Sequence record: PZ386970.1 | Length of the DNA: 64,000 bases | Direction: 5' to 3' (one strand) | DNA from: a phage | Part shown: piece after piece, positions 1 to 64,000 of the stretch | Layout of the letters: each line of letters begins with the position of its first letter | Position numbering within the stretch: position 1 is the first letter of the stretch | Program-made: the position numbers and the translations under genes | Notes under the pieces: model-generated | What the model was told of the DNA's origin: nothing | The model's database searches: none | The model's input: the letters and a program-made list of their open reading frames with translations, nothing else

Positions 1-1839
<1,839 letters not shown>

Positions 1840-1866
1840 AAATAAAGCAAATTAAGAGGAATTAAA

Positions 1867-3849
1867 ATGGCACTTCTCTCTCCGGGCGTTGAGCTCAAAG
1901 AAACTACCGTACAGAGTACTGTAGTTAATAACTCCACTGGTACTGCTGCCCTGGCTGGAAAATTCCAATGGGGACCTGCATTCCAGATTAAACAAATCAC
2001 TGATGAAGTTGCATTAGTTGATATGTTTGGTACTCCTAATACGGATACAGCAGATTATTTCATGTCTGCTATGAACTTCCTTCAATACGGTAATGACCTT
2101 CGTGTTGTACGCGCAGTTGATCGTGATACTGCTAAGAACTCATCTCCTGTAGCAGGCAATATTGAATTCACAATCTCTGCTGCTGGTAGTAACTATGCAG
2201 TTGGTGATAAAATTATCGTTAAGTATTTGACCGAAACTGTTGAAGCAGATGGTTATGTCACTTCAGTTGATGTCGATGGTAAAATTCTTAACATTTATAT
2301 CCCGACCGGTAAAATTATTGCTCGTGCAAAAGAAATTAATGAATATCCAGCATTGGGTTCTAACTGGACCGCCGAAGTTGCCAGTTCTTCTTCTGGACTT
2401 TCTGGCGTTATTACAATTGGTTCTATCGTAACCGATTCGGGTATTCTGTTAACTGAAGTTGAAACTTCTGAAGAAGCTATTACTTCTCTAACTTTCCAAG
2501 AATCTATTAAAAAATATGGTGTCCCAGGCGTAGTTGCTCTTTATCCTGGTGAACTTGGCGACCAGCTAGAAATTGAAATCGTATCTAAAGCAGACTATGA
2601 CAAAGGTGCTTCAGCCCAGTTAAAAATTTATCCTGATGGTGGTACTCGTGCATCTACTGCTAAAGCAATCTTTGGATATGGCCCACAAACTGATGACCAA
2701 TATGCAATTATCGTTCGTCGTAACGATGCTGTAGTTCAGAGCGTAGTTCTTTCTACTAAACGTGGTGAACGCGATATTTATGGTAGTAATATCTTTATTG
2801 ATGATTTCTTTGCTAAAGGCGCAAGCAATTATATTTTCGCTACTGCACAAGGTTGGCCAAAAGGTTTCTCTGGCGTAATCAAACTGAGTGGTGGCTTATC
2901 ATCTAATGAAACGGTTGACGCCGGGGATTTAATGGAAGCTTGGGATTTGTTTGCTGACCGCGAATCTGTTAATGCGCAGTTGTTTATTGCCGGTTCTTGT
3001 GCAGGTGAATCTTTAGAAGTTGCTTCTACAGTTCAGAAACATGTTGTAGCAATTGGTGATTCTCGCCAAGATTGCTTGGTTCTTTGCTCACCGCCACGTT
3101 CAACTATAGTCGGTATTCCTGTTAATCGTGCAGTTGATAATCTGGTTGATTGGCGTACTGCATCAGGAACTTACACTGATAATAACTTTAATGTAAGTTC
3201 TACTTATGCTGCTATTGACGGTAACTATAAATATCAATATGACAAATATAATGACGTGAATCGTTGGGTTCCATTAGCTGCTGATATTGCCGGTCTTTGT
3301 GCTCGCACAGACAATATTTCTCAGCCTTGGATGTCTCCTGCCGGTTATAACCGTGGACAAATTCTTAACGTTATTAAGCTTGCAATTGAAACTCGTCAAC
3401 CACAGCGTGATCGTTTGTATCAGGAAGCTATTAACCCTGTTACTGGTACCGGTGGTGATGGGTATGTTCTGTACGGTGATAAAACTGCCACTTCTGTTCC
3501 TTCACCATTTGACCGTATTAACGTTCGTCGTTTGTTCAATATGGTTAAAACGAACATTGGTTCAGCATCTAAATATCGCCTGTTTGAATTGAACAACGCA
3601 TTTACCCGTTCTTCTTTCCGTACAGAGACTTCTCAATATCTACAGGGTATTAAAGCTCTCGGTGGTGTATATAACTTTAAAGTTGTTTGTGATACTACCA
3701 ATAACACCCCAGCAGTTATCGACCGTAATGAATTTGTAGCTACTTTCTACTTACAACCTGCCCGCTCGATAAATTATATTACGTTGAACTTTGTAGCAAC
3801 AGCAACGGGTGCCGATTTCGACGAACTGATTGGTGCTGTAGGTGGTTAA
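1867..3849 (+). CDS. 18: Contractile tail sheath protein
   Basis: 660-aa ORF; long identical stretches to T4 gp18 (e.g. LSPGVELKETTVQSTVVNNSTGTAALAGKFQWGPAFQIKQ); late promoter TATAAATA upstream. Confidence 0.95.
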   Translation: MALLSPGVELKETTVQSTVVNNSTGTAALAGKFQWGPAFQIKQITDEVALVDMFGTPNTDTADYFMSAMNFLQYGNDLRVVRAVDRDTAKNSSPVAGNIEFTISAAGSNYAVGDKIIVKYLTETVEADGYVTSVDVDGKILNIYIPTGKIIARAKEINEYPALGSNWTAEVASSSSGLSGVITIGSIVTDSGILLTEVETSEEAITSLTFQESIKKYGVPGVVALYPGELGDQLEIEIVSKADYDKGASAQLKIYPDGGTRASTAKAIFGYGPQTDDQYAIIVRRNDAVVQSVVLSTKRGERDIYGSNIFIDDFFAKGASNYIFATAQGWPKGFSGVIKLSGGLSSNETVDAGDLMEAWDLFADRESVNAQLFIAGSCAGESLEVASTVQKHVVAIGDSRQDCLVLCSPPRSTIVGIPVNRAVDNLVDWRTASGTYTDNNFNVSSTYAAIDGNYKYQYDKYNDVNRWVPLAADIAGLCARTDNISQPWMSPAGYNRGQILNVIKLAIETRQPQRDRLYQEAINPVTGTGGDGYVLYGDKTATSVPSPFDRINVRRLFNMVKTNIGSASKYRLFELNNAFTRSSFRTETSQYLQGIKALGGVYNFKVVCDTTNNTPAVIDRNEFVATFYLQPARSINYITLNFVATATGADFDELIGAVGG

Positions 3850-3881
3850 TAAGACACCTGATGGGCTATTTCGGTAGCCCA

Positions 3882-3889
3882 TATAAATA
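3882..3889 (+). promoter_or_regulatory. Late promoter TATAAATA (gene 19)
   Basis: Exact TATAAATA in the 18/19 intergenic region. Confidence 0.6.
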
Positions 3890-3961
3890 TACTATATCGT
3901 TTAAAAATTAATTCTATGGGCCTCCGGTTAATCCTAAGCCCATATTACTACAGAGGCTAAT

Positions 3962-4453
3962 ATGTTTGTAGATGACGTAACTCGCGCCTTCGAATCAGGT
4001 GATTTCGCTCGCCCTAACCTGTTCGAAGTAGAAATCTCTTATCTTGGGCAAAACTTTAGCTTCCAGTGTCGTGCTACGGCTCTTCCCGCTGCGATCGTTG
4101 AAAAGGTTCCTGTTTCTTATATGAACCGTAAAATTAACGTGGCTGGTGACCGTACATTTGACGATTGGACTATTACAGTAATGAACGACGATGCTCATAG
4201 TATTCGTCAGAAATTTGTTGATTGGCAAGGTATTGCAGCAGGACAAGGTAATGAAATTACCGGTGGTAAACCTGCTGAATATAAAAAGACTGCTATCGTT
4301 CGTCAATTTGCTCGTGATGCTAAAACGGTCACTAAAGAAGTTGAAATTGTTGGCTTGTGGCCTACTAACGTTGGCGAAGTATCTCTTGACTGGGACAGCA
4401 ATAACGAGATTGAAACGTTCGAAGTAACTCTTGCTCTTGATTGGTGGGAATAA
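3962..4453 (+). CDS. 19: Tail tube protein
   Basis: 163-aa ORF in T4 gp19 position and size; TATAAATA at 3882-3889. Confidence 0.9.
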   Translation: MFVDDVTRAFESGDFARPNLFEVEISYLGQNFSFQCRATALPAAIVEKVPVSYMNRKINVAGDRTFDDWTITVMNDDAHSIRQKFVDWQGIAAGQGNEITGGKPAEYKKTAIVRQFARDAKTVTKEVEIVGLWPTNVGEVSLDWDSNNEIETFEVTLALDWWE

Positions 4454-4501
4454 TCTGGTTGGGGAGAAATCCCCAGCTTCCCGTGATGACGGAGAAGTCC
4501 A

Positions 4502-4509
4502 TATAAATA
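4502..4509 (+). promoter_or_regulatory. Late promoter TATAAATA (gene 20)
   Basis: Exact TATAAATA about 28 bp upstream of the gene 20 ATG. Confidence 0.6.
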
Positions 4510-4537
4510 TAACTATAATTCCCATTCGGAGAATACA

Positions 4538-6109
4538 ATGAAATTTAATATCTTAAGTTTGTTTGCTCCATGGGCAAAAATGGACGAACGTGATTACAAA
4601 GACCAAGAAAAAGAAAATTTAGAATCTATCACCACACCAAAATTAGACGACGGCGCTAAAGAATACGAAGTATCTGAAAATGAAGCACAGCAAACATATA
4701 ATGCTATGTTTCAGAGAATGTTCGGTAGTCAAGAACCAGGGCTCAAATCAACCCGTGAATTAATCGATACGTATCGAAATTTGATGACGAACTATGAAGT
4801 GGATAATGCAGTCTCTGAAATAGTTTCCGATGCTATCGTATATGAAGATGATACAGAAGTCGTTTCTATAAATTTAGACAACACAAAATTTAGTCCAAAT
4901 ATCAAATCAATGATGTTGGATGAATTTAACGAAGTGTTAAATCATTTATCTTTCCAACGTAAAGGTTCAGACCATTTTAGACGTTGGTATGTAGATTCTC
5001 GAATTTTCTTCCATAAAATTATTGACCCTAAACGCCCTAAAGAAGGTATTAAAGAGCTTCGTCGTTTAGACCCACGTCAAGTTCAATATGTCCGTGAAGT
5101 TATTACAACCACTGAAGCCGGTGTTAAAATAGTCAAGGGTTATAAAGAATATTTCATTTATGACACATCACACGAATCTTATGCTTGTGATGGTCGCATA
5201 TATGAAGCTGGCACAAAAATAAAAATCCCTAAAGCCGCGATTGTTTATGCCCATTCTGGTTTAGTTGATTGTTGTGGTAAAAATATCATCGGTTATTTGC
5301 ATCGGGCTATTAAGCCGGCGAACCAATTAAAACTTCTTGAAGATGCTGTTGTAATTTATCGTATTACTCGTGCTCCAGATCGTCGCGTATGGTACGTTGA
5401 TACAGGTAATATGCCTTCAAGAAAAGCAGCAGAACATATGCAACATGTTATGAATACGATGAAAAACCGTATTGCATATGATGCTACTACAGGCAAGATT
5501 AAAAACCAACAGCATATTATGTCGATGACCGAAGATTATTGGTTACAACGACGTGATGGTAAAGCAGTAACAGAAGTTGATACATTACCAGGTGCAGATA
5601 ATACCGGAAATATGGAAGATGTACGTTGGTTCCGTAATGCGCTTTATATGGCTTTACGTATTCCTATTACCCGTATTCCAAGTGACCAAGGTGGTATACA
5701 GTTTGATGCTGGTACTTCTATTACACGAGATGAATTGTCATTTGGTAAATTTATTCGTGAGCTGCAACATAAATTTGAAGAGATATTCCTAGACCCGCTT
5801 AAAACTAATTTAATTCTTAAAGGAATTATTACAGAAGATGAGTGGAATGATGAAATAAATAATATTAAGATAAAATTTCATCGGGATAGTTATTTCTCGG
5901 AATTAAAGGATGCTGAGATTCTGGAGCGTCGCATTAATATGCTTCAGATGGCCGAACCATTTATTGGTAAATATATTTCCCATAGAACAGCTATGAAAGA
6001 TATTCTTCAGATGTCTGACGAGGAAATTGAACAAGAGGCTAAGCAAATTGAAGAAGAGTCGAAAGAGGCTCGTTTCCAAGACCCCGACCAAGAACAAGAG
6101 GATTTTTAA
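4538..6109 (+). CDS. 20: Portal vertex protein
   Basis: 523-aa ORF; position and size match T4 gp20 (524 aa); TATAAATA at 4502-4509. Confidence 0.93.
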
Positions 6110-6339
6110 TGGACGATTTAATTCAAGCTATTAAATCAAACGACCTCGTTGCTACTCGAAAGTTTTTTGAAAGTGCAATGGCAGAAAAAACGGTTCGTTT
6201 GATTGAAGCACGCAAAGCAGAAATCGCTTCTCAATTTTTGATTGAAGGCGAAGAACCTGAAGAAGAAAAGAAAGCTTCGGAAGACGACGTTGATGAAGGC
6301 GATGACGACGAAGACGAAGATGATGAGGACGATGAATAA
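6109..6339 (+). CDS. 67: Prohead core protein (gp67-like), poly-acidic C-terminus
   Basis: 76-aa ORF between portal and gp68 as in T4; C-terminal run [19 protein letters not shown]. Confidence 0.7.
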
Positions 6340-6764
6340 TGTATCTTATCCCTGAATCTTATGAATTAGTACTCGAAAATGTCGAAGCACTTATTCCTGA
6401 AGCACAGGGCCGAATCGATGCATTGTCTTCTGCTCTCGATATTGACGATATAAATACTATTATCGAGAACATGCTTGAAACTGAAACGGATTTAGCTGTT
6501 GCAATGGCTTCCATTATTAATGAAGAACAGTTAAATGAGTTTATCGTTAAACATGTTTCTTCTCGTGGTGAAGTCACCCGCACTAAAGACCGTAAAACTC
6601 GTGAACGTAACGCGTTCCAAACAACTGGTCTTTCTAAAGCAAAACGTAGACAAATCGCTCGTAAGGTCGTTAAAGCTAAAAAAGCTAACCCTTCAGGCCA
6701 AGTTAAAGGCATGCGTAAGCGTAAAAAAGCTCTTAAACGTCGTAAAGCATTAGGATTAAGCTAA
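6339..6764 (+). CDS. 68: Prohead core protein (gp68-like)
   Basis: 141-aa ORF, ATGA-type coupling to neighbours, basic C-terminus; synteny with T4 gene 68. Confidence 0.7.
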
Positions 6765-7405
6765 TGAATAAACCCGAGTTACTTATTGAAACTTGGGGTC
6801 AACCCGGTGAGATTATTGATGGCGTTCCAATGTTGGAATCTCATGATGGAAAAGATTCTGGCTTAAAACCAGGGCTTTATATAGAAGGTATTTTTCTTCA
6901 GGCAGAGGTTGTTAACCGAAATAAACGTTTATATCCTAAACGCGTTTTGGAAAAAGCAGTAAGTGACTATATTAAAGAACAAGTCGCAACCAAACAAGCC
7001 CTTGGAGAATTAAACCATCCACCTCGCGCAAATGTTGACCCTATGCAAGCCGCTATCATTATTGAAGATATGTGGTGGAAAGGAAACGATGTATATGGAC
7101 GCGCTAGAATTATTGAAGGCGACCACGGTCCCGGCGATAAATTAGCTGCTAATATACGAGCCGGTTGGATTCCAGGTGTTTCCTCTCGTGGTCTTGGTTC
7201 TTTAACCGACACCAATAAAGGGTACCGTATCGTGAACGAAGGATTTAAATTAACCGTCGGCGTAGATGCCGTATGGGGACCTTCTGCTCCAGATGCTTGG
7301 GTTACTCCTAAACAAATATCAGAATCAGAAAATTCGGTGGAAATCACCAAAAACAGTGCTGACGAAGCATTTAAAGCTCTCGCAGAGAGTTTAAAAGCAT
7401 TATAA
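6764..7405 (+). CDS. 21: Prohead core scaffold protein and protease
   Basis: 213-aa ORF; size and position of T4 gp21 (212 aa). Confidence 0.88.
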   Translation: MNKPELLIETWGQPGEIIDGVPMLESHDGKDSGLKPGLYIEGIFLQAEVVNRNKRLYPKRVLEKAVSDYIKEQVATKQALGELNHPPRANVDPMQAAIIIEDMWWKGNDVYGRARIIEGDHGPGDKLAANIRAGWIPGVSSRGLGSLTDTNKGYRIVNEGFKLTVGVDAVWGPSAPDAWVTPKQISESENSVEITKNSADEAFKALAESLKAL

Positions 7406-7408
7406 ATA
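7401..7408 (+). promoter_or_regulatory. Late promoter TATAAATA (gene 22)
   Basis: Exact TATAAATA about 30 bp upstream of the gene 22 ATG. Confidence 0.6.
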
Positions 7409-7438
7409 ATAATGTAATCTAAACCACAGGACACTAAA

Positions 7439-8251
7439 ATGATCAAAGAACAACTTTTGAAAGAAGCTCAGAACATCGAGACTTCAGTTGCTCTTAATAG
7501 TGTTTTCGAATCAGTAGAACTGTCTCCGGACGTTAAAGCTAATTTCAGCACTGTATTCGAAGCCACCGTTAAGCAGGAAGCAGTCAAACTGGCTGAATCT
7601 CATATCAAAGCTATCGCCGAAAAAGCCGAAGAAGAAGTTGAAAAGGCTAAAGAAGACGCTGAAGAGAAAGCTGATAAAAAATTGGCTGAACAAGCTTCTA
7701 AATTCCTAGACCATCTTGCAAAAGAATGGCTCACAGAAAACCAAATCGCAGTTGATAAAGGCATTAAAGCTGATTTGTTTGAATCCATGCTTGGTGGTCT
7801 GAAAGAACTGTTTGTTGAACATAACGTTGTTGTTCCAGAAGAATCTGTAGATGTTGTAGCAGAAATGGAAGAAGAGCTGGCCGAACATAAAGAAGAAACC
7901 GCTCGTTTGTTCGAAGAAGTTACCAAACGTGATGCATATATCAATTACGTTCAGCGTGAAACCGCTATTAATGAAAGCGTAAAAGACCTGACTGAATCTC
8001 AGAAAGAAAAAGTTATTGGCCTGGTTGAAGGTATGGATTATTCTGACGCATTTGGTACTAAGTTAACTGCTATTGTAGAAATGGTTAAAGGTTCTACTAA
8101 AGAAGAAGCCGCTATTACCGAAAGTATAAATACAGTTGACAATGACGCTGCCGGTCTTAATTTTGTTGCCGAAGCAGTTGACACTACCACAACTCAGGTA
8201 GAACAGAATTCTAATGTAAGTTTATATGCGAAAGTCGCATCTCGTTTCTAA
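7439..8251 (+). CDS. 22: Prohead core scaffold protein
   Basis: 270-aa highly acidic, helical ORF (E/K/A rich) in gp22 position; TATAAATA at 7401-7408. Confidence 0.88.
   Translation: MIKEQLLKEAQNIETSVALNSVFESVELSPDVKANFSTVFEATVKQEAVKLAESHIKAIAEKAEEEVEKAKEDAEEKADKKLAEQASKFLDHLAKEWLTENQIAVDKGIKADLFESMLGGLKELFVEHNVVVPEESVDVVAEMEEELAEHKEETARLFEEVTKRDAYINYVQRETAINESVKDLTESQKEKVIGLVEGMDYSDAFGTKLTAIVEMVKGSTKEEAAITESINTVDNDAAGLNFVAEAVDTTTTQVEQNSNVSLYAKVASRF
8125..8132 (+). promoter_or_regulatory. Late promoter TATAAATA (gene 23), inside the gene 22 3' end
   Basis: Exact TATAAATA about 137 bp upstream of the gene 23 ATG. Confidence 0.5.
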
Positions 8252-8268
8252 TTTAAAGGTTAACACAA

Positions 8269-9837
8269 ATGACTACTATCAAAACTAAAGCTCAGCTCGT
8301 AGACAAATGGAAAGAACTGCTGGAAGGTGAAGGCCTGCCGGAAATCGCTAATAGCAAGCAGGCTATTATCGCTAAAATCTTCGAAAACCAGGAAAAAGAT
8401 TTCGAAGTATCCCCTGAATATAAAGACGAGAAAATCGCTCAGGCATTTGGTTCTTTCTTGACCGAAGCTGAAATTGGTGGTGACCACGGTTATAATGCTC
8501 AGAACATCGCAGCAGGTCAAACCTCTGGTGCAGTAACCCAAATTGGGCCGGCAGTTATGGGTATGGTTCGTCGTGCTATTCCTAATCTGATCGCTTTTGA
8601 TATTTGTGGTGTTCAGCCTATGAACAGCCCGACCGGTCAGGTATTTGCTCTCCGTGCAGTATATGGTAAAGACCCTATCGCTGCTGGCGCTAAAGAAGCT
8701 TTCCATCCGATGTATGCCCCAGACGCGATGTTCTCTGGTCAGGGTGCTGCTAAGAAATTCCCAGCTCTGGCTGCTGACACTACTACTGTTGTAGGTGATA
8801 TCTATACTCACTTCTTCCAAGAAACTGGTACTGTATATCTGCAAGCTTCTGCTGTCGTAACACTTGATTCTAGTGCAACTGATGCAGCTAAATTAGATGC
8901 AGAAGTTAAGAAACAAATGGAAGCTGGTGCACTGGTAGAAATCGCTGAAGGTATGGCTACTTCTATCGCTGAACTCCAGGAAGGTTTCAACGGTTCTACC
9001 GATAACCCATGGAATGAAATGGGCTTCCGTATCGATAAACAAGTTATCGAAGCTAAATCTCGCCAGCTGAAAGCTGCTTACTCTATCGAATTAGCACAAG
9101 ACCTCCGTGCAGTACACGGTATGGATGCTGATGCTGAACTGAGTGGTATTCTTGCTACTGAAATTATGCTGGAAATCAACCGTGAAGTTGTTGACTGGAT
9201 TAACTACTCAGCACAGGTCGGTAAATCTGGTATGACACTGACTCCAGGTTCTAAAGCGGGTGTATTTGACTTCCAGGACCCGATTGATATCCGTGGTGCT
9301 CGTTGGGCCGGTGAAAGCTTTAAATCTCTGTTGTTCCAGATTGATAAAGAAGCAGTTGAAATTGCTCGTCAAACCGGTCGTGGTGAAGGTAACTTCATTA
9401 TCGCTTCCCGTAACGTAGTTAACGTACTGGCATCAGTTGATACTGGTATTTCTTACGCTGCACAGGGTCTGGCTTCTGGTTTTAATACCGACACTACTAA
9501 GTCTGTATTCGCCGGTGTACTTGGTGGTAAATACCGCGTATACATCGACCAGTATGCTAAACAGGATTACTTCACCGTTGGTTACAAAGGCGCTAACGAA
9601 ATGGATGCAGGTATCTACTATGCTCCTTACGTTGCACTTACCCCACTGCGTGGTTCCGATCCTAAGAACTTCCAGCCGGTAATGGGCTTTAAAACTCGTT
9701 ACGGTATCGGTGTTAACCCGTTTGCTGAAAGTTCCCTGCAGGCTCCAGGTGCTCGCATCCAGTCCGGTATGCCGTCTATCCTGAACAGCCTTGGTAAGAA
9801 CGCTTACTTCCGCCGTGTATATGTAAAAGGCATCTAA
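8269..9837 (+). CDS. 23: Major capsid protein
   Basis: 522-aa ORF (T4 gp23 is 521 aa); high codon bias; TATAAATA at 8125-8132 inside the gene 22 3' end; strong terminator at 9862. Confidence 0.96.
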   Translation: MTTIKTKAQLVDKWKELLEGEGLPEIANSKQAIIAKIFENQEKDFEVSPEYKDEKIAQAFGSFLTEAEIGGDHGYNAQNIAAGQTSGAVTQIGPAVMGMVRRAIPNLIAFDICGVQPMNSPTGQVFALRAVYGKDPIAAGAKEAFHPMYAPDAMFSGQGAAKKFPALAADTTTVVGDIYTHFFQETGTVYLQASAVVTLDSSATDAAKLDAEVKKQMEAGALVEIAEGMATSIAELQEGFNGSTDNPWNEMGFRIDKQVIEAKSRQLKAAYSIELAQDLRAVHGMDADAELSGILATEIMLEINREVVDWINYSAQVGKSGMTLTPGSKAGVFDFQDPIDIRGARWAGESFKSLLFQIDKEAVEIARQTGRGEGNFIIASRNVVNVLASVDTGISYAAQGLASGFNTDTTKSVFAGVLGGKYRVYIDQYAKQDYFTVGYKGANEMDAGIYYAPYVALTPLRGSDPKNFQPVMGFKTRYGIGVNPFAESSLQAPGARIQSGMPSILNSLGKNAYFRRVYVKGI

Positions 9838-9861
9838 TCTTAATTGATTAAATCTTATTTT

Positions 9862-9885
9862 GGGAGACTTCGGTCTCCCATTTTT
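9862..9885 (+). terminator. Intrinsic terminator after gene 23 (GGGAGAC-UUCG-GUCUCCC + U tract)
   Basis: Perfect 7-bp GC-rich stem with UUCG tetraloop followed by ATTTTTGGTTTT. Confidence 0.8.
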
Positions 9886-9889
9886 GGTT

Positions 9890-10159
9890 TTATTTCTGTG
9901 CAATTTCGATGTAAGTTTTCAAAATATTTTGCCAATTAGGCATACCTTCTTGGACATATGCCGGAGAACCATCTTTGTTTTTGAATGATGCAAGTTTATC
10001 AGTGGCCCAATAACCTTTAGCTCGAGCTTCAGAATCAACTTTCATCCATACTTTGTTGAAGGCATTACCATTAACTTTTGCACCATATTTTTCTACTAAC
10101 TTAACGGCTTCAGCTTCTAGAACTTTTAAAGTATCTCGTAAGAAACGTGCTTTAGTCAT
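9890..10159 (-). CDS. Hypothetical protein (89 aa) in the 23/24 intergenic region
   Basis: Reverse-strand ORF with GAGGAG RBS 9 nt upstream of ATG and an early-type promoter motif upstream; no recognisable homology. Confidence 0.5.
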   Translation of the reverse strand: MTKARFLRDTLKVLEAEAVKLVEKYGAKVNGNAFNKVWMKVDSEARAKGYWATDKLASFKNKDGSPAYVQEGMPNWQNILKTYIEIAQK

Positions 10160-10189
10160 TTTGTTTACTCCTCTGTAGTTGATAAGTCT

Positions 10190-10219
10190 ATAGTATCACA
10201 TACCAAATACGTTGTAAAC
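10190..10219 (-). promoter_or_regulatory. Early promoter motif (GTTTAC-N18-TACTAT) for the 23/24-gap ORF
   Basis: Minus-strand GTTTACAACGTATTTGGTATGTGATACTATAGAC. Confidence 0.5.
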
Positions 10220-10225
10220 AATCTT

Positions 10226-10233
10226 TATAAATA
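10226..10233 (+). promoter_or_regulatory. Late promoter TATAAATA (gene 24)
   Basis: Exact TATAAATA about 28 bp upstream of the gene 24 ATG. Confidence 0.6.
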
Positions 10234-10260
10234 ATCTATATCACATAAGGAAAAAATGCA

Positions 10261-11541
10261 ATGAGTAAAATCCAAAAATTATTGCGTGAATCTACAACGT
10301 CTACTAGCAACTCAATCGGTCGCCCAAATCTCGTTGCTTTGACTCGCGCTACGACTAAATTAATATATTCTGACATTGTAGCAACACAAAGAACTAATCA
10401 ACCTGTTGCTGCTTTTTATGGTATTAAATATCTTAACCCAGATAACGAATTCACATTTAAAACCGGCGCTACTTATGCTGGCGAAGTTGGATATGTGGAC
10501 CGAGAAAAAATTACTGAGCTCACAGAAGAATCAAAAGCCACACTAAATAAAGGCGATTTTTTCAAATATAATAATATCGTCTATAAAGTGTTAGAAGATA
10601 CACCATTTGCAGATATTCAAGAAAGTGATCTAGAATTAGCTCTTCAGATTGCAGTCGTTCATTTAAAGGTACGGTTATTTTCAGATGCAGCGGTAACAAG
10701 CAAATTTGAAAGCTCTGGTAGCGAAATTTCTGATGCAAGATTCCAGATTAATAAATGGCAAACTTCAGTCAAATCACGTAAACTTAAAACTGGCCTCACG
10801 GTCGAATTAGCGCAAGATTTGGAAGCGAATGGATTTGATGCCCCTAACTTCTTAGAAGATTTGCTTGCTACTGAAATGGCTGATGAAATTAATAAAGATA
10901 TTCTTCAGTCTTTAATTACTGTATCGAAACGTTATAAAGTTACTGGAATTACTGACACCGGATTTATTGACTTGAGTTATGCGTCTGCTCCGGAAGCAGG
11001 TCGTTCGTTATATCGAATGGTGTGTGAAATGGTATCACACATTCAAAAAGAGTCAACTTATACTGCAACGTTTTGCGTAGCTTCAGCTCGTGCAGCTGCT
11101 ATTCTTGCTGCTTCGGGTTGGTTAAAACATAAACCAGAAGATGATAAGTATCTTTCACAAAATGCTTATGGATTCTTGGCAAATGGATTACCTCTTTACT
11201 GCGATACCAACAGTCCGTTAGATTATGTTATTGTGGGTGTTGTAGAAAATATCGGCGAAAAAGAGATTGTAGGGTCCATCTTTTATGCTCCATACACTGA
11301 AGGAATGGATTTAGACGACCCGGAACATGTCGGTGCATTTAAAGTTGTAGTTGATCCGGAAAGCTTACAACCGTCTATAGGTTTATTGGTTAGATATGCT
11401 TTATCAGCAAATCCTTACACAGTAGCAAAAGATGAAAAAGAAGCGAGAGTAATTGATGGCGGGGACATGGATAAAATGGCAGGACGTTCAGACTTGTCTG
11501 TTTTACTCGGTGTTAAATTGCCTAAAATTATTATAGATTAA
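10261..11541 (+). CDS. 24: Head vertex protein
   Basis: 426-aa ORF (T4 gp24 427 aa); TATAAATA at 10226-10233; terminator downstream. Confidence 0.93.
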   Translation: MSKIQKLLRESTTSTSNSIGRPNLVALTRATTKLIYSDIVATQRTNQPVAAFYGIKYLNPDNEFTFKTGATYAGEVGYVDREKITELTEESKATLNKGDFFKYNNIVYKVLEDTPFADIQESDLELALQIAVVHLKVRLFSDAAVTSKFESSGSEISDARFQINKWQTSVKSRKLKTGLTVELAQDLEANGFDAPNFLEDLLATEMADEINKDILQSLITVSKRYKVTGITDTGFIDLSYASAPEAGRSLYRMVCEMVSHIQKESTYTATFCVASARAAAILAASGWLKHKPEDDKYLSQNAYGFLANGLPLYCDTNSPLDYVIVGVVENIGEKEIVGSIFYAPYTEGMDLDDPEHVGAFKVVVDPESLQPSIGLLVRYALSANPYTVAKDEKEARVIDGGDMDKMAGRSDLSVLLGVKLPKIIID

Positions 11542-11542
11542 T

Positions 11543-11569
11543 AAAAAGGGACCTTACGGTCCCTTTTTC
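11543..11569. terminator. Bidirectional terminator between gene 24 and rnlB
   Basis: AAAAAGGGACC-TTAC-GGTCCCTTTTT; A-tract and T-tract flank a 6-bp stem. Confidence 0.75.
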
Positions 11570-11570
11570 G

Positions 11571-12569
11571 TTATGATACTAATTCAATCCATGCAGGACG
11601 CAGAACATCTTGCACCATTCGGACTAATTCTTTCTTAACAAGATTCGGATTATCAGATGATGTTAATACAATACCTTCACGAGAAGTTTCTTCCAGAATA
11701 TCTTGAACAGTCAATCCCATCACTTTGCCAAAATCTTTTGGCGTTACTGTCCCAATCTTAGAAATCACATTATTAACACGATTTAATGTAACATAACAAG
11801 CTAGAACATCAAGCAAGTTTTTGTCAATTTCGGTTAATGGGACCTGAGTTTTAATAGGCTTATCAGACTTTTTCTTTTCACTGAATTTAGAGTTCTTGCA
11901 CTTAATAGCTACACGAGTACCGTTTGGCAGCCATTTAGGGAAACAAGGTTTCAGAACATAACCTTCCGCAGTATTATCACCAATAACATAAGCATCAAAT
12001 ACACAATTATTTGCTTCGACAAGGTCTTCTGATGCAGTAGCATTATAAGCGGCTAAGACGGAATCAAGGTCGTTTGGAATCATGATAAGAGAATCAAATG
12101 TTCCACGTCCAAGCATTGGTGCCATTTTAAAACCGAATTCATTACAGATATCTTGCATTTCGTAATCGGTCAAATACGTATTATCACCACTTTCTGTATT
12201 GATAAGGATATCGAACACATAAAAATCTTTTTCACCGTAGTCAACACCTTTCTGGATTCCACCACCAGCGAATTCACCAAATACTTGATATGATACTGCT
12301 CGAGCTGTATACATGAATTCCTGAACGGCTTTAATAGCCTTATCATACTTCTTGAGTACGATTTCATAACCATAAAAATCTTCTGCTGGAAGAATAGGGC
12401 CTGTGCGCTTGGCGCATGTGACGTTGTCACGTTCAATTATTAACGAGAAGTTAGTCCCATGGATTTTCTCACGTGCTACCCAAACACCAGTAGTCAAACC
12501 ATTAGTGTAGAGTTTTTCAATAAACTTAGAGTTGTAGTGGTTTTCAAGACTGCTGTATTTCTTAAACAT
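11571..12569 (-). CDS. rnlB: RNA ligase 2
   Basis: 332-aa ORF; N-terminus [21 protein letters not shown]... and C-terminus ...[14 protein letters not shown] match T4 Rnl2 from memory, including the nucleotidyltransferase lysine motif region EKIHGTNFS. Confidence 0.92.
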
Positions 12570-12688
12570 AAATCACCATTATAAATAATAATATCAAAAT
12601 AATTAGCAGAGACTCTGTCTCCGACCCGATGTTTAATTTGAATGGATATAACCTAGATTCATTATACCATCAAAAAATGTAAAGCATA

Positions 12689-12940
12689 TTAGAACTTGAT
12701 TTCTATCCAATGCCCATCACGTTGGTCATGATTAATTTTGTACTGAAAGCCATTATCACGTAACCACTGCCCGACTTGCTCGGTGATAGTTAAATCATTC
12801 TTTGATGGATAGTACGTGAATTGTGTCTGGCCTTTGTCAGCGGCTTTCTCTGCCATCACAGAGAAGTTAGCAATAAAATCACTCAACAAATTAGCTTTAG
12901 TGGCCAGAGCCCTTTCTCTTAATTCCTGTGCAAAACTCAT
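12689..12940 (-). CDS. Hypothetical protein (24.2-like position)
   Basis: 83-aa ORF downstream of rnlB on the - strand; synteny only. Confidence 0.5.
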   Translation of the reverse strand: MSFAQELRERALATKANLLSDFIANFSVMAEKAADKGQTQFTYYPSKNDLTITEQVGQWLRDNGFQYKINHDQRDGHWIEIKF

Positions 12941-13137
12941 TTCTTCACCTTTTTGTTAATCAAACGTTTACGGTATACAACTTTTTCTTTTGCTTTAAAC
13001 TTTGACCGAGCTGTCTCGGCTTTAGTCCATAGTAATCCAACTTCTTTAGGTTGTAAACCAATTTTTTGAGCAATTTCTACGAATGAAAATCCCGCCTCGT
13101 GTAATGTATAAACTTCAACTTCAGCTCTCATAATCAA
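12937..13137 (-). CDS. Hypothetical small protein with HTH-like segment and basic tail (24.3-like position)
   Basis: 66-aa ORF; segment GFSFVEIAQKIGLQPKEV resembles a helix-turn-helix; C-terminal K/R-rich tail. Confidence 0.45.
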   Translation of the reverse strand: MIMRAEVEVYTLHEAGFSFVEIAQKIGLQPKEVGLLWTKAETARSKFKAKEKVVYRKRLINKKVKK

Positions 13138-13208
13138 TCCCGTATTATTTGGTTTGTGCCATTATATACATCAATCTCAAATTGTGTTTTGTATGCTTTA
13201 AAAACGAA

Positions 13209-13228
13209 GAAAGGGGCCGAAGCCCCTT
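13209..13228 (-). terminator. Terminator after hoc
   Basis: GGGGC-CGAA-GCCCC hairpin followed on the - strand by a U-rich tract. Confidence 0.6.
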
Positions 13229-13232
13229 ACGA

Positions 13233-14363
13233 TTATGGATATGTATAGATGATACCAGTTTCCAAAGCAGTTTTATGGATGATGTATCCATTACGTGATT
13301 CTTGAACATCAACTTCTGGGTAGTCTTTCATCATCTTCTGAAGAGTGTAACGATCCAGGTAGTATTTACTATCTGGATCTTCAGTTTTCCAATCTTTACC
13401 TTCTTCAGTCATTTTTTGTATTTCATCCATAACCCACCAACCGCACCAGATGTAAGCTGAAGTACGATGTGGAAGAGGATGAACATAAGGTAATTCACCT
13501 TCTGGTTCTGGAGCAACTTTATCAGTCACTTGAACTTGACCTTCCGCTGTAATAGTTTTGCTATCATAATCAGTAGCAGTAACAGTAGCAGTAACTTCAA
13601 TAGTTTGACTTCCAACAGATGAAGTATCAACTGTATATACATTAGTTGACCCTTCTACAGGAGAAGAATCTTTCTTCCATGAATACGTAATTTGCGCTTC
13701 TTCTGGAGCATCAGTGACATTAGCGGTAAATGTAGCTGAAGCATCTTGCTGAACGTTAATAGAAGGAGGAGTCAATGTAACCTGTGGATTCATTGTCTTC
13801 TTATTAACAGTTAATGATACTTCATTCGAAGTAACTTCCTTTGCATCATAATCTGTTGCGGTTACTTGGGCTACACATTTAATTCTTTTTACTCCACTTG
13901 TAGTTGGAGTATAGCTAAATGTAGAGCTAGTTTCTCCACCAACCTGTGAATCATCTACATACCACTGATACGTAGCAGACGCTCCAACCGGTTGAGAAGT
14001 TAAGGCAGCAGTAAATTGAACTGGGGTTCCAATTACTCCAGCTGAAGGACTATTGGGAGTTACTGCCAAGGTAGTTGTCTGAGTTTTATTTTTAACTGTG
14101 ATAGTTGTTGTCGCTTCAGCCGTTTCCGGGCCTCCTTCAGAAAGTGTATTTGTTGCAACTACCTTAATTGTTTTTGTTCCAGCAGGTCCTTTTAACACAT
14201 AATCAAAAGATTCTGCCGATCCTACTTGAGGAGCATCGTCTACACTCCATGCATAGGTAATAGTTCCACCTCCAGTTTCACCACTGGGTGTAGCAGTAAA
14301 CTGCTTGGTTTCATCAATAACCCCTGTTGGTGTTTTAGGAGTTATATCAACTGTAAAAGCCAT
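13233..14363 (-). CDS. hoc: Highly immunogenic outer capsid protein Hoc (three Ig-like repeats plus capsid-binding domain)
   Basis: 376-aa ORF (T4 Hoc 376 aa); three internally repeated ~90-aa T/S/V-rich modules (YAWSVDD..., YQWYVDD..., YSWKKDS...). Confidence 0.85.
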   Translation of the reverse strand: MAFTVDITPKTPTGVIDETKQFTATPSGETGGGTITYAWSVDDAPQVGSAESFDYVLKGPAGTKTIKVVATNTLSEGGPETAEATTTITVKNKTQTTTLAVTPNSPSAGVIGTPVQFTAALTSQPVGASATYQWYVDDSQVGGETSSTFSYTPTTSGVKRIKCVAQVTATDYDAKEVTSNEVSLTVNKKTMNPQVTLTPPSINVQQDASATFTANVTDAPEEAQITYSWKKDSSPVEGSTNVYTVDTSSVGSQTIEVTATVTATDYDSKTITAEGQVQVTDKVAPEPEGELPYVHPLPHRTSAYIWCGWWVMDEIQKMTEEGKDWKTEDPDSKYYLDRYTLQKMMKDYPEVDVQESRNGYIIHKTALETGIIYTYP

Positions 14364-14372
14364 AAGTTATCC

Positions 14373-15041
14373 TTATTTTAATGTTACGAAAGAAGAATTA
14401 CGAGTTTCACGAATTAGAACTGATCCATCGCGATTAATATAATAAATTAAGCTAAATAATGTTTGGTGAGCAGAAGCGTGCACAAAACTGGTTGGGCGAG
14501 ATTTCCAATCAGGTGTTTCGGCTATCCATTGATAAATCCACCAAGGAACAGTAACATATCCCGGGCCTTTGCCTAATTTAATGAGTGTAGGACTAAAATT
14601 TTCAGGCAGAACAAAATTTACTTCTTTATTTACCTCTGACTCAGGCTCTTTTTCAGATTCAACAATCTGAGTAATTGCTTCTTCGAATTTATCATGGTCG
14701 AATTCTTTTTCTTGTTCGACAACTTCTAATACTTCAACTTGGTCTGTTGGAGAATCAAACAACAGAATAGCTTCTTCTTTAACTTCTTCGTTGGTGAAAT
14801 TAACACCGTCCACATCATCTGCGGCAGTAATTAAATCGGTGATAGATAATCCATCAGTTTCAGGTAACGGTTCATCAGCCAGTGCGTTAAGAGCTTCTTC
14901 GATATCAATAACAATATTATCGAATGATTTTGTTTTCTTAACACTAATGCCAAATTGTTCCGCATATTCAAACAGTTTAGCTTTGGCTTCCTTTTTATCA
15001 GAAAGAGCACGTAACTCTTCAATATAGTCTTTATCGATCAT
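14373..15041 (-). CDS. inh: Acidic protein, Inh-like (inhibitor of prohead protease)
   Basis: 222-aa acidic ORF directly after hoc; position and size of T4 inh. Confidence 0.6.
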   Translation of the reverse strand: MIDKDYIEELRALSDKKEAKAKLFEYAEQFGISVKKTKSFDNIVIDIEEALNALADEPLPETDGLSITDLITAADDVDGVNFTNEEVKEEAILLFDSPTDQVEVLEVVEQEKEFDHDKFEEAITQIVESEKEPESEVNKEVNFVLPENFSPTLIKLGKGPGYVTVPWWIYQWIAETPDWKSRPTSFVHASAHQTLFSLIYYINRDGSVLIRETRNSSFVTLK

Positions 15042-15054
15042 GGTATTTCCTCAT

Positions 15055-15062
15055 TATAAATA
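15055..15062 (+). promoter_or_regulatory. Late promoter TATAAATA (uvsW)
   Basis: Exact TATAAATA about 30 bp upstream of uvsW; uvsW is a late gene in T4. Confidence 0.55.
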
Positions 15063-15091
15063 TAACTATATTTATTACATGGTAATTTGAC

Positions 15092-16606
15092 ATGACTGAC
15101 ATTAAAGTACATTTTCATGATTTTAGTCACGTGCGCATTGAATGCGACGAAAGTACGTTTTACGAACTTCGTGACTTTTTTAGCTTTGAAGCTGATGGGT
15201 ATAAATTTAACCCAAAATATCGCTATGGGCAATGGGATGGTAGAATTCGACTTTTAGATTACAATCGTTTGTTACCATATGGACTTGTAGGACAAATAAA
15301 AAAGTTCTGTAACAATATGAGTTATTCTGTATGGATTGACCCTAAAATCTTTGAGACTGAAGACCTTACCAGGGAAGATTTTGACGCATGGCTTTCTAAA
15401 CAAGAAATTTATTCAGGCAACGCCAAAATCGAACCGCATTGGTATCAAAAAGATGCAGTATATGAAGGTCTAGTTAATCGTCGTCGAATTTTAAACCTTC
15501 CGACATCAGCAGGTAAATCACTAATCCAAGCACTTTTAGCTCGGTATTATTTAGAGAACTATGAAGGTAAAATTCTCATTATCGTCCCTACAACAGCATT
15601 GACAACCCAGATGGCTAATGATTTTGTTGATTATCGCTTGTTTAGTCATTCGATGATTAAGAAAATTGGTGGTGGTGCTGATAAAGCGGACAAATCTAAA
15701 AACGACGCTCCAATTATTGTTGGCACATGGCAAACGGTAGTTAAGCAGCCTAAAGAATGGTTCTCTCAGTTCGGTATGATGATGAACGATGAATGCCACT
15801 TAGCAACAGGCAAAAGTATTTCTTCAATCATCTCAGGATTAAATAATTGCATGTTTAAATTCGGTTTATCCGGCTCATTAAGAGACGGAAAAGCCAATGT
15901 AATGCAGTACGTAGGTATGTTCGGCGAAATCTTCCGTCCTGTTAGCACGTCTAAATTAATGGAAGACGGACAGGTAACTGAGCTTAAGATTAATAGTATT
16001 TTTCTTCGTTATCCAGACGAATTCGCCACCAAATTGAAAGGTAAAACATACCAAGAAGAAGTTAAAATTATTACCGGGCTAAAACGTCGTACAAAGTGGA
16101 TTGCTCAACTTTCAGTCAAATTGGCTAAGAAAGACGAGAACGCCTTTGTAATGTTTAAACACGTTACACACGGTAAAGAAATATTTGAAGCTATTAAAGA
16201 GCTTGGATACGAAAAAGTTTATTACGTATCAGGTGAAGTTGATACTGAAACACGTAACGCGCTTAAAGTCATGGCAGAAAATGGTAAAGGCATTATTATC
16301 GTCGCATCATATGGAGTATTCTCTACTGGTATTTCAGTCAAGAATCTTCATCATGTTATTTTTGCCCATGGTGTTAAATCAAAAATTATCGTACTTCAAA
16401 CCGTAGGTCGCGTGCTTCGTAAGCATGGTTCTAAAGCTGTTGCTACAGTTTGGGATCTCATCGATGACGCAGGTGTAAAACCTAAATCATTAAATACTAA
16501 AAAGAAGTATACTCATCTTAATTACTTGTTAAAACACGGTATTGATCGTATCCAACGTTACGCTGATGAGAAATTTAACTATGTAATGAAAACAATTAAT
16601 TTATAA
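15092..16606 (+). CDS. uvsW: UvsW DNA/RNA helicase (SF2)
   Basis: 504-aa ORF; helicase motifs (GKS Walker A, DECH box); strong identity to T4 UvsW from memory; TATAAATA at 15055-15062. Confidence 0.93.
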   Translation: MTDIKVHFHDFSHVRIECDESTFYELRDFFSFEADGYKFNPKYRYGQWDGRIRLLDYNRLLPYGLVGQIKKFCNNMSYSVWIDPKIFETEDLTREDFDAWLSKQEIYSGNAKIEPHWYQKDAVYEGLVNRRRILNLPTSAGKSLIQALLARYYLENYEGKILIIVPTTALTTQMANDFVDYRLFSHSMIKKIGGGADKADKSKNDAPIIVGTWQTVVKQPKEWFSQFGMMMNDECHLATGKSISSIISGLNNCMFKFGLSGSLRDGKANVMQYVGMFGEIFRPVSTSKLMEDGQVTELKINSIFLRYPDEFATKLKGKTYQEEVKIITGLKRRTKWIAQLSVKLAKKDENAFVMFKHVTHGKEIFEAIKELGYEKVYYVSGEVDTETRNALKVMAENGKGIIIVASYGVFSTGISVKNLHHVIFAHGVKSKIIVLQTVGRVLRKHGSKAVATVWDLIDDAGVKPKSLNTKKKYTHLNYLLKHGIDRIQRYADEKFNYVMKTINL

Positions 16607-16631
16607 GGGCTTCGGCCCTTAGGAGATAAAA

Positions 16632-16865
16632 ATGGTACTTGAATTTAAACAATTTTTATACGAAGCATCTATTGACGAATTCATGGGTAAAATTGCTAGT
16701 TGTCATACCTTAGAAGGGCTTGAAGAATTGGAAGCTTATTATAAGAAACGTATAAAAGAAACGGAATTAAAAGATACAGATGATATTTCTGTCAGGGATG
16801 CCTTAGCAGGTAAGCGTGCCGAACTTGAAGGCGACGATGATGAGGATGAGGAAGAAGACTTCTAA
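16632..16865 (+). CDS. uvsW.1: UvsW.1 accessory protein, acidic C-terminus
   Basis: 77-aa ORF immediately after uvsW with RBS AGGAG; C-terminal DDDEDEEEDF. Confidence 0.7.
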   Translation: MVLEFKQFLYEASIDEFMGKIASCHTLEGLEELEAYYKKRIKETELKDTDDISVRDALAGKRAELEGDDDEDEEEDF

Positions 16866-16870
16866 TTAAA

Positions 16871-16897
16871 AAAAGGCCCGACCTTTTTGGAAGGGCC
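16871..16897 (-). terminator. Terminator downstream of the uvsY operon (possibly bidirectional with uvsW.1)
   Basis: Minus-strand GGCCC...GGGCC stem followed by TTTTTTT. Confidence 0.6.
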
Positions 16898-16924
16898 AAA
16901 AACCATAGGCAAAAAAAGGTAACA

Positions 16925-17092
16925 CTATAGTAAAAGTTGGGTTTCGTTCAATTGCTCTTCTGAACTTTCTGAAACCGGCAATTGTTGTACATAATTATAA
17001 CAAGGACCAGGATGTGCTGGACCTTTGTCTGTTTCAACAACCAATGCAGAATCGATTGGAGTTTTACAGACAACACAAATCTTATCTGACAT
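16925..17092 (-). CDS. Small Cys-containing protein (55 aa), uvsY.-2 position
   Basis: ORF below the 60-aa track cutoff found by manual translation: MSDKICVVCKTPIDSALVVETDKGPAHPGPCYNYVQQ...; strong RBS AGGAGG 5 nt upstream. Confidence 0.45.
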   Translation of the reverse strand: MSDKICVVCKTPIDSALVVETDKGPAHPGPCYNYVQQLPVSESSEEQLNETQLLL

Positions 17093-17124
17093 GATTGCCT
17101 CCTAAGTTGAAATTACATATCTAT

Positions 17125-17349
17125 TTATACCATTCGCATGCACATATCGATACCCATATCTTTTGTATAAAAATACTCGTCGATGTACCCAGCAAACTTC
17201 CCTTTAATATAAAGGACGTCTTCGCCACAAGGGTGGTCTGCCAGAATACGAATATCCTGACGTCGTAGACGATACTTTTCCATTAAGAATTTAATTTCAG
17301 TTTCAAATTCTTCATCATTATTAAAGGCATCTTCAATTGAATAACGCAT
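17125..17349 (-). CDS. Hypothetical protein (uvsY.-1 position)
   Basis: 74-aa ORF immediately downstream of uvsY on the - strand. Confidence 0.5.
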   Translation of the reverse strand: MRYSIEDAFNNDEEFETEIKFLMEKYRLRRQDIRILADHPCGEDVLYIKGKFAGYIDEYFYTKDMGIDMCMRMV

Positions 17350-17762
17350 TATTGCCCCGCTTCAAATTCTCGCATATCTTGGATATGTTTAAGTGCAAAA
17401 CTACGAGACTTGACTGCGTCAAGTGCACCACTACAGAACTCAAGTAAAATTCCCCAGTATTGTAAAGTAGTCTCTATTTTAAGCACATCTTTATCTGCGG
17501 CCAGGACAGTTTTCATTTCAGATTTCTCATATCGGTCCATACTGAATTCATCACCGTCACCTCGTCCCGAGTAGTAGTCTAATCTTGCTTTTAGAGCAGT
17601 TTTCTTCTGAGTCTCTATACGCAACATTTCTTTACGAATAAATGAGTGCTTACGTAGCCATTTGCTGTATAACTTAACATTATTCGCCGTCTCATATTGC
17701 AACTTTGTCGTATCAATAGCTAAGTCTGCGTCTAACTCTTCCTGTAAATCTTCCAGCTTCAT
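17349..17762 (-). CDS. uvsY: UvsY recombination mediator
   Basis: Start placed at internal Met (MKLEDLQEEL...) giving 137 aa like T4 UvsY; the 27-codon upstream extension in the track covers a MotA-box promoter. Confidence 0.9.
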   Translation of the reverse strand: MKLEDLQEELDADLAIDTTKLQYETANNVKLYSKWLRKHSFIRKEMLRIETQKKTALKARLDYYSGRGDGDEFSMDRYEKSEMKTVLAADKDVLKIETTLQYWGILLEFCSGALDAVKSRSFALKHIQDMREFEAGQ

Positions 17763-17817
17763 AATGTTCTCTCTTTTAACTAATAATCTCCCGGCTGTAT
17801 CGGAAGGACCTAAAACC

Positions 17818-17845
17818 ATTATACATAGGTTGCCTTGAAGCATTA
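17818..17845 (-). promoter_or_regulatory. MotA-dependent middle promoter for uvsY (MotA box TAATGCTTCA + 12 bp + TATAAT)
   Basis: Minus-strand reading TAATGCTTCAAGGCAACCTATGTATAATGG; MotA box overlaps the gene 25 stop codon. Confidence 0.65.
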
Positions 17846-18241
17846 CACTCTATTGCTTGACGCTAACTGAAGTTTAATTTGTTCAATATCGTCAGGGTTG
17901 TCTACGACCGAAAATCTAATCTCTACTATAACCGTATAGTCATCATATACTGGCGTTACACTTACAGAAAGTTTGTCGATGCGTGGCTCATAGTTACGAA
18001 CAGCTGCCTGGATATTACGCTCAATCGTATCGGCTGTAAGTGGTGTCATATTCTCGAAAAGTTCATCAACCAAATCGCATCCAAATTCAGGGTCGAAGGG
18101 GCGCGAGCCTTTTCTAGTTGTCACTATGCCAAGAAGACTATTTTTAATAGAACGAAGTCCTACAGAACGAGCAACGTCCTTATTCCAATCCATACGCATT
18201 TCTGGGTCGATATCTGAATAAAGTTTATTGATATTAGACAT
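17843..18241 (-). CDS. 25: Baseplate wedge subunit gp25
   Basis: 132-aa ORF; near-identical to T4 gp25 from memory (MSNINKLYSDIDPEM...QLASSNRV). Confidence 0.92.
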   Translation of the reverse strand: MSNINKLYSDIDPEMRMDWNKDVARSVGLRSIKNSLLGIVTTRKGSRPFDPEFGCDLVDELFENMTPLTADTIERNIQAAVRNYEPRIDKLSVSVTPVYDDYTVIVEIRFSVVDNPDDIEQIKLQLASSNRV

Positions 18242-18867
18242 TATAGTAACTCAAAGAATTCTTTGAGGCCTCGTATTGTGTGAACGTGTGACGCCCCACA
18301 TTTGGGACATTTAATAGGGGTTGCCAGATAAATTGATGGCGACACCAAAAGATTTTTAATATTGATCATGTCATCTTCTGTTATAAGGCCGTAAAGGTCG
18401 TTTATTTCTGCTTCAGTTAAATCTTCAACAGGGATGGACTCTCCATTGACAAAAACAGCCTCAATACATGAAGCAATCATTAATGCGATATTTTTATCAT
18501 CAAATAATTTAGGTTGACGGAACTTAATTTTAATACCACTGAACGAATACCAGGGATCGGCCTGTTCATCTAATTGAGTGTGCAATAAATTCATATAGAC
18601 TTGAAATGAATGCCCACAGGAACAATTCCAGGTGTGTTCTTGATTCACTTCACCTAATGAATGTGCCCACAGATTTACTAACAATAGCTCGGCTTCTTGT
18701 TTAGACAAGTTTTTAGCATTAGAGCAATTAGTGATAATATTGTTCACTGCTGATTCAATAGTACCGGTAGCACGAGCACCTATGAGCCCTAAATATTCTT
18801 TTAAAGTAAAGGCTCTACAATTCACTTCTTTATCGCCTAAACGTACGGTAAACGTATATTTGTACAT
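18241..18867 (-). CDS. 26: Baseplate hub subunit gp26
   Basis: 208-aa ORF coupled to gene 25; position and size of T4 gp26; C-terminal CPKCG motif. Confidence 0.8.
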   Translation of the reverse strand: MYKYTFTVRLGDKEVNCRAFTLKEYLGLIGARATGTIESAVNNIITNCSNAKNLSKQEAELLLVNLWAHSLGEVNQEHTWNCSCGHSFQVYMNLLHTQLDEQADPWYSFSGIKIKFRQPKLFDDKNIALMIASCIEAVFVNGESIPVEDLTEAEINDLYGLITEDDMINIKNLLVSPSIYLATPIKCPKCGASHVHTIRGLKEFFELL

Positions 18868-18885
18868 GTTAACTCCTTTATTGTG

Positions 18886-18897
18886 TATTTATAAATA
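18886..18897. promoter_or_regulatory. Divergent overlapping late promoters (TATTTATAAATA) for genes 26-25 (-) and 51 (+)
   Basis: The 12-mer contains TATAAATA on both strands (18890-18897 on +, 18886-18893 on -). Confidence 0.6.
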
Positions 18898-18914
18898 ATA
18901 GAAAAGGAGTAATT

Positions 18915-19667
18915 ATGGCTAATATAATTCGTTGTAAATTACCGGATGGTGTTCATCGTTTTAAGCCGTTCACCGTGGCGGATTATAGAGACTTTTTACT
19001 AGTTAGAAATGATATCGAACATCGTTCGCCACAAGAACAAAAAGAAATAATTGCCGATCTGATTGATGATTATTTTGGCGAGTACCCTAAAACATGGCAA
19101 CCATTTATATTTCTGCAAGTTTTTGCAGGCTCTATAGGCAAAACAAAAGTTCCCGTTATTTTCACTTGCCCTAAATGCTCTAAAGAAAAAACTGCACCAT
19201 TTGAGATATATCAAAAAGAACTAGTCGAACCTGAACTTGATGTTGCTGGTATAAAAATACGTTTTTCTTTCCCTGAAAAGTTTTATGACAATAAAGCATT
19301 AATGATAAGTGAAAACATAAAAGAAATATATTATAATGATGAATGGTACCCATGGAATGATTTGACTGAAGAGAACCAAATCCAAGTAATAGAAGCAATA
19401 GACATTGACTCGCTCGAGAAGGTTATTGCTTCTATGAACCCTATTAATTTGACCCTTAGATTAGGTTGTTGTGAACGTCATGTTAAAACATATACTGATA
19501 TCTTAGAGGTTTTTAAATTGTTAGTTAACCCTGATGAGATTTTTACATTCTATCAGATAAACCATTCACTAGTAAAGAGTCAATACACATTGGATTCTAT
19601 TATGCAAATGATTCCTGTTGAACGTGGTATTGCTTTAACATTAGTAGAAAAGGACCATAAAAAATGA
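18915..19667 (+). CDS. 51: Baseplate hub assembly protein gp51
   Basis: 250-aa ORF divergent from 26; synteny with T4 gene 51; shares sequence blocks with gp26. Confidence 0.8.
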
Positions 19668-20836
19668 CAGTATTCCAACGTCCAGGATATCCTAACTTAA
19701 GCGTTAAATTATACCAAGATTATTCGGCTTGGCAAGAAAATAGATACGTTGAACTCGCAGCAACAATAACAACTTTAACCATGCGAGATTCGCTATATGG
19801 AAGAAATGAAGGGATTCTTCAATTTTATGACACTAAAAACATCCACACTAAAATGGATGGTAGACAGATAGTCCAAATCTCTGTTTCAAATTCAAACACA
19901 CCTCTCCAAGTTAGAACTCGAATTTATGGATGTAGACATTATTCTGTGTCTGTGGACTCAAAAGGTGACAATATTATTGCAATTGAGCTTGGAACAATAC
20001 ATTCTATAGAGAACCTTAAATTTGGGCGTCCGTTCTTCCCAGACGCAGGAGAATCTATACGTGAAATGTTAGGTGTCATATATAAAGACCGTACGTTAAT
20101 TACTCCGCCAATAAACACTATTAATGCTTATGTTCCTGATATTCCTTGGACAAGCACATTTGATGATTATTTGGCATATGTCAGAGAATTAGGACTTGCT
20201 ACAGCGAGTGATAAGTTCGTATTCGTATGGCAAGATATTTTAGGCGTAAACATGATTGACTATGATACTCTTATTGGTCAAGAAGGCATTAAGATGATTG
20301 TAGGTGAGCCAAATACCGTAGGTCAGTATATTCAAGAGCTTGAGTATCCATTAGTATGGGATTTTACCTGGATGACTAAAGCCAACCAATTTACAAGAGA
20401 CCCTATTAAAAACGCCACGATATTCGCCCATTCATTTTTAGATACATCTATTCCGGTTATTGTTACAGGTGATGGTGATAATGCTATTCTTGTGTCAAGA
20501 TCTGGTGGATATTCCGAAATGACCTATCGTAATGGATTTGAAGAAGCAAGTCGTCTTCAGACAATGGCTCAATATGACGGATATGCTAAATGCACTACTA
20601 CAGGTAATTTTAACATAACGCCTGCTACTAAAATTATATTTGTTGACCAAAAGAACCAATTCAAATCCGAATTTTACGTGGATGAAGTTATTCATGAGTT
20701 ATCAAATAACAACTCACAAACTCATCTGTACATGTTTACCAACTCAATGGTGTTAGAACCTGTTAACCCAGTTAAGGTTAAAAATGAACTTAAATCTGAT
20801 TCTACCTCTAAAGAAAATAATTCTACCACAGTCTAA
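19664..20836 (+). CDS. 27: Baseplate hub subunit gp27
   Basis: 390-aa ORF (T4 gp27 391 aa); ATGA overlap with gene 51. Confidence 0.85.
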
Positions 20837-21317
20837 TAAAAAGGTAATGATTCCTAAATTAGGGCTCAAACATTATAATCTTTTAAAGGACGTTAAAGGA
20901 CCTGATGAAAACATGAAAATCTTAGCTGATTCTATTTGTAAAAATATGAGTCCCGCAGATTTTGATTTTGCATGTCTACATATATTGGAATTTAATAACA
21001 AACTTAAGTCTGAAGTTGAAAAAGACGGATTCACATATAAACTAGATGACGTCTATGTATGCCAACGAACAGAATTCCAATTCCAAGGCAATACTTTTTA
21101 TTTTAGACCTCCAGGCAAATTTGAACAATTCGCTACAATCAGTGAAATGTTATCAAATTGCTTAATAAAAGTTAATGACGAAGAGAAAGAAATTTCTTTC
21201 CTTGAGATGCCTGCTTTTGTAATCAAATGGGCAGAAGACCTTTCGACAACTATTGCTATTCCAGGCCCTAATGGCCCTATTAAGGGTATAGCAGAAATTA
21301 TTGGATTGCTTGAATGA
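20784..21317 (+). CDS. 28: Baseplate hub distal subunit gp28
   Basis: 177-aa ORF in T4 gp28 position and size. Confidence 0.8.
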
Positions 21318-23086
21318 AACCTGAAGAAATGAAATCCATGCGTAGAAATAAGGTCATTGCCGATAATAAACCACAAAAAGTAGCTGCAACAGCAGCTACC
21401 GATTCATTAGAAGCATTGAATGATATTTCATCAAAACTAGACGATGTCCAAGCCGCGTCTGAACTCACATCGCAAAGTGTAGAAGATAAAGGCAATGGAA
21501 TTATTGAATCAATTGGAGACTTAAAGAATTCGACAGATAATACTGCTGAAGGCACAGAGCTTATCGCAGAAGTTATTGAAAAACAAACTGAAGTCACTAA
21601 AAGTATAAACGAAGTTTCTAGTGCAATAAGCTCTAAGTTAGACCGATTAGCTACATTATTAGAGCAAAAATTACAAACATCTACCGCTATTCAAAATACA
21701 GGAGGCACCTCTCTTGAAGTAATTGAGAACGCGATACCTGTTAAAGTGGTTGAGAACGAAACTTCTGATGAGTTGTTTAAAGCATTCCCTACACCTGAAA
21801 AGATTGATAATAAGCCAGACGAAGATTTCTTCCCTGCGCCGGTTCAAGAAAGTGCTAATTCTACTTCCGATTCTAAAGGTGGAATTAGCTTTAAATTGAG
21901 CGATAAAATTGCAATGCTCACCAAAACAGTTCAAACCGGGTTTAATAAATCAATATCAATTTCAGACAGAATTGCTGGAATGCTTTTCAAATACACTATA
22001 ACGGCTGCTATTGAAGCAGCAAAAATGGCCGCACTTATTCTTGGTATTGTTATCGGTATTGATTTATTGATAGTCCATTTCAAATATTGGACAGACAAGT
22101 TCACTTCTGCCTGGGATTTATTTGATGAAAACTTTACTAAATTCTCCGATGAAGCTAAAGAGTGGGGTAAATTCTTAAGTGATATATTCACTTCTATTGA
22201 CTCGATAAAACAATTGTGGGAAGCTGGAGACTGGGGTGGTTTAACCGTTGCTATTGTCAAAGGTGTAGGAACAGCATTAATGAACTTAGGTGAACTAATT
22301 CAATTAGGAATGGCTAAACTCTCCGCGTCTATATTGCGTGCTATAGGTTTTGGTGATACCGCGGACGAAATAGAAGGACGTGCTTTGGAAGGATTCCAAG
22401 AAACTACTGGGAACAAATTAAAGAAAGAAGACCAAGAGAAAGTCGCTAAATATCAAATGAAACGTGACGATGGGGAATTAGGAACCGTTTCTAAAGGTCT
22501 TGATATGTTACAACGCGGCAAAACATTCGTTACTAACTGGGTTCGTGGTAATGACAATAAAGAAGAGTTTAGTACAAGCGATGAGCGTGCTGCGGAATCG
22601 GCAAAATTAAAAGAGTTACCTGAAGAGGAACGTAAAGAGGCATACATAAAAGCTAATGAAACTCGTGCGGCACTGGTTAGATTTGAGGATTATATCGATA
22701 AAATCGATATGACTAATCCAGAAAATGCTAAAAACGTCGAGAAGTCTTATGCTGATTTAAGTAAACTTATTAAAGACCCTGAACTTAATAAAACTCCTGT
22801 TGTTAAAAAGGAAATAGATGCTAGATTTGAAAAGCTAAATAATAAAATGGCTGAAGCCAAAAAGGCTCAGACAACAGTTAAGCCTGAATCTTCGACTAAA
22901 TCTCCAGAAGCAAAACAAGTTCAGTCGATAGAGAAAGGACGTGCTTCTGAATCTAAACAACAGCAACCGGTAGCGGCAATTAGTAACACAAATAATGTCG
23001 TCAAAAAGAATACCGTAGTCCAGAATATGACCCCTGTAACAAGTACAACGGCTCCTGGAATTTTCCATGCCACCGGTGTTAATTAA
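21314..23086 (+). CDS. 29: Baseplate hub subunit / tail length determinator gp29
   Basis: 590-aa ORF (T4 gp29 590 aa); synteny. Confidence 0.85.
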   Translation: MKPEEMKSMRRNKVIADNKPQKVAATAATDSLEALNDISSKLDDVQAASELTSQSVEDKGNGIIESIGDLKNSTDNTAEGTELIAEVIEKQTEVTKSINEVSSAISSKLDRLATLLEQKLQTSTAIQNTGGTSLEVIENAIPVKVVENETSDELFKAFPTPEKIDNKPDEDFFPAPVQESANSTSDSKGGISFKLSDKIAMLTKTVQTGFNKSISISDRIAGMLFKYTITAAIEAAKMAALILGIVIGIDLLIVHFKYWTDKFTSAWDLFDENFTKFSDEAKEWGKFLSDIFTSIDSIKQLWEAGDWGGLTVAIVKGVGTALMNLGELIQLGMAKLSASILRAIGFGDTADEIEGRALEGFQETTGNKLKKEDQEKVAKYQMKRDDGELGTVSKGLDMLQRGKTFVTNWVRGNDNKEEFSTSDERAAESAKLKELPEEERKEAYIKANETRAALVRFEDYIDKIDMTNPENAKNVEKSYADLSKLIKDPELNKTPVVKKEIDARFEKLNNKMAEAKKAQTTVKPESSTKSPEAKQVQSIEKGRASESKQQQPVAAISNTNNVVKKNTVVQNMTPVTSTTAPGIFHATGVN

Positions 23087-23094
23087 GGATTATT

Positions 23095-24204
23095 ATGATT
23101 AGTGTAAAAGAAATAGTAGTAGATGCAAAGGATTTAAATAAAGCAATCCCAGTCTCAGAAAGTGCTGGGCAAAGCACTAAAACCGAAACAACTACTAAAA
23201 CTTATGTTGCTCAATTTCCTACAGGAAGAGCAGCCGGAAATGACTCCACAGGAGACTTCCAGGTAACAGACCTTTATAAGAATGGATTATTATTTACCGC
23301 GTACAATATGTCTGCACGCGATTCAGGATCCCTCAGGAATTTACGTCCGGCATACGCCGGGACTTCATCTAATGGTATCATATCAGATTTAACTGATAAC
23401 GTGAAAGATGCAGTGACTAAATTCTCAAATGGATTGCTTCCTGCCGGAGCTAATAAGCCTACTATAAATAAAACTCCTGTTGCTAATATACTTTTGCCAC
23501 GTTCCAAATCTGACGTTGATACAACTTCGCATCGTTTTAATGATATCGGTGATAGCCTTATTACTAAAGGTGGAGGTACTGCTACAGGTGTTTTAAGTAA
23601 CATTGCTTCTACTGCAGTTTTTGGTGCATTAGATTCTATTACTCAAGGGCTTATGGCTGATAATAACGAACAGATTTATACGACTTCTCGTAGTATGTAT
23701 GGCGGTGCTGAGAACCGTACTAAAGTCTTTACATGGGATTTAACTCCACGTTCAACTGAAGACCTTATGGCTATTATAAACATTTACCAGTATTTTAACT
23801 ATTTCTCATATGGTGAGACCGGTAAATCACAGTACGCCCAAGAGATTAAAAGTTATTTAGACGAATGGTATCGTTCAACGTTTATTGAGCCTATGACGCC
23901 GGATGATGCAGTAAAAAATAAGACGTTGTTTGAAAAGATTACTGCGTCATTAACAAACGTATTAGTTGTAAGCAACCCTACAATTTGGATGGTTAAAAAC
24001 TTTGGTTATACGTCTAAATTTGATGGATTAACTGACGTATTTGGCCCATGCCAAATTCAAAGCGTACGTTTTGATAAAACTCCAAATGGACAATTTAATG
24101 GTCTTGCTGTTGCTCCTAACTTACCGTCAACATTTACGTTAGAGATAACAATGCGAGAAATTATTACATTAAACCGTTCTTCACTTTATGCGGGGACTTT
24201 CTAA
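23095..24204 (+). CDS. 48: Baseplate tail tube cap gp48
   Basis: 369-aa ORF; synteny with T4 gene 48. Confidence 0.82.
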   Translation: MISVKEIVVDAKDLNKAIPVSESAGQSTKTETTTKTYVAQFPTGRAAGNDSTGDFQVTDLYKNGLLFTAYNMSARDSGSLRNLRPAYAGTSSNGIISDLTDNVKDAVTKFSNGLLPAGANKPTINKTPVANILLPRSKSDVDTTSHRFNDIGDSLITKGGGTATGVLSNIASTAVFGALDSITQGLMADNNEQIYTTSRSMYGGAENRTKVFTWDLTPRSTEDLMAIINIYQYFNYFSYGETGKSQYAQEIKSYLDEWYRSTFIEPMTPDDAVKNKTLFEKITASLTNVLVVSNPTIWMVKNFGYTSKFDGLTDVFGPCQIQSVRFDKTPNGQFNGLAVAPNLPSTFTLEITMREIITLNRSSLYAGTF

Positions 24205-25166
24205 TGTACTCTTTAGAAGAATTTAATAACCAAGCTATAAATGCAGATTTCCAACGAAACAATATGTTTAGTTGTGTATTTGCTACTACACCATCGACTA
24301 AATCATCTTCACTAATTTCGTCAATTGGTAGTTTTGCTTATAATAACTTAGGGTTGGATTCTGATTGGTTAGGATTAACTCAAGGTGATATCAATCAGGG
24401 CGTAACAACCCTGATTACAGCAGGAACACAGAAATTAATTCGAAAATCAGGTATAAGTAAATATCTGATTGGAGCAATGAGCCAACGTACGGTACAAAGC
24501 TTGTTAGGTGAGTTCACGGTAGGAGCTTATCTGATAGACTTCTTCAATATGGCATATAATAATACAGGTTTAATGATTTATTCTGTAAAAATGCCTGAGA
24601 ATCGATTATCGTATGAAACAGATTTCAACTATAACTCCCCGAACATCAGAATTACCGGCCGTGAAATGGACCCGTTAGTAATAAGCTTTAGAATGGATTC
24701 CGAAGCATCTAACTTTAGAGCAATGCAAGATTGGGTAAACTCAGTCCAAGACCCTGTAACAGGTCTTCGTGCTTTACCACAAGACGTCGAAGCAGATATT
24801 CAGGTTAATTTACATGCACGAAATGGTTTACCACATACCGCCGTCATGTTCACCGGATGTATTCCTGTTAGTGTCTCTTCTCCTGAGTTAACGTATGATG
24901 GCGATAATCAGATAACAGTTTTTGACGTAACATTTGCTTATCGCGTTATGCAATCAGGTGCTGTAAATAGACAGGCTGCTTTAGAATGGCTGGAATCAGG
25001 ACTTATTAGTAGTGTTTCAGGAATGTTCGGAAATAATCAAAATGATTCTGGGCTAGGAAGTGCAGTATCAAGACTTTCTAGATTAGGTGGGACTGCTGGA
25101 GGTGTGTCTAATATAAACACATTGACAGGTGTGGTGAATTCTGCATCAAGAGTTTTAGGTCTATAA
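24204..25166 (+). CDS. 54: Baseplate tail tube initiator gp54
   Basis: 320-aa ORF (T4 gp54 320 aa); synteny. Confidence 0.85.
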   Translation: MYSLEEFNNQAINADFQRNNMFSCVFATTPSTKSSSLISSIGSFAYNNLGLDSDWLGLTQGDINQGVTTLITAGTQKLIRKSGISKYLIGAMSQRTVQSLLGEFTVGAYLIDFFNMAYNNTGLMIYSVKMPENRLSYETDFNYNSPNIRITGREMDPLVISFRMDSEASNFRAMQDWVNSVQDPVTGLRALPQDVEADIQVNLHARNGLPHTAVMFTGCIPVSVSSPELTYDGDNQITVFDVTFAYRVMQSGAVNRQAALEWLESGLISSVSGMFGNNQNDSGLGSAVSRLSRLGGTAGGVSNINTLTGVVNSASRVLGL

Positions 25167-25170
25167 GAAA

Positions 25171-25192
25171 AAGGGAGACAACGTCTCCCTTT
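25171..25192. terminator. Bidirectional terminator between gene 54 and the alt operon
   Basis: AAAAAGGGAGAC-AAC-GTCTCCCTTTA; flanked by A- and T-tracts. Confidence 0.65.
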
Positions 25193-25199
25193 AGGGGGT

Positions 25200-25493
25200 T
25201 TATTTACGGAATGAAAGGAATGCTGGTGCTCGGAACGGAGTATCATCTTTAGAGTATTTAACTAATACAACCATTGGTACCTCTGTTTCTAAATGACCTG
25301 TCAGTACACCGATAAAAATTTGATCAGTGTGCTCAGGGTCACGAAAGTTTTTAAGAGGTTCCATAGCAATATGGAATGCACCCGGGAATACTCGATTCAA
25401 TTCGTCAATCACAGCTTCGTTAAAAGCATCATCCGCTGGGATAGCATCTTCAACTACTAGTTCTTGACCATTAAAGCGAAGCATAGATTTCAT
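25200..25493 (-). CDS. Hypothetical protein downstream of alt (alt.-1 position)
   Basis: Start moved to internal ATG (MKSMLRFNG...) preceded by AGGAAA; the longer track ORF would overlap the alt 3' end. Confidence 0.5.
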   Translation of the reverse strand: MKSMLRFNGQELVVEDAIPADDAFNEAVIDELNRVFPGAFHIAMEPLKNFRDPEHTDQIFIGVLTGHLETEVPMVVLVKYSKDDTPFRAPAFLSFRK

Positions 25494-25522
25494 AACGTTT
25501 TCCTCATGTTGTTGATAGGATG

Positions 25523-25552
25523 ATAGTATCACACATCCATGTGCTTGTAAAC
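25523..25552 (-). promoter_or_regulatory. Early promoter motif (GTTTAC-N18-TACTAT) at the 3' end of alt
   Basis: Minus-strand GTTTACAAGCACATGGATGTGTGATACTATCATCC upstream of the ORF starting at 25493. Confidence 0.45.
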
Positions 25553-27639
25553 TATCCTTGAACAAATTTAAACGGAACCGATTCCAAATCCATTAAAGAT
25601 GCTAACAGTTTCAATCCTTTAGGTGCACTAGTTTTTTCTACAAATGAGGCAAAAGATACCGGCTCATCTGATTCGATTTCACCAGTCATAGCAACCACCT
25701 CGCCTGTTTCCATGAGAACATCACCATCGTAAATGACTGCTTCATCCAACTGGTCTGAGGACATAACTTCAGCTTGAATAAATTTAAGGTTTGATTCTAA
25801 ACCTGCACCAGTATCAGATGACGCATCTGTAATTTTATTTATCTGCAAGAGAATGCCTCTAGGCAAAATAATTTCTTGCTCATTAGGGTGATTACTCAAC
25901 TGTCCCGGATAAATCACGTTAACTTTATGGGCGCCATCAATAGCCCATCCAACGTTAACACGGATTTGTTCTGGTGCATGCATAGCTGTTCTTACTTGAC
26001 TAGGAGAAATAGTAACACCTTCGTCATTATTGTCAATGTTAAGCTCTTTGCGAACTTCTTCAGGAGCAAGTCCAAGGGCAACGTTCTCTTTAAACCCACC
26101 GAAAATAATAGGAGCTAGTGAAGTGGAAACATAGTTTCTGAAGTAGAATACCTTATTTTTAACCATTGCTTCGTAAATAGGCATTCTGATAGACTGAGCT
26201 CTATATAACGTTAGTCCTTCAGGTAAACGGTCTCCATTTAAAAACGCCGAATCAAGTCCGTCAATAGCGCGTTTAACTTCATCTTCATCTGCAACATCGT
26301 AAAAATCTGGTTTATAACGTCCTAACAACATATTATTGATATCGGTATACGCAGAAGAGGCATATTCACGAATAGCTCGTTTTTCAGCAACAGAGTATTG
26401 TTTAGGGTCCCGATTCATTGTTATATTAAAGGTGCCTCTAGCCGATTCTCGTGCATAAGTATACATCACATTAGACAAGAACGCTGATTTACGTTGTTTC
26501 CAAGTTTTTTCAGATACTTCAGCTAAAACGTCGTCAGCCAGTTGGAAATTATCTCGTCTAAAATCTTCAAACCATTCGTCTTTAATAGAGTCTGCAATTT
26601 CGTTTGCAGCTTCAACAAAAGCAGCTAATGCTTTAACAGATGTTGTTTTTTCGGTTTTAATTTTCTTAGCAAACTTTTCTAAAGTTGGCTTAATAACACT
26701 ACCATAAGAAACTTCATCAGCAAATCTAAAGGATTCATCAATACGATTATAAATCTTATTTTCGATATCAGCAACTAAAGTGCCTTTTGCTGTGGACGAT
26801 GCTTGGGCTAGTACGATTTCATATGCTTCAGGAAGTAATTCGGCTGTAGCTGGGCCACTAACTTCTTTAGCAGAATTTTCGTATTTCTGGAATAACTCAC
26901 CTTCTTGGCGGTCAGCTTCTAAAGATTGGCTTGCTGCAATAGCACGACGAGAAATTTTAGTACGAGCAATAACAGGCTTATCTTTACGTTTTTCTTCTAC
27001 AGCAGCAATAGAACCAGCGATAGCCGTTTCTTTGGTGACCGTTTCGCCGGTCTTTTTACTCACATAAACTTCGCCAACATCAGAATCCACTTTCGTGTAC
27101 AACTCTGTGTTAATGTTAGGGATGCCTTTAATATCTTCAATGTTGGCATTTTTACGAACCATCATCACATAGGTGTGTTTACCTGTGAATTGATACATTG
27201 CCGACAATACTTTAAAACGACCACCGGTTTTAGTAGAAACTAAACGAGCAAGAAGAGTTTGAAGCTGTTGTCCACGTCCTTTCAATTTCTTGGTAGGGAA
27301 TCGGAACAGAACTGCATCCATACGAAGAGCTTTAACCTGTTCATATACTGTATTGAAAATAGTGTTGATTGCATCAATAGGAGCAGGACCAAGGCCATTT
27401 TTCAATTCAGCGAGATTACCCTTTTCAGATAGACTCATAATAACAACATGAGCGTATTTGTCGCCAAGTTTAACTTGTTTTACAGCGTCGCCTTCGGAAA
27501 GGTAAGAGAATAAACGAACTACAATATTTGTATCAACATCACCAATTTTCCAGACTTGTGGAACTTTAGCTTTAGGGTTCAAATTGACGACAGGAAGACT
27601 GCCTTCAGATTCAAACACTTCATTTAATTGTTCAGACAT
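25552..27639 (-). CDS. alt: Alt ADP-ribosyltransferase (packaged, modifies host RNA polymerase)
   Basis: 695-aa ORF (T4 Alt 682 aa) between ligase and gene 54 as in T4; C-terminal ART-like region. Confidence 0.82.
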   Translation of the reverse strand: MSEQLNEVFESEGSLPVVNLNPKAKVPQVWKIGDVDTNIVVRLFSYLSEGDAVKQVKLGDKYAHVVIMSLSEKGNLAELKNGLGPAPIDAINTIFNTVYEQVKALRMDAVLFRFPTKKLKGRGQQLQTLLARLVSTKTGGRFKVLSAMYQFTGKHTYVMMVRKNANIEDIKGIPNINTELYTKVDSDVGEVYVSKKTGETVTKETAIAGSIAAVEEKRKDKPVIARTKISRRAIAASQSLEADRQEGELFQKYENSAKEVSGPATAELLPEAYEIVLAQASSTAKGTLVADIENKIYNRIDESFRFADEVSYGSVIKPTLEKFAKKIKTEKTTSVKALAAFVEAANEIADSIKDEWFEDFRRDNFQLADDVLAEVSEKTWKQRKSAFLSNVMYTYARESARGTFNITMNRDPKQYSVAEKRAIREYASSAYTDINNMLLGRYKPDFYDVADEDEVKRAIDGLDSAFLNGDRLPEGLTLYRAQSIRMPIYEAMVKNKVFYFRNYVSTSLAPIIFGGFKENVALGLAPEEVRKELNIDNNDEGVTISPSQVRTAMHAPEQIRVNVGWAIDGAHKVNVIYPGQLSNHPNEQEIILPRGILLQINKITDASSDTGAGLESNLKFIQAEVMSSDQLDEAVIYDGDVLMETGEVVAMTGEIESDEPVSFASFVEKTSAPKGLKLLASLMDLESVPFKFVQG

Positions 27640-27676
27640 AGTGTTTTCCTTTTAGTAATAATTTATATTTATGCCA

Positions 27677-27698
27677 AAAAGAGCCCGAAGGCTCTTAA
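27677..27698 (-). terminator. Terminator between ligase operon and alt
   Basis: AAGAGCC-CGAA-GGCTCTT hairpin followed on the - strand by TTTTGG. Confidence 0.55.
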
Positions 27699-27883
27699 TC
27701 TACAATCGGGAGCAAAGTACGATAAACTTCAAAATTAGGGCCTTTTTCGTACCCATTAACGTTATCTACGAAAACCCGATACGAATTTTCATTAGGAAAA
27801 TCTAATATAATCTGAGAGCAAGAGGTGGAAACATCTCCACCGTCCTTCTTAGCTACAATAACTGTTTCTAAATAAGCTTTCAT
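27695..27883 (-). CDS. Hypothetical small protein between ligase and alt
   Basis: Start at ATG overlapping the ligase stop (TAATG); about 62 aa; no homology recognised. Confidence 0.4.
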   Translation of the reverse strand: MKAYLETVIVAKKDGGDVSTSCSQIILDFPNENSYRVFVDNVNGYEKGPNFEVYRTLLPIVD

Positions 27884-29376
27884 TATAAACCTGTCTGGGA
27901 CCACGGTCCAAATACGTCTTCAAATGAATCCGCTTCTGTTTTATCAAAACGGAACCCTTTAATAATTGGAAGGAAAATACCTACAGTGCCTTCACGTCCT
28001 TTAGAATGAACCCAACCATTGCATTCACAATCAGCAATACGTCCAATCAATTTACCTTCACGAGCTTCGGACATTAATCGTTCACGGTCCAAATCATGAC
28101 GCTCATCTAAAGGAATAAGAACCTTTACACCATCAACTGTTTTATGAGTTGTATCTTTAAAACCTGAACCACAATCGGTTGTAATACGACGACAACGTGA
28201 TACGAGTTCGACACCACCTAATTTGTTAGGGTCTTTAGAGTGTTCATAGTATCCTACAACTTCTAAAGCGATATCAATAACTTCTTTAAATTTAATTAGG
28301 TTCTTAGAGCGTTTGTTTTCCCAGTATGAATCACGGTTTTTAAGGATAATACCTTCAAGACCTTGGTCAACATATTTTTTATAAACCACTTTAGCTTCGT
28401 CGAGATTACGAACTATCTGATTTTCAATTGGCTCAATTCGCTTAAAGCCTTCAGCCATATTTTCAAGAGCAGCAAAACGAACATCATATTTCTGACCTTT
28501 AATTTTGCCATCAGAATAGACTTCATCTAAAGGAACATAGTCCCAGGCTTGAAGAACCATACCTTCCGCTTCTTTAGGAGAAATAGTCCGTTGAAGAGAT
28601 TTATTTGCTAAACCATTTGAAGTGCTACGGTCTGCAACTTGTACTTCTTCAGATTCTTCATTATCACCAAATAAGAACGACAGGTCATTTCCTGAGCTCA
28701 CAGCCTTTTTAATATCAAATGAATGATAAACTAATTCACCGTCGATTAAAACCCCATTAGGGTGTCTTTCACGAGCTTCTTTAGTCATTTCCATTAGTTC
28801 ATCCGCTAATAGAGTAAGACCATGATATTCATTACCGGCACGAGAAAAGAATTGAACACCATCATCGCGAACTTCAGCGAAACAACGAGCACCATCTGCT
28901 TTTAATTGGGCAAATGCCGGCCATTTAATATTTTTAGTAATCAATTTCTCATCATATGCAGATGCTAACATCTGTGGTTGCAATTGAATAAGTCCAGGCC
29001 ACACCTTATTCGCGATAGACACTGAAGCACCTACTTCAAGGTCGCGCATCATTACACGACGAAGGACTTCTACATCATCAGGTTTACCGTCAGCGATATA
29101 ACCCATGAGCTCTTTAATTGCAGCATTACCAGTGAGTTTACGACTGGCTAATGTGAACTCAATAAAATCCAACATGTCATCTAATTCAAGAAGACCATAC
29201 GCTTGAGACCTTTCACCTGGTCCTGGCCATTTCTTAATATAATACTGGATACCACGTGCATATGTTAAACGATACACACGTTCAAGCAATTTGTTGTCCT
29301 TATTTTTCTTAAGGATTTCTTGTTTTGTTTTAGTAGAACCGATCGCAGCTATTTGGTTTAAAATATCTAAAATCAT
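27883..29376 (-). CDS. 30: ATP-dependent DNA ligase
   Basis: 497-aa ORF; strong identity to T4 DNA ligase from memory (KNKDNKLLERVYRLTY..., AFAQLKADGARCFAEVR with adenylation lysine). Confidence 0.95.
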   Translation of the reverse strand: MILDILNQIAAIGSTKTKQEILKKNKDNKLLERVYRLTYARGIQYYIKKWPGPGERSQAYGLLELDDMLDFIEFTLASRKLTGNAAIKELMGYIADGKPDDVEVLRRVMMRDLEVGASVSIANKVWPGLIQLQPQMLASAYDEKLITKNIKWPAFAQLKADGARCFAEVRDDGVQFFSRAGNEYHGLTLLADELMEMTKEARERHPNGVLIDGELVYHSFDIKKAVSSGNDLSFLFGDNEESEEVQVADRSTSNGLANKSLQRTISPKEAEGMVLQAWDYVPLDEVYSDGKIKGQKYDVRFAALENMAEGFKRIEPIENQIVRNLDEAKVVYKKYVDQGLEGIILKNRDSYWENKRSKNLIKFKEVIDIALEVVGYYEHSKDPNKLGGVELVSRCRRITTDCGSGFKDTTHKTVDGVKVLIPLDERHDLDRERLMSEAREGKLIGRIADCECNGWVHSKGREGTVGIFLPIIKGFRFDKTEADSFEDVFGPWSQTGL

Positions 29377-29642
29377 TTGATGTCCTCGATTTTGGTTACG
29401 GTTCTATTATAAGCCACTTCATCTAGAAGCGATTTAAGCGTTTTCTGATAAGTGGTAATCCATTTACCGAGTCCTTCAACATAGTATTCTGAAATGTAGA
29501 TGAACCCTTGTTCAACACACTCTTTAAATATTTCTGCGTCTTTTACTGAACGAAACAATGGCCAGTCTCGAAAGAACATGTTAACGTGACCGTAGTCACG
29601 TGTGGTGTTTTTGCCATCTGTAATATCATGAACTACAAACAT
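29373..29642 (-). CDS. Hypothetical protein (30.1 position)
   Basis: 89-aa ORF coupled upstream of the ligase gene. Confidence 0.5.
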   Translation of the reverse strand: MFVVHDITDGKNTTRDYGHVNMFFRDWPLFRSVKDAEIFKECVEQGFIYISEYYVEGLGKWITTYQKTLKSLLDEVAYNRTVTKIEDIK

Positions 29643-29651
29643 AATTAACCC

Positions 29652-30467
29652 TTAACAATTTATAGACCAAGTCCATTTAGACGAATCTAAAGGAAAGTTT
29701 TGAATCGTCCACCATGGCCGCATATCGGTTGGTCCTTGGGTTCGCCAGGTATACGGATTCGACGGAGCGCCAATTTGATTAGGCCATGCACCTGGACTTG
29801 TTGCACCAGATTCTTTAAGTAAATCCGCCAATCGTTTTAAAAGGTCTTCACGATCTGAATCTGAATTATGCTCGGGTGGAACCAAACGAGATTCAATATC
29901 ATCCCACGTGTGCACACGTTGTGCAGTACGAGGAATATCATCACGTTCACCACGAGCCAACCAATAAATCGGTACATTAAGAATTTCTGCCGCATGGTCA
30001 CAGTGATGAGCTAAATCGTCAACGTAACAAATCACGTTATATTTTGTTTTAGCTAGTTCGAATAATTGTTCCTTTGAAGAATCATGACCACACATCATTA
30101 CTTCAGAAAAGGCGCCTGGGAACAAAGCATTCAAATTAAATTGTCTATTCAATCGAGCATCAATTGAATCACCTAGCGCCGTCACGGCTACAAAATTATA
30201 GTCTTCTTTTAGTTTATTGATAACTCGAAGAGCATCCGAATAAGGCGCTAAGTAACGAATAAAATCAGAGCGATTATATTTTTCTATTAATTGTTTACCG
30301 AGGTTATCATCGGTATTGAATAGTTTACCAGGAGAAATAAATTTTTCGTCCTGAATCATTTTTAAAATATGTTCTAATGGAAGATTATATTTTTGGGCAA
30401 AATAAGGAAGTCCAGATTGCCAGCTTAAACATACACCATCAATATCAGTCAAAATAGTAGGCTTCAT
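29652..30467 (-). CDS. HAD-superfamily phosphatase / 5'(3')-deoxyribonucleotidase-like protein with Trp-rich C-terminal tail
   Basis: 271-aa ORF; HAD motif I DIDGV at N-terminus and motif IV YVDD; 30.2 position. Confidence 0.6.
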   Translation of the reverse strand: MKPTILTDIDGVCLSWQSGLPYFAQKYNLPLEHILKMIQDEKFISPGKLFNTDDNLGKQLIEKYNRSDFIRYLAPYSDALRVINKLKEDYNFVAVTALGDSIDARLNRQFNLNALFPGAFSEVMMCGHDSSKEQLFELAKTKYNVICYVDDLAHHCDHAAEILNVPIYWLARGERDDIPRTAQRVHTWDDIESRLVPPEHNSDSDREDLLKRLADLLKESGATSPGAWPNQIGAPSNPYTWRTQGPTDMRPWWTIQNFPLDSSKWTWSINC

Positions 30468-30931
30468 AAAGAGTCTCTTAATAGGTTTAACACATCAATA
30501 AATTCAGCTTCGGTTAATATTGTATCATCTTTTGTTAGGTGGCTGGCCATGCTGTGCTTCAAAATTTTTCCTTTAGAGGCTTGTAAGGCATCGCGAAACC
30601 CCTTGTTTTGGATCGCTGCTTCAAAATATGCATTTGTATATAATTCTTTCCATGCTTCAGAGTATCTTGAAAATGGAACTCCTAACCAGAAGAGAGTCCC
30701 ATGGTCCTGAGCTCTTGCATAAGACCTTCCAGCTTGCTGTGCGGCCAGTCCTGACAGCCCAAATATACGTCTTTGTTGTTCAACATTTTTCACCTTACAT
30801 CCTTGGAGAAATCCTTCAAGACCTCCGAATTGAATACCATCCATAACAAAAGGCCATTTAGCAAAGTTACTTAATGCACATGACGGCCATTTGAAATTAC
30901 TTCTTATTTCTAATTCAGACATCTTTAACAC
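30464..30931 (-). CDS. NADAR / YbiA-like (DUF1768) protein
   Basis: 155-aa ORF; SNFAKWPFVMDGIQFGGLEGFLQGCK resembles the YbiA/NADAR signature SNF..P...DG....E.(Y/F)(F/L)Q..K; 30.3 position. Confidence 0.5.
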   Translation of the reverse strand: MLKMSELEIRSNFKWPSCALSNFAKWPFVMDGIQFGGLEGFLQGCKVKNVEQQRRIFGLSGLAAQQAGRSYARAQDHGTLFWLGVPFSRYSEAWKELYTNAYFEAAIQNKGFRDALQASKGKILKHSMASHLTKDDTILTEAEFIDVLNLLRDSL

Positions 30932-31133
30932 TTATAATTTCAACATCAGCCCAATGACCGTATCCAGGTATACGGTCTTCGATAGATAAATTTCTGTCAT
31001 TTTTAGGCATTTTAATTGACGTAACGTATGGTTCTAAACGGTTTTCCGCGTAATATGGAAAAACGTCGGTTACACGATAAGTAACTTCAATCATTTCCGT
31101 ACCAAACAATTTCTGGATTAATTTATTCAACAT
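30915..31133 (-). CDS. Hypothetical protein
   Basis: 72-aa ORF in the tightly packed - strand 30.x array. Confidence 0.45.
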   Translation of the reverse strand: MLNKLIQKLFGTEMIEVTYRVTDVFPYYAENRLEPYVTSIKMPKNDRNLSIEDRIPGYGHWADVEIISVKDV

Positions 31134-31320
31134 GTTTCAACCCTTTAATAGGAGATAACTCTTTACCCATACGTATATCAGAAGTCCCATCAACCCATTG
31201 AACGGCATACGCTTCGTTGATAATTCCAGCGGCGGTTTTAAATTCGTGGAGAACTTTAAAAATCATCCCAGGAATTCCAACACCTTTTAATTGGACTGTT
31301 TGTGCTATTAAAAATTTCAT
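31123..31320 (-). CDS. Hypothetical protein
   Basis: 65-aa ORF in the 30.x array. Confidence 0.45.
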   Translation of the reverse strand: MKFLIAQTVQLKGVGIPGMIFKVLHEFKTAAGIINEAYAVQWVDGTSDIRMGKELSPIKGLKHVE

Positions 31321-31374
31321 ATTTTTCCACTTACTAAAGAAATCATTATACTCTAATCCGTCCTTGGATGTAAA

Positions 31375-31995
31375 CTACTTAATGAAATTAATTTCTACCG
31401 GATGAACAACAGGTTGAGCAGTGATATATTGAGTAATTGCTTTCATGACTAGAGCTTCAGAACCAGGATTTTTCTCAACGAATTCACGTGCTTGGTTATG
31501 AGCTTCAAGTTCACTTAGTAAACCACTTCGTTGACATCCACGGTCTTGAGTACCCTGTTCAGATAAAAAGGCGACGATGTATTTTTCATCGTCATACGGT
31601 TTAGACGGTTGAGCAAATGTTCCTTTACTTCCAAAAGGAGAGTTATGACGCCACATCACGCCGTGAGGAGTTTCAACCTTCGTATATTCGTGCGGGCCAT
31701 TTTTCTTAGTTTCTTTCCATGGAACTTCATGGACATGGGTATTAGGATTAGGACATTCAATAAAATGCTCATCTAAATCAGTCGAGAATATTAAAGTAAA
31801 ACAATTACTGAATTTACCAACACCTGCCTGATAAATTTTACCTTCAGAAGTTCTAATTTCACAAACCGAGCCGACATCAGTAACTTCTAAAACTTCAAAA
31901 GGCTCGATAAGGTCATATGAGAACATGTTTTTAAGGCGTGGAGTAATATCCCCATTTTTAAAATTCATTTTATAAAAAGTATTAACTTTAAACAT
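31375..31995 (-). CDS. Hypothetical protein (206 aa)
   Basis: Long ORF with good coding appearance; no recognisable motif; larger than any T4 30.x gene at this position as I recall. Confidence 0.55.
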   Translation of the reverse strand: MFKVNTFYKMNFKNGDITPRLKNMFSYDLIEPFEVLEVTDVGSVCEIRTSEGKIYQAGVGKFSNCFTLIFSTDLDEHFIECPNPNTHVHEVPWKETKKNGPHEYTKVETPHGVMWRHNSPFGSKGTFAQPSKPYDDEKYIVAFLSEQGTQDRGCQRSGLLSELEAHNQAREFVEKNPGSEALVMKAITQYITAQPVVHPVEINFIK

Positions 31996-32030
31996 AATTT
32001 CCTCAATGGGAGCTTCGGCTCCCAGTTAAA

Positions 32031-32396
32031 TTAGATATCAAATTCGTTAAGAACTACATCAAAGATTGCTTCGAGATGTTCATGTTTAGCTCGGTTACTC
32101 AGGATATGACGAATCCAAGTTTTAACCAGAAGTTTACGATTAACACCGTTCCAGCAAGGATGAGTACCTAAATCACGTTGACGAAAATCATCATCCAGAG
32201 CGATTTTAAAGTTGGAACCTTCCATCGTGATTGAAACCGTGATGCCATTTTCAAATCGCATATAAACGTAATTAGGAGTCATATACTGTTCAATTTCGCA
32301 TACTGATCCATTTTGATGTTTCCATAAGCAAATAACTTCAGAAGAACCAGCGATACCGTTAGAAACATATTTGCGTTCGAAGTTGGTGTAGTTCAT
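32031..32396 (-). CDS. Hypothetical protein (30.7-like position)
   Basis: 121-aa ORF with early promoter motif upstream. Confidence 0.55.
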   Translation of the reverse strand: MNYTNFERKYVSNGIAGSSEVICLWKHQNGSVCEIEQYMTPNYVYMRFENGITVSITMEGSNFKIALDDDFRQRDLGTHPCWNGVNRKLLVKTWIRHILSNRAKHEHLEAIFDVVLNEFDI

Positions 32397-32437
32397 TTTA
32401 TTCTCCAGATGTTTAAGTTGTTTGTTGGTACAGGTCT

Positions 32438-32466
32438 ATAATATCATAACCTGTACCAAAGTAAAC
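32438..32466 (-). promoter_or_regulatory. Early promoter motif (GTTTAC-N17-TATTAT) embedded in an 11-bp perfect inverted repeat
   Basis: Minus-strand GTTTACTTTGGTACAGGTTATGATATTATAGACCTGTACC; inverted repeat arms TTGGTACAGGT / ACCTGTACCAA. Confidence 0.5.
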
Positions 32467-32470
32467 ATTT

Positions 32471-32842
32471 TTATTTGATTTTTGTCCACTTAGCTGAATC
32501 AATAACACCTTTTGCTTTAATCTTCTTGATTAATGACTCTGCACGATTTCTGGCATTTTCGTACCATACAACATCTTCAGAGTAACCAGTTTCTTCATCT
32601 TCGTAAGTTTTAGAACGAATACAACCATAAACTGTAGAATTCAGACGGTAAATTTCACCGGTGAAAAAGTTTTCTATTTCGATATGATAACAAAAATCAT
32701 CTGAAGGACCATCAGGAGTTGTACAATAAACCACATCACCTTGAACTGAACGAACCATCCATTGTAACTCGTTAACAACTTGAGATTTATATCCATCATG
32801 GTCACGGCATTTAATTGTAGCATTTAAATTGATAGTGTTCAT
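32471..32842 (-). CDS. Hypothetical protein (30.8-like position)
   Basis: 123-aa ORF with early promoter motif upstream. Confidence 0.55.
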   Translation of the reverse strand: MNTINLNATIKCRDHDGYKSQVVNELQWMVRSVQGDVVYCTTPDGPSDDFCYHIEIENFFTGEIYRLNSTVYGCIRSKTYEDEETGYSEDVVWYENARNRAESLIKKIKAKGVIDSAKWTKIK

Positions 32843-32883
32843 TTTATTCTCCGGTTGTTTTATTGATTAGGTGGTACAAGACT

Positions 32884-32912
32884 ATAGTAACACATCCTAC
32901 AGGAGAGTAAAC
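32884..32912 (-). promoter_or_regulatory. Early promoter motif (GTTTAC-N17-TACTAT)
   Basis: Minus-strand GTTTACTCTCCTGTAGGATGTGTTACTATAGTC upstream of the ORF starting at 32842. Confidence 0.5.
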
Positions 32913-32947
32913 ATCTTTTTTAAACTTTTTCTGCCCTAAACGCACAA

Positions 32948-32968
32948 AAGGGAGACCGAAGTCTCCCT
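32948..32968 (-). terminator. Terminator after the small basic ORF
   Basis: GGGAGAC-CGAA-GTCTCCC hairpin followed on the - strand by TTTTGTG. Confidence 0.65.
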
Positions 32969-32972
32969 AAAA

Positions 32973-33152
32973 TTATGCAACAACCTTTCCAAAACGAGAA
33001 GCATCATCTCGAAGAACTGCACGTGCTCTGCGCATGATCTTCTCAACTGTTTGATTAATACGAGAGTTCGACCCACGCTTGTATCCAGCGCGTTTAGAGG
33101 TACCATCAACTTTCTTTTCAACTGCTTTCTTTGCTTTAGCTTGTTTTGCCAT
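32973..33152 (-). CDS. Small lysine/arginine-rich protein (59 aa)
   Basis: Manual translation MAKQAKAKKAVEKKVDGTSKRAGYKRGSNSRINQTVEKIMRRARAVLRDDASRFGKVVA; below track cutoff; terminator hairpin immediately downstream. Confidence 0.4.
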   Translation of the reverse strand: MAKQAKAKKAVEKKVDGTSKRAGYKRGSNSRINQTVEKIMRRARAVLRDDASRFGKVVA

Positions 33153-33164
33153 TATAAATTCTCT

Positions 33165-33398
33165 TTAAATGAAAATGCAGGACTTATTGACATTGCCTGC
33201 GCAAGCCCTCAAGGGGAACATAGGTTTTGGATATTTAACGACAGGATAACCATAAACCTCGTCATCATACCAACCACGACTTAAACAGATAACCCTTTTC
33301 TGACGCGTGATAGTACAAATACATTCAAGAGGTACACCGTAAAATTGTCGGGGCGGTACTTCTAAAACATACCGATTCGCAAATCGATAATCAGACAA
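33165..33398 (-). CDS. Hypothetical protein
   Basis: 77-aa ORF between rIII and the small basic ORF. Confidence 0.45.
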   Translation of the reverse strand: MSDYRFANRYVLEVPPRQFYGVPLECICTITRQKRVICLSRGWYDDEVYGYPVVKYPKPMFPLRACAGNVNKSCIFI

Positions 33399-33420
33399 TT
33401 CGACGGCTCCTCGATTTAAC

Positions 33421-33669
33421 TTACTTCAGGGTAATAATAAAATGACGTACTGCTTTACGAGCTGCTGAAGCCAAAGGCTTAGCATATTTCAGTTCATCTT
33501 TTGCTTCCAGTTCAGTAGCCAGTGCGGCCTGGGCTGGGTTCAGATGTTTGAAATAACGCAGGATTTCAAGAGCTTCGGCTTCAACATCAATAGATGCGCC
33601 ATAGTTTTCATGACCGTTATTCCATGCGTTGCGTTGCAGTTCAAGAGCGTGTTGTAATTGTTTAATCAT
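33421..33669 (-). CDS. rIII: rIII lysis-inhibition accessory protein
   Basis: 82-aa ORF directly downstream of gene 31; size and position of T4 rIII. Confidence 0.75.
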   Translation of the reverse strand: MIKQLQHALELQRNAWNNGHENYGASIDVEAEALEILRYFKHLNPAQAALATELEAKDELKYAKPLASAARKAVRHFIITLK

Positions 33670-33793
33670 TTTAAATTCTCAATTCGAGATAATATTTAGT
33701 AGCCACGTTCGTCTGAATTTCACCTTCTTTCGACAAGTCTCTCAGTTGTAGGCTACCGCTTAGAAGAGTGTTCTCTTCATATAGTTATTTATA

Positions 33794-34126
33794 TCACTTA
33801 TAAAGACACGGAATAGCTTTATAGTGGCATGTTACGAATTTCTGTTTAATTTCTTTAGGTTGTTTAAGTCCCAAAGCCACAAATGGATGTGGAACATTTC
33901 GAATTTGTCCAACCGGTAGTGGAGTCAAATCACCGACTTCAACAAAACCTTCAGGAACATCAGGACCTACAGAATGAACTACACATAGTTCAGGAACTTC
34001 ACCTTGAACACGTTTACCAATCACAAGTCCTGATTCGGTAACTTCTTCATCACCTGCTTGAGCGGGTTCAGAAACCAAAATGACATATTCACCAACAGCA
34101 CGAATTGGGAGTTGTACTTCAGACAT
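33794..34126 (-). CDS. 31: gp31 co-chaperonin (GroES analogue)
   Basis: 110-aa ORF (T4 gp31 111 aa); synteny with rIII and cd. Confidence 0.85.
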
Positions 34127-34183
34127 CTTATTTCCTTGTTGTTTGACGATAGATTAATAATACCATACTATTCGTAAAGCATA

Positions 34184-34492
34184 TTACATAAGAAGCAAAC
34201 GTTCTACCGGAGTACCATCAACCGAAATTACTTTATCAAGACGGAAAGAACGCCACTGACCTAACTTGGTATCGAATGCTCGAACTGATTCGCGAGGTTC
34301 ATAACGAACTTCTGTTGCTGGATTGTTATTTTCATATTTGACTTCAAGTTCATCGCGCGAAGCAAACATAGTGCGTACCTCACCATTAGCCTTTTCAAAT
34401 ACAACACAATGAACGCCTACAGACAGAATAGTTTTAATACGTTCACGAAGAACCATAGTTTCTTGTTCAGTTAAAATCATATTATTCACCAC
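34184..34492 (-). CDS. Hypothetical protein (31.1 position)
   Basis: 102-aa ORF coupled to cd. Confidence 0.5.
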   Translation of the reverse strand: MVNNMILTEQETMVLRERIKTILSVGVHCVVFEKANGEVRTMFASRDELEVKYENNNPATEVRYEPRESVRAFDTKLGQWRSFRLDKVISVDGTPVERLLLM

Positions 34493-35063
34493 AAAAGTTT
34501 CGAATTTGTTCCCAATTCAGAGAACGAAGATTATTACGAGAGTACTGAATTACTTCAATACCAGCTTGTTTTAGAATGTCTGCCCAATTTTCAGGAGATC
34601 GGTCATATAATTCTGCATATACAACCTTTTTAATACCTGACTGCGTAATAGCTTTAGTGCAATCAGGACACGGAGAAAGCGTAGTATATAACGTAGCACC
34701 TTCAATAGAATTACCTTTACGAGCTGCAAACAAAATTGCATTCAATTCCGCATGGATTTCGTTATTAGCAGACCATGCACTATGAGCGGCCCGATGTTCT
34801 TTAGCCAAAACAAAATTATCCACCCGTCCAAATGCTGTAGTGCCTTCTTTATGCCCGGCAACGATGACCGGGCTTGGTTTATTCTTCAACCAACCGTTTT
34901 CGGATGCATGTTCGCAACAGTTTGTACCACCTGAAGGAGAGCCGTTATACCCAGTAGAGATAATGCGTCCATCTTTTTCAATGACCGCACCAACTTTCCA
35001 TGAACAACATTTTGATTCTTGAGAAATCAGATATGCAATCTGAAGGTATGTGCTAGCTTTCAT
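34482..35063 (-). CDS. cd: dCMP deaminase
   Basis: 193-aa ORF; zinc-binding deaminase motifs HAELNA and PCxxC; matches T4 Cd (193 aa). Confidence 0.95.
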   Translation of the reverse strand: MKASTYLQIAYLISQESKCCSWKVGAVIEKDGRIISTGYNGSPSGGTNCCEHASENGWLKNKPSPVIVAGHKEGTTAFGRVDNFVLAKEHRAAHSAWSANNEIHAELNAILFAARKGNSIEGATLYTTLSPCPDCTKAITQSGIKKVVYAELYDRSPENWADILKQAGIEVIQYSRNNLRSLNWEQIRNFCGE

Positions 35064-36055
35064 TATTGAACCTTATTAATATAAGTTAACAACTCTTTAG
35101 TTTGTTCCCAACTGATGCACGCATCGGTAATGGAAACGCCATAGGACATATTATCAGAAATTTTTTGATTTCCTTCATGTAGGAACGATTCTATCATAAT
35201 TCCTTTGACCAAATCATTAGCTGCTAAATTTTTACCAATACCAATTTGATTGCTATAATGCCCATCAGCGTTTGCATGGCTACAGTCAACCATTACATAA
35301 TGATTCAGACCTACTGCCCTTGCTTTGTTAGAAGCTTCTTGAATATCAGAAGAATGATAGTTCGGGCCGTTGGTCCCGCCACGCAATACGATATGCGTAT
35401 TCTGATTACCTTCAGCTTCAACAATGCCTACAGTACCATCGACGTCCATACCCATATACCGATGAGGCCAGGCGGCACTATACATCGCGTCTGTAGCTAC
35501 TTTAATAGAACCATTGGTTGCGTTCTTGAAGCCTACGCACATCGGTAGACCTGAAGCAATTTCACGATGTGTCTGACTTTCAGTCGTACGGGCGCCAATA
35601 GCAACCCATGAGAAAATACCAGAAAGATACTTAATCGTGAATGGGTCTAATACTTCAGTTGCTAATGGAAGTCCCATACGTAGAAGTTTACGACACAATG
35701 TTCGTGCAACTATAAGACCGTGGTTCATATCAAAACTTCCGTCAAGATATGGATCATTTACAAGACCTTTCCAACCTACGGTAGTTCGAGGCTTTTCAAA
35801 ATAAACGCGCATCACTAACAGAACATTAGGAAGACGAGTTTGAAGTTCAGCCAGACGTTTGCCGTATTCAACAGCAGCAATAGGGTCATGAATTGAACAA
35901 GGACCTACAACAATAAGTTTGCGTGGGTCTTCACCATTCATAATCGAATTAACTTGTTCGCGATGAGAAGCCACTTGTGATGCGTAAGCTTCCGACAAAG
36001 GAATAATCTCAGCCAGTTCTTTTGGAGAAATAAGTTTTCCGACGACAGGTAACAT
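35063..36055 (-). CDS. 3-deoxy-D-arabino-heptulosonate 7-phosphate (DAHP) synthase, class I (AroG/F/H family)
   Basis: 330-aa ORF; blocks LIVVGPCSIHDP, VMRVYFEKPRTTVGWKGL, GARTTESQ, VGFKNATNGSIKVA, IVLRGG, ESFLHEGNQ, SITDACI are near-identical to E. coli AroG; stop overlaps the cd start (TAATG). Confidence 0.9.
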   Translation of the reverse strand: MLPVVGKLISPKELAEIIPLSEAYASQVASHREQVNSIMNGEDPRKLIVVGPCSIHDPIAAVEYGKRLAELQTRLPNVLLVMRVYFEKPRTTVGWKGLVNDPYLDGSFDMNHGLIVARTLCRKLLRMGLPLATEVLDPFTIKYLSGIFSWVAIGARTTESQTHREIASGLPMCVGFKNATNGSIKVATDAMYSAAWPHRYMGMDVDGTVGIVEAEGNQNTHIVLRGGTNGPNYHSSDIQEASNKARAVGLNHYVMVDCSHANADGHYSNQIGIGKNLAANDLVKGIMIESFLHEGNQKISDNMSYGVSITDACISWEQTKELLTYINKVQ

Positions 36056-36175
36056 AACAATCCTTAGGAGATATAAACAGATTCTGATTCAACAATACCT
36101 TTAACCGGATTAGACAGGCTAAGTTGGTAGTGCTCAGATTTATGACCATTCTCGATAGTAATGAGATAGCTCTCA

Positions 36176-36412
36176 TTATAGTGTTCCATATACTCGAGTT
36201 GCTTCAACAAGACCATCACTGCCTAATTTAAGATTAGTAATTTGGTCACCATCTTTAGGATTAACGATTATGAGAAAAGAACGTGGAGATTCTTGAATAA
36301 CTCGTAATGTTGCATCCTGGAAACGTTCAGACACTTTATTGATGAGTGCTTGAGCAAATTCTTTTACTTTAATCTGAAATTCGTGTACTGTAATTGGGGT
36401 TTCACTTAGCAT
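36176..36412 (-). CDS. Hypothetical protein
   Basis: 78-aa ORF with early promoter motif upstream (36442-36471). Confidence 0.45.
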   Translation of the reverse strand: MLSETPITVHEFQIKVKEFAQALINKVSERFQDATLRVIQESPRSFLIIVNPKDGDQITNLKLGSDGLVEATRVYGTL

Positions 36413-36441
36413 TTCGATTTCCTCATTGTGTTGGTAGAGTT

Positions 36442-36471
36442 ATAGTATCACAACTCCACCATGTTGTAAAC
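36442..36471 (-). promoter_or_regulatory. Early promoter motif (GTTTAC-N18-TACTAT)
   Basis: Minus-strand GTTTACAACATGGTGGAGTTGTGATACTATAACTC upstream of the ORF starting at 36412. Confidence 0.5.
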
Positions 36472-36747
36472 TTAAATTGCAAAACATTTAATTTCTTGTG
36501 AATCGAAATCAACTTCACACTGAATTACTAGATCAGCGTCAAGTCCAAACACAACAATCACATGAGCAGAGCTGGGCAACAATGTAACAGACACAGAATC
36601 CACTTGGTCAGGCACTAGCGTATTCAAAACATAGAGTAGTTCAGAGTGGACCTTAAGCTCAGTAGCCGTATCCAGCTTATCAAAGAAATGATTTGCAATA
36701 ATCTGGCTAAAAACTACCTTTACAATTTCAGAATATTTAGGGAACAT
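36472..36747 (-). CDS. Hypothetical protein
   Basis: 91-aa ORF in the cd-pseT small-gene array. Confidence 0.45.
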   Translation of the reverse strand: MFPKYSEIVKVVFSQIIANHFFDKLDTATELKVHSELLYVLNTLVPDQVDSVSVTLLPSSAHVIVVFGLDADLVIQCEVDFDSQEIKCFAI

Positions 36748-36754
36748 AATTACC

Positions 36755-36979
36755 TCAGTGCACAGTATTTACTTTAACTCGAACAACAAATCGCTCGGTC
36801 GGTTCACCTACAGGAACAAACTCTACATGATATTCGCCTTTGTATCGAGTATTCAGGTCATTACGAATTCCTGCGAGTTTGTTGATTAATGTAGGACTCA
36901 TATTAAGTCCCACTAGTTTACGAAGCATTTTGTATGCTTCATCTTCGATTTCATGATGTTTATCGTACATAGTTTTCAT
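36755..36979 (-). CDS. Hypothetical protein
   Basis: 74-aa ORF in the cd-pseT array. Confidence 0.45.
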   Translation of the reverse strand: MKTMYDKHHEIEDEAYKMLRKLVGLNMSPTLINKLAGIRNDLNTRYKGEYHVEFVPVGEPTERFVVRVKVNTVH

Positions 36980-37150
36980 TTAACCATTCAATTGCCTGGT
37001 CGACGTTATCAAATATACCACCGTCCAAACGTTCTTCATGCTCATAGTCCAGCACATCAATACCGAACTGTCCATTTACTAAAGGCCAGGCTACAAACAA
37101 ATATTCTTTATGCTGTTCGATGGCCTCAATCACTTCATATAATCGTTTCA

Positions 37151-37151
<1 letters not shown>
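36960..37151 (-). CDS. Hypothetical protein
   Basis: 63-aa acidic ORF coupled to the pseT stop. Confidence 0.45.
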
Positions 37152-38237
<1,086 letters not shown>

Positions 38238-38238
<1 letters not shown>

Positions 38239-38537
38239 TATTTTATTCCTAAGAAAGTTTCAAGAATACGAATGTTGAGTTCGCGCCGGTCTTTATTAAT
38301 TTCAGCAACGTTTTTATTAATTGACATACTTCTAACGTTTGAAGAAATAAATTTAATCATATGACTTTTGAGTTGTTGCAAATCCAACCCTTTTTCTTTA
38401 GCAGCTTTACGAAGAGCTTTACCTGCTTCATCTAGTGCCTTTGCTGCATCTTTGTCATAATTGCCAAGTGACATTCCACGACAGATATCAATATACTCAT
38501 CAGACCGTTTGATGTAATTCTCTAGTAATGTTTTCAT
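38238..38537 (-). CDS. Hypothetical protein
   Basis: 99-aa ORF. Confidence 0.45.
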
Positions 38538-38594
38538 TTAGATTTCCTCAATTATCCATAGGAGCATTATACTCTGCTCCTGAGAGTTTGTAAA

Positions 38595-38819
38595 CTATTT
38601 TACTAAAGATTCAATATACTCGTGAAGAGCTTTAGTCGCTACTGCCCACTTATTCTGATATTCATTTTTCAGATTAGCACGAGACTGAACTAACAATCGG
38701 TCATTAGTCGGAGGCAAAGATTCTAATCGTTGAATCTGGCGCCCATAAATCATAGCCGCCATTTCAGATTCATAGATAAGCCCTTTAATGTATTCATGCT
38801 GTTCTTTAGTCATTGGCAT
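38595..38819 (-). CDS. Hypothetical protein
   Basis: 74-aa ORF. Confidence 0.45.
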   Translation of the reverse strand: MPMTKEQHEYIKGLIYESEMAAMIYGRQIQRLESLPPTNDRLLVQSRANLKNEYQNKWAVATKALHEYIESLVK

Positions 38820-39100
38820 TTTTCCTCTTTTAAACCACTACGATAATAACATATCATAGTCTTCTGGTCATGTACATATCTTTTTACGTCGTTTAACCAG
38901 ATACGAAATTCTTGAGAGTCTTCAAATGGCATTCCAACCCATGGATTACCATCAATAACCTTTACTTGCCATTTCTGGTTATATTCAACAATAGATTCTG
39001 GCCACGGCGGATGTAAAGTTTCTTTAGGGCTTAAGGGCACATCCTGGGCACACCCAGCCAAAATACCAATAGATAATACAACTGCGGTTAATTTAATCAT
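38810..39100 (-). CDS. Outer-membrane spanin (o-spanin lipoprotein)
   Basis: 96-aa ORF; signal peptide with lipobox LAGC (MIKLTAVVLSIGILAGC); overlaps the upstream i-spanin by 4 nt. Confidence 0.7.
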   Translation of the reverse strand: MIKLTAVVLSIGILAGCAQDVPLSPKETLHPPWPESIVEYNQKWQVKVIDGNPWVGMPFEDSQEFRIWLNDVKRYVHDQKTMICYYRSGLKEEKCQ

Positions 39101-39453
39101 TCTGAGAGCTTCCTGAGGTCTTCTGCAAAGGAATCGAAGGACTTGTTGATTTGTTTTTCGACCAATCCTGGTTTACTTGCCACCACGTTCTTCTTCTTCG
39201 AATCCTTACGGAGCTTTTCATTTTCGGCCTTAAGTTGGTCAACTAAAACACGATTCTTATATGTCATTTCTTCTATAGACTGATATTGAATCTTGAAGTC
39301 GTCTAATACTTTAGCATTGTTTTTAGCAGTCTCTTTAACAGAAGCCAATTCAGTATTCAGCGAATCGACTTTATGGTTCAGAAATGCTATTGTTACAGTA
39401 GCAACAACCGCAAAAGCTGCCACTACAATATATGATGCATTTACTTTAAGCAT
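39097..39453 (-). CDS. Inner-membrane spanin (i-spanin)
   Basis: 118-aa ORF; N-terminal transmembrane helix (YIVVAAFAVVATVTIAFL) followed by coiled-coil periplasmic domain; directly upstream of the lipoprotein. Confidence 0.7.
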   Translation of the reverse strand: MLKVNASYIVVAAFAVVATVTIAFLNHKVDSLNTELASVKETAKNNAKVLDDFKIQYQSIEEMTYKNRVLVDQLKAENEKLRKDSKKKNVVASKPGLVEKQINKSFDSFAEDLRKLSE

Positions 39454-39941
39454 GTTTGAATAATCTCAATGATTTCGTCTCGGGATAATCCATTGATAAG
39501 AACTGTTTTAGGCCCATCAGTTTGGATTTTGTACGATTCAAACAATACACACAACTCTTCTGCTGTATGATACGGGCTTGAAATTCCGAGACGGTTGAAT
39601 TTGTCGGTAAGAGGGTCGCAAATGATGTAGAATTTTATACCTGCGATATGTACGTTTGGTTGACTAATATTAATGAACACATTAGCGTCATATTTAGTCA
39701 AATTGTTTTGAAGAAATTCTACCATAGCATTAACTGCTTCTGGCATTGCTTCGCGTTTCTCTTCAGCGTATCGGGTGGAATATTCCTTTTGCTTTAACTT
39801 CTTTTTAGCATTTTTCGCTAGAGTAGTACGAAGGTCCGTAAGATAACCAACTGCACGGCCTTTCTTAAAGACCCGGATTCCATCTGTAGAATCACCAAAT
39901 GCTGCCACAACCATATCGTTAGTAATCAATTGCATATTCAT
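39441..39941 (-). CDS. alc: Alc (blocks host transcription elongation on cytosine DNA)
   Basis: 166-aa ORF (T4 Alc 167 aa) between rnlA and the spanins as in T4. Confidence 0.75.
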   Translation of the reverse strand: MNMQLITNDMVVAAFGDSTDGIRVFKKGRAVGYLTDLRTTLAKNAKKKLKQKEYSTRYAEEKREAMPEAVNAMVEFLQNNLTKYDANVFINISQPNVHIAGIKFYIICDPLTDKFNRLGISSPYHTAEELCVLFESYKIQTDGPKTVLINGLSRDEIIEIIQTCLK

Positions 39942-40003
39942 AATTTTCTCCTCGTGTTATTGATAAAAGCCATAGTAACACCTTCCTTGGTGTTTGTAAA
40001 CCA

Positions 40004-41137
<1,134 letters not shown>

Positions 41138-41184
41138 TCAGTTAGTTTTTTTTAAATTGTACCACAATCCTTGTGGTATGTAAA

Positions 41185-41595
41185 CTACTTTTTCTTATGT
41201 TGGATATTCCAAGGCGGGTTGAACTTTTTGATAAAAAGTGGTTCTTCAAGGTCCATTGTTGCGATGGTCATTGAACCAAGTTCATTGGTGACTGAAAGGT
41301 CAAAACATTGGCGGGCCCAGAATTCAACCTTTTTGCCTTGCATTAAGGCATCCAAAATCATAAGTGATTTTCTTGAATCTGAAGTCTGGTCTTTTCGATT
41401 TATGGCTGTTCGATAATAGTTAATGCGTTTCTTTAAATTCTTGGTTTTACCAATATACACAAGTTCGTCATCTATAGCAATAGCGTATATGACATTTTTC
41501 TTATTAGGGACATCAACTGTTTTAATTGTTGCATCTTCTAATAGCTCCAATTCTGTATATTTAATAAAGGAATATTCGGCGGCAATATCTTTCAT
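41185..41595 (-). CDS. denA: Endonuclease II (host DNA degradation)
   Basis: 136-aa ORF (T4 DenA 136 aa); GIY-YIG-like N-terminus (VIYAIAIDDELVYIGKTKNLKKRINYY). Confidence 0.85.
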   Translation of the reverse strand: MKDIAAEYSFIKYTELELLEDATIKTVDVPNKKNVIYAIAIDDELVYIGKTKNLKKRINYYRTAINRKDQTSDSRKSLMILDALMQGKKVEFWARQCFDLSVTNELGSMTIATMDLEEPLFIKKFNPPWNIQHKKK

Positions 41596-41621
41596 AATAA
41601 AGTGGGACCGAAGTCCCGTCC

Positions 41622-42797
41622 TTAGAAATATTTTTTGTATGAATTGATTACATTTTGGTCTACATCATTATCAATTTGTGCGACAAGATAAGAACTGATT
41701 TCAACTTCCTGAGGAGCTGCTTGAACTAAATCAGAGTTCAGATATTCACGAATCCAAGGATATGGATGCTTGGTCGGAGCATCAGTGATTGGGCATGGCA
41801 AACCGCACTGTTTCATACGAGACACAGTCAAGTAATCAACAAAAGCACACATACTCTGCGTATTGATACCTGGACATGTACCGTCTTTAAAGAGGTGTGC
41901 AGCCCATTCCTTCTCTTGACTATTTACTTCCATAAAAATGTCAACTGCTTCTTGTTCGCATTCTTTAGCAATTTGAACCCACTCATCACCGTCGGTACCA
42001 GATTGAAGTTGACGGATAATGTACTGAGTACCCTTGAGATGGAGTTGTTCGTCACGAGCAATGAACTTCATAATCTTTGCATTGCCTTCCATAATTTCCA
42101 TATTTTTATGGAAGTTGAAAGTACATGCAAATGACACGTAAAAACGAATAGCTTCTAAGGCGTTGATAACATGCAAACAGAGATAAAGAGACTTCATTAA
42201 ATCACGCTTGGCGTTAAACATTATTTCTTCGTACATCTCAATATCATTCTGCTGGCATGAGCCTAGTGAATACTCATAATTTTCCTTAGCATTTTCCCAA
42301 TGGCGAGTCTTGACTAGAACATCATCGTAATATTTACCTATTGATTCAGCTCGTTTCATGATTGCTTCGTCTAATACAATTTCATCAAATACCTTAGATG
42401 GATCTGTATAAAGATTTCGCATAATATGAGTATACGAACGAGAGTGAATAGTTTCACTGAATGTCCATGTTGCAACCCACGTATCTAATGAAGGGTCAGA
42501 AATCAGTGCCATAAGTACCGCAGATGGGGCCCTGCCTTGGATAGAATCTAATAATGATTGATACTTAAGATTGTTTGTAAAGATGTCCTGTTGGAACTGA
42601 GGAAGCTTATTGAACTGCGCAGAGTCCAACATCAAGTTTACCTCTTCTGGGCGCCAGAAAAACGACAATTGCTTTTCAATAAGTTCTTCGAAAACTTTAT
42701 GACGCTGAATATCATACCGTGCAAGACCAAGACCAGAACCAAAGAACATCGGTTCATTCAAAACATCGACTTGTTGTGTGTTAAAAACTGTACTCAT
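41622..42797 (-). CDS. nrdB: Ribonucleotide reductase small subunit
   Basis: 391-aa uninterrupted ORF; di-iron/tyrosyl radical class Ia R2 features; T4 NrdB is 388 aa. Confidence 0.93.
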   Translation of the reverse strand: MSTVFNTQQVDVLNEPMFFGSGLGLARYDIQRHKVFEELIEKQLSFFWRPEEVNLMLDSAQFNKLPQFQQDIFTNNLKYQSLLDSIQGRAPSAVLMALISDPSLDTWVATWTFSETIHSRSYTHIMRNLYTDPSKVFDEIVLDEAIMKRAESIGKYYDDVLVKTRHWENAKENYEYSLGSCQQNDIEMYEEIMFNAKRDLMKSLYLCLHVINALEAIRFYVSFACTFNFHKNMEIMEGNAKIMKFIARDEQLHLKGTQYIIRQLQSGTDGDEWVQIAKECEQEAVDIFMEVNSQEKEWAAHLFKDGTCPGINTQSMCAFVDYLTVSRMKQCGLPCPITDAPTKHPYPWIREYLNSDLVQAAPQEVEISSYLVAQIDNDVDQNVINSYKKYF

Positions 42798-42852
42798 TAT
42801 ATTTTCTCACTTAGTTATTAACTCATCCATGAGTAAATTATAATCAAAAGTC

Positions 42853-45108
42853 TTAAAGCTTACAAGCAGAGCAATCTTCGGCTTTAGGTGTTTCTAATTC
42901 GTAGTCATCTGTACCTGACCCATCACGAGTGTTATGATAGTAGAGGTTTTTTCCGCCAAAGTACCAGAAGTAAAGCAGATCGTCAAGCATTACCGACATT
43001 GGCACTTTACCTTTCTCAAATACTGCAGGGTCATAGTAAGTATTAGCAGAAGCAGATTGGCACACCCATTTCAACATGATAGCAACTTGGGACAAATAAG
43101 GTTTATTACCTTTCTTAGCAAGTTTCCACGCGTAGTCGTAAAGACTCATGTTATGTTCGATATTAGGAACAACCTGTCGGAAGTTGCCTTCTTTAGATTC
43201 TTTAATACTTACAGGTCCACGAGGTGGTTCTATACCGTTTGTGCTATTTGAGACTTGACTGCTTGATTCGCACGGCATGAGTGCAGACAACGTTGAGTTA
43301 CGAATTCCGTGTTCTTTGAGTTCAGCTCGAAGTTCTTCCCAGTCACAGACGTAGTTCGGGGCTGCGATTTGGTCAATCTTTTTATTGTACCAGTCAATAG
43401 GTAATTCGCCTCTAGACCATTTAGTGTCTGAATAATACTCACAAGGTCCTTTTTCTTTGGCGAGTTTGATTGAAGCTTTGATAAGGCCATATTGTAATCT
43501 CTCGAACAATTCATGAGTCAAATCGTTAGCGTCTTCATATGAAGCAAAGTTAGAAGCTAACCATGCAGCATAGTTCGTAACACCAATACCAAGATTACGA
43601 CGCTTTTTAGCTTTTAAAGCTTCTGGGACCGGATAATCTTGATAGTCTAACAGGTTATCAAGTGCACGTACTTGTACTTCAGCAAGTTCATTAATTTTAT
43701 CTTGGTCTTGCCAATCAAATTTATCTAATACAAAAGCAGATAATGTGCATAAACCAATTTCAGCATCAGGACCATTCACATCATTAGTTGGAATAGCGAT
43801 TTCACAACATAAGTTACTCTGTCGAATTGGAGCTTTTTCACGAATAAATGGAGTGTAGTTATTCGTGTTATCAACAAACTGTGGATAAATTCGAGCAGTA
43901 CCAGAACGTTCAGTCATGAACAATTCAAAGAGTTCTAGTGCTTTGATTCTTTTCTTTCTGATTGTTGGGTCTTTTTCAGCTTTCTCATAAAGCTCACGGA
44001 ATTTATCTTGATCTTCAAAGAACGAGTAGTATAGTTCGCCTGACATTTCGTGAGGGCTAAATAAAGTAATATAATCATTTTTACCAAGGCGTTCCATCAT
44101 AAGGTTATTAATCTGAATTCCGTAGTCCATATGTCGAATACGGTTTTCATCCACGCCTTTGTTATTTTTCAGAACTAATAGGTTCTCTACTTCTAAGTGC
44201 CACATCGGATAATACGCTGTAGCAGCACCACCACGAATACCACCTTGAGAACAAGATTTTACTGCAGTTTGGAAATGTTTCCAGAATGGAATAACACCCG
44301 TATGTCGAACTTCACCCATACCGATCTTAGAACCTTCTGCACGAAGCATACCAACGTTGATACCAATACCAGCTCGTTTAGAAATATATTCAATAATTGA
44401 TGCTGAAGTTTTGTTAATAGATTTTAACGAATCACCGGCTTCAATAACTACACAACTAGAGAACTGGCGAGTTGGAGTACGAGCACCTGCCATAATTGGG
44501 GTTGGCAATGAAACTTGATGAGTAGAAACGGCATCATAAAAACGAATAATATGTTTCAAACGGTCATGGGTTTCGTCTTGGTGTAAGGCCATACCAATAG
44601 CCATGATAGCAAACTGAGGAGTTTCATAAATCTTCCCAGTTGTTTTATCTTTAACTAGATATTTTTCTTTAAGCTGCATAGCACCAGCATAAGTCAGGTC
44701 AAAGTCTCGTTCATGTTTAATCTGTGAATCGAGATAAATGATTTCTTCTGCTGAATATTGAGACAACAGCTCAGGGTCGTATTTGCCTTCATTAACACAG
44801 TAAGAAATATGGTCGATAAAAGCAGGTGGTTCAAACTGCCCATATACATCTTTACGAAGTGCAAACATTAGCCCTTTGGCGGCGACATACTGATAATCAG
44901 GTTCTTCGACAGAAATCGAGTTAGCTGCAACTTTAATACAAATCTTCTGGATATCTTTGGTGCTCATCCCATCAACCAGATGAGTCTTAATTTCTTCATA
45001 CAATTCGTATGGGTCGATTTGTGTTCCTTCACACTGCCAAGTTAAGACTTGAATAATTTTCTGTGCATCAAAATTTTGGGATACACCACTGCTCTTAGTT
45101 ACTTGCAT
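42853..45108 (-). CDS. nrdA: Ribonucleotide reductase large subunit
   Basis: 751-aa ORF (T4 NrdA 754 aa); class Ia R1 catalytic motifs; C-terminal CSACKL. Confidence 0.95.
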   Translation of the reverse strand: MQVTKSSGVSQNFDAQKIIQVLTWQCEGTQIDPYELYEEIKTHLVDGMSTKDIQKICIKVAANSISVEEPDYQYVAAKGLMFALRKDVYGQFEPPAFIDHISYCVNEGKYDPELLSQYSAEEIIYLDSQIKHERDFDLTYAGAMQLKEKYLVKDKTTGKIYETPQFAIMAIGMALHQDETHDRLKHIIRFYDAVSTHQVSLPTPIMAGARTPTRQFSSCVVIEAGDSLKSINKTSASIIEYISKRAGIGINVGMLRAEGSKIGMGEVRHTGVIPFWKHFQTAVKSCSQGGIRGGAATAYYPMWHLEVENLLVLKNNKGVDENRIRHMDYGIQINNLMMERLGKNDYITLFSPHEMSGELYYSFFEDQDKFRELYEKAEKDPTIRKKRIKALELFELFMTERSGTARIYPQFVDNTNNYTPFIREKAPIRQSNLCCEIAIPTNDVNGPDAEIGLCTLSAFVLDKFDWQDQDKINELAEVQVRALDNLLDYQDYPVPEALKAKKRRNLGIGVTNYAAWLASNFASYEDANDLTHELFERLQYGLIKASIKLAKEKGPCEYYSDTKWSRGELPIDWYNKKIDQIAAPNYVCDWEELRAELKEHGIRNSTLSALMPCESSSQVSNSTNGIEPPRGPVSIKESKEGNFRQVVPNIEHNMSLYDYAWKLAKKGNKPYLSQVAIMLKWVCQSASANTYYDPAVFEKGKVPMSVMLDDLLYFWYFGGKNLYYHNTRDGSGTDDYELETPKAEDCSACKL

Positions 45109-45195
45109 ATATTCCTCAGTATAGGTTGATAGACATTACTCCAAACGGGATAGTATTTATCCCGTTAATTTATTATACACTTTTAAACTGAAGCG

Positions 45196-45450
45196 TTAAT
45201 TATCCTCAGCAATAATTTCTTCATATTCTTTAGGAGTCAAGACTGTAATATCGAAATAAACCAGAGGCTCTTTTTCCATACCGAATCCACCACAGAATTC
45301 ACGATATTCATAAATTCGTTCATGTGAATGGCAAATGAATCGTTCACCTTTAACTGTGATTTCACTATTCGGTGAAGGGATATCTAGTTCGGTAGGATTT
45401 TTCATTTCAAAAATTGTGGTGCCATATGAATTAATAAAACGTAAAATCAT
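45196..45450 (-). CDS. Hypothetical protein between td and nrdA
   Basis: Start moved to ATG adjacent to the td stop (MILRFINSYG...); about 84 aa. Confidence 0.45.
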   Translation of the reverse strand: MILRFINSYGTTIFEMKNPTELDIPSPNSEITVKGERFICHSHERIYEYREFCGGFGMEKEPLVYFDITVLTPKEYEEIIAEDN

Positions 45451-45451
45451 T

Positions 45452-46312
45452 TTATACCGCCATTTTAGCTTTGATAGCTGGATGTGATTCGTAATTTTTA
45501 AGAATGAAATCACTCAGATTCATATGCTCTGTTACCCAATGAAGCTGTAATGTCGTGCTCCAATCAGAGAATCCTTCAGGCCAATCAATTTTAAGTTCAC
45601 ACAGTTCTTTAGGCTCACGACGTAAAACTTCTTTGCATTGCTCTACGTGGTTGCTGTAGATATGCGTATTGCCGCCTGAGAACACTAAATCACCCGGGAT
45701 AAGATTACACATCTTAGCCACAATATGCGTCAAGGCGGCGTACGAGGCAATGTTGAATGGCAAGCCCAAGAAAACATCAACACTTCTCTGGTACCATTGT
45801 AAATCAAGATGTCCATTACGCACATTGAACTGATAGAACATGTGGCAAGGAGGAAGAGCCATTTGATTTATTTCGGCCGGATTCCAGGCAGAAACAATTT
45901 GACGACGATCAGTTGGTAATTTTTTAATACGGTCGATTGTTTCAACTAATTGGTCCACACCACCGAAATCACGCCATTGTTTACCATATATAGGACCAAG
46001 TTCACCACTATGATAACCAAGGTCTTTTGCCTGATTTTCGTAATTATCGTCCCAAATAGTTTTACCTTCAATTAGGCTACCATGAGTACGAAGTCGTAAT
46101 TCATTAACATTAGTAGAACCAGACATGAACCACAGTAACTCGGCAATACAAGCTTTCCATGCTAATTTCTTAGTTGTTACTGCAGGGAATCCTTTAGTCA
46201 GGTCCCAACGTAATTTAGTTCCGAACAGGGCAATAGTGCCGGTACCTGTACGGTCGTCTGTTTCATAGCCATTTTCTAAGATATCTTTAATCAAATCTTG
46301 ATATTGTTTCAT
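45452..46312 (-). CDS. td: Thymidylate synthase
   Basis: 286-aa uninterrupted ORF; near-identical to T4 Td over most of its length (MKQYQDLIKDI...ALPPCHMFYQFNV...). Confidence 0.95.
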   Translation of the reverse strand: MKQYQDLIKDILENGYETDDRTGTGTIALFGTKLRWDLTKGFPAVTTKKLAWKACIAELLWFMSGSTNVNELRLRTHGSLIEGKTIWDDNYENQAKDLGYHSGELGPIYGKQWRDFGGVDQLVETIDRIKKLPTDRRQIVSAWNPAEINQMALPPCHMFYQFNVRNGHLDLQWYQRSVDVFLGLPFNIASYAALTHIVAKMCNLIPGDLVFSGGNTHIYSNHVEQCKEVLRREPKELCELKIDWPEGFSDWSTTLQLHWVTEHMNLSDFILKNYESHPAIKAKMAV

Positions 46313-46896
46313 TTATACACGCTCTCAGTAATTTCGGTGAGTTCATCGATTCTGTAGTAATGAGATTCTACCATAGAACGTTGAAGCATAATATCTTGGA
46401 CGAAATCTTTATCAAGTTGAACATCGGAATTAACCCGACATTTCTTAATGATTTTAGTCATCACGATTTCATCGGCATAAGGCAGTGCTTGTTTCAGTAA
46501 AGCAGGGCCACCGATAACAGATACATCAACATGTTCAGTAGAAAGTTTAAACGGTGCATCGGATGCAGGGCTAAACAGATTAATTTCACTACCCATTACC
46601 AAGGTAATAAATTCTGCTTGAGTGATATAGAAATGCGCAAGTTTGTTGGTTTTATTCCTAGGCAGTTTTCTGGCCATATCAGTGACAACCACATGAGTAC
46701 GATCCGGGAGTAGACGAGGTAATGATGCAAATGTCTTAGCACCCATAACCATTACGGTGTTTTTAGTACGAGCAACAAAGTTACTCATATCTTGTTTGAT
46801 ATGCTTCCATGGCAGCCCATCACCTAATCCAAAAGCATATTCCAGTTTATCATCAACGGCTTTAGACGGTGCGCATGCGAACACTAATTTAAGCAT
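46309..46896 (-). CDS. frd: Dihydrofolate reductase
   Basis: 195-aa ORF; matches T4 Frd (193 aa) from memory (AFGLGDGLPW, VIGGPALL, ...LTESVYK). Confidence 0.88.
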   Translation of the reverse strand: MLKLVFACAPSKAVDDKLEYAFGLGDGLPWKHIKQDMSNFVARTKNTVMVMGAKTFASLPRLLPDRTHVVVTDMARKLPRNKTNKLAHFYITQAEFITLVMGSEINLFSPASDAPFKLSTEHVDVSVIGGPALLKQALPYADEIVMTKIIKKCRVNSDVQLDKDFVQDIMLQRSMVESHYYRIDELTEITESVYK

Positions 46897-46898
46897 TT

Positions 46899-47147
46899 TT
46901 ATTTCCTCAGATTTTTCTTAACAACTTTCCAATCGGCTTTAAACGATTCAACATCAGAGTGGTGAATCCAGAATCCTGCGCTTTCACCATCTTCGTAGAG
47001 TGGACATCTGTCACATTCTTCGTTCCAACCCATTTCGCGTAAAGCTTCTTCAGCTTGTTCAAGGAGTTCGGCGTCTTTACCAATGATGTTGAAGTACCAT
47101 TTACCTCTAACTTCAGAATCTTTGATGCTCTGGCGTTGCAATCTCAT
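46899..47147 (-). CDS. Hypothetical protein (frd.1 position)
   Basis: 82-aa ORF. Confidence 0.5.
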   Translation of the reverse strand: MRLQRQSIKDSEVRGKWYFNIIGKDAELLEQAEEALREMGWNEECDRCPLYEDGESAGFWIHHSDVESFKADWKVVKKNLRK

Positions 47148-47210
47148 TTTATTCTCCTCTTCACTTTTATTTGATAGGGCTATTATAACATAACCCTATC
47201 CGATTGTATA

Positions 47211-47615
47211 CTACTTTTTAAAAGTTTTTTGCAAAAGTTTGATGATTTCGTCGACGTTGGTTTCATCTACGATACAATGGATTTTTGTTACACCTAAAGT
47301 TATACCTTCGTTAGTAGGTTGAGGCTTTACTAAATCTACCTCAGTAAAGTACTCAATAAAGTATTTAAACTCGTCAGGATAAATCTCAAAATAAGTTTCA
47401 ATTTCACCACCGGCAGAACATACAGTACCATCTTCCATAGTTACACTTACTACGTTTGACGTATCGCTATCATAATCAGGTTCCATTCCGTTTACAACAA
47501 AACTAGGCCCGTGGAGTTCAATCAGTTTTAACATCTTAGCGTTATTATGTGGTGCTTCTTGAACAAAGTCGTCTTTAAATAAAGGGTTAATGATATAAGA
47601 TTTTCCGATTTCCAT
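47211..47615 (-). CDS. Hypothetical protein (frd.2 position)
   Basis: 134-aa ORF with early promoter motif upstream (47645-47673). Confidence 0.5.
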   Translation of the reverse strand: MEIGKSYIINPLFKDDFVQEAPHNNAKMLKLIELHGPSFVVNGMEPDYDSDTSNVVSVTMEDGTVCSAGGEIETYFEIYPDEFKYFIEYFTEVDLVKPQPTNEGITLGVTKIHCIVDETNVDEIIKLLQKTFKK

Positions 47616-47644
47616 TTTGATTTCCTCATGTTGTTGATATGTCT

Positions 47645-47673
47645 ATACTAATACATCCAGGGAAGAAGTAAAC
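47645..47673 (-). promoter_or_regulatory. Early promoter motif (GTTTAC-N17-TAGTAT)
   Basis: Minus-strand GTTTACTTCTTCCCTGGATGTATTAGTATAGACATATC directly after the gene 32 terminator. Confidence 0.5.
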
Positions 47674-47702
47674 AACTTTTTCGGCAATTTACAGATACTC
47701 AA

Positions 47703-47724
47703 AAGGGAGACCGAAGTCTCCCAA
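47703..47724 (-). terminator. Terminator after gene 32
   Basis: GGGAGAC-CGAA-GTCTCCC hairpin followed on the - strand by TTTTGAG; next early promoter motif 30 bp downstream. Confidence 0.7.
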
Positions 47725-47728
47725 TTTA

Positions 47729-48631
47729 TTATAGACCGGCTAACAGGTCATCGAGGTCACCATCATCAGAGGATGAGGTAGAGCTCATGAAGTCATCTTC
47801 AGTTTTTGCAGAACTAAAGGCTTCCATGTCTTTATCAAAATCGTCAAGGTCAGAAGCAACTTTATCTGCAACAGAAGCTGCTGCGGCTGCTGCACCACCA
47901 AGAGCGGCAGTACCAAGAACCTTAGCGAAAGATTCATTTAATTTTTCAAAAGATTTGAACTGGTCTTTAGCCGTCAAAGTAGTAAGGTCTACCATCTGGT
48001 CATATAGTTCTTTCTGGAATGCTTCGTCATTAATACGAGGAATTTCAGATTGACCCAAGAATTTAGATTCGTCATAGTTGCTAAAACCGGAAACCTGCTT
48101 AGCTTTCAGAACGAAGTTGGCACCTTCAAACGGACAAGTAACATCAACTGGAGTTTCACCCATTTCGGTATCAACTGCAATCATTGCATTGATTTTGTCC
48201 CAAATCTTTTTACCGAAACGATATTTAAATACTTTACCTTCGTTATCTGGAGCTTGAGGGTCTTTAACAACCAGAATATTAGCCCAATAAGAAGTTTTAC
48301 GTTTCAGTTGAGAATATTCAGTTTTGTTGGTATTGTACAGGTCATTTTTACTAATGTACTGACATACAGGACAAGAGTCGTAATCACCATGTGTAGAAGA
48401 GCAATTTTCAATATACCATTTACCATTTTTCTTGAAACCGTGGTTAACAAGAATTGCAAATGGTAGTGCGTCATCAGTTTTTGCTGGCAAGAAACGAATT
48501 ACCGCTTGACCATTACCTGATGCATCTAGCTTCAGCTTCCATTCGCCTTTATCTTCTGAAGAAAAACCTTTGTTACCGTTCAGTTTAGCCATTTGAGCAG
48601 CGAGGTCAGCAGTAGATTTACGTTTAAACAT
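47729..48631 (-). CDS. 32: Single-stranded DNA-binding protein gp32
   Basis: 300-aa ORF; near-identical to T4 gp32 from memory, including zinc ligands [14 protein letters not shown] and acidic C-terminus. Confidence 0.96.
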
Positions 48632-48676
48632 TATATTTACCTTTATTTAGATTATTTAATTTATTTACAGTTGGTT

Positions 48677-48700
48677 GCTACGACACTTATACCTCGTAGC
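48677..48700 (-). promoter_or_regulatory. Hairpin in the gene 32 5' leader (candidate translational operator element)
   Basis: GCTACGA-N10-TCGTAGC inverted repeat between the late promoter and the gene 32 start, followed by an A/U-rich unstructured stretch. Confidence 0.45.
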
Positions 48701-48710
48701 TGGTATGATT

Positions 48711-48718
48711 TATTTATA
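48711..48718 (-). promoter_or_regulatory. Late promoter TATAAATA (gene 32)
   Basis: Exact TATAAATA on the - strand about 80 bp upstream of the gene 32 ATG, ahead of a leader hairpin. Confidence 0.5.
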
Positions 48719-48747
48719 AAGTAATTTTAACACACAAGAAATAAAGC

Positions 48748-49401
48748 TTAATACTTACATGATTTGATTGTTTCTATGAACAATTTCTTAGCAGCATTTC
48801 CATCGATTTGGAGTATTTTTCGATATGCCTTTAATTTGGTAGAATAATTTTGCCAGACTAAATTGTCAGTAAGTTCGTCGTGTTTATCTATAATATTCAA
48901 GAATGAATCCAACAACAAGAAGGTTTCAAACGAAATTATATTGCTTTGTAGCAATTTAAATATGTAGCTCGACTGAACTTTATTATTATAATCAAATATC
49001 TCTTGAAGCGCACTAACTTCCACTTTCTTACTGAAATAGTAGATGTTACGTACATCTTCAGCAAACGTCTCCTTGGCTTGTTTGAGACGTCCAATATATT
49101 CCCTATAGAAAACTAATGCATCAGCGTCTGATATCTCACCAATCCATGCATCTTGGTTAGCAACTAAGTTACTGATGAATATCAAGGTGAGTTCCTTTAA
49201 CTTATATTTCTCTGCTAGTTTCTCAAAGAAATATTTATCTCGGCGTTTTTGATACGCATTATCCGAAACACGCATGCACCAGTTATATTTGATTACGTCA
49301 TACCGACCATTAAAATGTTGTTTGCACATCAAGTATAGTTTGTATACCGATTTTCCGTTAATATAACGTTCTCCATCAGGAGGCATGCGTATTTTAATCA
49401 T
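48748..49401 (-). CDS. 59: Helicase loader gp59
   Basis: 217-aa ORF; near-identical to T4 gp59 (217 aa) from memory. Confidence 0.9.
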   Translation of the reverse strand: MIKIRMPPDGERYINGKSVYKLYLMCKQHFNGRYDVIKYNWCMRVSDNAYQKRRDKYFFEKLAEKYKLKELTLIFISNLVANQDAWIGEISDADALVFYREYIGRLKQAKETFAEDVRNIYYFSKKVEVSALQEIFDYNNKVQSSYIFKLLQSNIISFETFLLLDSFLNIIDKHDELTDNLVWQNYSTKLKAYRKILQIDGNAAKKLFIETIKSCKY

Positions 49402-49736
49402 AATAAGAAATCTAACGTATTAGTTTTTTCACCACGAGCAACTGATGGGCGAAGCATGTTTTCGTCAATTGCTTCGCTTGTAATTTTTTCAACAATTCCT
49501 GTAGGAATAAATTTAGCAAATTGTGTTTCTGGAATAGAATTTTCTTCCAAGAAAGCAGTTGTTGCTTCTAAATAAGACATACCAAATTGTTCAACCATAG
49601 ATTCGATAATGAATCCATTTTCTTGGCGGTCAAGCAATTTAGCGATATCATCTTTATCGTGTTTTACTGCTAATTCTTGTTCAGATAAACCGGCCTCATC
49701 AACCGGTTTAATATCACTTAGTGAAAACTGTGTCAT
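49398..49736 (-). CDS. 33: Late transcription co-activator gp33
   Basis: 112-aa ORF (T4 gp33 112 aa); synteny 59-33-dsbA-rnh. Confidence 0.8.
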   Translation of the reverse strand: MTQFSLSDIKPVDEAGLSEQELAVKHDKDDIAKLLDRQENGFIIESMVEQFGMSYLEATTAFLEENSIPETQFAKFIPTGIVEKITSEAIDENMLRPSVARGEKTNTLDFLL

Positions 49737-49983
49737 AAAGCTCGACTACCTCTTCGTTTTCAGCTTCAAATTGGTCACGAGCATCTTTATGATAAAGAGC
49801 TAACAAACGATTAAACATTTTTCCATCGACACCAAGCTCTTCTTTAGCACGAGTACGAATGTCTTTAATCAGTTCATTATAACCAGAAATTTTAAGTTTG
49901 TTATCGGAAGCTTCCTTGACTAGTTTAGCAAGTTCTTCACCATGCACATCTTGATTAAATTCAACTGCTTCTTTCTTAGCCAT
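49714..49983 (-). CDS. dsbA: Double-stranded DNA-binding protein DsbA
   Basis: Start at internal Met (MAKKEAVEF...) gives 89 aa like T4 DsbA; track ORF is 6 codons longer. Confidence 0.7.
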   Translation of the reverse strand: MAKKEAVEFNQDVHGEELAKLVKEASDNKLKISGYNELIKDIRTRAKEELGVDGKMFNRLLALYHKDARDQFEAENEEVVELYDTVFTK

Positions 49984-49990
49984 GTTTACC

Positions 49991-50908
49991 TCAGAATTCA
50001 TTAATTACACTTGTTAATTTAGAAAGACCAGATTTTACAAAGTATGAATAAATCTTGCCTTTAGGTTGTTGTTTATATGAGTTATAATACTCTATAATGG
50101 TTGAAGCAATATTATCAGGGATATAATCAAAATCAATGAGAACCAAATTTTCTTGGTATCGTTTATATTCTTCAGCACTTAATAATACTTCAGCTTGAGA
50201 ACGGTCATTAGCAATTGCTTCAATAATCGTTGTTTTCATGCTCGGAGTTCGTTCACCTTCAACTCGAGTAAACCAGAAGTCACCACGAACTCGAACAGAT
50301 GCAACACCATCCTTACGGTCGCCTTTAAGAATTTTAGTCATGCAATCAATTTCAGCAGAACCGTTCTTAATTTTAACCCATTTTTTCTGTGGTGGCGACC
50401 ACTGTTTAACGTTAGGATATTTGTGTAATTGTGTAAAGTCACCATCTGATGCAACAATACATACCTTATGACCGGCTAATGACAAATATTTAGTTAATAC
50501 ACCGATATGGTCATCCGCTTCATACTTGTCAATATCCATTACAACGTATGGCATGTATTTCTTAATCTCATCAACAACTTGATGGAGTGCAGTAAAATAT
50601 CCTTCCCAATCCCACTTTGAAGCTTCACGATCGGTTTTACGATTTTTCTTGTAATAGTAAGCAAAGTCGCGTCGCCAATAACCTGAAGTAGCATTATCCA
50701 TACACAATACAAATTTTGTATAACCTTGCTTACGGAACATCACTACGTTTTTACGAATTGAATTCAAGATTACATGGCGAACCATTGGAACAGTAATTTT
50801 ATCACCGTCTTCAAAGTTGTTTAATGCGGCAGCCAATGCAATGTTACTAAAGTCAGCAAGTGCAATACCTTCTTTGTAATCTTCATCCAACATCATTTCT
50901 AAATCCAT
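49991..50908 (-). CDS. rnh: RNase H / 5'-3' flap exonuclease
   Basis: 305-aa ORF (T4 RNase H 305 aa); FEN-family acidic residues. Confidence 0.9.
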   Translation of the reverse strand: MDLEMMLDEDYKEGIALADFSNIALAAALNNFEDGDKITVPMVRHVILNSIRKNVVMFRKQGYTKFVLCMDNATSGYWRRDFAYYYKKNRKTDREASKWDWEGYFTALHQVVDEIKKYMPYVVMDIDKYEADDHIGVLTKYLSLAGHKVCIVASDGDFTQLHKYPNVKQWSPPQKKWVKIKNGSAEIDCMTKILKGDRKDGVASVRVRGDFWFTRVEGERTPSMKTTIIEAIANDRSQAEVLLSAEEYKRYQENLVLIDFDYIPDNIASTIIEYYNSYKQQPKGKIYSYFVKSGLSKLTSVINEF

Positions 50909-50973
50909 ATGAACCTCTTGTTCAGTTAGTCAACTTGTCTATAGTAACATACTCATTTGAAAGCGTAAACTGG

Positions 50974-50981
50974 TATAAATA
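50974..50981 (+). promoter_or_regulatory. Late promoter TATAAATA (gene 34)
   Basis: Exact TATAAATA about 30 bp upstream of the gene 34 ATG. Confidence 0.6.
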
Positions 50982-51011
50982 AGTATTATTGAAACAATAA
51001 AGGAAAAACGA

Positions 51012-54000
51012 ATGGCCGACATCAAACGTAAGTTCAGAGCCGAAGACGGTCTGGACGCCGGTGGCGACAAGATTGTTAACGTAGCATTAGCCGACCGTAC
51101 AGTAGGTACTGATGGCGTAAACGTTGACTTCCTGGTACAAGAAAACACCGTTCAAGTATATGATTCTACGCGTGGATATAACAAAGGATTTGTTGTTCTT
51201 TATGACAACCGTTTATATCAAGCAATAAATGATATCGTGTCTCCTTCAGGGGCATTTAACCTTTTACAATGGCGTGCAGTTCGTACTGATGCACAATGGA
51301 TAACTGTCGCTTCTGGGGCTTATCAACTTTCTTCAGGTGAATCGATTTCGGTTAACACTGGTGCCGGCAATGATATGGTTTTCACGTTGCCAAATGCGCC
51401 GGTTGATGGCGATACTGTTGTTTTGGCTGATATTGGTGGAAGAACCGGGACAGTTAAAGTACAGATTAACGCGTCTGTACAGAGTATTTTAAACTTTAGA
51501 GGTGAACAGGTTCGTACGGTTTTAATGACGCGACCACGTTCACAACTATTGTTTGTGTTTAGTAATCGTTTGTGGCAGATGTATATTACCGATTATGGTA
51601 AAGAATCAATCACTGTTACACCTGCGACACCATATCAAGCACAAGCAAATGATTTTATCGTTCGTCGTTTTACTAGTGCAGCACCAATCAACATTACACT
51701 TCCACGTAATGCTAACAATGGTGATATAATCAGCCTAGTCGATTTAGATAGATTAAACCCACTGTATCATACATTTGTTAAAACATTTGATGATACAACG
51801 TCTATTGGTGAAGTCGGGACTCATATTGCCGAAGGCAGAAATGACTCTGACGCGTTTTTTGTTTTTGATGCTGCAAATAGTTTATGGCGTATATGGGAAG
51901 GCGACCAGAAATCGCGTCTTCGTATTATCCGTGCGGATTCAAATATTCGTCCAAATGAAGAAGTTCTTATTTTTGGCACAAATAACATTACTACAGGAAC
52001 TATTAATCTTACGCTGCCTTCCGGAATTTTGAGTGGTGACACTGTTAAAATTTCAATGAACTACATGCGTAAAGGCCAAACGGTAAAAATTAAAGCTGCC
52101 GAAGGTGATACAATTGCTTCCACTGTTGCATTGCTTCAGTTCCCTAAACGTTCTGAATATCCACCTGATGCTCAATGGGTTTCTGTTACTGAACTAGAAT
52201 TCAATGGCACTACTTCATATGTTCCTGTATTAGAATTAGCGTATATCGAAGACACCGTTGCTGGTACACGTTATTGGGTTGTTCAACAAAACGTCCCAAC
52301 CGTAGAACGTGTTGATGCTGGAACTGATGCTACACGAGCTCGTTTAGGTGTTATTGCTCTTGCTACTCAAGCGCAAGCAAATGTTGATTTAGAGAATACT
52401 CCTGCTAAAGAAGTTGCTATTACTCCTGAAACGTTGGCAAATCGTACAGCAACTGAAGCTCGACGTGGTATCGCTAAAATTGCTACAACAGCACAAGTTA
52501 ACCAGAATTCCACAGCAACATTTGTGGACGATACTATTGTTACGCCTAAAAAACTAAATGAGCGTACAGCAACTGAAACTCGCCGTGGTCTTGCTGAAAT
52601 TGCTACTCAGGCTGAAACCGATGCAGGTCTTGATGACACAACGATTATTACGCCTAAGAAATTACAGGCACGTCAGGGTTCTGAAACACTATCTGGTATA
52701 GTTAAATATGTATCAACTACTTCTGCTACTCCTGCTGAAACTCGTGGGACTGCAGGCACTAACGTTTATAATAAAACCGTAAATAATTTAACTATTTCTC
52801 CTAAAGCCCTTGACCAATATAAAGCAACTTATGCTCAACAAGGTGCAGTAATTTTAGCTGTTGATAGTGAAGTAATTGCTGGACAATCTCAGTCTGGATA
52901 CTCTCACGCTGTAGTAACTCCTGAAACACTACATAAGAAAACTTCTACTGATGGACGTATTGGTTTAATTGAAATTGCTACGCAAGCAGAAACTAATGCT
53001 GGGACTGATTATACACGTGCAGTAACGCCTAAGACGTTAAATGATAGGAAAGCTACGGAAGGATTATCCGGCATAGCCGAAATTGCTACGCAAGTTGAAT
53101 TTGATACTGGAACTGATGATACTCGTATCTCGACTCCACTGAAAATTAAAACTCATTTTGATTCTTCTGACCGTACCAGTGTTAATTCTGATTCCGGACT
53201 TATTGAAGAAGGAACCTTGTGGAACCATTATACTCTTGATATTTCTAAAGCAAATGAAACACAACGTGGTACACTTCGCGTAGCGACTCAGGCAGAATCT
53301 AATGCAGGAACTTTAGATGATGTTCTTATTACTCCTAAAAAGCTTTTAGGGACTAAGTCCACTGAAACGTCTGAAGGCGTAATTAAGGTTGCTACTCAGG
53401 CTGAAACTGTAACAGGAACTTCTGCTAATACTGCTGTATCTCCTAAGAATTTAAAATGGATTGTCCAAAACGAACCAACATGGGCTGCTACTACAGCAAT
53501 TCGCGGATTCGTTAAAACTTCATCCGGTTCAATTACATTCGTTGGCAACGATACTCAAGGTAGTACCCAGGACCTGAATCTTTACGAGAAAAATAGTTAT
53601 GCTATTTCTCCATATGAATTAAACCGTGTATTAGCAAATTATTTGCCATTAAAAGCAAAAGCTGCTGACGCAAATTTATTAGATGGACTAGATTCATCTC
53701 AGTTCATTCGTAGAGATATTGCACAGACGGTTAATGGTTCACTAACCTTAACCCAACAAACTAACCTGAGTGCCCCTCTTGTATCAACTAGTACTGCTAC
53801 GTTTGGTGGTTCGGTATCTGCCAATAGTACATTGACTATTTCTAATACGGGAACAGCTACTCGTCTGATTTTTGAGAAAGGACCTCAAACTGGAACTAAC
53901 CCAGCGCAGACGATGAGTATCAGAGTTTGGGGAAATCAGTTTGGTGGCGGTTCAGATACAACACGTTCTACTGTATTTGAAGTTGGTGATGAAACGTCTA

Positions 54001-54887
54001 ATCATTTTTATTCTCAACGTAATAAAGATGGGAATATAGCGTTTAGCATTAATGGCACTGTAATGCCAATAAACATTAATGCTTCCGGTTTGATGAATGT
54101 GAATGGTGTTGCAACATTCGGTCGTTCAGTTACAGCCAATGGTGAATTCATTAGTAAGTCTGCAAATGCTTTCAGAGCAATTAGTGGTGATTACGGATTC
54201 TTTATTCGTAATGATGCTGCTAATACCTATTTTATGCTTACTGCATCAGGTGATCAGACTGGCGGATTTAATGGATTACGTCCTTTAGCTATTAATAATG
54301 CATCCGGCCAAGTAACGATTGGTGAAGGCTTAATCATTGCCAAAGGTGCTACTATAAATTCAGGTGGTTTAACTGTTAACTCGAGAATTCGTTCTCAGGG
54401 TTCTAAAACTGCTGATTTATACACTCGTGCTCCTACTGCTGATACAGTCGGATTCTGGTCAATTGATATTAACGATTCAGCCACTTATAACCAGTTCCCA
54501 GGTTATTTTAAAATGGTTGAAAAAACTAATGAAGTGACTGGGCTTCCATACTTAGAACGTGGCGAAGAAGTTAAATCTCCTGGTACTTTGACTCAATTTG
54601 GTAATACGCTTGATTCTCTTTACCAAGATTGGATTACTTATCCAACAACTCCAGAAGCACGTACAACCCGTTGGACACGTACATGGCAGAAAACTAAAAA
54701 TTCTTGGTCAAGTTTTGTTCAGGTATTTGATGGTGGAAACCCTCCTCAACCTTCTGATATTGGTGCTTTACCTTCTGATAATGCAACAATCGGAAACTTG
54801 ACAATAAGGGATTTCTTAAGGATTGGTAATGTCCGCATTATTCCAGACCCTGTGAATAAGTCTGTTAAATTCGAGTGGATTGAATAA
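51012..54887 (+). CDS. 34: Long tail fibre proximal subunit gp34
   Basis: 1291-aa ORF (T4 gp34 1289 aa); internal repeated ~40-aa modules; TATAAATA at 50974-50981. Confidence 0.95.
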   Translation: MADIKRKFRAEDGLDAGGDKIVNVALADRTVGTDGVNVDFLVQENTVQVYDSTRGYNKGFVVLYDNRLYQAINDIVSPSGAFNLLQWRAVRTDAQWITVASGAYQLSSGESISVNTGAGNDMVFTLPNAPVDGDTVVLADIGGRTGTVKVQINASVQSILNFRGEQVRTVLMTRPRSQLLFVFSNRLWQMYITDYGKESITVTPATPYQAQANDFIVRRFTSAAPINITLPRNANNGDIISLVDLDRLNPLYHTFVKTFDDTTSIGEVGTHIAEGRNDSDAFFVFDAANSLWRIWEGDQKSRLRIIRADSNIRPNEEVLIFGTNNITTGTINLTLPSGILSGDTVKISMNYMRKGQTVKIKAAEGDTIASTVALLQFPKRSEYPPDAQWVSVTELEFNGTTSYVPVLELAYIEDTVAGTRYWVVQQNVPTVERVDAGTDATRARLGVIALATQAQANVDLENTPAKEVAITPETLANRTATEARRGIAKIATTAQVNQNSTATFVDDTIVTPKKLNERTATETRRGLAEIATQAETDAGLDDTTIITPKKLQARQGSETLSGIVKYVSTTSATPAETRGTAGTNVYNKTVNNLTISPKALDQYKATYAQQGAVILAVDSEVIAGQSQSGYSHAVVTPETLHKKTSTDGRIGLIEIATQAETNAGTDYTRAVTPKTLNDRKATEGLSGIAEIATQVEFDTGTDDTRISTPLKIKTHFDSSDRTSVNSDSGLIEEGTLWNHYTLDISKANETQRGTLRVATQAESNAGTLDDVLITPKKLLGTKSTETSEGVIKVATQAETVTGTSANTAVSPKNLKWIVQNEPTWAATTAIRGFVKTSSGSITFVGNDTQGSTQDLNLYEKNSYAISPYELNRVLANYLPLKAKAADANLLDGLDSSQFIRRDIAQTVNGSLTLTQQTNLSAPLVSTSTATFGGSVSANSTLTISNTGTATRLIFEKGPQTGTNPAQTMSIRVWGNQFGGGSDTTRSTVFEVGDETSNHFYSQRNKDGNIAFSINGTVMPININASGLMNVNGVATFGRSVTANGEFISKSANAFRAISGDYGFFIRNDAANTYFMLTASGDQTGGFNGLRPLAINNASGQVTIGEGLIIAKGATINSGGLTVNSRIRSQGSKTADLYTRAPTADTVGFWSIDINDSATYNQFPGYFKMVEKTNEVTGLPYLERGEEVKSPGTLTQFGNTLDSLYQDWITYPTTPEARTTRWTRTWQKTKNSWSSFVQVFDGGNPPQPSDIGALPSDNATIGNLTIRDFLRIGNVRIIPDPVNKSVKFEWIE

Positions 54888-54895
54888 GAGGTATT

Positions 54896-56023
54896 ATGGA
54901 AAAATTTATGGCTAAGTTTGGACAAGGATACGTCCAAACGCCATTTTTATCGGAAAGCAATTCAGTACGATTTAAATTAAGCATAGCGGGCTCTTGTCCG
55001 CTATCAACATCTCCTACTTATATTAAGTTCCAAGATAATCCACTCGGGTCCCAGGTTTTTTCCGTTGGATTAAACGTTCGTGTAATAAATCCTACAACAG
55101 GTGCAGTAGTTGAATCTAAGTCATATAATTTCTCTACTGAAAACGACGCCACGTCAAGTGCATTTGTTACTTACATGGACACATATGCTTCAAATTTTAT
55201 ATTTGCTCTTGTTACTAACGCTAAAACAAACTTTCCTCCTGAAGTTCTTGCATGGTTTACTAAAGCTGGAAGTTCTGTTATTCCATTAGCTCAACAAGTT
55301 TTAAATATAGTGGACATTTCTTATTCGGCATTTTATATTTCTGGTAAGAATGCTATAGCACTAGAACATATTAAGTATAGTAATAAGAAAACTTCAACTG
55401 ACTATAGTACACCACTTGATGTTGTGTACGACACTATCAATGATATCGGTGCTACCGGCTTCCCTAGTCGTACGTATGAATCGACAGACACATTTTTATC
55501 TGCTGTTGGGGGTACTAATAATGAAATTAAAAGGATGCCTACAACATCCCTTATTACACCTCTCGCCGGGTATAAATTGAAGCCTGGAGATTTCCTTTAT
55601 ACGAAATTCCAACTAACAGCAGATGCTGATTTGTTAGCACAAGGGACGACACGACTTTCTATTCGTTTCTTTAAATCTCCTTCTACTTCACCTATTTCAT
55701 TTAAGGATATAAACTTTGATGGGAACGCAGGTGAATGGAAGATATATGAAGACTACATAGAAATTCCTGCTGGTGCTGACGGGTTCACGATTTATTGTTA
55801 TCGTACAGCTCCAGTCGGGCAAGGTGGATTAAGAAACGTTATATTCACTGAAGTATCATGTAATGGAAGCGTTTCAAAACCTGCCGAGTTTGGTATAAAT
55901 GGTATTCGTGTAAATTATGTTTCAGAATCTTTAAGTGCCCCAGACATAATGACATTACCTACTCAATCTTCAACCGATACTGGTAAGGTATTTGGACAAG
56001 AATTTAAAGAAGCATCAGAATAA
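54896..56023 (+). CDS. 35: Long tail fibre hinge connector gp35
   Basis: 375-aa ORF; synteny. Confidence 0.85.
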   Translation: MEKFMAKFGQGYVQTPFLSESNSVRFKLSIAGSCPLSTSPTYIKFQDNPLGSQVFSVGLNVRVINPTTGAVVESKSYNFSTENDATSSAFVTYMDTYASNFIFALVTNAKTNFPPEVLAWFTKAGSSVIPLAQQVLNIVDISYSAFYISGKNAIALEHIKYSNKKTSTDYSTPLDVVYDTINDIGATGFPSRTYESTDTFLSAVGGTNNEIKRMPTTSLITPLAGYKLKPGDFLYTKFQLTADADLLAQGTTRLSIRFFKSPSTSPISFKDINFDGNAGEWKIYEDYIEIPAGADGFTIYCYRTAPVGQGGLRNVIFTEVSCNGSVSKPAEFGINGIRVNYVSESLSAPDIMTLPTQSSTDTGKVFGQEFKEASE

Positions 56024-56028
56024 ATTTA

Positions 56029-56052
56029 GGGAGACTTCGGTCTCCCATTTTT
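56029..56052 (+). terminator. Terminator after gene 35
   Basis: GGGAGAC-TTCG-GTCTCCC followed by ATTTTTG. Confidence 0.8.
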
Positions 56053-56053
56053 G

Positions 56054-56061
56054 TATAAATA
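56054..56061 (+). promoter_or_regulatory. Late promoter TATAAATA (gene 36)
   Basis: Exact TATAAATA directly after the gene 35 terminator. Confidence 0.6.
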
Positions 56062-56085
56062 TGGTATACATATAAGGAGACAACT

Positions 56086-56745
56086 ATGGCCGATTTAAAA
56101 GCTGGTAGTACAACTGGTGGTGCCGTTATATGGCATCAAGGTAATTTCCCTTTAATGCCAGCAGGTGATGACGTCCTGTATAAAACGTTTAAACTCTATT
56201 CAGAATATAATAAACCACAAGCTGTTGATAACGATTTCGTTTCTAAAGCAAATGGTGGTACTTATTTAAATAAGGTAATTTTTAATAAAGGAATGACTGT
56301 CCCTGGCGCAGGATCAGGTGACAATGGTATTTTTGCTGGTCCTGGTGATAATGCCACGTATGATACTACAAATATGGATATTGTTTCGTGGTACGGTATT
56401 GGTTTTAAATCATCACAAGGTTCAGCAGCCCGAACTGTTGTAATTAATACACGTAATGGTGATATTAGCACAAAAGGTGTTGTATCAGCATCAGGTCAAG
56501 TAAGAAGTGATGCGGCTGCTCCTATAGCAGCAAATGACCTTACTCGTAAAGATTATGTTGATGGACGAATAAATATTGTTACGGATAACGCAAATTCCCG
56601 TGTATTGCGTAAAGGCGATACCATGACTGGTACTTTAACAGCACCAAACTTTTTCTCACAGAATCCGGCCTCCGAGGCTAATCATGTTCCTCGTTTCGAC
56701 CAGATTGTAATTAAAGATTCTGTTCAAGATTTCGGCTATTATTAA
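56086..56745 (+). CDS. 36: Long tail fibre distal connector gp36
   Basis: 219-aa ORF; TATAAATA at 56054-56061 after a strong terminator. Confidence 0.85.
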
Positions 56746-56753
56746 GAGGACTT

Positions 56754-59700
56754 ATGGCTACATTAAAACAGATACAATTTAAAAGAAGCAAAGTGGCAGG
56801 AGTTAATCCTACTGCAGCACAATTAGCCGAAGGCGAATTAGCGATAAACTTAAAAGACCGAACTCTTTTTACTAAAGATGACCTCGGTAATATTATTAGC
56901 CTAGGCTTTGCTAAGGGCGGGGATATTAACGGTAATGTAACTCAAACCGGCGATTATTTACAAAACGGCACATATAATCTTAATGGAAACCAGTTTGTTT
57001 ATGCAGGAAAGTATATTGAATTCTTGCCAAAAACTGCTGGAAACGGCGCCTGGGCTAACCAACATCTGAATAAAGCCCCTATCTTTACAGATTTGAGTTC
57101 AACTACTTCAACTTCTGAATATCATCCGCTGATTAAACAACGCTATAAAGATGGAACTTTTTCTGTCGGTACATTAGTAAATGAAGGAAGTTTTAAGATT
57201 CATTATATCAATGAATCTGGGGATTCGAAATATTGGACTTTTAATCGAAACGGTAATTTCATCGTAGATTCTGGTAGTATTGAAGTTCGTGCTGGTAATA
57301 TTTCCGCTTCTGGAAATATTAATTCAGCTACTGGTGTAATTTCTGCACCTCGTGTTATCACAAAAAATATTAATTTAAGTACAAAGACTTTTATTCCTAA
57401 TAACGACGCTGGGTATGATTTAGTTTCTTTGCCTACTTGGATTTATAATCCGCCGGCAGATGGTTCTGACCGTAATACAAATGGTCTTAACTACATCCGT
57501 AAGATGAGGGCTTCAAATACTTCTAGTATTTTCCATGAAATAGTTGATTGTCGTTCAGGAAAGCCACAAGAAATTTCTTGGTGGACAGGCGTAGGTCCAG
57601 AATCTTTCCAATGGGCGTTTGATACTTCTGGGCGTATTACCGCAGGTAAATCTATTTCAGTAGGTCTTCCTGATAACGGTTCAAATGGACGTTATCCTTT
57701 AGATTCTGCCATTTCTATTGGTATTGCAATTGGTGATAACGACACCGGTATTAAATGGGTCCGCGACGGTGTTATTGATTTCATGGCTAACGGTATTTCA
57801 TCCGCTACCATTTTGAATAACGGTATTAACAGCACCAAGAAATTGATGGTTGGTTATAGCCGAGATTCAGGTTCTACTTGGGATTTCCCAAATAACAACC
57901 AAGCAATGTTTACTGCTCGTACTGATATTGATGGCAATAATAACGGTGATGGTCAGACTCATATCGGTTATAACAGCAATTCTAAAATGTATCACTATTT
58001 CCGTGGCACGGGTCGTATGGCTGTTGGTATGGCAGAAGGTTTAATTGTTGAGCCTGGCATTTTAGATATTAAAACCGGTTCAAATTCGTTAAATTTGCGT
58101 GCTGATGGTACCATCGCTTCGGTTCAAACGTTAAAACTTAATAATGGATTATATTTTAATGGTGATGGAACTAATGCTTCTCTAGTTTTTAAAGCAGCTT
58201 CAGGTATTGATGGTACTAAGCAAATAATGTGGGAAGGTGGTACTCGTGCTGGGCAGAATAAAAGCTACGTAACTGTTAAAGCATGGGGTAATTCATTTAA
58301 CGCATCCGGCGATCGTAATCGTGAAACTGTATTTGAAGTTAGTGACGGGCAAGGATATTATTTTTATTCACAGCGTGTGGCTCCAAGTGGCTCTGAAACT
58401 ACTGGGCCTGTTGTAACCCAGTTCAATGGACAAGTTAATGCTAGAGGAAGCTTAATAACCGACGGAAGTCTTAGAGTTAACGGATTAAGCACTCTAGTTG
58501 GCAACGTTACAATGAATAATGGATTGTTTGTTCAAGGTGGTGCCTCAATTACCGGACAGGTTAAAATTGGTGGAACAGCTGATGCATTAAGAATTTGGAA
58601 TGCTGAATACGGGGCTATTTTCCGCCGCTCGGAAGCATCATTATATATTATTCCGACTCCTAAAGATGCTGGTGAAAGCGGTGGAATAAGTAATCTTAGA
58701 CCATTGATAATAGAACTGAACACTGGCACAGTTAAAATGTCGCATGATGTTCATTTAGGAGATTCTGGATCTGGTACAGGATTATTACAAGTAAGTAATA
58801 GTCTTAAAACTATTAAAATGATATGCCCAGTAACTATTAACGAACGTAATGCAGCGCTTACTCTAGATTCTCCTTCATCTTCTTCTGCTAATTATTTACA
58901 GGGTTCTAAAGCTGGAACTAGATCGTGGTATGTTGGTCTTGGTGGCTCAGGAAATGATTTATCACTTTATAGTCAATCTTATGGCCATGGTATTGTTATA
59001 AGCGATAATTTCGTGTCAATTACTAAACCATTAAAAGTTGGTAATGCTCAATTCGGTACCGATGGTAACATCACTGGCGGTACTGGTAATTTTGCTAACT
59101 TGAATACCACAATAAATAACCTTAAGACGGATATTGTGTCGAGTTACCCAATTGGTGCTCCGATTCCTTGGCCTACTGATACACCTCCTGAAGGTTATGC
59201 CATAATGGAAGGCCAGACGTTTGATGTTGGCTTGTATCCTAAGTTAGCTGCGGTGTATCCTTCTGGCGCTCTGCCTGATATGCGTGGTCAGACGATTAAA
59301 GGTAAACCATCTGGGCGTGCTGTATTGAGTACAGAAGCAGACGGTGTTAAGTCACATAGTCATAGTGCAAGTGCATCAAGCACAGATTTGGGTACTAAGA
59401 CCACTTCTAGTTTTGATTACGGTAGCAAAACGACTTCAAGCTTTGATTATGGTACTAAGACCAGTAATACCACTGGCAACCACAACCATACAGTGAGTGG
59501 TAATACTAGTTCAGCAGGAGCTCACCAACACGCTCGTTCAGGCCCTCAAATGCAAGGCGGCATACCAACTAGCATATTCTATGATGGATACAATAGCGCG
59601 GGTCCAAACGGCAACGCTAAAATCACTGGAACCGTGAGTGGTGCTACTGCATCGTCGAATATGGCCAAAACTTCTTCAGATGGTGCCCACACCCACAGTT

Positions 59701-59900
59701 GGTCAGGAACCACTAGTGCTACGGGTAACCATGCTCATACCGTGGGTATTGGTGCTCATACCCATTCGGTAGGTATTGGTGCTCATACTCATACTGTTGC
59801 AATTGGTTCCCATGGACATACAATAACTGTAAATGCCACAGGAAATACAGAAAACACAGTTAAAAACGTTGCTTTTAACTATATCGTTCGTTTAGCATAA
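56754..59900 (+). CDS. 37: Long tail fibre distal subunit gp37 (receptor-binding needle with His-X-His repeats)
   Basis: 1048-aa ORF (T4 gp37 1026 aa); N-terminus shares motifs with gp34/gp36; C-terminal repeated HxH motifs ([24 protein letters not shown]). Confidence 0.9.
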
Positions 59901-59903
59901 GGA

Positions 59904-59926
59904 GAAGGGACTTCTGTCCCTTTTTA
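59904..59926 (+). terminator. Terminator after gene 37
   Basis: GGGAC-TTCT-GTCCC followed by TTTTTAT. Confidence 0.7.
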
Positions 59927-59930
59927 TAAT

Positions 59931-60482
59931 ATGAAACTCTATCACTATTATTTTGACACTAAAGAATTTTACAAAGAAGAAAATTATAAACCATTAAAAG
60001 GCGTAGGATTTCCGGCTCATTCGACACCAAAAAAACCTTTAGACCCTAAAGAAGGCTATGCTGTTATATTTGACGAACGCGAACAAGAATGGGTATATGT
60101 TGAAGACCATCGCGGAAAAACAGTATGGACTTATGATAAACAAAAAATTGTTATTGACACTCCAGGTGCTCTTCAAAATGTTACTACAGAAGAACCTGGT
60201 GAATTTGACATTTGGACCGACGACGGGTGGAAGGAAGATGAAGCATATAAACGTGTAGTTCAACGTGATAAGAAAATTCATGAACTCTATAAATTATTCA
60301 GTGTTTTAAGTTCTCTTATTGACGCAGAGGTTGCTAATAGAGAAGAAAAACGAAAATTTAAAGAGCTCAAAAAATTCTTTGCCCTTTTAGAAAAACATGA
60401 ACATCTTGGCGGCGAATTCCCTAAATTCCCTGACCTTGAAAACAAATCTATTATCAAAGCGATTATAAATATCTTTAAGTAA
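59931..60482 (+). CDS. 38: Tail fibre assembly chaperone gp38 (T4 type)
   Basis: 183-aa ORF; MKLYHYYFDTKEFYKEENYKP... and FFALLEKHEHLGGEFP match T4 gp38 from memory. Confidence 0.88.
   Translation: MKLYHYYFDTKEFYKEENYKPLKGVGFPAHSTPKKPLDPKEGYAVIFDEREQEWVYVEDHRGKTVWTYDKQKIVIDTPGALQNVTTEEPGEFDIWTDDGWKEDEAYKRVVQRDKKIHELYKLFSVLSSLIDAEVANREEKRKFKELKKFFALLEKHEHLGGEFPKFPDLENKSIIKAIINIFK
60464..60471 (+). promoter_or_regulatory. Late promoter TATAAATA (holin t), inside the gene 38 3' end
   Basis: Exact TATAAATA about 20 bp upstream of the t ATG. Confidence 0.55.
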
Positions 60483-60491
60483 GGAGGTATT

Positions 60492-61151
60492 ATGGCAACA
60501 CCAAAAGTGTCATTTTCGCCTAGTGATATTCTATTTGGGTTGCTAGATCGTATTTTCAAAGATAACGCTACTGGAAAGGTTTTAATGTCCCGAGTAGCGG
60601 TAATTATTCTTTTGTTCCTAATGGCACTAATATGGTACAAAGGAAGTATTTTGCTGGATTATTATGTAAGATCTAAGTATGATACTTATACTGAAATAAT
60701 CCAAAAAGAACGAGCTTTACGTTTTGAATCTGCGGCTCTAGAACAACTGCAAATAGTTCATATCTCATCTGGTGCAGATTTTAGTGCTGTGTATTCTTTC
60801 AGACCTAAAAACTTAAATTATTTCGTCGACCTTATAGCTTATGAAGGCAAACTGCCTAGCACAATTTCTGAAAAGTCCCTTGGAGGATTCCCAGTAGATA
60901 AAACGGCCAATGAATATATAATTCATTTAAGTGGCCGTCATTTCTCGTCTAAATCAGAATTTGCATTTTTGCCTACAAAATCTAAGACTGCCGAACTTTC
61001 TTATATGTATAGTTGTCCATACTTTAATTTGGATAACATCTATGCTGGAACTGTGACGATGTATTGGTATAAGGGGAATAATATACTTGAGGAAGATCGC
61101 TTAGCGGCTATATGCAACCAAGCGGTCCGAATACTAGGAAGGGCTAAATAA
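60492..61151 (+). CDS. t: Holin T
   Basis: 219-aa ORF; near-identical to T4 holin t (218 aa) incl. single N-terminal TM segment and ...ARILGRAK C-terminus; TATAAATA at 60464-60471. Confidence 0.92.
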   Translation: MATPKVSFSPSDILFGLLDRIFKDNATGKVLMSRVAVIILLFLMALIWYKGSILLDYYVRSKYDTYTEIIQKERALRFESAALEQLQIVHISSGADFSAVYSFRPKNLNYFVDLIAYEGKLPSTISEKSLGGFPVDKTANEYIIHLSGRHFSSKSEFAFLPTKSKTAELSYMYSCPYFNLDNIYAGTVTMYWYKGNNILEEDRLAAICNQAVRILGRAK

Positions 61152-61424
61152 TTAGTTGTTAGAATACATCGCTAAATGACGATAAATATTTTCAAAACCT
61201 TCATTGAATTCACTAATCAGTGTTTTCTTTTCTTCGGCAGTTAAATTTGTAATTAGTTTTCTGAACGAATTCTGATTTAGCTGCCGACCATCTTTTTTAA
61301 TTCCAATCTCATTCAAGAATCCGATGAAACTTGCTCGGTCTTCAACAATATCTTCCCTAGAGAATTTAATCAAAATAGAAGCAATAGTAATAATTTCACG
61401 TACGATTTCAATATCTTTATTCAT
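61152..61424 (-). CDS. asiA: Anti-sigma70 factor AsiA
   Basis: 90-aa ORF; MNK.I..VREIIT.ASILIKFSREDIVE.RA.FI.FLNEIG matches T4 AsiA from memory. Confidence 0.9.
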   Translation of the reverse strand: MNKDIEIVREIITIASILIKFSREDIVEDRASFIGFLNEIGIKKDGRQLNQNSFRKLITNLTAEEKKTLISEFNEGFENIYRHLAMYSNN

Positions 61425-61470
61425 AACGTTTTATTCATTCCACTTAATTGATAGGAGTATAGTACCATTA

Positions 61471-61632
61471 TCAGTGTTGATTGTAAACGACTTTTTCTAC
61501 GCTTTTAACGTAATCAATGTAGTCTTCCTGTTCGTACGAGTTTAAGGCTAAGAACGAGGCTAATAGTTCATTATAGACTAAAGCCTCACGCTCACGTTCG
61601 GCCTCTACTACGTTCTGAAGATTATGACTCAT
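61471..61632 (-). CDS. Hypothetical small protein
   Basis: Start moved to internal Met (MSHNLQNVV...) to limit overlap with upstream ORF; about 53 aa. Confidence 0.35.
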   Translation of the reverse strand: MSHNLQNVVEAEREREALVYNELLASFLALNSYEQEDYIDYVKSVEKVVYNQH

Positions 61633-61921
61633 ATCGTTCCTTATAGCTATCAATGTAGTCCTGTATGTCAAAGAATGACATTTCATATTCTAGGACATTA
61701 AGAGCCCGTTCTTCAGTATAGTCAGAACCAAAGACGATAGTGATTTCACCAGGCTTCATATGGTTGAAATCGACACTAAAAGGAATACGAGAACACACTT
61801 CGTCTGCCATATCTACGATAACACTACGGCACACTTCTCGGTTAACCTGATAAAGCTCTGCAAGTTCTTCACAACGAATAACAAGTTCAGTGGCAGGATT
61901 TTCTTTGATTTTAGTAAACAT
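61622..61921 (-). CDS. arn: Arn-like anti-restriction protein (inhibitor of McrBC) - positional call
   Basis: 99-aa acidic ORF in the arn position between asiA and motA; assignment by synteny and size rather than remembered sequence. Confidence 0.5.
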   Translation of the reverse strand: MFTKIKENPATELVIRCEELAELYQVNREVCRSVIVDMADEVCSRIPFSVDFNHMKPGEITIVFGSDYTEERALNVLEYEMSFFDIQDYIDSYKERYES

Positions 61922-61995
61922 AGTCTTTACCCTTATGTTTTTGTTTGCGTTTAGATTGAAGTTCTGATTTCTTCTTGTCCTTATGGACAGAAGCC

Positions 61996-62223
61996 TTATT
62001 GAAATCGTGTTTTGCTACAAGATTGTTCATAATGATTTATAACCTCGTTTAAACATTTATCGGTAAAAGAAAACTTTTTAGCCACAGAACATTCGATAAT
62101 GTGCTCTTTCAAATCTTTAGGGTCGGTATAACCCATCTCAGTAATAAAGTGGCGAATTAAAGCTTTATTCTTATCATTAACAGAATTAAAATAATCTGCT
62201 TTAGAATCAATTATTCTCATCAT
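61996..62223 (-). CDS. Hypothetical protein
   Basis: 75-aa ORF in the arn-motA array. Confidence 0.45.
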   Translation of the reverse strand: MMRIIDSKADYFNSVNDKNKALIRHFITEMGYTDPKDLKEHIIECSVAKKFSFTDKCLNEVINHYEQSCSKTRFQ

Positions 62224-62488
62224 CTAATTTCCTTAATTGATATTGCAACGAGCTAATAATTTCTTCGTTCATTTTAATATACATGTCGCGCAAGAAAGGT
62301 TTTAACCCATCACGAATAATTGCTAACGTATCACCTTTACATAAATTAACCAAATAAGGATGATCTAAAGCATCCCAACCAGGCTGATTAGCATACATAC
62401 CATAATTTTCTTCCATCATAGCATTCAGGCGTTTGATATGATTAATGTGGGCTTCAATAGCATCAATCTGGAGTTGTTTAAGATTCAT
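62207..62488 (-). CDS. Hypothetical protein
   Basis: 93-aa ORF. Confidence 0.45.
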   Translation of the reverse strand: MNLKQLQIDAIEAHINHIKRLNAMMEENYGMYANQPGWDALDHPYLVNLCKGDTLAIIRDGLKPFLRDMYIKMNEEIISSLQYQLRKLDDENN

Positions 62489-62949
62489 TAGTAAAGGTCC
62501 TCAGAGTAAAGTTCTTTTTCATTACCACCACGTTCAATACGTACTTGTCCAGCGTAAGTTGCAATAATCATTGCTTCTTCACGTGTCCAATAATTACTAT
62601 ATTGGTCAATAAACCCTTGGTCATCATCACAAACTTGTTGAGTAACTAATTGAGGTTTAACTACATCTAAAACTTCTGCCATATCTTTAGAATAATGACG
62701 AGCACCTGGAATAATAAGAGTTCGTCCATCTTTTAATTTAAAACGGTTGGCTGCACAGACAATTCGTCGTTGATACTTTTGGTTTTCATCCCAATACAAA
62801 GTCTGCCAACAGATTTCAGGAACTTCATCTAAAACATTTTGTTCTGTATATTCACCACCATAAGAAGCTAATTTGGCAGCCAGACTTTCCGGGGTCTCAC
62901 GCGACAAAGCTTTATCTAACAGAGCTAAACGTTCTTTAAAAGTTTTCAT
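62488..62949 (-). CDS. Hypothetical protein
   Basis: 153-aa ORF coupled to neighbours. Confidence 0.5.
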
Positions 62950-63290
62950 TTAAACCATCCTTTAATACGTTGCCACAAAGTTTTCTGCTGAGCTTTGTTA
63001 ACACCAATTGAACGAATAACCGGTTGTGACTGCTGATATTCTTTATAATCTTCTTTATAGATTTCGTAAGCTGCATCAACAAATGAACTGATCGCTGCCA
63101 TGTAGTTTTTACGTATACCGCCAGGAGCTACTCCATTAGGGAATTCAGAATTTTCGCGAATAATTAAATATAGCCCAGCTCTAACTTTAACGATAGTTCC
63201 AAGATAAGCCCCGTGGTACCAAATATCCCATCCTTCCTGAGTAGGTTCTGCACATTTACGAAGTTCGTTAATAATATTCAGCTTATTCAT
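62946..63290 (-). CDS. Hypothetical protein
   Basis: 114-aa ORF. Confidence 0.45.
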
Positions 63291-63300
63291 TATGTATTCC

Positions 63301-63933
63301 TCACAGTACGTTAGTTACAAGGGTAATGATTTCTTTGGACACATTAGGGAAGTCAATGTAAGTATATTTACCACCGATTTTAATCTTAACATCATTTTCA
63401 AGAGAAGTAAACAGCTTTGATTCAGTTTCTGACATGTTGTATGCAAAGATTCTAAGAGCGCCATCTCGTCGAATTTCAATTTGGCGAATACCTAGAACTC
63501 GTTTTGCAAATCGAACTTCTAAGTTACTACGGTTTTCACCAATTTCTTTAACTTCAACTTTATCTTTAATATTTTCAAAAACAAAGTTTGCTAGTTCATG
63601 CATTTCAGGAGTAACTCCACGTGCTTTTCTAGTGTTACGTTTCTGAAGAAGTTCTGGAGCATTTTCTTGGGCAAAGAGGTCTGCAGCTTTTTGGATAATA
63701 TCCATTGCTTCGCCTGTTGCTACAAGTCCATCACCGGATTTTTCGACTAAACCTTTCTTAATCAATACACCAATGTTAGAGTTAACAACTGATGCATTGT
63801 ATTCTGCTTCCAGAGCTTCACGGACATTGGCAGCAGTGGTGAAGTTGTTCTTAATGATATAAACCATTATTGCAGCAGTTTTTTCATTCAGAGCGTTTTC
63901 AGAAGCTTTGATGATGTAAGTAACTTTAGACAT
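63301..63933 (-). CDS. motA: MotA middle-transcription activator
   Basis: 210-aa ORF (T4 MotA 211 aa); MSKVTYIIKAS... and NSNIGVLIKKGLVEKSGDGL match T4 MotA from memory; early promoter motif upstream. Confidence 0.85.
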   Translation of the reverse strand: MSKVTYIIKASENALNEKTAAIMVYIIKNNFTTAANVREALEAEYNASVVNSNIGVLIKKGLVEKSGDGLVATGEAMDIIQKAADLFAQENAPELLQKRNTRKARGVTPEMHELANFVFENIKDKVEVKEIGENRSNLEVRFAKRVLGIRQIEIRRDGALRIFAYNMSETESKLFTSLENDVKIKIGGKYTYIDFPNVSKEIITLVTNVL

Positions 63934-63970
63934 TTTATTTCTCCAAATTAGTATTTGTTTTGATAGGTCT

Positions 63971-63999
63971 ATAATATCATGTTTGAAGCAAAAGTAAAC
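63971..63999 (-). promoter_or_regulatory. Early sigma70-type promoter (GTTTAC-N17-TATTAT) for motA
   Basis: Minus-strand GTTTACTTTTGCTTCAAACATGATATTATAGACC; member of the conserved motif family in this window. Confidence 0.5.
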
Positions 64000-64000
64000 T

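Follow-up and report, generated by a model that had tools for sequence, protein, structure and literature searches.

The gap between the major capsid gene 23 and the capsid vertex gene 24 of an RB69-like T-even phage carries a small gene on the opposite strand, and this gene is best explained, with a probability of about 0.8, as an early, expressed, accessory protein gene that is exchanged between phages as a cassette. The DNA analyzed here (hereafter, the window) comprises 64,000 nucleotides of sequence record PZ386970.1. The 423 bases between genes 23 and 24 are at least 90% identical to 145 phage records, almost all of them Mosigvirus (RB69 group) phages of Escherichia or Shigella, and the phage of the window is itself a Mosigvirus. 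A first-pass annotation, made from the letters of the sequence, had described an 89-amino acid (aa) ORF on the minus strand of this gap, a GAGGAG ribosome-binding site (RBS) ahead of it, and an upstream GTTTAC-N18-TACTAT motif. All three are present, with the 18-nt spacer of the motif as described (Table 1). The ORF is a real, conserved gene and its promoter is likewise real and conserved, and both had been catalogued earlier. The locus is already known as RB69ORF188c/189c with the early promoter Pe:109605 (PMC1524935), as JS98 orf173, as VR7ORF190c, and as PHROG 6003, and about 120 Mosigvirus records list the same gene as a "hypothetical protein". What is added here is evidence for selection, a confidently predicted orphan fold, a conserved basic charge, the presence of the family in other phage lineages, and a two-allele polymorphism in which a linked segD homologue can lie behind the same promoter.

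Table 1. Features of the gene 23/gene 24 junction and its surroundings (window coordinates)
Feature	Position	Strand	Remarks
Gene 23, major capsid protein	8269..9837	+	Flanks the slot on the left; 84% identical to JS98 gp23 (aa)
Hairpin TGGGAGAC-UUCG-GUCUCCCA	9861..9880	.	Plus strand: intrinsic gene 23 terminator; from the terminator scan
89-aa ORF, coding sequence	9890..10159	-	ATG start; 10.1 kDa, pI 9.6; PHROG 6003; counterpart of RB69ORF188c/189c and JS98 orf173
Shine-Dalgarno element GAGGAG	10168..10173	-	8 nt 5' of the ATG; read from the sequence
-10 element TACTAT (10195-10190) with TG extension (10198-10197)	10190..10198	-	
-35 element GTTTAC of the T-even early-type promoter	10214..10219	-	
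A/T-rich divergent promoter region	10220..10245	.	Gene 24 late promoter TATAAATA at 10226-10233 on the plus strand
Gene 24, capsid vertex protein	10261..11541	+	Flanks the slot on the right; 70% identical to JS98 gp24a (aa)
rnlB	11571-12569	-	Next gene after gene 24

The ORF encodes a protein that is under purifying selection. A tblastn search with the 89-aa sequence matched 241 phage records, 118 of them at 95% identity or more and 120 at less than 60%. Among the matches listed from these 241, all annotated records but one call the product a "hypothetical protein"; in JX536493, there is no feature under the match. The profile of PHROG 6003 is matched with an E value of 2.1e-45 by residues 1-89, over a profile of 90 positions, and reciprocal profile searches recover this family alone. 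The ratio dN/dS is 0.10 for JS98 versus the Mosigvirus phage mobillu (dS 0.41, unsaturated) and 0.11 for two more distant pairs. Lack of conservation in close relatives had been named in advance as grounds for discarding the ORF, and the 241 records together with a dN/dS of about 0.1 speak for the opposite. Twenty-one family members that share ~30% identity keep a length of 83-93 aa, and M1, K3, F6, G31, N32, N35, and Q70 are invariant. JS98 (Dhakavirus, orf173) and VR20 (Gaprivervirus) have divergent homologues with 30-38% aa identity (tblastn E values of 1e-4 to 7e-9) in the same slot and on the same strand, and two T4-like metagenomic contigs have a homologue with 61-62% identity in this slot. 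Compared with its neighbors, the protein changes much more rapidly: its identity between the window and JS98 is 34%, versus 84% for gp23 and 70% for gp24.

RB69 itself has the same gene at the same locus, with a broken frame where the window is intact at 89 aa. In the RB69 reference, two single-base indels and a cluster of substitutions break the ORF into RB69ORF189c (29 aa) and RB69ORF188c (41 aa), within a locus that has ~97% DNA identity to the window, and the copy in phage mogra is also interrupted. Because of these two interruptions, the ORF looks dispensable for laboratory growth, provided that the RB69 indels are genuine; the frameshifts could also be old sequencing errors instead of a real loss.

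The comparison of the 23/24 junction across T4-like phages, which the first-pass annotation had proposed along with the view that such a gap is a slot for mobile cargo, bears out both this view and its statement that T4 has segD here. The gap is empty (~80-120 bp) in Tequatrovirus Shfl2, Jiaodavirus JEC, Hadassahvirus Mokit, and Gualtarvirus PSTRCR_127. It holds segD in reverse orientation in T4 and a SegD-like gene in forward orientation in Slopekvirus KP27, while in Krischvirus kvi, the gap measures 736 bp and contains one annotated ORF of 50 aa on the forward strand. The family described here is kept in the same slot of three genera, Mosigvirus, Dhakavirus, and Gaprivervirus. Judged from these gene orders, the 23/24 slot behaves as a cargo hotspot, and the ORF appears as an accessory gene that is exchanged between phages as a cassette. 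Between the gene 23 terminator hairpin and the gene 24 late promoter, five states can be distinguished in sequenced phages: empty, a homing endonuclease, allele one, a sharply divergent allele two, and allele two plus a homing endonuclease. The locus provides a natural illustration of the way in which accessory genes are loaded into the core structural block of T-even phages.

Members of the family are also present outside of T4-like phages. In the Vequintavirinae phage ABPH49 and in three metagenomic contigs, they lie in long same-strand arrays of small genes without annotation, and in another non-T4 contig, a member adjoins GpJ-type tail genes. This distribution is relevant to the idea that the protein has a role in head assembly, which its position between the major capsid and vertex genes would suggest and which no other observation favors. 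Such a role is highly improbable, given that the gene is on the opposite strand with an early rather than a late promoter, that T4 and many T4-like genera with the same head genes lack it, that in non-T4 phages it is found among small early-type genes, and that it is interrupted in RB69, a viable phage.

Within Mosigvirus, the slot is polymorphic. In mobillu, whose flanks are ~95% identical to the window, the promoter is identical to that of the window through AGACTTATCAA in the leader, and the sequences then diverge. The mobillu allele encodes 88 aa with 93% identity to JS98 orf173 and 31% identity to the window protein. Next, after 3 nt, come the gene for a 219-aa protein homologous to T4 SegD (58% identity) and, behind it, a similar hairpin. 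Across the junction, 139 records are 95-99% identical to the window, and 120 of the 139 carry the window-type ORF; the remaining records among the matches listed (mobillu, LF82-35) are all of the mobillu type, as is AV115 (92.8%). JS98 orf173, VR7ORF190c, VR20 gp246, and the mobillu-type allele share slot, strand, promoter layout, and predicted size with the ORF of the window, but differ from its product in having only 30-38% aa identity, and the mobillu type differs further in the segD homologue behind it.

The T4 segD unit resembles the ORF unit in its slot, its reverse orientation, and the hairpin that closes it. However, SegD is a free-standing GIY-YIG homing endonuclease of 223 aa, whereas the 89-aa ORF has no match to a nuclease family. 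A direct comparison of the ORF with SegD gives a BLASTP E value of 0.022 over 17 residues and an hhalign probability of 1.5%, and Pfam returns no nuclease match; the claim that the small protein is unrelated to SegD agrees with this lack of detectable similarity by BLASTP and profile comparison. A degraded remnant of SegD was considered for the ORF and rejected, since neither BLASTP nor hhalign finds any similarity. It could still be argued that the ORF is tied to a segD-type endonuclease as a helper, a regulator, an immunity factor, or hitch-hiking cargo. The mobillu-type member lies 3 nt upstream of a segD homologue under the same promoter, segD occupies the slot in T4, and the protein shares its basic character with many DNA-binding proteins. 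Nevertheless, such a tie is decidedly unlikely: besides the absence of similarity to SegD, the ORF stands alone in the window, in JS98, in VR20, and in the two T4-like metagenomic contigs, and no endonuclease family was reported among its neighbors in the non-T4 contexts. Hitch-hiking is a plausible account of how the gene spreads, yet it supplies no function.

The promoter of the ORF is a member of the early-promoter family of this phage rather than a chance match. On the minus strand, the order of elements is GTTTAC-AACGTATTTGGTATGTGA-TACTAT-AGACTTATCAACTACA-GAGGAG-TAAACAAA-ATG, and the GTTTAC-N18-TACTAT motif sits 30 nt upstream of the ATG. In sigma-70 register, it reads TTTACA-17-TACTAT with a TG-extended -10. 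The pattern GTTTAC-N18-TAYWAT has nine exact matches in the 64-kb window, all nine on the minus strand, versus 0.10 expected from shuffles. Relaxing the spacer to 16-19 nt gives 18 matches, 17 of which lie on the minus strand; in most cases, a GAGGA-type site and an ATG come within the next 30-45 nt. Furthermore, the ~70 nt that span promoter, leader, and RBS align at ~76% with cassettes near 25.5, 36.4, and 47.6 kb; the sister cassettes also keep the GAGGA-type RBS element, and TGTGATACTAT at the -10 region is common to those at 25.5 and 36.4 kb. The count of this phage-specific pattern is far above chance. The spacing of the elements (-35, a spacer of 17-18 nt, and a -10 of the form TAnnnT) is that of the T-even early promoter class, and the claim of an early-type promoter belonging to the ORF itself is upheld. 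A MotA-dependent middle promoter was rejected, as the distance from GTTTAC to the -10 does not fit a Mot box at -30. Transcription would be expected to start near 10183, and the A/T-rich stretch at 10220..10245 has, on the minus strand, the position of an early-promoter UP element and may act as one.

Scanned for generic sigma-70 promoters, the region yields about as many sites as chance would (3 versus 2.8 expected), and taken by itself, this would be compatible with a chance ORF next to a chance promoter match and no gene at all. This explanation is refuted by the other results and retains practically no probability, given the excess of the phage-specific pattern, a dN/dS of about 0.1, synteny across three genera, and a confident structure prediction (below).

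Comparison with related phages yields the same picture. In RB69, 57 early promoters were predicted, 13 of them upstream of "novel ORFs" (Nolan et al. 2006, PMC1524935). The RB69 site homologous to that of the window, with which it is identical throughout the promoter, was recognized by the RB69 early-promoter HMM as Pe:109605 on the minus strand with a score of 29.9 (PMC1524935, additional file 3). The same work predicted the late promoter Pl:109573 for gene 24 and a terminator, "23-><-RB69ORF188c", that is equivalent to the hairpin of the window (PMC1524935). JS98 has GTTTAC-N18-TACTAT, VR20 has GTTTAC with a CATAAT -10, and the metagenomic contig L007 has a degenerate GTGTAC-N18-TATTAT. In all three, the early promoter lies back-to-back with the gene 24 late promoter TATAAATA. 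While the protein falls to 34-62% identity, the promoter is kept in JS98 and VR20 and persists in degenerate form in L007. T4 has the same layout: ATTTAC-N18-TATTAT precedes segD at the homologous position, again back-to-back with the gene 24 late promoter.

Promoters of the T-even early class are used by the unmodified host polymerase at the start of infection. A literature search found no transcriptome for an RB69-group phage. For T4, time-resolved omics data (PMC9697503, supplementary tables) class segD as "early RNA, middle protein", and the SegD protein was detected; an earlier review, from 2010, knew of no promoter specific to segD and made the guess that its transcript is present at vanishingly low levels. 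By analogy with the T4 data for the same slot, and from the promoter sequence, it is inferred that the ORF is transcribed early in the phage of the window.

The other end of the unit is formed by a hairpin. GGGAGAC-UUCG-GUCUCCC is present in four copies in the window versus zero expected, and the copies at 47.7 kb and 32.9 kb lie directly upstream of an early promoter. On the plus strand, the hairpin at the ORF locus has a folding energy of -16.8 kcal/mol. It also folds on the minus strand (-13.5 kcal/mol), and what follows it there is AAAAUAAGAUUU, without a U-tract. It is likely that on the minus strand this hairpin serves as the 3' end, or as a stabilizer, of the ORF transcript. However, the missing U-tract makes the 3' end uncertain, and consequently some read-through antisense to gene 23 is possible.

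This last point leads to an alternative in which the function resides in the RNA. In this case, read-through antisense ("anti-late") RNA extending into gene 23, or occlusion of the gene 24 late promoter, would delay capsid expression, and the ORF would be secondary. The lack of a minus-strand U-tract would allow this, the terminator scan finds no other minus-strand terminator in 9600-10500, the early -35 element is 6 bp from the gene 24 late promoter, and T4 keeps the placement of an early promoter with a different cargo. This alternative is nonetheless unlikely. The protein is under strong purifying selection, and its family also occurs in phages without neighboring capsid genes. In addition, Shfl2, whose slot is empty, keeps the late promoter and the hairpin there but lacks the early promoter; consequently, the early promoter arrives with the cargo, and a promoter that travels in this way, being absent from cargo-free slots, does not serve genes 23 and 24. 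An accessory protein gene, rather than a regulatory transcript, is thus the preferred reading of the locus.

As such, the ORF fits a known category, that of early accessory ORFs carried on promoter/stem-loop modules. PeSL (promoter-early/stem-loop) cassettes have been proposed as a substrate for the modular shuffling of variable T4-type genes (Arbiol et al. 2010, PMC2839356; Comeau et al. 2014, PMC4122927), and the ORF, itself variable, resembles them in having an early promoter on one side and a stem-loop on the other, both of them repeated motifs. The motifs are indeed repeated, the promoter/leader at 25.5, 36.4, and 47.6 kb among other places and the hairpin in its four copies. Moreover, a breakpoint lies inside one of them, where the window and mobillu split after AGACTTATCAA in the leader. 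On the right-hand side, close to the hairpin and to the 3' end of gene 23, the boundary of the window/mobillu difference is less sharply defined. Unlike in PeSL cassettes, the stem-loop at the ORF locus is not directly upstream of the early promoter, a position that is taken by the gene 24 late promoter; instead, it is 3' of the ORF and doubles as the gene 23 terminator. In its surroundings, too, the ORF differs, being placed within the core structural block and not in a hyperplastic region. The composite PeSL form is present elsewhere in the window, at 47.7 kb.

The 89-aa protein has neither a membrane-spanning hydrophobic stretch nor a cysteine, and from its sequence it is predicted to be soluble. 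Despite ~30% identity, 20 of 21 family members have a pI of 9.2-9.9, and this conserved positive charge points toward binding of a nucleic acid or of an acidic protein. Structure prediction, which had been suggested as a check on the ORF, gave a confident AlphaFold2 model of three helices and a beta-hairpin (pLDDT 93.9, pTM 0.80, from an alignment of 18 sequences), in the order helix 3-25, helix 31-48, beta-hairpin 52-60/66-70, and helix 76-88; an earlier model from seven sequences has the identical topology. In the model, the invariant residues G31, N32, and N35 form the start of helix 2, right after the loop that links helices 1 and 2.

The description of the product as an unrelated small protein of unknown function has held up, in that no relative was found in Pfam, in the PDB, or in SegD by sequence, profile, or fold. 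Pfam gives nothing above threshold and NCBIfam no match; DUF4859 (E 0.003) and Ca_bind_SSO6904 were discarded, each being below threshold and seen in only 2 of 10 members. The PADLOC defense profiles match neither the ORF nor the mobillu allele; one family member has a noise-level PADLOC match with an E value of 0.012. The best E value is 1.4 in a sequence profile search of the PDB and 0.39 in a Foldseek search of the PDB with the better model, while Foldseek against BFVD returns a member of the same family alone. A HMMER search of 1.8 billion representative proteins gave eight matches, seven to small proteins (41-90 aa) and one to a 655-aa Cyt-b5 repeat protein. The latter was judged spurious, as the match is limited to the hairpin and inflated by repetition: the resemblance, a weak one, is between residues 40-70 and the repeated N-terminal hairpin of this six-repeat protein, and no family member matches PF00173 (cytochrome b5-like domain) in Pfam. 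The family is small, with 25 clusters among 5.8 billion proteins. A scan of 185,579 bacterial and archaeal genomes with patterns from close homologues detected no relative, Rfam gave nothing above noise, and a literature search on the RB69 ORF names returned nothing.

Small early proteins directed at the host are well known in T-even phages, T4 AsiA, Ndd, and MotB being examples. The ORF is like these and like Emp/Gp94 of Mosigvirus AV110 (bioRxiv 10.64898/2026.09.14.751387) in its size class, its early promoter, its dispensability, and its lack of homologues outside phages, a comparison that concerns how such proteins work and nothing more. In contrast to this likeness, the searches found nothing among phage proteins outside its own family that resembles the ORF product in sequence or fold. 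The AV110 screen, the one screen of Mosigvirus early proteins that was found, covered 45 early proteins whose candidates were picked by homology to T4 early proteins (bioRxiv 10.64898/2026.09.14.751387), and the ORF fell outside of it because it has no T4 homologue.

Taken together, these results lead to the following model, in which the ORF would be a self-standing immediate-early unit that lies between two late capsid genes in the orientation of the early genes. Right after infection, host sigma-70 RNA polymerase would use the T-even early-type promoter, composed of the -35 GTTTAC, the TG-extended -10 TACTAT, and the A/T-rich upstream region that doubles as the gene 24 late promoter. The resulting short leftward mRNA would be monocistronic, with a leader of ~24 nt, the GAGGAG site, and the 89-codon ORF, and would stop at, or close to, the UUCG hairpin, which is the terminator of gene 23 as well. 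Its product would be a soluble, basic, 10-kDa protein of three helices and a beta-hairpin. For exchange, the bounds of the cassette would be the conserved promoter/leader on one side and the hairpin on the other. By elimination, from the context, and from the behavior of the class, the product would probably bind a host macromolecule early in infection, for either takeover or counter-defense. Within the accessory-gene reading, these two purposes are not separable by such analogies, and each may apply at somewhat less than even odds.

The profile of the family, which is selected, moves between lineages, and has no known relatives, fits many recent anti-defense and host-takeover factors. A bolder and quite tentative proposal is that the 89-aa protein founds an uncharacterized class of host-directed effectors, for counter-defense or takeover, with a fold unseen in solved structures. 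This class would be shared by three unrelated lineages of virulent coliphages, and in T-even phages, sharply divergent alleles (~31% identity) would be exchanged at one locus by recombination guided by the promoter and the hairpin, with segD sometimes riding behind. If this is true, the identity of the allele could set the range of host strains.

The late promoter of gene 24, TATAAATA (plus strand), lies just 6 bp from the -35 element of the minus-strand early promoter (GTTTAC-N18-TACTAT) that precedes the 89-aa ORF. Because of this 6-bp separation, the late promoter occupies the position expected for an UP element acting on the early promoter. The same early/late layout is retained in JS98, VR20, a metagenomic relative, and T4.

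In T4, the slot between genes 23 and 24 contains the reverse-oriented homing endonuclease gene segD, for which no specific promoter was reported in a 2010 review of T4 mobile elements, and T4 omics tables from 2022 (PMC9697503) list segD as an early RNA with detectable protein. The sequence ATTTAC-N18-TATTAT is found 5' of segD, at a position homologous to that of the Mosigvirus early promoter. The missing segD promoter may be this degenerate early-type element. A linked endonuclease is also seen in some Mosigviruses, which carry a second allele of the ORF that is 31% identical to that of the window and 93% identical to JS98 orf173. Upstream of this mobillu-type allele is an early promoter identical to that of the window, and a homologue of T4 SegD (58% identity) begins 3 nt 3' of it. 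In such phages, the homing endonuclease would come under the early promoter; according to the 2010 review, none of the T4 endonuclease-specific promoters is early.

Coordinates of features in the window and in compared phages
Feature	Source	Position	Strand or remark
Back-to-back promoters	window	10214-10233	late (+), early -35 (-)
Putative early-type promoter region of segD	T4, NC_000866 (L002)	7233-7323	-
23/24 slot	Escherichia phage mobillu, MN850622 (L019)	1896-2925	window counterpart 9838-10260
Hairpin copies	window	9861-9880, 56028-56047	+; 3' of late genes
Hairpin copies	window	32949-32968, 47704-47723	-; directly 5' of early promoters
Broken ORF	RB69, NC_004928 (L005)	9292-9532	split in the annotation into the very short RB69ORF188c and RB69ORF189c
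Family member	ABPH49, MH533020 (L006)	3995-4261	
Tandem 24a/24b	JS98 (L003)	835-3399	
Tandem 24a/24b	VR20 (L004)	830-3394	
Tandem 24a/24b	metagenomic contig (L007)	1337-3901	
23/24 gap	kvi, MN850615 (L014)	3101-3836	

The hairpin GGGAGAC-UUCG-GUCUCCC is present in the window in four near-identical copies (0 expected). The minus-strand pairs of hairpin and early promoter form a composite arrangement like that of PeSL, the mobile promoter-early/stem-loop cassette of T4-type phages.

In the RB69 reference sequence, the ORF is disrupted by two single-base indels (one insertion and one deletion) and a substitution cluster. Either the laboratory strain truly carries a pseudogene, or the old sequence contains errors. 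A split copy also occurs in phage mogra.

Residues 40-70 of the family profile gave five matches to P0013, a 655-aa metagenomic protein with six cytochrome-b5-like repeats, in which the matching motif is W-T-x-E/D-K-L-A-x-Y/F-N-G-K-N/D-G-x-P-A-Y. Since the Cyt-b5 Pfam model matches no family member, the resemblance probably reflects convergence on a short hairpin motif. Homologues at 30-38% identity are found in the Vequintavirinae phage ABPH49 and in non-T4 metagenomic contigs (L009, L010, L011, L012), usually within long same-strand arrays of small genes of unknown function; this distribution indicates that unrelated virulent phages exchange the gene.

Adjoining the slot, gene 24 is single-copy in the window's Mosigvirus and in T4, and is present as tandem paralogues (24a and 24b) in Dhakavirus, Gaprivervirus, and a related metagenomic phage. 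In Krischvirus kvi (RB49 group), genes 23 and 24 are separated by a gap of 736 bp, in which the sole annotated ORF is on the forward strand and encodes 50 aa.

Follow-up and report, generated by a model that had tools for sequence, protein, structure and literature searches.

Genes 26 and 51 in the 64,000-nucleotide stretch of phage DNA analysed here (PZ386970.1; the window) most probably (probability roughly 0.85) encode the tail assembly chaperone in its short and long form, after duplication and fusion, and are expressed from overlapping late promoters. The window belongs to an RB69-like T4-type phage (Mosigvirus) carrying the two genes as paralogs, and the pair is orthologous to that of T4, with gp26 62% identical to T4 gp26. 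The closest records are Mosigvirus (RB69-like), which makes the 62% an ordinary genus-level difference and speaks against a Tequatrovirus with mosaic gene 26, a reading considered and rejected. In the proposed scheme, the whole of gp26 and residues 1–203 of gp51 are predicted to form one alpha/beta fold with a conserved four-cysteine site, to which gp51 adds a three-helix tail of ~47 residues. In relatives with a single gene, other than those of Ackermann type, a -1 frameshift at T_TTT_TTC would yield a short and a long protein with a common N-terminus, and in a T4-type sub-lineage duplication plus in-frame fusion would have given two genes that replace the frameshift.

Gene 26, presumed to encode the short form, lies on the minus strand (18241–18867; 208-aa ORF, protein ending GLKEFFELL) and gene 51 on the plus strand (18915–19667; 250 aa), where PF12322 and hhalign delimit an N-terminal gp26-like domain (residues 1–203; 18915–19523). 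PF12322 matches gp26 over residues 1–206 (E = 3.3e-60, 203.9 bits) and gp51 over residues 1–201 (E = 4.6e-59, 200.2 bits), in both cases above the curated Pfam cut-off of 24.5 bits, and both proteins match PHROG 150 (gp26, E = 8.6e-66; gp51, E = 4.7e-89). Full-length membership of both proteins in PF12322 (T4_baseplate) and PHROG 150 (‘baseplate hub’) already implies their paralogy; the family names are silent on any function as chaperones, and the gp51 tail belongs to a family of its own.

Direct comparison gave the same answer: BLASTP aligned the two proteins with 28% identity across 156 aa (E = 3e-10), and comparison of family against family with hhalign paired gp26 10–208 with gp51 8–203 (probability 99.2%, E = 7.6e-20, 189 columns). 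Chance similarity is ruled out by this profile comparison and by shuffled controls, in which none of 2000 shuffles equalled the Smith-Waterman score of 113 (shuffles 31.7 +/- 5.0, maximum 62, z = 16.2). In high-confidence AlphaFold2 models (gp26: pLDDT 92.2, pTM 0.85) the order of helices and strands is identical up to residue ~203; Foldseek with the gp51 model recovered gp26 entries in BFVD (E = 1e-10, TM 0.54), and gp26-type and gp51-type entries find each other reciprocally. The paralogy proposed in the earlier note is thus borne out by pairwise alignment, profile-profile comparison and structure prediction alike, and gp26 and gp51 are true, homologous paralogs. Two of the three aligned blocks cited there also hold, gp26 16–29 (NCRAFTLKEYLGLI) pairing with gp51 14–28 in the profile-profile alignment and gp26 110–133 with gp51 111–133 in both BLASTP and hhalign.

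The third block, a CPKCG motif matched with CPKCS, was rejected, as the two motifs belong to different cysteine pairs in the BLASTP and hhalign alignments: CPKCG is gp26 187–191, the C-terminal pair, and CPKCS is gp51 85–89, the first pair. The correct correspondence is gp26 C82/C84 (18616–18624, minus strand) with gp51 C85-P-K-C88 (19167–19178, plus strand), and gp26 C187-P-K-C190 (18298–18309, minus strand) with gp51 C185/C186 (19467–19472, plus strand), the partners of C85/C88. Among 36 gp26 sequences, conservation is complete for C82, C187 and C190 and at least 90% for C84; among 47 gp51 sequences it is complete for C85, C88 and C186 and at least 90% for C185. In the AlphaFold2 models of both proteins the pairs are located in two predicted beta-hairpins, and the four conserved cysteines may form a putative zinc site. 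These cysteines are missing in MA10, phiN3 and phiP4-3.

Beyond the common domain gp51 carries a C-terminal extension (residues 204–250 plus the stop codon; 19524–19667, plus strand) with three predicted helices (208–221, 226–231 and 234–249). PHROG 634 matches gp51 residues 200–250 (E = 4.8e-10) and ties this tail to small ORFs of the cyanophage MA10 (2e-17), the Rhizobium phage Y68 (1.7e-12) and the Cronobacter phage S13 (1.4e-11); PF28602 is present on gp51 homologs in the database’s precomputed list. With an HMM from T4-type gp51 tails alone, the small ORF of MA10 went undetected (E = 4.1) and that of S13 was matched weakly (E = 0.057), and PHROG 634 and a larger survey were needed to make the link. 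That survey covered 113 non-redundant single-gene loci of more distant T4-like phages, 11 of them Ackermann-type. The T4-type tail HMM matched 90 of the 113 predicted extensions at E < 0.01 and, conversely, an HMM from the 113 -1-frame extensions had the gp51 tail as its sole match among the ORFs of the window (E = 3.2e-6). In gp51, a gp26-like domain is followed by a ~47-residue tail homologous to small ‘gp51’ ORFs that are free-standing or lie in the -1 frame.

In all 113 loci there is one gp26-like gene, with the tail-encoding -1 frame directly behind it; this frame is open for 53–75 codons in 113/113, whereas the +1 frame stays open for 7 codons at the median and 37 at most. Since in these loci the counterpart of the gp51 tail follows the only gp26-like gene in the -1 frame, gp26 and gp51 can be read as the short and long forms of a chaperone. 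An in-frame NNT_TTT_TTN, providing the slippery T_TTT_TTN, is present in all 102 non-Ackermann loci, 0–8 codons (mostly 0–1) ahead of the gp26-like stop, where codon usage predicts ~0.23 per locus; the codon before TTT_TTN varies (AAT, GAT, AGT, GCT, TCT, ACT, CAT), always ending in T. The canonical heptamer is absent from the 11 Ackermann-type loci. Frameshifting is predicted from these patterns for the single-gene relatives. In T4-type phages the heptamer was kept at the FF site in 0 of 11 distinct gene 26 3′ ends, and gene 26 of the window ends in GAA TTC TTT GAG, without a slippery heptamer; with genes 26 and 51 separate and divergent, the long form in the window does not come from a -1 frameshift.

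Single-gene phages have the order gp54, gp26-like gene, small gp51 and then a protein of ~570–650 aa. This protein directly follows the pair in D479 and S13, and is preceded by an ORF of ~136–139 aa in phiN3 and Y68. It has weak matches to tape-measure PHROGs in D479 (2.3e-10) and phiN3 (3.5e-5), and is of unknown function by PHROG search in S13 and Y68. In MA10 and ChubbyThor (Ackermannviridae), the gene after the pair is gp5-like and not a tape measure gene. The window has the order 51-27-28-29 on the plus strand, with gene 26 on the opposite strand. Gene 29 (21314–23086, plus strand) matches PHROG 1283, ‘baseplate hub subunit and tail length’ (E = 2e-228), and its tape measure/hub product is the presumed chaperone client; gp26 and gp51 would chaperone gp29 and recruit the tube protein.

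An improbable alternative is that a structural hub subunit simply underwent tandem-inverted duplication, with the small ‘gp51’ ORFs either unrelated or independently translated. Many records do label gp26 and gp51 ‘baseplate hub’, and older genetic work cited in PMC3004832 put gp26 among the hub components; the same paper lists both proteins as hub assembly chaperones and describes gp51 as needed for assembly yet missing from the particle, which speaks against a structural subunit. Independent translation would fit Y68, phiN3 and MA10, where an ATG stands at the start of the small ORF, but many of these ORFs lack a usable start codon, the first ATG lying more than 15 codons into the extension, or being missing altogether, in 72 of the 113 loci. 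Also at odds with this account are the homology of the gp51 tail to the small ORFs and the heptamer itself, kept at synonymous sites in 102/102 loci and lost in the two-gene phages.

The chaperone reading with duplication and fusion also implies a direction of change. The two-gene state was seen only in part of the Straboviridae (Tevenvirinae, Twarogvirinae, Krischvirus, Bragavirus and Tulanevirus), and a single gene in Kyanoviridae, Pootjesviridae, Ackermannviridae and Emdodecavirus, as well as in other Straboviridae (S13, AS-zj) and the KVP40-like vibriophage D479. Opposite polarity, in which a two-gene ancestor as in T4 gave rise to a single gene with a -1 ORF through loss and fission, has a very low probability in our estimate. 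Presence and absence alone do not reveal the direction of change, and the grouping of gp26 with the gp51 N-domain in a neighbour-joining tree has just 68% bootstrap support, a modest value from a crude distance method. However, a single gene with this heptamer is present in five or more families or lineages, several of these within Straboviridae, and the genera with two genes form one cluster; it is unlikely that many lineages acquired an identical slippery site and -1 register separately. The duplication is therefore probably derived. Of the ‘ancient inverted duplication of a hub-assembly gene’ suggested previously, the paralogy stands; the copies are not equivalent, as gp51 has an extra module, and the confinement of the two-gene state to one part of Straboviridae argues against ‘ancient’.

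Genes 26 and 51 are separated by a 47-bp control region (18868–18914) that is nearly mirror-symmetric, reading Shine-Dalgarno, spacer, palindromic promoter core, spacer, Shine-Dalgarno. The core is TATTTATAAATA (18886–18897), its own reverse complement, and contains two overlapping T4-type late promoter boxes, both perfect TATAAATA octamers: one on the plus strand (18890–18897) for gene 51 and presumably the genes downstream, and one on the minus strand (18886–18893) for gene 26 and presumably gene 25. The upstream distance from the start codon is 17 nt for the gene 51 box and 18 nt for the gene 26 box, and CTCCTTT (18874–18880) and AAAGGAG (18903–18909) each lie 14.5 nt from the palindrome centre. 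The two genes would be transcribed outwards from two gp55-type late promoters with boxes overlapping by 4 bp, each box being followed by a leader of 12–13 nt with AAAGGAG. By definition, the gp55-dependent T4-type late promoter has its motif at about -13 to -6 and no -35 element (PMC1524935). Predicted transcription starts are near 18903 for gene 51, with a 12-nt leader (AAAGGAGUAAUU) before the ATG at 18915, and near 18880 for gene 26, with a 13-nt leader (UAAAGGAGUUAAC) before the ATG at 18867. The earlier note had described one shared palindromic late promoter; the palindrome with TATAAATA on both strands was found as described, and it comprises two overlapping promoters with 4 bp in common.

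T4 has the orthologous site in its baseplate cluster, with the same palindrome and, between genes 26 and 51, one TATAAATA box on each strand, in a spacer of 50 bp compared with 47 bp in the window. Overlapping divergent late promoters have reportedly been mapped at this site in T4 (Scarlato et al., Virology 1989;171:475); the RefSeq T4 record has no promoter features annotated there. TATTTATAAATA is conserved in T4 and phiP4-3, and of 9 distinct T4-type spacers taken from IMG/VR 8 have it, with gp51 down to ~49% identity; the spacer measures 47–53 bp in the IMG/VR T4-type relatives and 45–70 bp in annotated records. It is highly improbable that the palindrome is a by-product of A+T-rich sequence, with one box or neither working and the genes read from elsewhere: TATAAATA is short, with ~5 copies per strand expected by composition in 64 kb (an estimate) and 15 on the plus and 4 on the minus strand counted in the window, but TATTTATAAATA is expected only 0.05 times per window (one copy present; a copy in 5 of 100 shuffles), is kept across the relatives just listed and, within the 47-bp spacer, is correctly spaced from the start codon of either gene, with Shine-Dalgarno leaders to match.

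In the lambda G / G-T type of system, the short domain has the tape measure protein as its binding partner and the extension the tail tube protein, and the conserved -1 frameshift upstream of the tape measure gene was reportedly described by Xu, Hendrix & Duda in 2004. Like G and G-T, gp26 and gp51 share their N-terminal part and the long form has an extra C-terminal module; in their single-gene relatives the first ORF carries a -1 slippery heptamer close to its end, and in phages of the KVP40-like and phiN3-like kinds a tape-measure-like gene lies just downstream of the pair. The need for gp51 in tail assembly and its absence from virions (PMC3004832) are further points of likeness. The T4-type pair differs in that the two forms in the window come from two divergent genes with their own promoters and not from frameshifting, that gene 51 and the tape measure gene have genes 27 and 28 between them, and that the gp26-type N-domain is larger (~200 aa), with the four-Cys site. 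It also differs in having no sequence or fold similarity to known chaperones: the Pfam Phage_TAC families gave no match to gp26 or gp51 at E <= 1 and NCBIfam none, PDB sequence searches with both proteins returned nothing below E = 0.3, and the best Foldseek hit against the PDB had E = 0.12 and TM 0.17. The chaperone assignment rests on gene architecture and the literature, since there is no detectable kinship to characterised chaperones; gp26 and gp51 would work like the G / G-T pair and are not detectable members of those protein families.

Tail assembly chaperones are described in general terms in PMC9603447. For T4-like phages, the arrangement of a short gene and a fused long gene is attributed to Vladimirov et al. 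2022 in two later papers that paraphrase it (PMC10885494, PMC12846349), and poly-T slippery sites in TAC-N genes in one of these (PMC12846349). As far as these paraphrases convey it, the TAC-N/fused-long arrangement is the same picture as the one obtained here, with no substantive difference identified. Judging by the paraphrases, the article (Vladimirov, Gautam & Davidson, Virology 2022;566:9-15; PMID 34826709) reportedly names genes 26 and 51. The gp26/gp51 chaperone arrangement appears to be real and, to the extent that the paraphrases reflect the original, already published in 2022, and the present analysis is a confirmation, not a discovery.

Gene 28 (PF11110; 20784–21317, plus strand), directly upstream of gene 29, may be a remote paralog with the gp26 fold. 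hhalign of gp28 with narrow profiles gave E = 0.005 and 0.011, and with a broad gp26 superfamily profile a probability of 83.5% (E = 8.3e-6, score 40.5; maximum score of 20 column-shuffled controls, 20.2). Foldseek also gave a match to a 175-aa ‘baseplate hub’ protein of IME13 (E = 1.8e-6), which is probably gp28. We tentatively put forward gp28 as a third paralog with the gp26/gp51 chaperone fold, shortened and very far diverged, a proposal to which we give somewhat less than even odds. If true, the T4-type lineage would have expanded one frameshifting chaperone gene into three (26, 51 and 28), and gp28 would be an assembly factor and not a hub subunit.

In several deposited genomes the small -1-frame ORF behind the gp26-like gene has no annotation (S13 and AS-zj) or is entered as a 30-aa stub (D479); it should be given as a frameshift product. 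To our knowledge, T4 is the best-studied long-tailed phage seemingly without tail assembly chaperones, and the reading favoured here would identify them. In gp26 and gp51, programmed frameshifting would have been replaced by duplication and fusion, with one gene for each of the related products.

Genes 26 and 51 would encode a short and a long tail chaperone, with gene duplication in place of frameshifting. A T4-type phage is the source of the window: over the 3.6 kb that includes the two genes, identity is 99.3% with Shigella phage ESh15 and about 99% with Shf125875, a Mosigvirus (RB69-like Tevenvirinae). The order of orfs is that of T4, with concordant Pfam and PHROG assignments: gp25 (17843–18241) and gp26 (18241–18867; 208 aa) on the minus strand, then gp51 (18915–19667; 250 aa), gp27 (19664–20836), gp28 (20784–21317) and gp29 (21314–23086) on the plus strand. 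Gene 28 begins within gene 27, in another frame, with 53 nt in common (20784–20836), as in T4, where 56 nt are shared. In T4 records (L008 803–1090; L007 4340–4627) gene 26 has a second annotated product, gp26′, of 95 aa, which is internal and in frame and covers the C-terminal part of the protein.

To judge from their sequences, gp26 and gp51 are clearly related, and the paralogy proposed in the earlier note is borne out. BLASTP aligns 156 residues at 28% identity (E=3e-10), and the Smith-Waterman score is 113 versus 31.7 ± 5.0 for 2000 shuffles (maximum 62; z=16.2), with unrelated control pairs (e.g. gp26/gp25) at background. Comparison of family profiles (36 gp26 and 47 gp51 homologs) gave 99.2% probability and E=7.6e-20 over 189 columns (gp26 10–208; gp51 8–203). 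Two sequence blocks listed in the note (gp26 16–29/gp51 14–28; gp26 110–133/gp51 111–133) fall inside this alignment, but the third does not hold as an aligned block, CPKCG (gp26 187–191) and CPKCS (gp51 85–89) being at unmatched positions. The cysteines that do align are gp26 C82/C84 with gp51 C85/C88, and gp26 C187/C190 with gp51 C185/C186; all four are invariant or nearly so within each family, which suggests a putative shared metal site. AlphaFold2 models (pLDDT 92.2 for gp26, 91.6 for gp51; pTM 0.85 each) run through strands and helices in the same order as far as residue ~203; gp51 has three further helices (208–249), and in a BFVD search each model matches the other paralog's family. 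The gp26 model also matches a 545-aa ‘Tape measure chaperone’ of Citrobacter phage Moon (A0A0A0YVM8; rank 23, E=1.5e-7, TMq 0.51). The paralogy is already present in databases, where both proteins are full-length members of PF12322 (Pfam, E~1e-60) and PHROG 150; gp51 homologs in the protein database carry PF12322 plus a second family, PF28602.

The palindrome TATTTATAAATA (18886–18897) occurs once in the window (0.05 expected) and, as the note had it, contains TATAAATA on both strands, the T4 late promoter (−13 to −6; PMC1524935). The core idea of paralogs with a palindromic promoter pair is right, except that two overlapping predicted promoters with 4 bp in common, rather than one shared promoter, lie here. 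By the −13 to −6 rule, transcription would start near 18903 for gene 51 (predicted leader AAAGGAGUAAUU) and near 18880 for gene 26 (predicted leader UAAAGGAGUUAAC). The spacer (18868–18914) is nearly mirror-symmetric, each arm reading TAAATA-N5/6-AAAGGAGT(T/A)A, so the predicted leaders of both mRNAs are almost identical, and each of the two Shine-Dalgarno elements is 14.5 nt from the palindrome centre. If the short:long chaperone ratio is important here as it is in lambda, these initiation signals offer no obvious means of setting it. Overlapping divergent late promoters were reportedly described at this site in T4 by Scarlato et al. (Virology 1989). T4 and phiP4-3 retain the 12-mer, as do 8/9 distinct T4-type spacers (47–53 bp; gp51 49–100% identical to that of the window). 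The plus- and minus-strand TATAAATA boxes of Acinetobacter phage Ac42 (L006 4952–5000) are in crossed order with a 2-bp overlap, so that the two transcripts would have complementary 5′ ends, and RB49-like FL15 (L005 4934–5003) has a perfect box on the gene 51 side only. Across the whole window exact TATAAATA is found 15 times on the plus and four times on the minus strand (composition estimate ~5 per strand).

The stretch of gp51 with no counterpart in gp26 (residues 200–250) is matched by PHROG 634 (‘hub assembly catalyst’; E=4.8e-10). This family also matches small proteins (59–65 aa) of Synechococcus phage MA10 (2e-17), Rhizobium phage Y68 (1.7e-12) and Cronobacter phage S13 (1.4e-11), each encoded directly 3′ of the sole gp26-like gene. 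The ‘gp51’ of cyanophages and vibriophages has been described as missing the first ~200 residues (Sullivan et al. 2010; PMC3037559). Gene order in the single-gene phages is gp54, gp26-like, small gp51 and then a ~570–650 aa protein, with weak tape-measure matches in D479 and phiN3. The small orf is unannotated in S13 (L002 6666–6860) and Aeromonas phage AS-zj (L009 about 4250–4440), reduced to a 30-aa stub in the annotation of Vibrio phage D479 (L011 4463–4555), and its conserved N-terminal part has no start codon in these three.

Six of eight annotated phages have a gp26-like orf that finishes in ...GL.DFF and carries T_TTT_TTC (or TTG/TTT) in frame 0–2 codons before the stop; their small orf lies in the −1 frame, open from this site. 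An IMG/VR survey gave 113 non-redundant single-gene loci, and all 102 that are non-Ackermann have NNT_TTT_TTN at the gp26-like 3′ end (~0.23 expected per locus, given the loci's own use of Phe codons and frequency of T in third positions), preceded by seven types of codon, T-ending in every case. The −1 frame is open for 53–75 codons in 113/113 loci (+1 frame: median 7, maximum 37), and the first ATG of the extension is >15 codons in, or missing, in 72. An HMM of the T4-type gp51 tail matches 90 of the 113 extensions (E<0.01); reciprocally, the gp51 tail is the sole match to the extension HMM among all window orfs (E=3.2e-6). The predicted MA10 frameshift product, ...GLADFF|LVAMMHTNLVHHYERIFAFKQY..., is colinear with gp51 (...ILEVFKLL|...), and the unshifted product of single-gene phages with gp26 (...GLKEFFELL*). 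At the FF site, none of 11 distinct T4-type gene 26 3′ ends keeps the heptamer, FF being TTC TTT or decayed. According to a paraphrase of Vladimirov et al. (PMC12846349), the ‘TAC-N genes of T4-like phages’ are known to carry poly-T slippery signals. Ackermannviridae-type gp26-like genes (L010 4280–4301, L012 4050–4070, L083–L102) end ...GAA ATT TTC ATC TAA, with A_ATT_TTC or A_CTT_TTC instead of a canonical XXXYYYZ heptamer. Their −1 frame still encodes the conserved extension (first ATG 12 codons in at 7/9 non-redundant loci), which may be expressed through non-canonical slippage on U_UUC or from a start codon other than ATG.

The two-gene divergent state is found in Tevenvirinae (window, T4), Krischvirus (FL15), Twarogvirinae (Ac42), Bragavirus (phiP4-3) and Tulanevirus (avDM3), and the single-gene state in Kyanoviridae, Pootjesviridae, Emdodecavirus, Ackermannviridae, other Straboviridae (S13, AS-zj) and KVP40-like D479, with no second gp26-like copy within the flanks of the single-gene loci examined. 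All 113 single-copy proteins score higher with the gp26 HMM (mean 53.6 bits) than with that of the gp51 N-domain (22.3 bits), pointing to gp26 as the conservative and the gp51 N-domain as the fast-evolving copy. A neighbour-joining tree places gp26 and the gp51 N-domain together, apart from single-copy genes, in 68% of bootstraps. Taxon spread, HMM scores and tree indicate that the duplication was most likely derived in one Straboviridae sub-lineage, with in-frame fusion of the extension to one copy alongside it; of the ‘ancient inverted duplication’ suggested previously, the duplication and the divergent genes stand, but probably not the ancient age.

gp28 may share the gp26 fold, on suggestive evidence. 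Matches are weak between gp26 and the gp28 PHROG (E=0.003) and between gp28 (PF11110) and gp26 with narrow profiles (E=0.005); hhalign of gp28 with a broad gp26 superfamily profile gives 83.5% probability and E=8.3e-6 over 134 colinear columns (20 column-shuffled controls scored ≤20.2). This remote, colinear similarity spans the N-terminal two thirds of the gp26 fold, and gp26/gp51 family members are the best non-self matches of the gp28 HMM. In BFVD the gp26 model matches a 175-aa ‘baseplate hub’ of IME13 (E=1.8e-6, TM 0.60), which is probably gp28, the gp28 of a related Aeromonas phage being of the same length. tblastn with gp28 finds ~1200 phage records, a number similar to T4-type gp26.

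Pfam, PDB sequence and Foldseek searches detected no membership of gp26 or gp51 in characterised chaperone protein families. Vladimirov, Gautam & Davidson (Virology 2022) reportedly described the arrangement, according to two citing papers (PMC10885494, PMC12846349); the short/long chaperone explanation appears to have been published there already, and the present analysis to be an independent re-derivation of it. As in lambda G/G-T, a short and a long form have a common N-terminus, although the window uses two genes where the lambda type uses a frameshift, and by analogy the pair would function like G/G-T. That gp26 and gp51 are short and long tail chaperones, duplication having replaced frameshifting, is well supported.

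Follow-up and report, generated by a model that had tools for sequence, protein, structure and literature searches.

The 64,000 nt of phage sequence record PZ386970.1 analysed here (the window) carry a family of 15 sites, all on the - strand, that are very probably immediate-early promoters of a T4-like Mosigvirus phage. Sequence comparison gave 96-98% identity to Mosigvirus genomes such as JS09 for the window (G+C content 38%), and on this basis its source is an RB69/JS09-like relative of T4. The activity and timing of the 15 promoters are predicted from homology to RB69 and to T4, whose early promoters have been tested experimentally for activity. The promoter family itself is already known and must be considered ordinary, because the same sites were catalogued for the close relative RB69 in 2006. 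The sites have little importance beyond annotation: they let the early transcription units of the phage be drawn and confirm that T4 and Mosigvirus share a conserved architecture of early promoters. Stem-loops embedded in a subset of the promoters provide small additions to the literature on promoter-early stem-loops (PeSLs), namely their association with promoters abutting an upstream gene, their lack of U-tracts and their better folding on the sense strand, and these figures could guide work on stem function.

Detection of the promoter family

The motif GTTTAC-N15-20-TANNAT was matched 15 times in the window compared to 1.67 expected matches, with all matches on the - strand and a count of 15 reached in none of 100 shuffles; a longer form, GTTTAC-N16-19-TAYTATAGA, was matched four times with 0.00 expected. 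A position weight matrix (PWM) comprising only two blocks, UP/-35 and TGn/-10, scored 14 sites at 22.7-35.8, with the next best match in the window at 14.5; the motA site, which is cut by the window edge, is counted beside these 14. No PWM score on the + strand of the window reached 12. Applied to 130 kb of T4, the same PWM identified ~38 sites of the - strand, and in 55 T4-like IMG/VR loci all of its 160 hits were on the gene strand, with the opposite strand free of them. All seven sites given in a first-pass annotation of this DNA were recovered at their coordinates on the - strand (Table 1), and its estimate of at least seven copies is borne out by the eight further members; the motif is also not equally frequent at non-promoter positions, the outcome that the annotation had named as speaking against its reading. 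The site at 10190 lies outside the start-end span that the annotation itself gave.

Table 1. Predicted early promoters of the window with associated stems and neighbouring elements. Listed/added: present in the first-pass annotation or found in this analysis; RB69 counterparts are given by their Pe: numbers; fold energies in kcal/mol.
Feature	Position	Strand	Status	Elements	PWM	RB69 counterpart	Remarks
motA early promoter	63971..63999	-	listed	GTTTAC, 17-nt gap, TGa, TATTAT, AGAC		Pe:162713 (53/55 identical)	UP element cut by window end; ATG 37 nt after -10
asiA upstream early promoter	61459..61488	-	added	GTTTAC, 18-nt gap, TGg, TACTAT	33.7	Pe:160217	T4 counterpart at 161182
gene 34 late promoter	50974-50981	+		TATAAATA			divergent from rnh early promoter
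rnh early promoter	50941..50970	-	added		27.1	Pe:149309	
canonical terminator	47705-47722						precedes frd.2 early promoter
frd.2 early promoter	47645..47673	-	listed	GTTTAC, 17-nt gap, TAGTAT, no TGn	27.0	Pe:146013	counterpart drives RB69ORF245c in RB69
frd.1 early promoter	47182..47211	-	added	-35 variant GTATAC, -10 TATAAT	33.7	Pe:145300	counterpart has perfect stem GATAGGGCT/AGCCCTATC
frd.1 stem-loop	47173-47200			spans -10			fold -16.5, z -6.15
rnlA early promoter	41156..41185	-	added		34.3	Pe:139277 (69/69 identical)	
rnlA spacer stem-loop	41160-41178			CCACA...TGTGG			fold -8.3, z -2.77
alc early promoter	39972..40001	-	added		24.2	Pe:138093 (68/69 identical)	
alc spacer stem	39977-39994			ACACC...GGTGT			fold -7.3, z -1.46
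RB69ORF231c-homologue early promoter	38566..38595	-	added		27.9	Pe:136687	
stem at site 38566	38560-38581			AGGAGC/GCTCCT, encloses AGAGTATAAT			fold -12.2, z -2.71; T4 motB promoter (7186), a paralogue, carries GGGACC/GGTCCC in same register
cd.2 early promoter	36442..36471	-	listed		30.2	Pe:134561	T4 record: early promoter Pe133295 between cd.2 and cd.3
cd.2 stem	36432-36461			TGGTGGAGTT/AACTCTACCA, encloses GTGATACTAT			fold -16.9, z -4.61
30.8 early promoter	32884..32912	-	listed		34.3	Pe:132117	weak, G.T-rich stem only; fold z +0.44
30.7 early promoter	32438..32466	-	listed		30.0	Pe:131670	
30.7 stem, 11 bp	32425-32459			TTGGTACAGGT/ACCTGTACCAA, spans TGn/-10			fold -17.4, z -5.33
30.5 early promoter	31345..31375	-	added	GTTTAC, 19-nt gap, TATAAT, no TGn	27.7		ATG 24 nt downstream; sole site without counterpart in RB69 list
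alt.-3 early promoter	25523..25552	-	listed		31.9	Pe:125323 (65/69 identical)	alt stop codon overlaps -35 (stop at -2); weak 5-bp stem GGATG/CATCC
early-promoter-like site in gene 24.3	13029..13058	-	added		22.7 (lowest of set)	Pe:112451 (68/69 identical)	inside coding region; 88 nt upstream of 24.2 start codon
gene 24 late promoter	10226-10233	+					divergent from early site 10190
early promoter of small ORF between genes 23 and 24	10190..10219	-	listed		35.8	Pe:109605 (66/69 identical)	

Promoter architecture

The -35 element is exactly GTTTAC in 14 of the 15 sites and GTATAC in the other, with GTTTAC(A/T) as the family consensus. The gap to the -10 element is 17 nt at four sites, 18 nt at ten and 19 nt at one, or 16-18 nt instead of 17-19 nt if TTTACA is counted as the -35 hexamer, as in one reading from the generic sigma70 scan (TTTACA-17-TATAAT). 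A TAnnnT -10 element is present at every site: TACTAT (eight), TATAAT (three), TATTAT (two), TAGTAT and TACAAT (one each). The earlier description of these elements as TAnTAT variants rather than TATAAT consequently fits most of the family, with the exception of the three sites that carry the consensus hexamer. The extended -10 motif TGn, with TG at -15/-14, was found at 11 of 15 sites (T 80%, G 73%) and is absent at 47645, 38566, 31345 and 13029, and A occurs at 71-86% over four consecutive columns upstream of the -35 element, corresponding to an UP element at about -40 to -45 as in T4. Downstream of the -10 element, the TATAGAC tail that had been put forward as a general feature did not hold, with AGAC present at only five of 15 sites; the bases generally kept are a C at -3 and, around +1, T-A-T-c-A-A. 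The sharing of context beyond the two hexamers is real insofar as it represents the published T4-type extended consensus, but at ~6 of 15 sites part of this context is a site-specific inverted repeat and not shared sequence.

At the 13 sites scored, an SD and ATG follow 24-41 nt downstream of the -10 end; for the seven sites known from the outset the distance from -10 end to start codon is 29-41 nt, in agreement with the 25-45 bp originally proposed. All 15 sites are co-oriented with early genes, identified from the JS09 and RB69 annotation as motA, asiA, alc, rnlA, frd.1/.2, cd.2, 30.5/30.7/30.8, alt.-3 and rnh. The presence of all T4-type sequence features, this co-orientation and the counterparts in RB69 and T4 support the reading as sigma70-type early promoters. 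The window sites fit both the UP/-35/TGn/-10 structure with further consensus regions described for T4 early promoters (Hinton 2010, PMC2988021) and the PST/T4 early consensus TTTACW-N17-TAYWAT (Comeau 2014, PMC4122927). Each site is an unusually complete sigma70 promoter in its sequence, including an UP element for the alpha-CTDs. Unmodified host RNA polymerase would presumably bind the sites once the DNA enters the cell, and from there - strand transcription would run leftward into the genes motA, asiA, alc, rnlA, the frd/cd/30.x clusters, alt.-3 and rnh.

Counterparts in RB69 and T4

Sequence matches for 14 of the 15 sites were identified amongst the early promoters of RB69 (Nolan et al. 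2006, Virol J 3:30, Additional File 3), a list that is itself a prediction and not a 5'-end map. The matches are mostly 88-100% identical over ~70 nt, with lower identity (54-78%) for Pe:134561, 146013, 149309 and 160217. Site 31345, upstream of 30.5, is additional to this list, whilst the weak RB69 Pe:136969 is without a strong counterpart in the window and RB69ORF245c is absent from it. The early promoters detected in T4 by PWM display the same architecture and per-position consensus (A-tract, GTTTAC(a/t), T-15/G-14, TAcTAT, cTATCAA), and per-position conservation in the window matches that in T4. Positional counterparts in T4 were found for 10 of the 15 sites: motA, asiA, rnh, frd.1, alc, cd.2, 30.8, 30.7, alt.-3, and frd.3 in T4 versus frd.2 in the window. 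The two phages differ in the discriminator after the -10 element, which is often AGAC(C/T) in Mosigvirus and often ACAAC or TACCC in T4, and in the frequency of the 17-nt gap (4/15 window sites versus 2/34 in T4).

Stem-loops inside the promoters

The site-specific inverted repeats in ~6 of 15 sites either span the TGn/-10 region, which is then held in the loop (47182, 36442, 32438 and 38566), or lie within the spacer (41156 and 39972): a promoter with such an embedded stem is the published PeSL architecture. At the four loop-type sites the fold z lies between -2.7 and -6.2, and the 30.7 stem is conserved in T4 (129890), in RB69 Pe:131670 and in 14 IMG/VR relatives; folding and pairing analysis of the 15 window sites revealed no convincing stem at the other nine. 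Stems of at least 7 bp are present in 27% of 173 unique promoters versus 2.9% of cross-paired controls (~9-fold). As the promoter sets include orthologues, the following p-values overstate independence: self pairing exceeded cross pairing (p<1e-4 over a set of 49 promoters, p=0.0015 with only the window sites), stems were found in 59% of promoters abutting an upstream ORF versus 17% of others (Fisher p=1.3e-8), and the sense RNA folded better than the antisense RNA (-14.1 versus -11.8 kcal/mol, p=1e-6). The non-Watson-Crick stem positions on the sense strand of the 173 promoters comprise 12 G.T and 1 A.C, an excess that is marginal against the cross-pair null of 53:25 (p ~0.05, hand-calculated).

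A U-tract followed none of 47 stems, so that these are not canonical intrinsic terminators. The 3' arms of the window stems span -6 to +3 and leave out the SD, and hence translational masking of the downstream gene is not expected; the 5' arm is located upstream of the point where the promoter's transcript starts, which means that the hairpin would form only in read-through RNA from the upstream gene. The target of the stem would most likely be the transcript of that gene, for which it would serve as an attenuator or 3'-end structure, rather than the RNA started at the promoter itself. Our tentative interpretation, which we hold as one possibility, is that the -10-enclosing stems are RNA elements for the upstream gene, either non-canonical attenuators or 3'-end protecting hairpins in read-through RNA, and that their place inside the promoter follows from the end of the upstream ORF, which coincides exactly with the -35 element. 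If true, about one in three early promoters of the T4 type would be a signal with two uses, first as DNA and then as RNA. An attenuator role has already been guessed in the PeSL papers; new would be a demonstration that the stems act as RNA, from the sense strand and free of U-tracts.

Alternative explanations

Chance matches in an AT-rich genome are the least credible explanation for the 15 sites. At 38% G+C generic sigma70-like matches are indeed common, but the generic scan was hardly enriched (83 matches in 20 kb versus 65.5 expected) and therefore could not have singled out these sites; a chance origin is already refuted by the shuffles and by a complete strand bias (15:0 in the window, 160:0 in relatives), with the fixed placement upstream of SD and ATG and the conservation of sites across genera further opposing it. 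It is also highly improbable that the sites are MotA/AsiA-dependent middle or gp55-dependent late promoters. The phage does encode motA and asiA, and a TGCTTCA string occurs in the spacer of the motA promoter, but this string is placed 7 nt and not 11-13 nt from the -10 element, and all 15 sites exhibit a GTTTAC-type -35 element that middle promoters are without. None of the 13 MotA box matches in the window (TGCTTNA-N11-13-TANNNT) coincides with the 15 sites, which also do not display a MotA box, (a/t)3TGCTTtA, centred at -30 in replacement of the -35 element. The late motif TATAAATA, expected at -13 to -6 of a T4 late promoter, is likewise absent from these positions at the 15 sites: its 19 matches in the window lie elsewhere, mostly on the + strand, and two of them adjoin early sites of the opposite strand in a back-to-back arrangement.

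The shared context could also be inherited rather than selected by RNA polymerase, with the sites as copies of a mobile PeSL cassette homogenised through recombination or gene conversion, exactly as proposed by Arbiol 2010 (PMC2839356) and Comeau 2014 (PMC4122927). Paralogous promoters have spacers in common at non-orthologous positions: that of the rnlA site (41156) is also present in T4 promoters 167057, 50944 and 2429, site 38566 is similar to the T4 motB promoter, and alt.-3 and alc have identical promoters in T4. Leaders and SDs are common to several sites, e.g. ATCAACAACATGAGGAAA at 25523, 47645 and 36442; in addition, RB69ORF245c is an indel flanked by two leader/SD copies at the frd.2 promoter. 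On the other hand, spacers and stem arms are mostly unrelated in sequence between sites, orthologous promoters keep their place across T4, RB69 and the window, and the conserved columns are those contacted by RNA polymerase, which argues for functional constraint and not recent copying. We thus regard the cassette origin as rather unlikely, whilst noting that it overlaps with the best explanation. For the stems, an action as DNA appears quite improbable: the inverted repeats would form cruciforms or hairpins that bury or expose the -10 element and thereby modulate promoter activity, for example in early shut-off, or serve as targets of a structure-specific recombination protein. The arms are placed symmetrically about the -10 element, in many cases around a loop of 10 nt; how early promoters are shut off is described as not fully understood (PMC3014915), and a stem-binding recombination protein has been the subject of speculation (Arbiol 2010, PMC2839356). 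A cruciform should, however, accept G.T and A.C equally, in contrast to the 12 versus 1 observed on the sense strand, and the sense RNA folds better than the antisense RNA; stems in only ~27-40% of promoters cannot explain a general shut-off, and their concentration at promoters whose -35 element coincides with the end of a co-directional upstream gene points to the upstream transcript.

Comparison with known hairpin-promoter systems

The layout of the window sites is that of PeSLs (Arbiol et al. 2010; Comeau et al. 2014), in which an early promoter with a stem-loop is followed by SD and start codon, and in the window SD and start codon likewise form the 3' end of the promoter cassette. A convincing stem is present in only ~6 of 15 window sites. 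The published stem-loops lie between the -35 and -10 elements or overlap the -10 element, and include G-T pairs (Arbiol 2010, PMC2839356). The stems differ in composition, being A/U-rich, of 6-11 bp and without U-tract in the window and poly-G/poly-C in phi1/RB49; terminator activity and mini-circle formation have been demonstrated for phi1/RB49 only, and the sole terminator assay in the literature concerns a G/C-rich phi1 stem. PeSLs have been linked to ORF insertions, deletions or replacements between close relatives. For the window there is one clear case of an indel at a promoter, RB69ORF245c, positioned between duplicated leaders at the frd.2 promoter; the indels of the DAHP-synthase gene and of JS09_0212 are located away from promoters. 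Ends of the homology blocks shared with T4 also fall near promoters, an observation confounded by intergenic divergence. A further parallel is the translational gating by T4 promoters that lie inside a hairpin (e, soc, 49 and I-TevI; PMC3014915), which follows the same logic of a promoter's own transcript that is without the 5' arm, leaving read-through RNA as the sole RNA able to form the hairpin; the T4 cases are late promoters, whereas the window sites are of the early type. In the T4 regB promoter and in the 30.7-like promoter of one IMG/VR locus (L016), it is the spacer that pairs with the downstream SD.

Identification of the early promoter family

The window is 96–98% identical to Mosigvirus genomes (RB69-like T4 relatives such as JS09, ESh15 and NBG1), and in the JS09 annotation the + strand carries late structural genes and the - strand the prereplicative clusters (alt, 30.x, cd, pseT, alc, rnlA, nrd, td, frd, 32, rnh, asiA, arn, motA). 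Between cd and cd.2 the window holds a gene resembling phospho-2-dehydro-3-deoxyheptonate aldolase (DAHP synthase), which JS09 also has but RB69 and T4 lack, the junction being marked by a 19-nt overlap. The pattern GTTTAC-N15-20-TANNAT matches 15 times in the window against 1.67 expected, with 15/15 matches on the - strand, whilst the long form with TAYTATAGA is found four times against an expectation of 0.00. Scanning with a position weight matrix comprising only the UP/-35 block (UP: A-rich element upstream of the -35) and the TGn/-10 block (TGn: extended -10), all downstream sequence being left out, bore out the family: 14 window sites scored 22.7–35.8 bits, the next best match reached 14.5, and no match of at least 12 was obtained on the + strand of the window. 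A 15th member, the motA site, lies at the window edge and adds to these 14 matrix-scored sites. The first-pass annotation had located seven sites, all at correct coordinates; its observation of a family is confirmed and was in fact under-counted, with eight of the 15 sites missed.

Coordinates of features in the window (promoters by start coordinate)
Feature	Position	Strand	Stem arms	Source
Missed early promoter, asiA	61459	-		matrix/pattern scan
Missed early promoter, rnh	50941	-		matrix/pattern scan
Missed early promoter, frd.1	47182	-	GATAGGGTT/AGCCCTATC	matrix/pattern scan
Missed early promoter, rnlA	41156	-		matrix/pattern scan
Missed early promoter, alc	39972	-		matrix/pattern scan
Missed early promoter, ORF231c	38566	-	AGGAGC/GCTCCT	matrix/pattern scan
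Missed early promoter, 30.5	31345	-		matrix/pattern scan
Missed early-promoter-like site, 24.2	13029	-		matrix/pattern scan
Early promoter	36442	-	TGGTGGAGTT/AACTCTACCA	
Early promoter	32438	-	TTGGTACAGGT/ACCTGTACCAA	
MotA-box-like motif (example)	12661-12686	-		pattern match
MotA-box-like motif (example)	17818-17842	-		pattern match
MotA-box-like motif (example)	34157-34181	-		pattern match
MotA-box-like motif (example)	53227-53252	-		pattern match
Late motif, gene 24	10226-10233	+		
Late motif, gene 34	50974-50981	+		
Hairpin CCGAGACAGCTCGG	12985-13020	-		
Leader/SD copy	47613-47642			
DAHP synthase-like gene	35063-36055	-		

The placement just upstream of - strand ORF starts also held, with a Shine-Dalgarno (SD) sequence plus ATG lying 24–41 nt after the -10 at 13 sites. 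The description of the -10 elements as TAnTAT variants applies to TACTAT (eight sites), TATTAT (two) and TAGTAT (one), but not to TATAAT (three) or TACAAT (one), and a TATAGAC tail, proposed as a shared feature, is found at only 5/15 sites; TGn is present at 11/15. A GTTTAC...TAAGAT match inside motA (63383-63412) scored only 14.0 and was treated as chance. A generic sigma70 plus terminator scan was rejected as a detector, since it did not discriminate the family and did not call the stems described below terminators.

Relationship to T4 and RB69 early promoters

In 130 kb of T4 the same matrix returned approximately 38 sites on the - strand, located where T4 early promoters are expected, and in 55 T4-like IMG/VR loci of approximately 21 kb around rnlA it returned 160 gene-strand sites with none on the opposite strand; these loci were used in place of an IMG/VR pattern scan with AAAGNNGTTTAC-N17-18-TANTAT, which was too unspecific and was discarded. 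Column-by-column conservation in the window agrees with T4, both conserving an A-tract at about -42, GTTTAC(a/t), T-15/G-14, TAcTAT, C at -3 and TATCAA at +1. Since T4 early promoters consist of UP/-35/TGn/-10 with further consensus regions (Hinton 2010, PMC2988021) and the PST/T4 consensus is TTTACW-N17-TAYWAT (Comeau 2014, PMC4122927), the window sites correspond to the published picture. For RB69, early promoters have been predicted by an iterative HMM and their coordinates listed (57 in the text, 58 in the file; Nolan et al. 2006). Matching RB69 segments to the window sites for orthology with this list revealed that 14/15 are orthologues of predicted RB69 early promoters (Pe:109605, 112451, 125323, 131670, 132117, 134561, 136687, 138093, 139277, 145300, 146013, 149309, 160217 and 162713), with 31345 the only window site without an entry. 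The T4 record names an early promoter, Pe133295, between cd.2 and cd.3 that is the counterpart of window 36442; no usable genome-wide TSS map of T4 emerged from a literature search. The T4 match and RB69 orthology support the original reading of the sites as predicted sigma70-dependent phage early promoters.

The window is also enriched in middle-promoter motifs of the MotA-box type and in TATAAATA late motifs, at positions other than the early sites: MotA-box-like TGCTTNA-N11-13-TANNNT has 13 matches against 3.8 expected, 12/13 on the - strand. One of these motifs is antisense inside gene 34, and T4 gene 34 has oriG. The TATAAATA motifs of genes 24 and 34 lie back-to-back with early promoters 10190 and 50941, respectively, where they occupy the UP-element position on the other strand, giving compact divergent early/late promoter pairs. 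A hairpin conserved in RB69 lies downstream of the promoter-like site 13029, which is inside gene 24.3, and upstream of the 24.2 start codon.

Stem-loops at the early promoters

Several window sites exhibit a site-specific inverted repeat on top of the shared consensus, with one arm spanning about -25 to -17 and the other about -6 to +3, such that TGn/-10 forms the loop; at 41156 and 39972 the stem is inside the spacer (the -35 to -10 gap). RNA folds of the stems at 32438, 36442, 47182 and 38566 reach -12 to -17 kcal/mol (z -2.7 to -6.2). As a control, the upstream arm of each promoter was paired with its own downstream arm and then with those of other promoters: own-arm pairing beats cross-pairing in the window alone (p=0.0015) and in the window plus T4 (p<1e-4), and stems of at least 7 bp occur in 27% of 173 unique T4-like phage promoters vs 2.9% of cross-pairs. 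When pairing was tested in a fixed register, the mean was unshifted and the tail heavy (at least 8/9 pairs in 7/49 promoters vs 1.8% of cross-pairs), indicating that the stems are a subclass feature and not a general promoter property. Their register is constant while their sequence varies among promoters, with double changes between paralogues (T4 20583 GACAAGACT/AGTCTTGTC vs T4 57961 GACAAGATT/AATCTTGTC; T4 7186 GGGACC/GGTCCC vs window 38566 AGGAGC/GCTCCT).

The promoter's own transcript starts downstream of the 5' arm, so folding is possible in read-through RNA only. In most cases the upstream co-directional ORF has its stop codon at -2 (TA/GTTTAC) or -5 from the -35 G (8/15 window sites, e.g. 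25552-25554, 47211-47213, 41185-41187), and hence the A-rich UP element is coding sequence at such ORF-abutting promoters. Stems are present in 59% of ORF-abutting promoters vs 17% of the rest (Fisher p=1.3e-8; 172 unique, phylogenetically non-independent promoter sequences drawn from loci L141-L195, T4 and the window), and are absent from the window's two divergent promoters (10190, 50941) and from 47645, which is preceded by a canonical terminator. Non-Watson-Crick stem positions are G.T in 12 cases, A.C in one and other in four, the sense RNA folds better than the antisense (-14.1 vs -11.8 kcal/mol, p=1e-6), and a U-tract follows 0/47 stems. Together, these observations favour a role at the RNA level, in which the upstream transcript would be the target and the stems would serve as a non-canonical attenuator or 3'-end hairpin. 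The stem evidence as a whole argues against the stem being a DNA cruciform, and equally against a classical intrinsic terminator. A divergent opposite-strand promoter using the symmetric -10 was also rejected, with no -35 seen by eye on that strand for 32438.

Pairing of a different kind is seen at the T4 regB promoter (NC_000866 ~62768) and at a promoter upstream of position 401 in locus L016, where a spacer arm pairs with the downstream gene's SD region (CTCTTGACTG/CAGTTAAGAG and CTCCGTTGTAT/ATACAACGGAG, respectively); here the read-through RNA, not the promoter's own transcript, could mask the ribosome-binding site. The T4 ipIII (NC_000866 ~65771; CCTAGAATTGTGA-ATATAT-TATCACAATTCTAGG) and e (NC_000866 ~66469; AATTGTGA...TCACAATT) promoters have very long palindromes centred on the -10, each with a TGTGA-N8-TCACA that is CRP-site-like but wrongly spaced.

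Promoter cassettes and comparison with known elements

Compared with the window, RB69 shows an indel in the form of an extra ORF, RB69ORF245c, between Pe:146013 and frd.2. This ORF is flanked by two promoter-proximal leader/SD copies (14176-14205 and 14439-14468 of RB69 locus L020); the window has one copy, joined directly to frd.2, which is consistent with recombination between the repeated leader sequences. The spacer of window 41156 is common to the non-orthologous T4 promoters 167057, 50944 and 2429, and the T4 alt.-3 and alc promoters are identical. Judged from these sequences, the shared spacers and leader repeats fit the proposed modular shuffling of promoter cassettes.

No relevant paper emerged from a literature search on dyad symmetry, cruciforms or hairpins at early promoters of T4. 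We reject the -10-flanking inverted repeat as an undescribed element, as it is the published promoter-early stem-loop (PeSL) defined by Arbiol et al. 2010 (PMC2839356), who proposed roles as terminator or attenuator and in recombinational shuffling; PeSLs were extended to PST/T4 and nt-1/KVP40 by Comeau et al. 2014 (PMC4122927). The feature is thus already known from T4 early promoters, from the RB69 set predicted in 2006 and from the PeSL papers of 2010 and 2014.

Follow-up and report, generated by a model that had tools for sequence, protein, structure and literature searches.

The locus analyzed here, within a window of 64,000 nucleotides (the whole stretch of phage DNA that was studied), raises the question of whether a NADAR-like gene, a HAD-family gene, the DNA ligase gene, and the gene for the Alt ADP-ribosyltransferase form one functional module directed against host defense, or whether they are neighbors through conserved gene order. 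The explanation favored here, to which we give a probability of roughly 0.87 as a whole, is that gene 30.3 is an intact adfN gene encoding an anti-DarTG1 NADAR protein, that the product of gene 30.2 (gp30.2) is a separate HAD phosphatase, and that the gene string reflects synteny.

In a nucleotide search, a stretch of about 2.1 kb at the locus is 97 to 98% identical to many Escherichia T-even phages, the best annotated match being vB_EcoM_SA79RD at 98.0% identity (Straboviridae; Tevenvirinae; Mosigvirus, the RB69 group). Based on these matches, the source phage is assigned as an RB69-like T-even phage of the genus Mosigvirus, whose type is RB69. Tequatrovirus was rejected as the group, as the nearest annotated relative is a Mosigvirus and gp30.2 is 99% identical to its RB69 counterpart. 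The minus-strand gene order of 30.5, 30.4, 30.3, 30.2, 30.1, 30 (ligase), alt.1, and alt is common to RB69 and T4 (Table 1). Both of the open reading frames (ORFs) from which the original prediction started, at 30464-30931 (155 aa) and 29652-30467 (271 aa), are present on the minus strand, and the placement of DNA ligase and Alt on the same strand is backed by Pfam and PHROGs matches.

Table 1. Features of the adfN-ligase-alt region, in window coordinates
Feature	Coordinates	Strand	Evidence or remark
Sigma-70-like promoter, TTTACA-18-TATAAT	31345..31374	-	11/12 consensus matches; upstream of the 30.5-to-alt string
Gene 30.5-like ORF	31123..31320	-	phrog_1690; ~64% identity to T4-type 30.5 gene of related loci; nearest gene to promoter
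Gene 30.4	30915..31133	-	phrog_2042; stop overlaps adfN start
Gene 30.3 (adfN), predicted NADAR-superfamily DNA ADP-ribosylglycohydrolase, 152 aa	30464..30922	-	PF08010, T4 identity, fold, residues
Gene 30.2, residues 1-221, predicted HAD phosphatase core with helical C1 cap and amphipathic helix (202-219)	29805..30467	-	
Gene 30.2 tail, residues 222-271 and stop codon, disordered, Trp/Pro-rich, TWRT(P/Q)G motif	29652..29804	-	pLDDT <50
Gene 30.1 (DUF3045)	29373..29642	-	Pfam PF11243, E 1.4e-26
Gene 30, ATP-dependent DNA ligase	27883..29376	-	DNA_ligase_A_M E 7e-27; phrog_114 E 2e-154
alt, Alt ADP-ribosyltransferase	25552..27639	-	ADPrib_exo_Tox E 6e-28; phrog_802 E 3e-261
Terminator-like hairpin, 10-bp stem then T run	25170..25192	-	First downstream of promoter, beyond alt

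From 30.5 to alt.1, stop and start codons overlap or almost abut, with ATGA overlaps at the 30.3/30.2 junction and also between 30.1 and the ligase gene. As a strong promoter lies upstream and no terminator-like site was found on the minus strand between this promoter (31374-31345) and the hairpin at 25192-25170, co-transcription of 30.3, 30.2, the ligase gene, and alt through read-through is plausible. The annotation of phage SA79RD has a promoter at the equivalent site and terminators at the same place beyond alt, and it also includes internal promoters, one of them a middle-type promoter within gene 30.1. The predicted co-transcription with ligase and Alt holds with respect to the shared strand and the lack of a terminator-like site in between, and it is qualified by the internal promoters annotated in this relative.

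The 155-aa ORF, which begins with GTG at 30931, contains the string SNFAKWPFVMDGIQFGGLEGFLQGCK that had been read as a YbiA/NADAR-like signature. The GTG start was rejected in favor of the ATG at 30922, which overlaps the stop codon of gene 30.4 and agrees with T4 and Mosigvirus annotations as well as with database homologues; it is almost certainly the true start of gene 30.3, giving a predicted product (gp30.3) of 152 aa with the N-terminus MSELEIR. The protein falls into Pfam family PF08010 (Phage_30_3) with an E value of 1e-68 and 229.9 bits, against a cut-off of 36. The Pfam NADAR model (PF08719) has no match to gp30.3 at E ≤0.1, a single-sequence phmmer search of gp30.3 against the PDB gave no match, and NCBIfam and PADLOC scans of gp30.3, gp30.2, and gp30.1 returned nothing useful. 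When a profile of 10 gp30.3 family sequences is compared with the PDB, YbiA (2b3w) is the sole match (E 0.001, 21.9 bits, 53 residues), and the alignment spans SNFAxWPF..DG....E....Q..K, exactly the stretch quoted as the signature. The HMM search suggested as a check on the prediction is consequently divided in its outcome: the Pfam NADAR match is absent, with the protein placed in its own family, but the family profile does reach YbiA.

Structural comparison points in the same direction. The AlphaFold model of gp30.3 (pLDDT 81.5, pTM 0.81) was searched against the PDB with Foldseek, where E. coli YbiA (2b3w) ranks first (E 1.4e-4, TM 0.66), followed by a Phytophthora NADAR with ADP-ribose (PnNADAR, 8bau; E 0.015) and the Geobacter lovleyi NADAR (8bat; E 0.056). 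Foldseek probabilities for these three NADAR-type matches are 0.96 to 1.00, and all other matches have E >1 and probabilities of ≤0.03. With the YbiA fold defined as an alpha+beta arrangement of five core helices flanked by small beta-hairpins, the predicted structure places gp30.3 within the NADAR superfamily. As the profile match to YbiA covers the same stretch as the signature and the top three PDB neighbors are all NADAR-type proteins, the SNFAxWP-type signature is not a chance resemblance, and both the signature and the structural comparison originally proposed are borne out.

Conservation of the catalytic residues extends this assignment. Residues E36, K43, and H123 of the 152-aa T4 protein correspond to E39, K46, and H126 in the numbering of the 155-aa ORF. 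E39 and H126 (ORF numbering) do not vary across the gp30.3 family alignment, in which K46 is conserved in at least 90% of sequences. E39 and K46 align with the Glu and Lys of YbiA SEHYFQAQK and are identical in T4 AdfN, and H126 is located in the last predicted strand of the gp30.3 model (residues 123-126). None of the conserved catalytic residues, whose absence would have spoken against the prediction, is missing: gp30.3 has E36, K43, and H123, the last being the phage-type residue. Over 152/152 residues, gp30.3 is 95% identical to T4 AdfN, with seven substitutions, none of which is at a known catalytic position, and the gene has the same neighbors, 30.4 and 30.2, that it has in T4 and RB69. 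The C-terminus, ...TEAEFIDVLNLLRDSL, is the same as that of T4, and residues 141-154 are helical in the model. Judged by sequence, gene 30.3 is assigned here as an orthologue of AdfN (T4 gp30.3) with a complete C-terminal helix.

The state of the C-terminus could directly link the sequence to a known phenotype. RB69 is the one DarTG1-sensitive T-even phage in the study of Johannesman et al., and it carries a T insertion at nucleotide 411 of gene 30.3 that leaves the protein 15 residues shorter (PMC11825919). In a DNA alignment, the extra T of RB69 (...TAACTTGA...) creates a TGA stop, whereas the source phage reads ...TAAC-CGAA... at this site and stays in frame. As the frameshift is absent, adfN is intact as far as its reading frame indicates, and the source phage is predicted to be DarTG1 resistant. 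An intact adfN here and a frameshifted one in reference RB69 would predict a difference in host range on DarTG1 strains.

When these results are placed next to published work, the function of gp30.3 can be proposed in some detail. Johannesman et al. (Nat Commun 2025) renamed T4 gene 30.3 adfN and reported that T4 and T2 become DarTG1 sensitive when the gene is deleted, that RB69 is rescued by its expression, that purified T4 gp30.3 strips ADP-ribose from DarT1-modified DNA, that the protein is impaired by E36A, K43A, or C-terminal truncation at the RB69 position, and that AdfN does not counter the thymine-modifying DarTG2 (PMC11825919). Specificity of T4 gp30.3 for guanine-ADPr in vitro has also been described, and gp30.3 proteins form a phage NADAR group with His in the last strand, as opposed to Glu in YbiA and Asp in BC4488 and DarT-linked NADARs (Toxins 2024, PMC11125620). 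Iyer et al. (2022, PMC9503650) had already noted that T4-like phages express their NADAR genes early, together with the ADP-ribosyltransferases. The central claim of the original prediction, an anti-defense activity in which a phage NADAR undoes guanine ADP-ribosylation of the DarT type, is already known, having been demonstrated in 2024-2025 for the 95%-identical T4 orthologue (PMC11825919, PMC11125620), and the locus therefore adds a member rather than a concept.

In the proposed mechanism, the product of gene 30.3 would be made early in infection. The bacterial DarT1 toxin of the DarTG1 defense would place ADP-ribose on guanine bases of phage DNA, and AdfN, acting as a stand-alone NADAR N-glycohydrolase, would cleave the bond between ADP-ribose and guanine in phage DNA, so that removal of the adduct would let phage replication proceed. 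For gp30.3 itself, homology, predicted fold, catalytic residues, and an apparently intact C-terminus are described here, and we infer from the 95%-identical T4 protein that it likely removes guanine-linked ADP-ribose from DNA and confers DarTG1 resistance. Gene 30.2, downstream and translationally coupled, would encode a HAD phosphatase with a small phosphorylated metabolite as its substrate, and nothing appears to tie it to the anti-DarT reaction.

It could be speculated that gp30.3 instead acts mainly on soluble substrates, either ADP-ribose-derived immune signals or, like YbiA, riboflavin intermediates, as YbiA is the nearest solved structure. The T4 protein, at 95% identity, de-ADP-ribosylates DNA and has a DarTG1-specific phenotype (PMC11825919), however, and the last-strand residue of gp30.3 is His and not the Glu of the YbiA family. 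Soluble substrates as the primary role of gp30.3 are largely refuted by these observations, and we regard this reading as extremely improbable.

For gene 30.2, the evidence supports a family-level assignment. The motifs of gp30.2 are DIDGV (D8, D10), T96, K132, and YVDD (D150, D151); among 36 homologues, the four Asp residues and K132 never vary, and T96 is conserved in at least 90%. The second Asp of HAD motif I separates phosphatases from dehalogenases. In the predicted structure, which is a confident model, a Rossmannoid HAD core is accompanied by a four-helix cap inserted after motif I (residues 16-72). As all four HAD motifs are conserved and the cap follows motif I, gp30.2 is predicted to be a catalytically competent, C1-capped HAD phosphatase. 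Over residues 1-195, identity to the T4 and T2 proteins is 86 to 88%, and over the full length identity to T4 drops to 71% because the tail has diverged.

The curated models are less informative with respect to substrate. gp30.2 is below the Pfam thresholds of curated HAD models (HAD_2, 15.5 bits against a cut-off of 23.8), and NCBIfam gives a 12.7-bit match at most. Only five or six of the 36 relatives reach E ≤0.1 for Hydrolase, HAD_2, or NT5C, the figure being six for Hydrolase or for HAD_2. The Pfam NT5C model does not match gp30.2 of the source phage; it is matched by 5/36 relatives at E 0.0029 or weaker, and in the two family representatives with listed bit scores, the NT5C values of 17.1 and 17.4 fall short of the cut-off, 24.8. 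A gp30.2 profile matches cdN (2jao) at E 0.62, and the deoxyribonucleotidase-like 3bwv is among many equally good structural neighbors. The family is large, with 1,072 cluster representatives recovered by a profile search at E ≤0.001; none of the family members scanned against Pfam is above a gathering threshold, and in four longer members (P0176, P0217, P0165, and P0122) no additional Pfam domain gave a clue to function. Little could be learned from the genes around two distant members, although one of these adjoins a true NT5C gene. Literature searches for gp30.2 returned no relevant work. The most likely substrate of gp30.2 is a small phosphorylated metabolite, with a nucleotide as the best guess on account of the sub-threshold NT5C matches, the cdN-like DxDGVxxW extension of motif I, and the 3bwv neighbor. 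The label of HAD nucleotidase given originally can be kept in its first part at the superfamily level, as a HAD phosphatase, on the strength of DIDGV, YVDD, and the fold; with NT5C matches below threshold, nucleotidase is no more than a plausible guess.

The tail of gp30.2, which had been singled out as unusually Trp rich, is indeed so: the 50 residues from 222 to 271 include 6 Trp and 7 Pro, and the Trp count of the last 50 residues is the highest among the 63 ORFs of at least 100 aa in the window. The tail is predicted to be disordered, with pLDDT <50. Of 97 homologues, 58 have a tail of at least 40 aa and 39 have none, and where present the tails are aromatic and Pro rich and diverge fast, even between T4 and the source phage. 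Recurring motifs in the family are TWRTPG and a C-terminal GTGIEYLxxQPT, the latter absent from the source phage. As an aromatic, Pro-rich, variable, and disordered tail with short motifs fits a docking or short-linear-motif region, the tail probably docks to a partner.

Gene order was compared across 78 IMG/VR loci that had been found with the HAD (gp30.2) profile. In 68 of these, the ligase gene lies within 1.2 kb downstream of gene 30.2, often with the HAD gene directly upstream at a gap of 2-3 nt. A NADAR gene is found within 6 kb of the HAD gene in 37/78 loci and within 300 nt in 22/78, and in at least two genomes it lies tens of kilobases away from the HAD-ligase pair. The conserved gene-order partner of the HAD gene is the ligase gene and not adfN, and 30.3 lies next to 30.2 in Tevenvirinae and some relatives but not universally. 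Since linkage of the HAD gene to the ligase gene is far tighter than to the NADAR gene, the supposed module reads as gene-order synteny, and the NADAR-HAD-ligase-Alt string looks like an early/middle gene order conserved among T4-type phages rather than a unit with a demonstrated common function. The original notion of a single functional module is not supported: AdfN by itself is required for the anti-DarTG1 phenotype and, during infection by T-even phages, suffices for it, and 30.2 tracks the ligase gene (68/78). A large HAD family that accompanies the ligase gene in most of the T4-like loci sampled and is above threshold in no curated model is worth characterizing.

This linkage could be taken to mean that gp30.2 works as a 3'-phosphatase on DNA ends and makes nicks ready for the neighboring ligase, comparable to the pairing of PNKP with ligase. 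C1-type caps typify HAD enzymes that act on small molecules, with polynucleotide phosphatases being capless, and the four-helix C1 cap after motif I of gp30.2 argues against such a role. Moreover, HAD_PNKP is not matched by gp30.2 in Pfam, many capped HADs outscore T4 PNK as structural neighbors, and the phage already has PseT (37151-38050) with a HAD_PNKP domain (E 1.4e-58). As PseT is the classical HAD-type polynucleotide phosphatase of the phage, a DNA-end role for the capped gp30.2 becomes less likely; we consider it very unlikely and rejected polynucleotide 3'-phosphatase as an assignment, given the C1 cap, the unmatched HAD_PNKP model, and the presence of PseT.

A different role for gp30.2 can be considered in view of the limits of AdfN activity. 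AdfN-T4 fails to neutralize DarT1 in uninfected E. coli and rescues T5 and Bas25 weakly; T4-GT7 behaves like the wild type, so DNA modification is not the reason for these limits, and the authors propose that a further T-even protein is needed for full AdfN-T4 activity (PMC11825919). The in vivo mechanism outlined above is therefore incomplete. It is conceivable that gp30.2 is this T-even-specific protein, in a two-enzyme anti-DarT module in which it either binds, localizes, or stabilizes AdfN through its aromatic tail, or dephosphorylates an ADP-ribose-derived product and thereby clears the reaction or a downstream signal. In keeping with this, 30.3 and 30.2 overlap by ATGA and sit side by side throughout Tevenvirinae as well as in T4-like phages of Acinetobacter. 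By tblastn, 1,511 phage records have a match to 30.3 and 1,445 a match to 30.2, and the nearly identical host-genus counts of the two genes indicate that both occur in the same phage groups. RB69, in which ectopic AdfN-T4 fully works (PMC11825919), possesses a gp30.2 (99% identical to that of the source phage), and coupling to phosphatases, a HAD 5'-nucleotidase among them, is reported for ADP-ribosylglycohydrolase operons of hosts (PMC9503650). One divergent phage locus (L023) has a NADAR gene that overlaps with a gene for an HD phosphohydrolase, but six other divergent NADAR loci have unrelated genes and no phosphohydrolase as neighbors.

Translational coupling to adfN, presence in RB69, and the fact that no literature was found make gp30.2 a legitimate, if weak, candidate. 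No NADAR gene lies within 6 kb of the HAD gene in 41/78 loci, even though both can share one genome, and it is the ligase gene with which the HAD gene keeps company. In vitro, purified AdfN works without a partner, and T-even phages encode more than 100 other uncharacterized candidate proteins. The linkage data together with the self-sufficiency of AdfN in vitro lead us to keep the probability of a gp30.2 cofactor low. If true, 30.3 and 30.2 would form a two-component counter-defense, which would explain the failure of AdfN-T4 in uninfected cells and its limits in T5 and Bas25. The preferred reading keeps adfN as the anti-DarTG1 gene and gp30.2 as a separate phosphatase.

Comparison with known systems places both proteins in a wider context. 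For gp30.2, the deoxyribonucleotidases cdN/mdN (NT5C) and 3bwv are alike in the HAD core, in the helical C1 cap, and in a motif I of DxDGV followed by an aromatic residue and SGL. The gp30.2 sequence matches to these are sub-threshold, however, many unrelated C1-capped HADs score equally, and gp30.2 has an extra helix and the disordered Trp/Pro-rich tail. For gp30.3, E. coli YbiA (2b3w) is the best structural match and the sole significant sequence-profile match, yet at about 16% identity; unlike gp30.3, members of the YbiA family carry a last-strand Glu, and the family has been connected with N-glycosidase activity on riboflavin intermediates, not with anti-defense. The DarG1/DarT1-associated NADAR antitoxins, such as that of G. 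lovleyi (8bat), share the fold of gp30.3, and their reaction is removal of guanine-ADPr from DNA (PMC11825919). In contrast to these, gp30.3 is without the N-terminal extension, carries His at the last-strand position where they have Asp, and has no linked DarT gene, and T4 gp30.3 cannot stand in for DarG1 in uninfected cells. With T4 AdfN, gp30.3 shares E36, K43, H123, the C-terminal helix, and the genomic position between 30.4 and 30.2, but it lies in an RB69-like Mosigvirus backbone and not in that of T4. Compared with the RB69 allele, the gp30.3 of the source phage is full length, without the +T at nucleotide 411.

Among the 78 IMG/VR loci (L026-L103, each with the HAD gene placed at about 6001), the gp30.2-type HAD gene is linked far more tightly to the DNA ligase gene than to the NADAR gene. 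The ATP-dependent ligase gene lies directly downstream of the HAD gene in 68 of these loci, often separated from it by only 2-3 nt where gene 30.1 is missing. The only other NADAR-phosphohydrolase pairing seen among the divergent NADAR loci is in the phage contig L023. There the first bases of a gene for an HD-domain phosphohydrolase lie within the NADAR gene, which is of the gp30.3 type, and a further HD_4-like ORF comes after the phosphohydrolase gene. Within the window, PseT carries a HAD_PNKP domain, so that two HAD phosphatases, unrelated to each other, are encoded less than 8 kb apart in this phage.

Features of the window and compared sequences
Feature	Sequence	Coordinates	Strand	Match
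gp30.2 tail	window	29652-29804	-	
Gene 30.3	window	30464-30922	-	
Gene 30.3	RB69 (L105)	12226-12681		
30.5-like ORF and 206-aa ORF, between genes 30.4 and 30.7	window	31123-31995	-	phrog_17531 (206-aa ORF)
DAHP synthase, 330 aa	window	35063-36055	-	Pfam DAHP_synth_1, E 4e-75
PseT polynucleotide kinase/3'-phosphatase	window	37151-38050	-	HAD_PNKP, E 1.4e-58
NADAR and HD phosphohydrolase	L023	6001-7177		Pfam HD, E 6e-12 (phosphohydrolase)

Comparison with the homologues P0023-P0120 reveals a strongly conserved gp30.2 core, whereas the tail evolves very fast. Residues 1-195 are about 86% identical to the T4 protein, and the tail can hardly be aligned with that of T4. Short motifs recur in the tails, namely TWRTPG and a terminal GTGIEYLxxQPT, the latter being absent from gp30.2 of both the window phage and RB69.

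The 30.5-like and 206-aa ORFs, the second without a Pfam match, form a small mosaic or variable island adjoining the promoter, a site at which RB69 instead carries gene 30.6. This T-even phage also encodes an enzyme of the aromatic-amino-acid pathway, DAHP synthase; its gene, directly followed downstream by that for dCMP deaminase, is likewise annotated in the related phage SA79RD.

In T4, a 75-aa out-of-frame gene, 30.3', is annotated as nested in gene 30.3. As no ORF of at least 40 aa was found in the other minus-strand frames of the window's gene 30.3, 30.3' is not conserved here, and it may not be a real gene.

DNA alignment of gene 30.3 places an additional T at nucleotide 411 in RB69, a frameshift that truncates AdfN; the window allele lacks this insertion, is intact and encodes full-length AdfN. 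From this difference in sequence, it follows that the window phage should differ from RB69 in its sensitivity to DarTG1.

Follow-up and report, generated by a model that had tools for sequence, protein, structure and literature searches.

The 11-bp inverted repeat at nt 32425-32459 of the phage DNA analysed here (64,000 nt of record PZ386970.1, hereafter the window) is, in the reading we favour, the DNA image of an RNA hairpin that would be formed only by read-through transcripts. The hairpin would fall in the published PeSL (promoter-early stem-loop) class and would most likely act as a 3'-end barrier at the boundary between genes 30.8 and 30.7; to this reading as a whole we give about an even chance. 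The palindrome is a conserved RNA-level feature of the promoter region and probably not a protein-binding site.

The window belongs to a T4-like phage of the genus Mosigvirus (best match DCP548, 96% identity over 1 kb), and the minus strand is the coding strand of all genes around the repeat. Gene 30.7 (nt 32031-32396, minus strand; 121 aa; Pfam Phage_T4_Gp30_7, PF06919, E = 7e-53) is separated by a 74-bp gap, in which the repeat sits, from gene 30.8 (nt 32471-32842, minus strand; 123 aa; Pfam Phage_30_8, PF06019, E = 7e-74). On this strand the 30.8 stop codon TAA (nt 32473-32471) is followed by aaat and then by a -35 hexamer of the T4 early-promoter form (GTTTAC, nt 32461-32466), with an A-rich, UP-like stretch upstream (nt 32467-32490) that overlaps the end of 30.8, TAA included. 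A 17-bp spacer leads to an extended -10 element (TGa plus TATTAT, nt 32438-32446, the hexamer at nt 32443-32438). The resulting early promoter (nt 32466-32438) is predicted to drive gene 30.7, and the orthologous site of Yersinia phage fPS-2 has been independently annotated as 'predicted early promoter'. From sequence geometry, transcription is expected to start at G32431, the seventh base after the -10. Downstream of the -10 the sense strand reads agACCTGTACCAA caaacaacttaaacatct GGAGAATAAAA, followed by the ATG at nt 32396-32394.

The perfect repeat described in the initial annotation proved exact, its arms TTGGTACAGGT (nt 32425-32435) and ACCTGTACCAA (nt 32449-32459) being 100% complementary over 11 bp with 13 nt between them. 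Read on the sense (minus) strand, the 5' arm TTGGTACAGGT (nt 32449-32459) falls within the -35/-10 spacer, at about -28 to -18 from the predicted start, the loop TATGATATTATAG (nt 32436-32448) holds the TGn and the -10 hexamer, and the 3' arm ACCTGTACCAA (nt 32425-32435) spans about -4 to +7, with the predicted start inside it. The -10 had therefore been correctly placed within the repeat, but on the wrong strand: promoter and genes belong to the minus strand, the 'CTATAAT' of the initial annotation is what one reads on the plus strand of the near-palindromic AT stretch that gives the functional TATTAT on the opposite strand, and the promoter scan listed no plus-strand promoter at the repeat. 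The 3' arm resembles agaCCTATCAAC, the conserved initially transcribed motif of T4-type early promoters. Since the 5' arm lies upstream of the predicted start, both arms would be present only on RNA initiated further upstream.

An outer imperfect repeat was also seen (nt 32409-32420 with nt 32457-32468), in which the -35 region (AUGUUUA) pairs with the leader (UAAACAU). In a variant group of the L008 type, TGTTTT/AAAACA replaces TGTTTA/TAAACA in this outer repeat, an exchange that looks compensatory.

The whole window has two perfect inverted repeats with arms of 11 bp or more and loops of 3-20 nt, against a mean of 0.48 in dinucleotide shuffles, a count that alone is just mildly unusual. In its local context the repeat is clearly non-random. 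The observed helix reaches 12 bp, including one G:U, a length attained in none of 300 intergenic shuffles, and the sense RNA folds with -19.9 kcal/mol (z = -3.7; none of 200 shuffles as good); in the local shuffles the promoter hexamers and the ribosome-binding region were kept fixed. Folding of the read-through RNA, proposed earlier as a check, gave the expected stem, with a mean pair probability of 0.91 in a 281-nt transcript. The other perfect 11-bp repeat of the window, AAAAAGGGACC ttac GGTCCCTTTTT (nt 11543-11568), is placed between convergent genes (nt 10261-11541, plus strand, and nt 11571-12569, minus strand) and looks like a bidirectional intrinsic terminator.

Read-through RNA would probably come from the early promoter of gene 30.8 (nt 32884-32912, minus strand; GTTTAC-17-TACTAT), about 450 nt upstream, so that the hairpin would be entered by transcripts of gene 30.8. 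Directly upstream of this promoter lies a canonical intrinsic terminator (GGGAGAC-TTCG-GTCTCCC-TTTTGTG, nt 32943-32967, minus strand), and the ATK48 record carries an annotated terminator at the matching place. On the downstream side, the Shine-Dalgarno (SD) region of 30.7, GGAGAATAAAA (nt 32396-32406, minus strand), follows the hairpin by 18 nt in an A-rich, unstructured leader, and agrees perfectly with GG*AGRAYARAA, the consensus of strong RegB cleavage sites (PMC3014915). A RegB consensus at the ribosome-binding site of 30.7 would predict rapid inactivation of its early message.

The promoters of gp30.7 homologues were compared in T4, Yersinia phage MHG19, Klebsiella phage Marfa, a Jiaodavirus, Enterobacter phages CIP9 and id4496 and a Proteus phage. 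Outside the T4 group, where protein identity drops to 45-55%, all six homologues have a GTTTAC-type promoter at the same place with a helix of 9-15 bp around the -10; T4 30.7 has the same promoter with a stem of 8-9 bp and an 8-bp core, GGTACAGG/CCTGTACC. A helix equally long was obtained by chance in local shuffles at a frequency of at most 0.007 in six of the eight sequences, the window among them, and of 0.07-0.09 in T4 and the Jiaodavirus; the short T4 stem has p about 0.1. Four families of arms were distinguished at these promoters, namely the TTGGTACAGG type (including the Marfa variant), the TTGGGTGGT type, the GCTGATTGA type and the CTCCGTTGTAT type. The arms are thus replaced wholesale between genera and the helix is retained, a result that speaks against the operator-like palindrome suggested in the initial annotation, for which a conserved or repeated recognition sequence would be expected. 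The window-type cassette itself occurs in one copy per genome in 704 phage records.

Column-wise covariation is confined to the window/T4/Marfa group, the helices of other genera standing in different registers. When the window/T4 group was set in register against Marfa, three pairs were found changed on both sides (A-U to G-C, C-G to U-A and U-A to A-U) and two further pairs had passed from G-C to G-U; 94.8% of the cells were paired, against 30-46% in slid controls. The comparison is supportive and not decisive, because all three double changes come from a single sequence. Within the T4/Mosigvirus group, conservation of the 3' arm could be due in part to promoter function, since this arm overlaps the promoter-proximal motif. 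The compensatory changes and the sense-strand G:U pairs speak for selection on an RNA structure of the sense strand.

The symmetry had been held to be unique to this copy of the early motif, and this was refuted by a survey in which the gaps upstream of minus-strand genes were folded and scanned for GTTTAC-type promoters. The same design is found in the window at two or more other early promoters, namely at nt 36432-36471 (minus strand; GTTTAC; arms TGGTGGAGTTGT / ATAACTCTACCA, 12 bp including a G:U, around the -10 TACTAT) and at nt 47173-47211 (minus strand; GTATAC; arms GATAGGGTTAT / ATAGCCCTATC, 11 bp including a U:G, around the -10 TATAAT). The former is the orthologue of T4 Pe133295, from which it differs by two one-sided, pair-preserving changes; the latter would correspond by position, judged from the order of the genes and the sizes of the ORFs, to the T4 frd.1 promoter. 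A weaker example (nt 38560-38595, minus strand) has a 7-bp perfect stem, AGGAGCA / TGCTCCT, around the -10 TATAAT, and short hairpins limited to the spacer were seen at the promoters whose -35 starts at nt 41185, 40001 and 25552. Since the arm sequences differ between copies, what is shared is an architecture and not a dispersed repeat.

Of 19 candidate promoters scanned in about 97 kb of T4, five show a significant helix around the -10 (-35 starts at 8218, 20612, 123093, 133331 and 166807). With window and T4 taken together, 1.6 of the 32 candidates would be expected to reach p<=0.05, and eight did so (binomial 1.4e-4). Each of the eight forms a longer helix with G:T pairs (sense wobble) permitted than with A:C pairs (antisense wobble; sign test 0.004). 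Selection on the sense-strand RNA would produce this pattern, and a protein-binding dyad or a two-stranded cruciform would not; a single-stranded DNA hairpin could give the same one-sided bias. The design follows gap length: in short gaps (54-74 nt) the hairpin is embedded in the promoter, whereas in long gaps (101-130 nt) a separate canonical terminator precedes the promoter. This suggests that the -10 comes to lie in the loop for the simple reason that spacer and first transcribed bases are the sole free positions in a fully packed gap.

Directly after the -10, a agaCCTATCAAC-like motif is shared by T4-type early promoters and forms the basis of the 3' arms of the embedded hairpins; examples are the minus-strand window promoters with the -35 at nt 25552, 47673, 10219 and 63999 and the T4 loci L001, L027 and L028. 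In the T4 record, 14 bp around the -10 of Pe133295 (T4 133300-133313, L001 11301-11314) are noted as having once been reported as the inverted complement. This stretch overlaps the loop of the embedded hairpin, and the discrepancy could reflect an old sequencing artefact at a hairpin or a genuine inversion between the arms.

The 30.7 element conforms to the PeSL class and adds one more example of a described kind. PeSLs are compact cassettes between genes of T4-like phages, in which a strong sigma-70-type early promoter is joined to a stem-loop (Arbiol et al. 2010, PMC2839356; Comeau et al. 2014, PMC4122927). The stem-loops commonly overlap the -10 box (PMC2839356), and the T-even promoter form, from PST and T4, is TTTACW-N17-TAYWAT with stem-loops drawn just upstream of the promoter (PMC4122927). 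The predicted 30.7 promoter, GTTTAC-17-TGaTATTAT, fits that form and has the A-rich stretch upstream and GGAG plus ATG downstream; its 11-bp perfect stem around the -10 places it in the -10-overlapping subclass, and further copies at small early genes are provided by the promoters at nt 36471 and 47211, by the weaker one at nt 38595 and by the spacer hairpins. As in the PeSLs of those reports, an AT-rich intergenic upstream stretch, the strong sigma-70-type early promoter and the stem-loop are combined with the SD and start codon of the gene downstream, and such portable cassettes are numerous per genome, lying at mosaic junctions in plastic regions of small early genes. In RB49 and phi1 the stem-loop likewise lies mostly between -35 and -10 or over the -10, but the stems of RB49 are made of G/C tracts, whereas here the sequence is mixed, the loop large and a U-tract lacking. 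The account of PST and T4 differs in giving upstream stem-loops and a loose AGNA/TCNT stem consensus; in the window copy, as at several promoters of T4, it is the -10 that the stem surrounds. Neither a G:U bias of the sense strand nor the preservation of a helix across genera at one orthologous promoter is mentioned in the portions of the two reports considered.

PeSLs have been reported to mark sites of module exchange, with crossovers mapped within or beside the stem-loops (PMC2839356), and the 30.7 locus shows such an association with indels, replacements and exchange of modules. DNA homology to most T4-group phages starts at the 30.7 stop codon and ends a few bases from the -35: 30.7 and its promoter are about 90% identical to the T4 group in DNA and gp30.7 is about 94-95% identical to that of T4, gp30.8 is 38% identical to its T4 counterpart, and the ORF that comes after 30.7 shows no relationship to T4 30.6. 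In viral contigs, three upstream variants and four leader variants are reassorted around a constant promoter-hairpin. A Marfa-type cassette (GTTTACaTTGGTGTAGG...CYTACACCAAC; L031 6652-6691, L049 3195-3234, L035 5931-5970) stands upstream of gp30.7 in one contig, of an unrelated 75-aa ORF in another and of an unrelated 256-aa ORF in CIP9, whose own 30.7 promoter has a different hairpin. Of the pattern matches in viral contigs, about half proved fortuitous and fell in unrelated DNA, and a blastn match of the cassette in Salmonella phage Melville was discarded as generic early-promoter similarity.

The favoured reading can be put together as follows. The gap is filled by the T4-type sigma-70 early promoter and the 30.7 ribosome-binding site, and the spacer and first transcribed bases, which RNA polymerase does not read base-specifically, have become complementary to each other, leaving the -10 in the loop. 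RNA from the own promoter would have its 5' end inside the 3' arm and would not fold, whereas RNA from the 30.8 promoter would fold in vivo into a hairpin of 11-12 bp, 11 nt past the 30.8 stop codon, and the polycistronic RNA would be punctuated at the 30.8/30.7 boundary. If the 30.7 leader were then cut, for example by RegB at the GGAG 18 nt downstream, the hairpin could keep 3'-to-5' exonucleases off the 30.8 message; in addition, it may act as a weak pause site or attenuator. With 11 nt to the stop codon on one side and 18 nt to the cut site on the other, the hairpin would be well placed as a barrier. Intercistronic stabiliser hairpins of the REP type, in bacterial operons, follow a stop codon, have no terminator features and block 3' exonucleases. 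The hairpin described here likewise comes just after a stop codon and without terminator features, its blocking role being putative, but it has no sequence relationship with REP elements and is embedded in a promoter. An Rfam scan of nt 32300-32600 gave nothing above threshold, its four matches being hairpin-like and due to chance (17-19 bits, the thresholds being 47-90), and a literature search for maps of T4 transcript ends or for an account of the 30.7 promoter found nothing usable.

The initial annotation had offered, as the other choice, a stem-loop in read-through RNA, exemplified by a termination or RNase III signal; its general form is upheld here, and both of the named examples fit poorly. 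The main rival to the barrier is an attenuator or terminator acting on polymerases that arrive from 30.8, with 30.7 expressed mainly from its own promoter. This was proposed by the PeSL authors: the sole PeSL stem-loop reported to have been put to experiment, a G/C-rich one of phage phi1/RB49, lowered lacZ expression about as much as rrnB T1 when placed between a strong promoter and the reporter, which pointed to termination (PMC2839356). The intercistronic position and the alternation, by gap length, of embedded hairpins and separate upstream terminators go in the same direction, and a stable intergenic hairpin at a cistron end is what intrinsic terminators have. For the 30.7 copy this role is doubtful because there is no U-tract: the 3' flank of the hairpin is CAACAAACAAC, and on the plus strand T-runs begin 8 nt past the stem. 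A loop of 11-13 nt and a stem of moderate GC content further led us to reject a classical intrinsic terminator; a terminator consensus scan of nt 30000-35000 gave no site at the repeat, and the same phage has distinct canonical terminators with GC-rich stems, UUCG loops and T-runs (nt 32967-32943 and upstream of the genes starting at nt 47615, 27639 and 13131). These features make attenuation less likely for the window copy, and we regard it as rather unlikely. Processing of the read-through RNA by RNase III would agree with a double-stranded segment between cistrons. E. coli RNase III substrates typically comprise about two helical turns, roughly 20 bp, so that the core stem of 11-12 bp has about half the usual length; the outer helix of -35 region and leader could extend it to about 18-20 interrupted pairs, but has little strength and is poorly conserved; we hold processing by RNase III to be very unlikely. 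For a dimeric repressor of the 30.7 promoter, the perfect dyad centred on the -10 has the geometry of classical operators. Pairing and not sequence is conserved among the orthologues, however, and the sister hairpins are imperfect as DNA dyads and good as sense RNA. In the window, the half-site GGTACAGG is limited to the two arms and one site inside a plus-strand gene, with no other intergenic copy, and each hairpin promoter has different arms and thus no shared recognition sequence. We consider an operator extremely improbable.

Two further explanations place the repeat outside RNA function. As a hairpin in single-stranded DNA it could be a recombination element, inducing breaks or crossovers during replication or recombination, with a PeSL-type shuffling of modules as its main role. 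The mosaic junction at the -35 edge, the reassorted flanks, the cassette in front of unrelated genes and the inverted-complement remark on the T4 orthologue of the nt 36471 promoter are in accordance with this, as are the crossovers described within or beside PeSL stem-loops (PMC2839356). Homology alone, however, explains crossovers, so that the hairpin is not required; loops of 6-16 nt disfavour cruciform extrusion, and a helix kept through complete sequence turnover suggests a function for the phage and not a by-product, which leaves this explanation with a low probability. The repeat could also be neutral, a chance complementarity hitch-hiking with a conserved promoter: about 0.5 such repeats are expected per window, the arms are nearly invariant in the T4/Mosigvirus group and make local conservation uninformative, and the T4 stem is just marginally significant. 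Neutrality is disfavoured by the persistence of an equally placed helix, built from different arm families, in at least six other lineages and by the class-wide enrichment, the strand-specific wobble and the compensatory changes; we likewise hold it to be improbable.

Hiding of the 30.7 ribosome-binding site was considered for the window and rejected. Given the predicted start, local transcripts would lack the 5' arm, as translational occlusion demands, but neither SD nor start codon is sequestered by the 3' arm: the SD lies 18 nt past the stem and is no less accessible on read-through RNA (unpaired probability 0.65, against 0.45 on RNA from the own promoter). Elsewhere the SD does fall within the 3' arm of a helix of 11-15 bp, namely at 30.7 of the id4496/Proteus type (L021, L024), at T4 alt.-3 (-35 at 123093; L001 1094, upstream of the gene) and at T4 ndd.4 (-35 at 166807; L027 32807, upstream of the gene). 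At these promoters the unpaired probability of the SD is 0.28-0.38 on read-through and 0.61-0.71 on promoter-proximal RNA. Because the 3' arm contains the SD, read-through RNA of the alt.-3, ndd.4 and id4496/Proteus type is predicted to be poorly translated. A comparable arrangement is known for the T4 genes e, soc, 49 and I-TevI, with inhibitory leader hairpins and an internal late promoter (PMC3014915). As here, the promoter lies in or beside the 5' arm and the structure separates transcripts by origin; there, the 3' arm sequesters the SD or AUG and the promoter is late, whereas at 30.7 the promoter is early and the SD accessible.

Tentatively, about one quarter of T-even early promoters may be buried in sense hairpins of read-through RNA, which would amount to a genome-wide discrimination of transcripts by origin; we consider this possible rather than probable. 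If true, read-through copies could be protected from RegB or exposed to it, translationally silenced if the SD is covered by the 3' arm, or given a protected 3' end, the logic of the late promoters of e, soc, 49 and I-TevI would be extended to the timing of early genes, and the shut-off and timing of T4 early genes, still incompletely understood, would gain a post-transcriptional layer. For the present, the contribution is an incremental addition to a described class, and connects a locus of Mosigvirus with modular gene shuffling as conceived in the PeSL model. As many T4-type early promoters share the design, the spacer and the first transcribed bases should be handled in reporter and engineering work as one functional pair.

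Two other structured places were noted near the 30.7 locus. A GC-rich hairpin GGGAGC-cgaa-GCTCCC (nt 32008-32023, minus strand) directly follows the stop codon of 30.7, a short way ahead of the next SD; it has no T-run, and at its ATK48 counterpart a Rho-independent terminator is annotated. Between the homologues of rIII and 30.9, a gap of 268 nt (nt 33153-33420, minus strand) has a very stable predicted fold (-66 kcal/mol) and as sole content a 77-aa ORF with a TTG start, and may contain a missed gene or a structured RNA.
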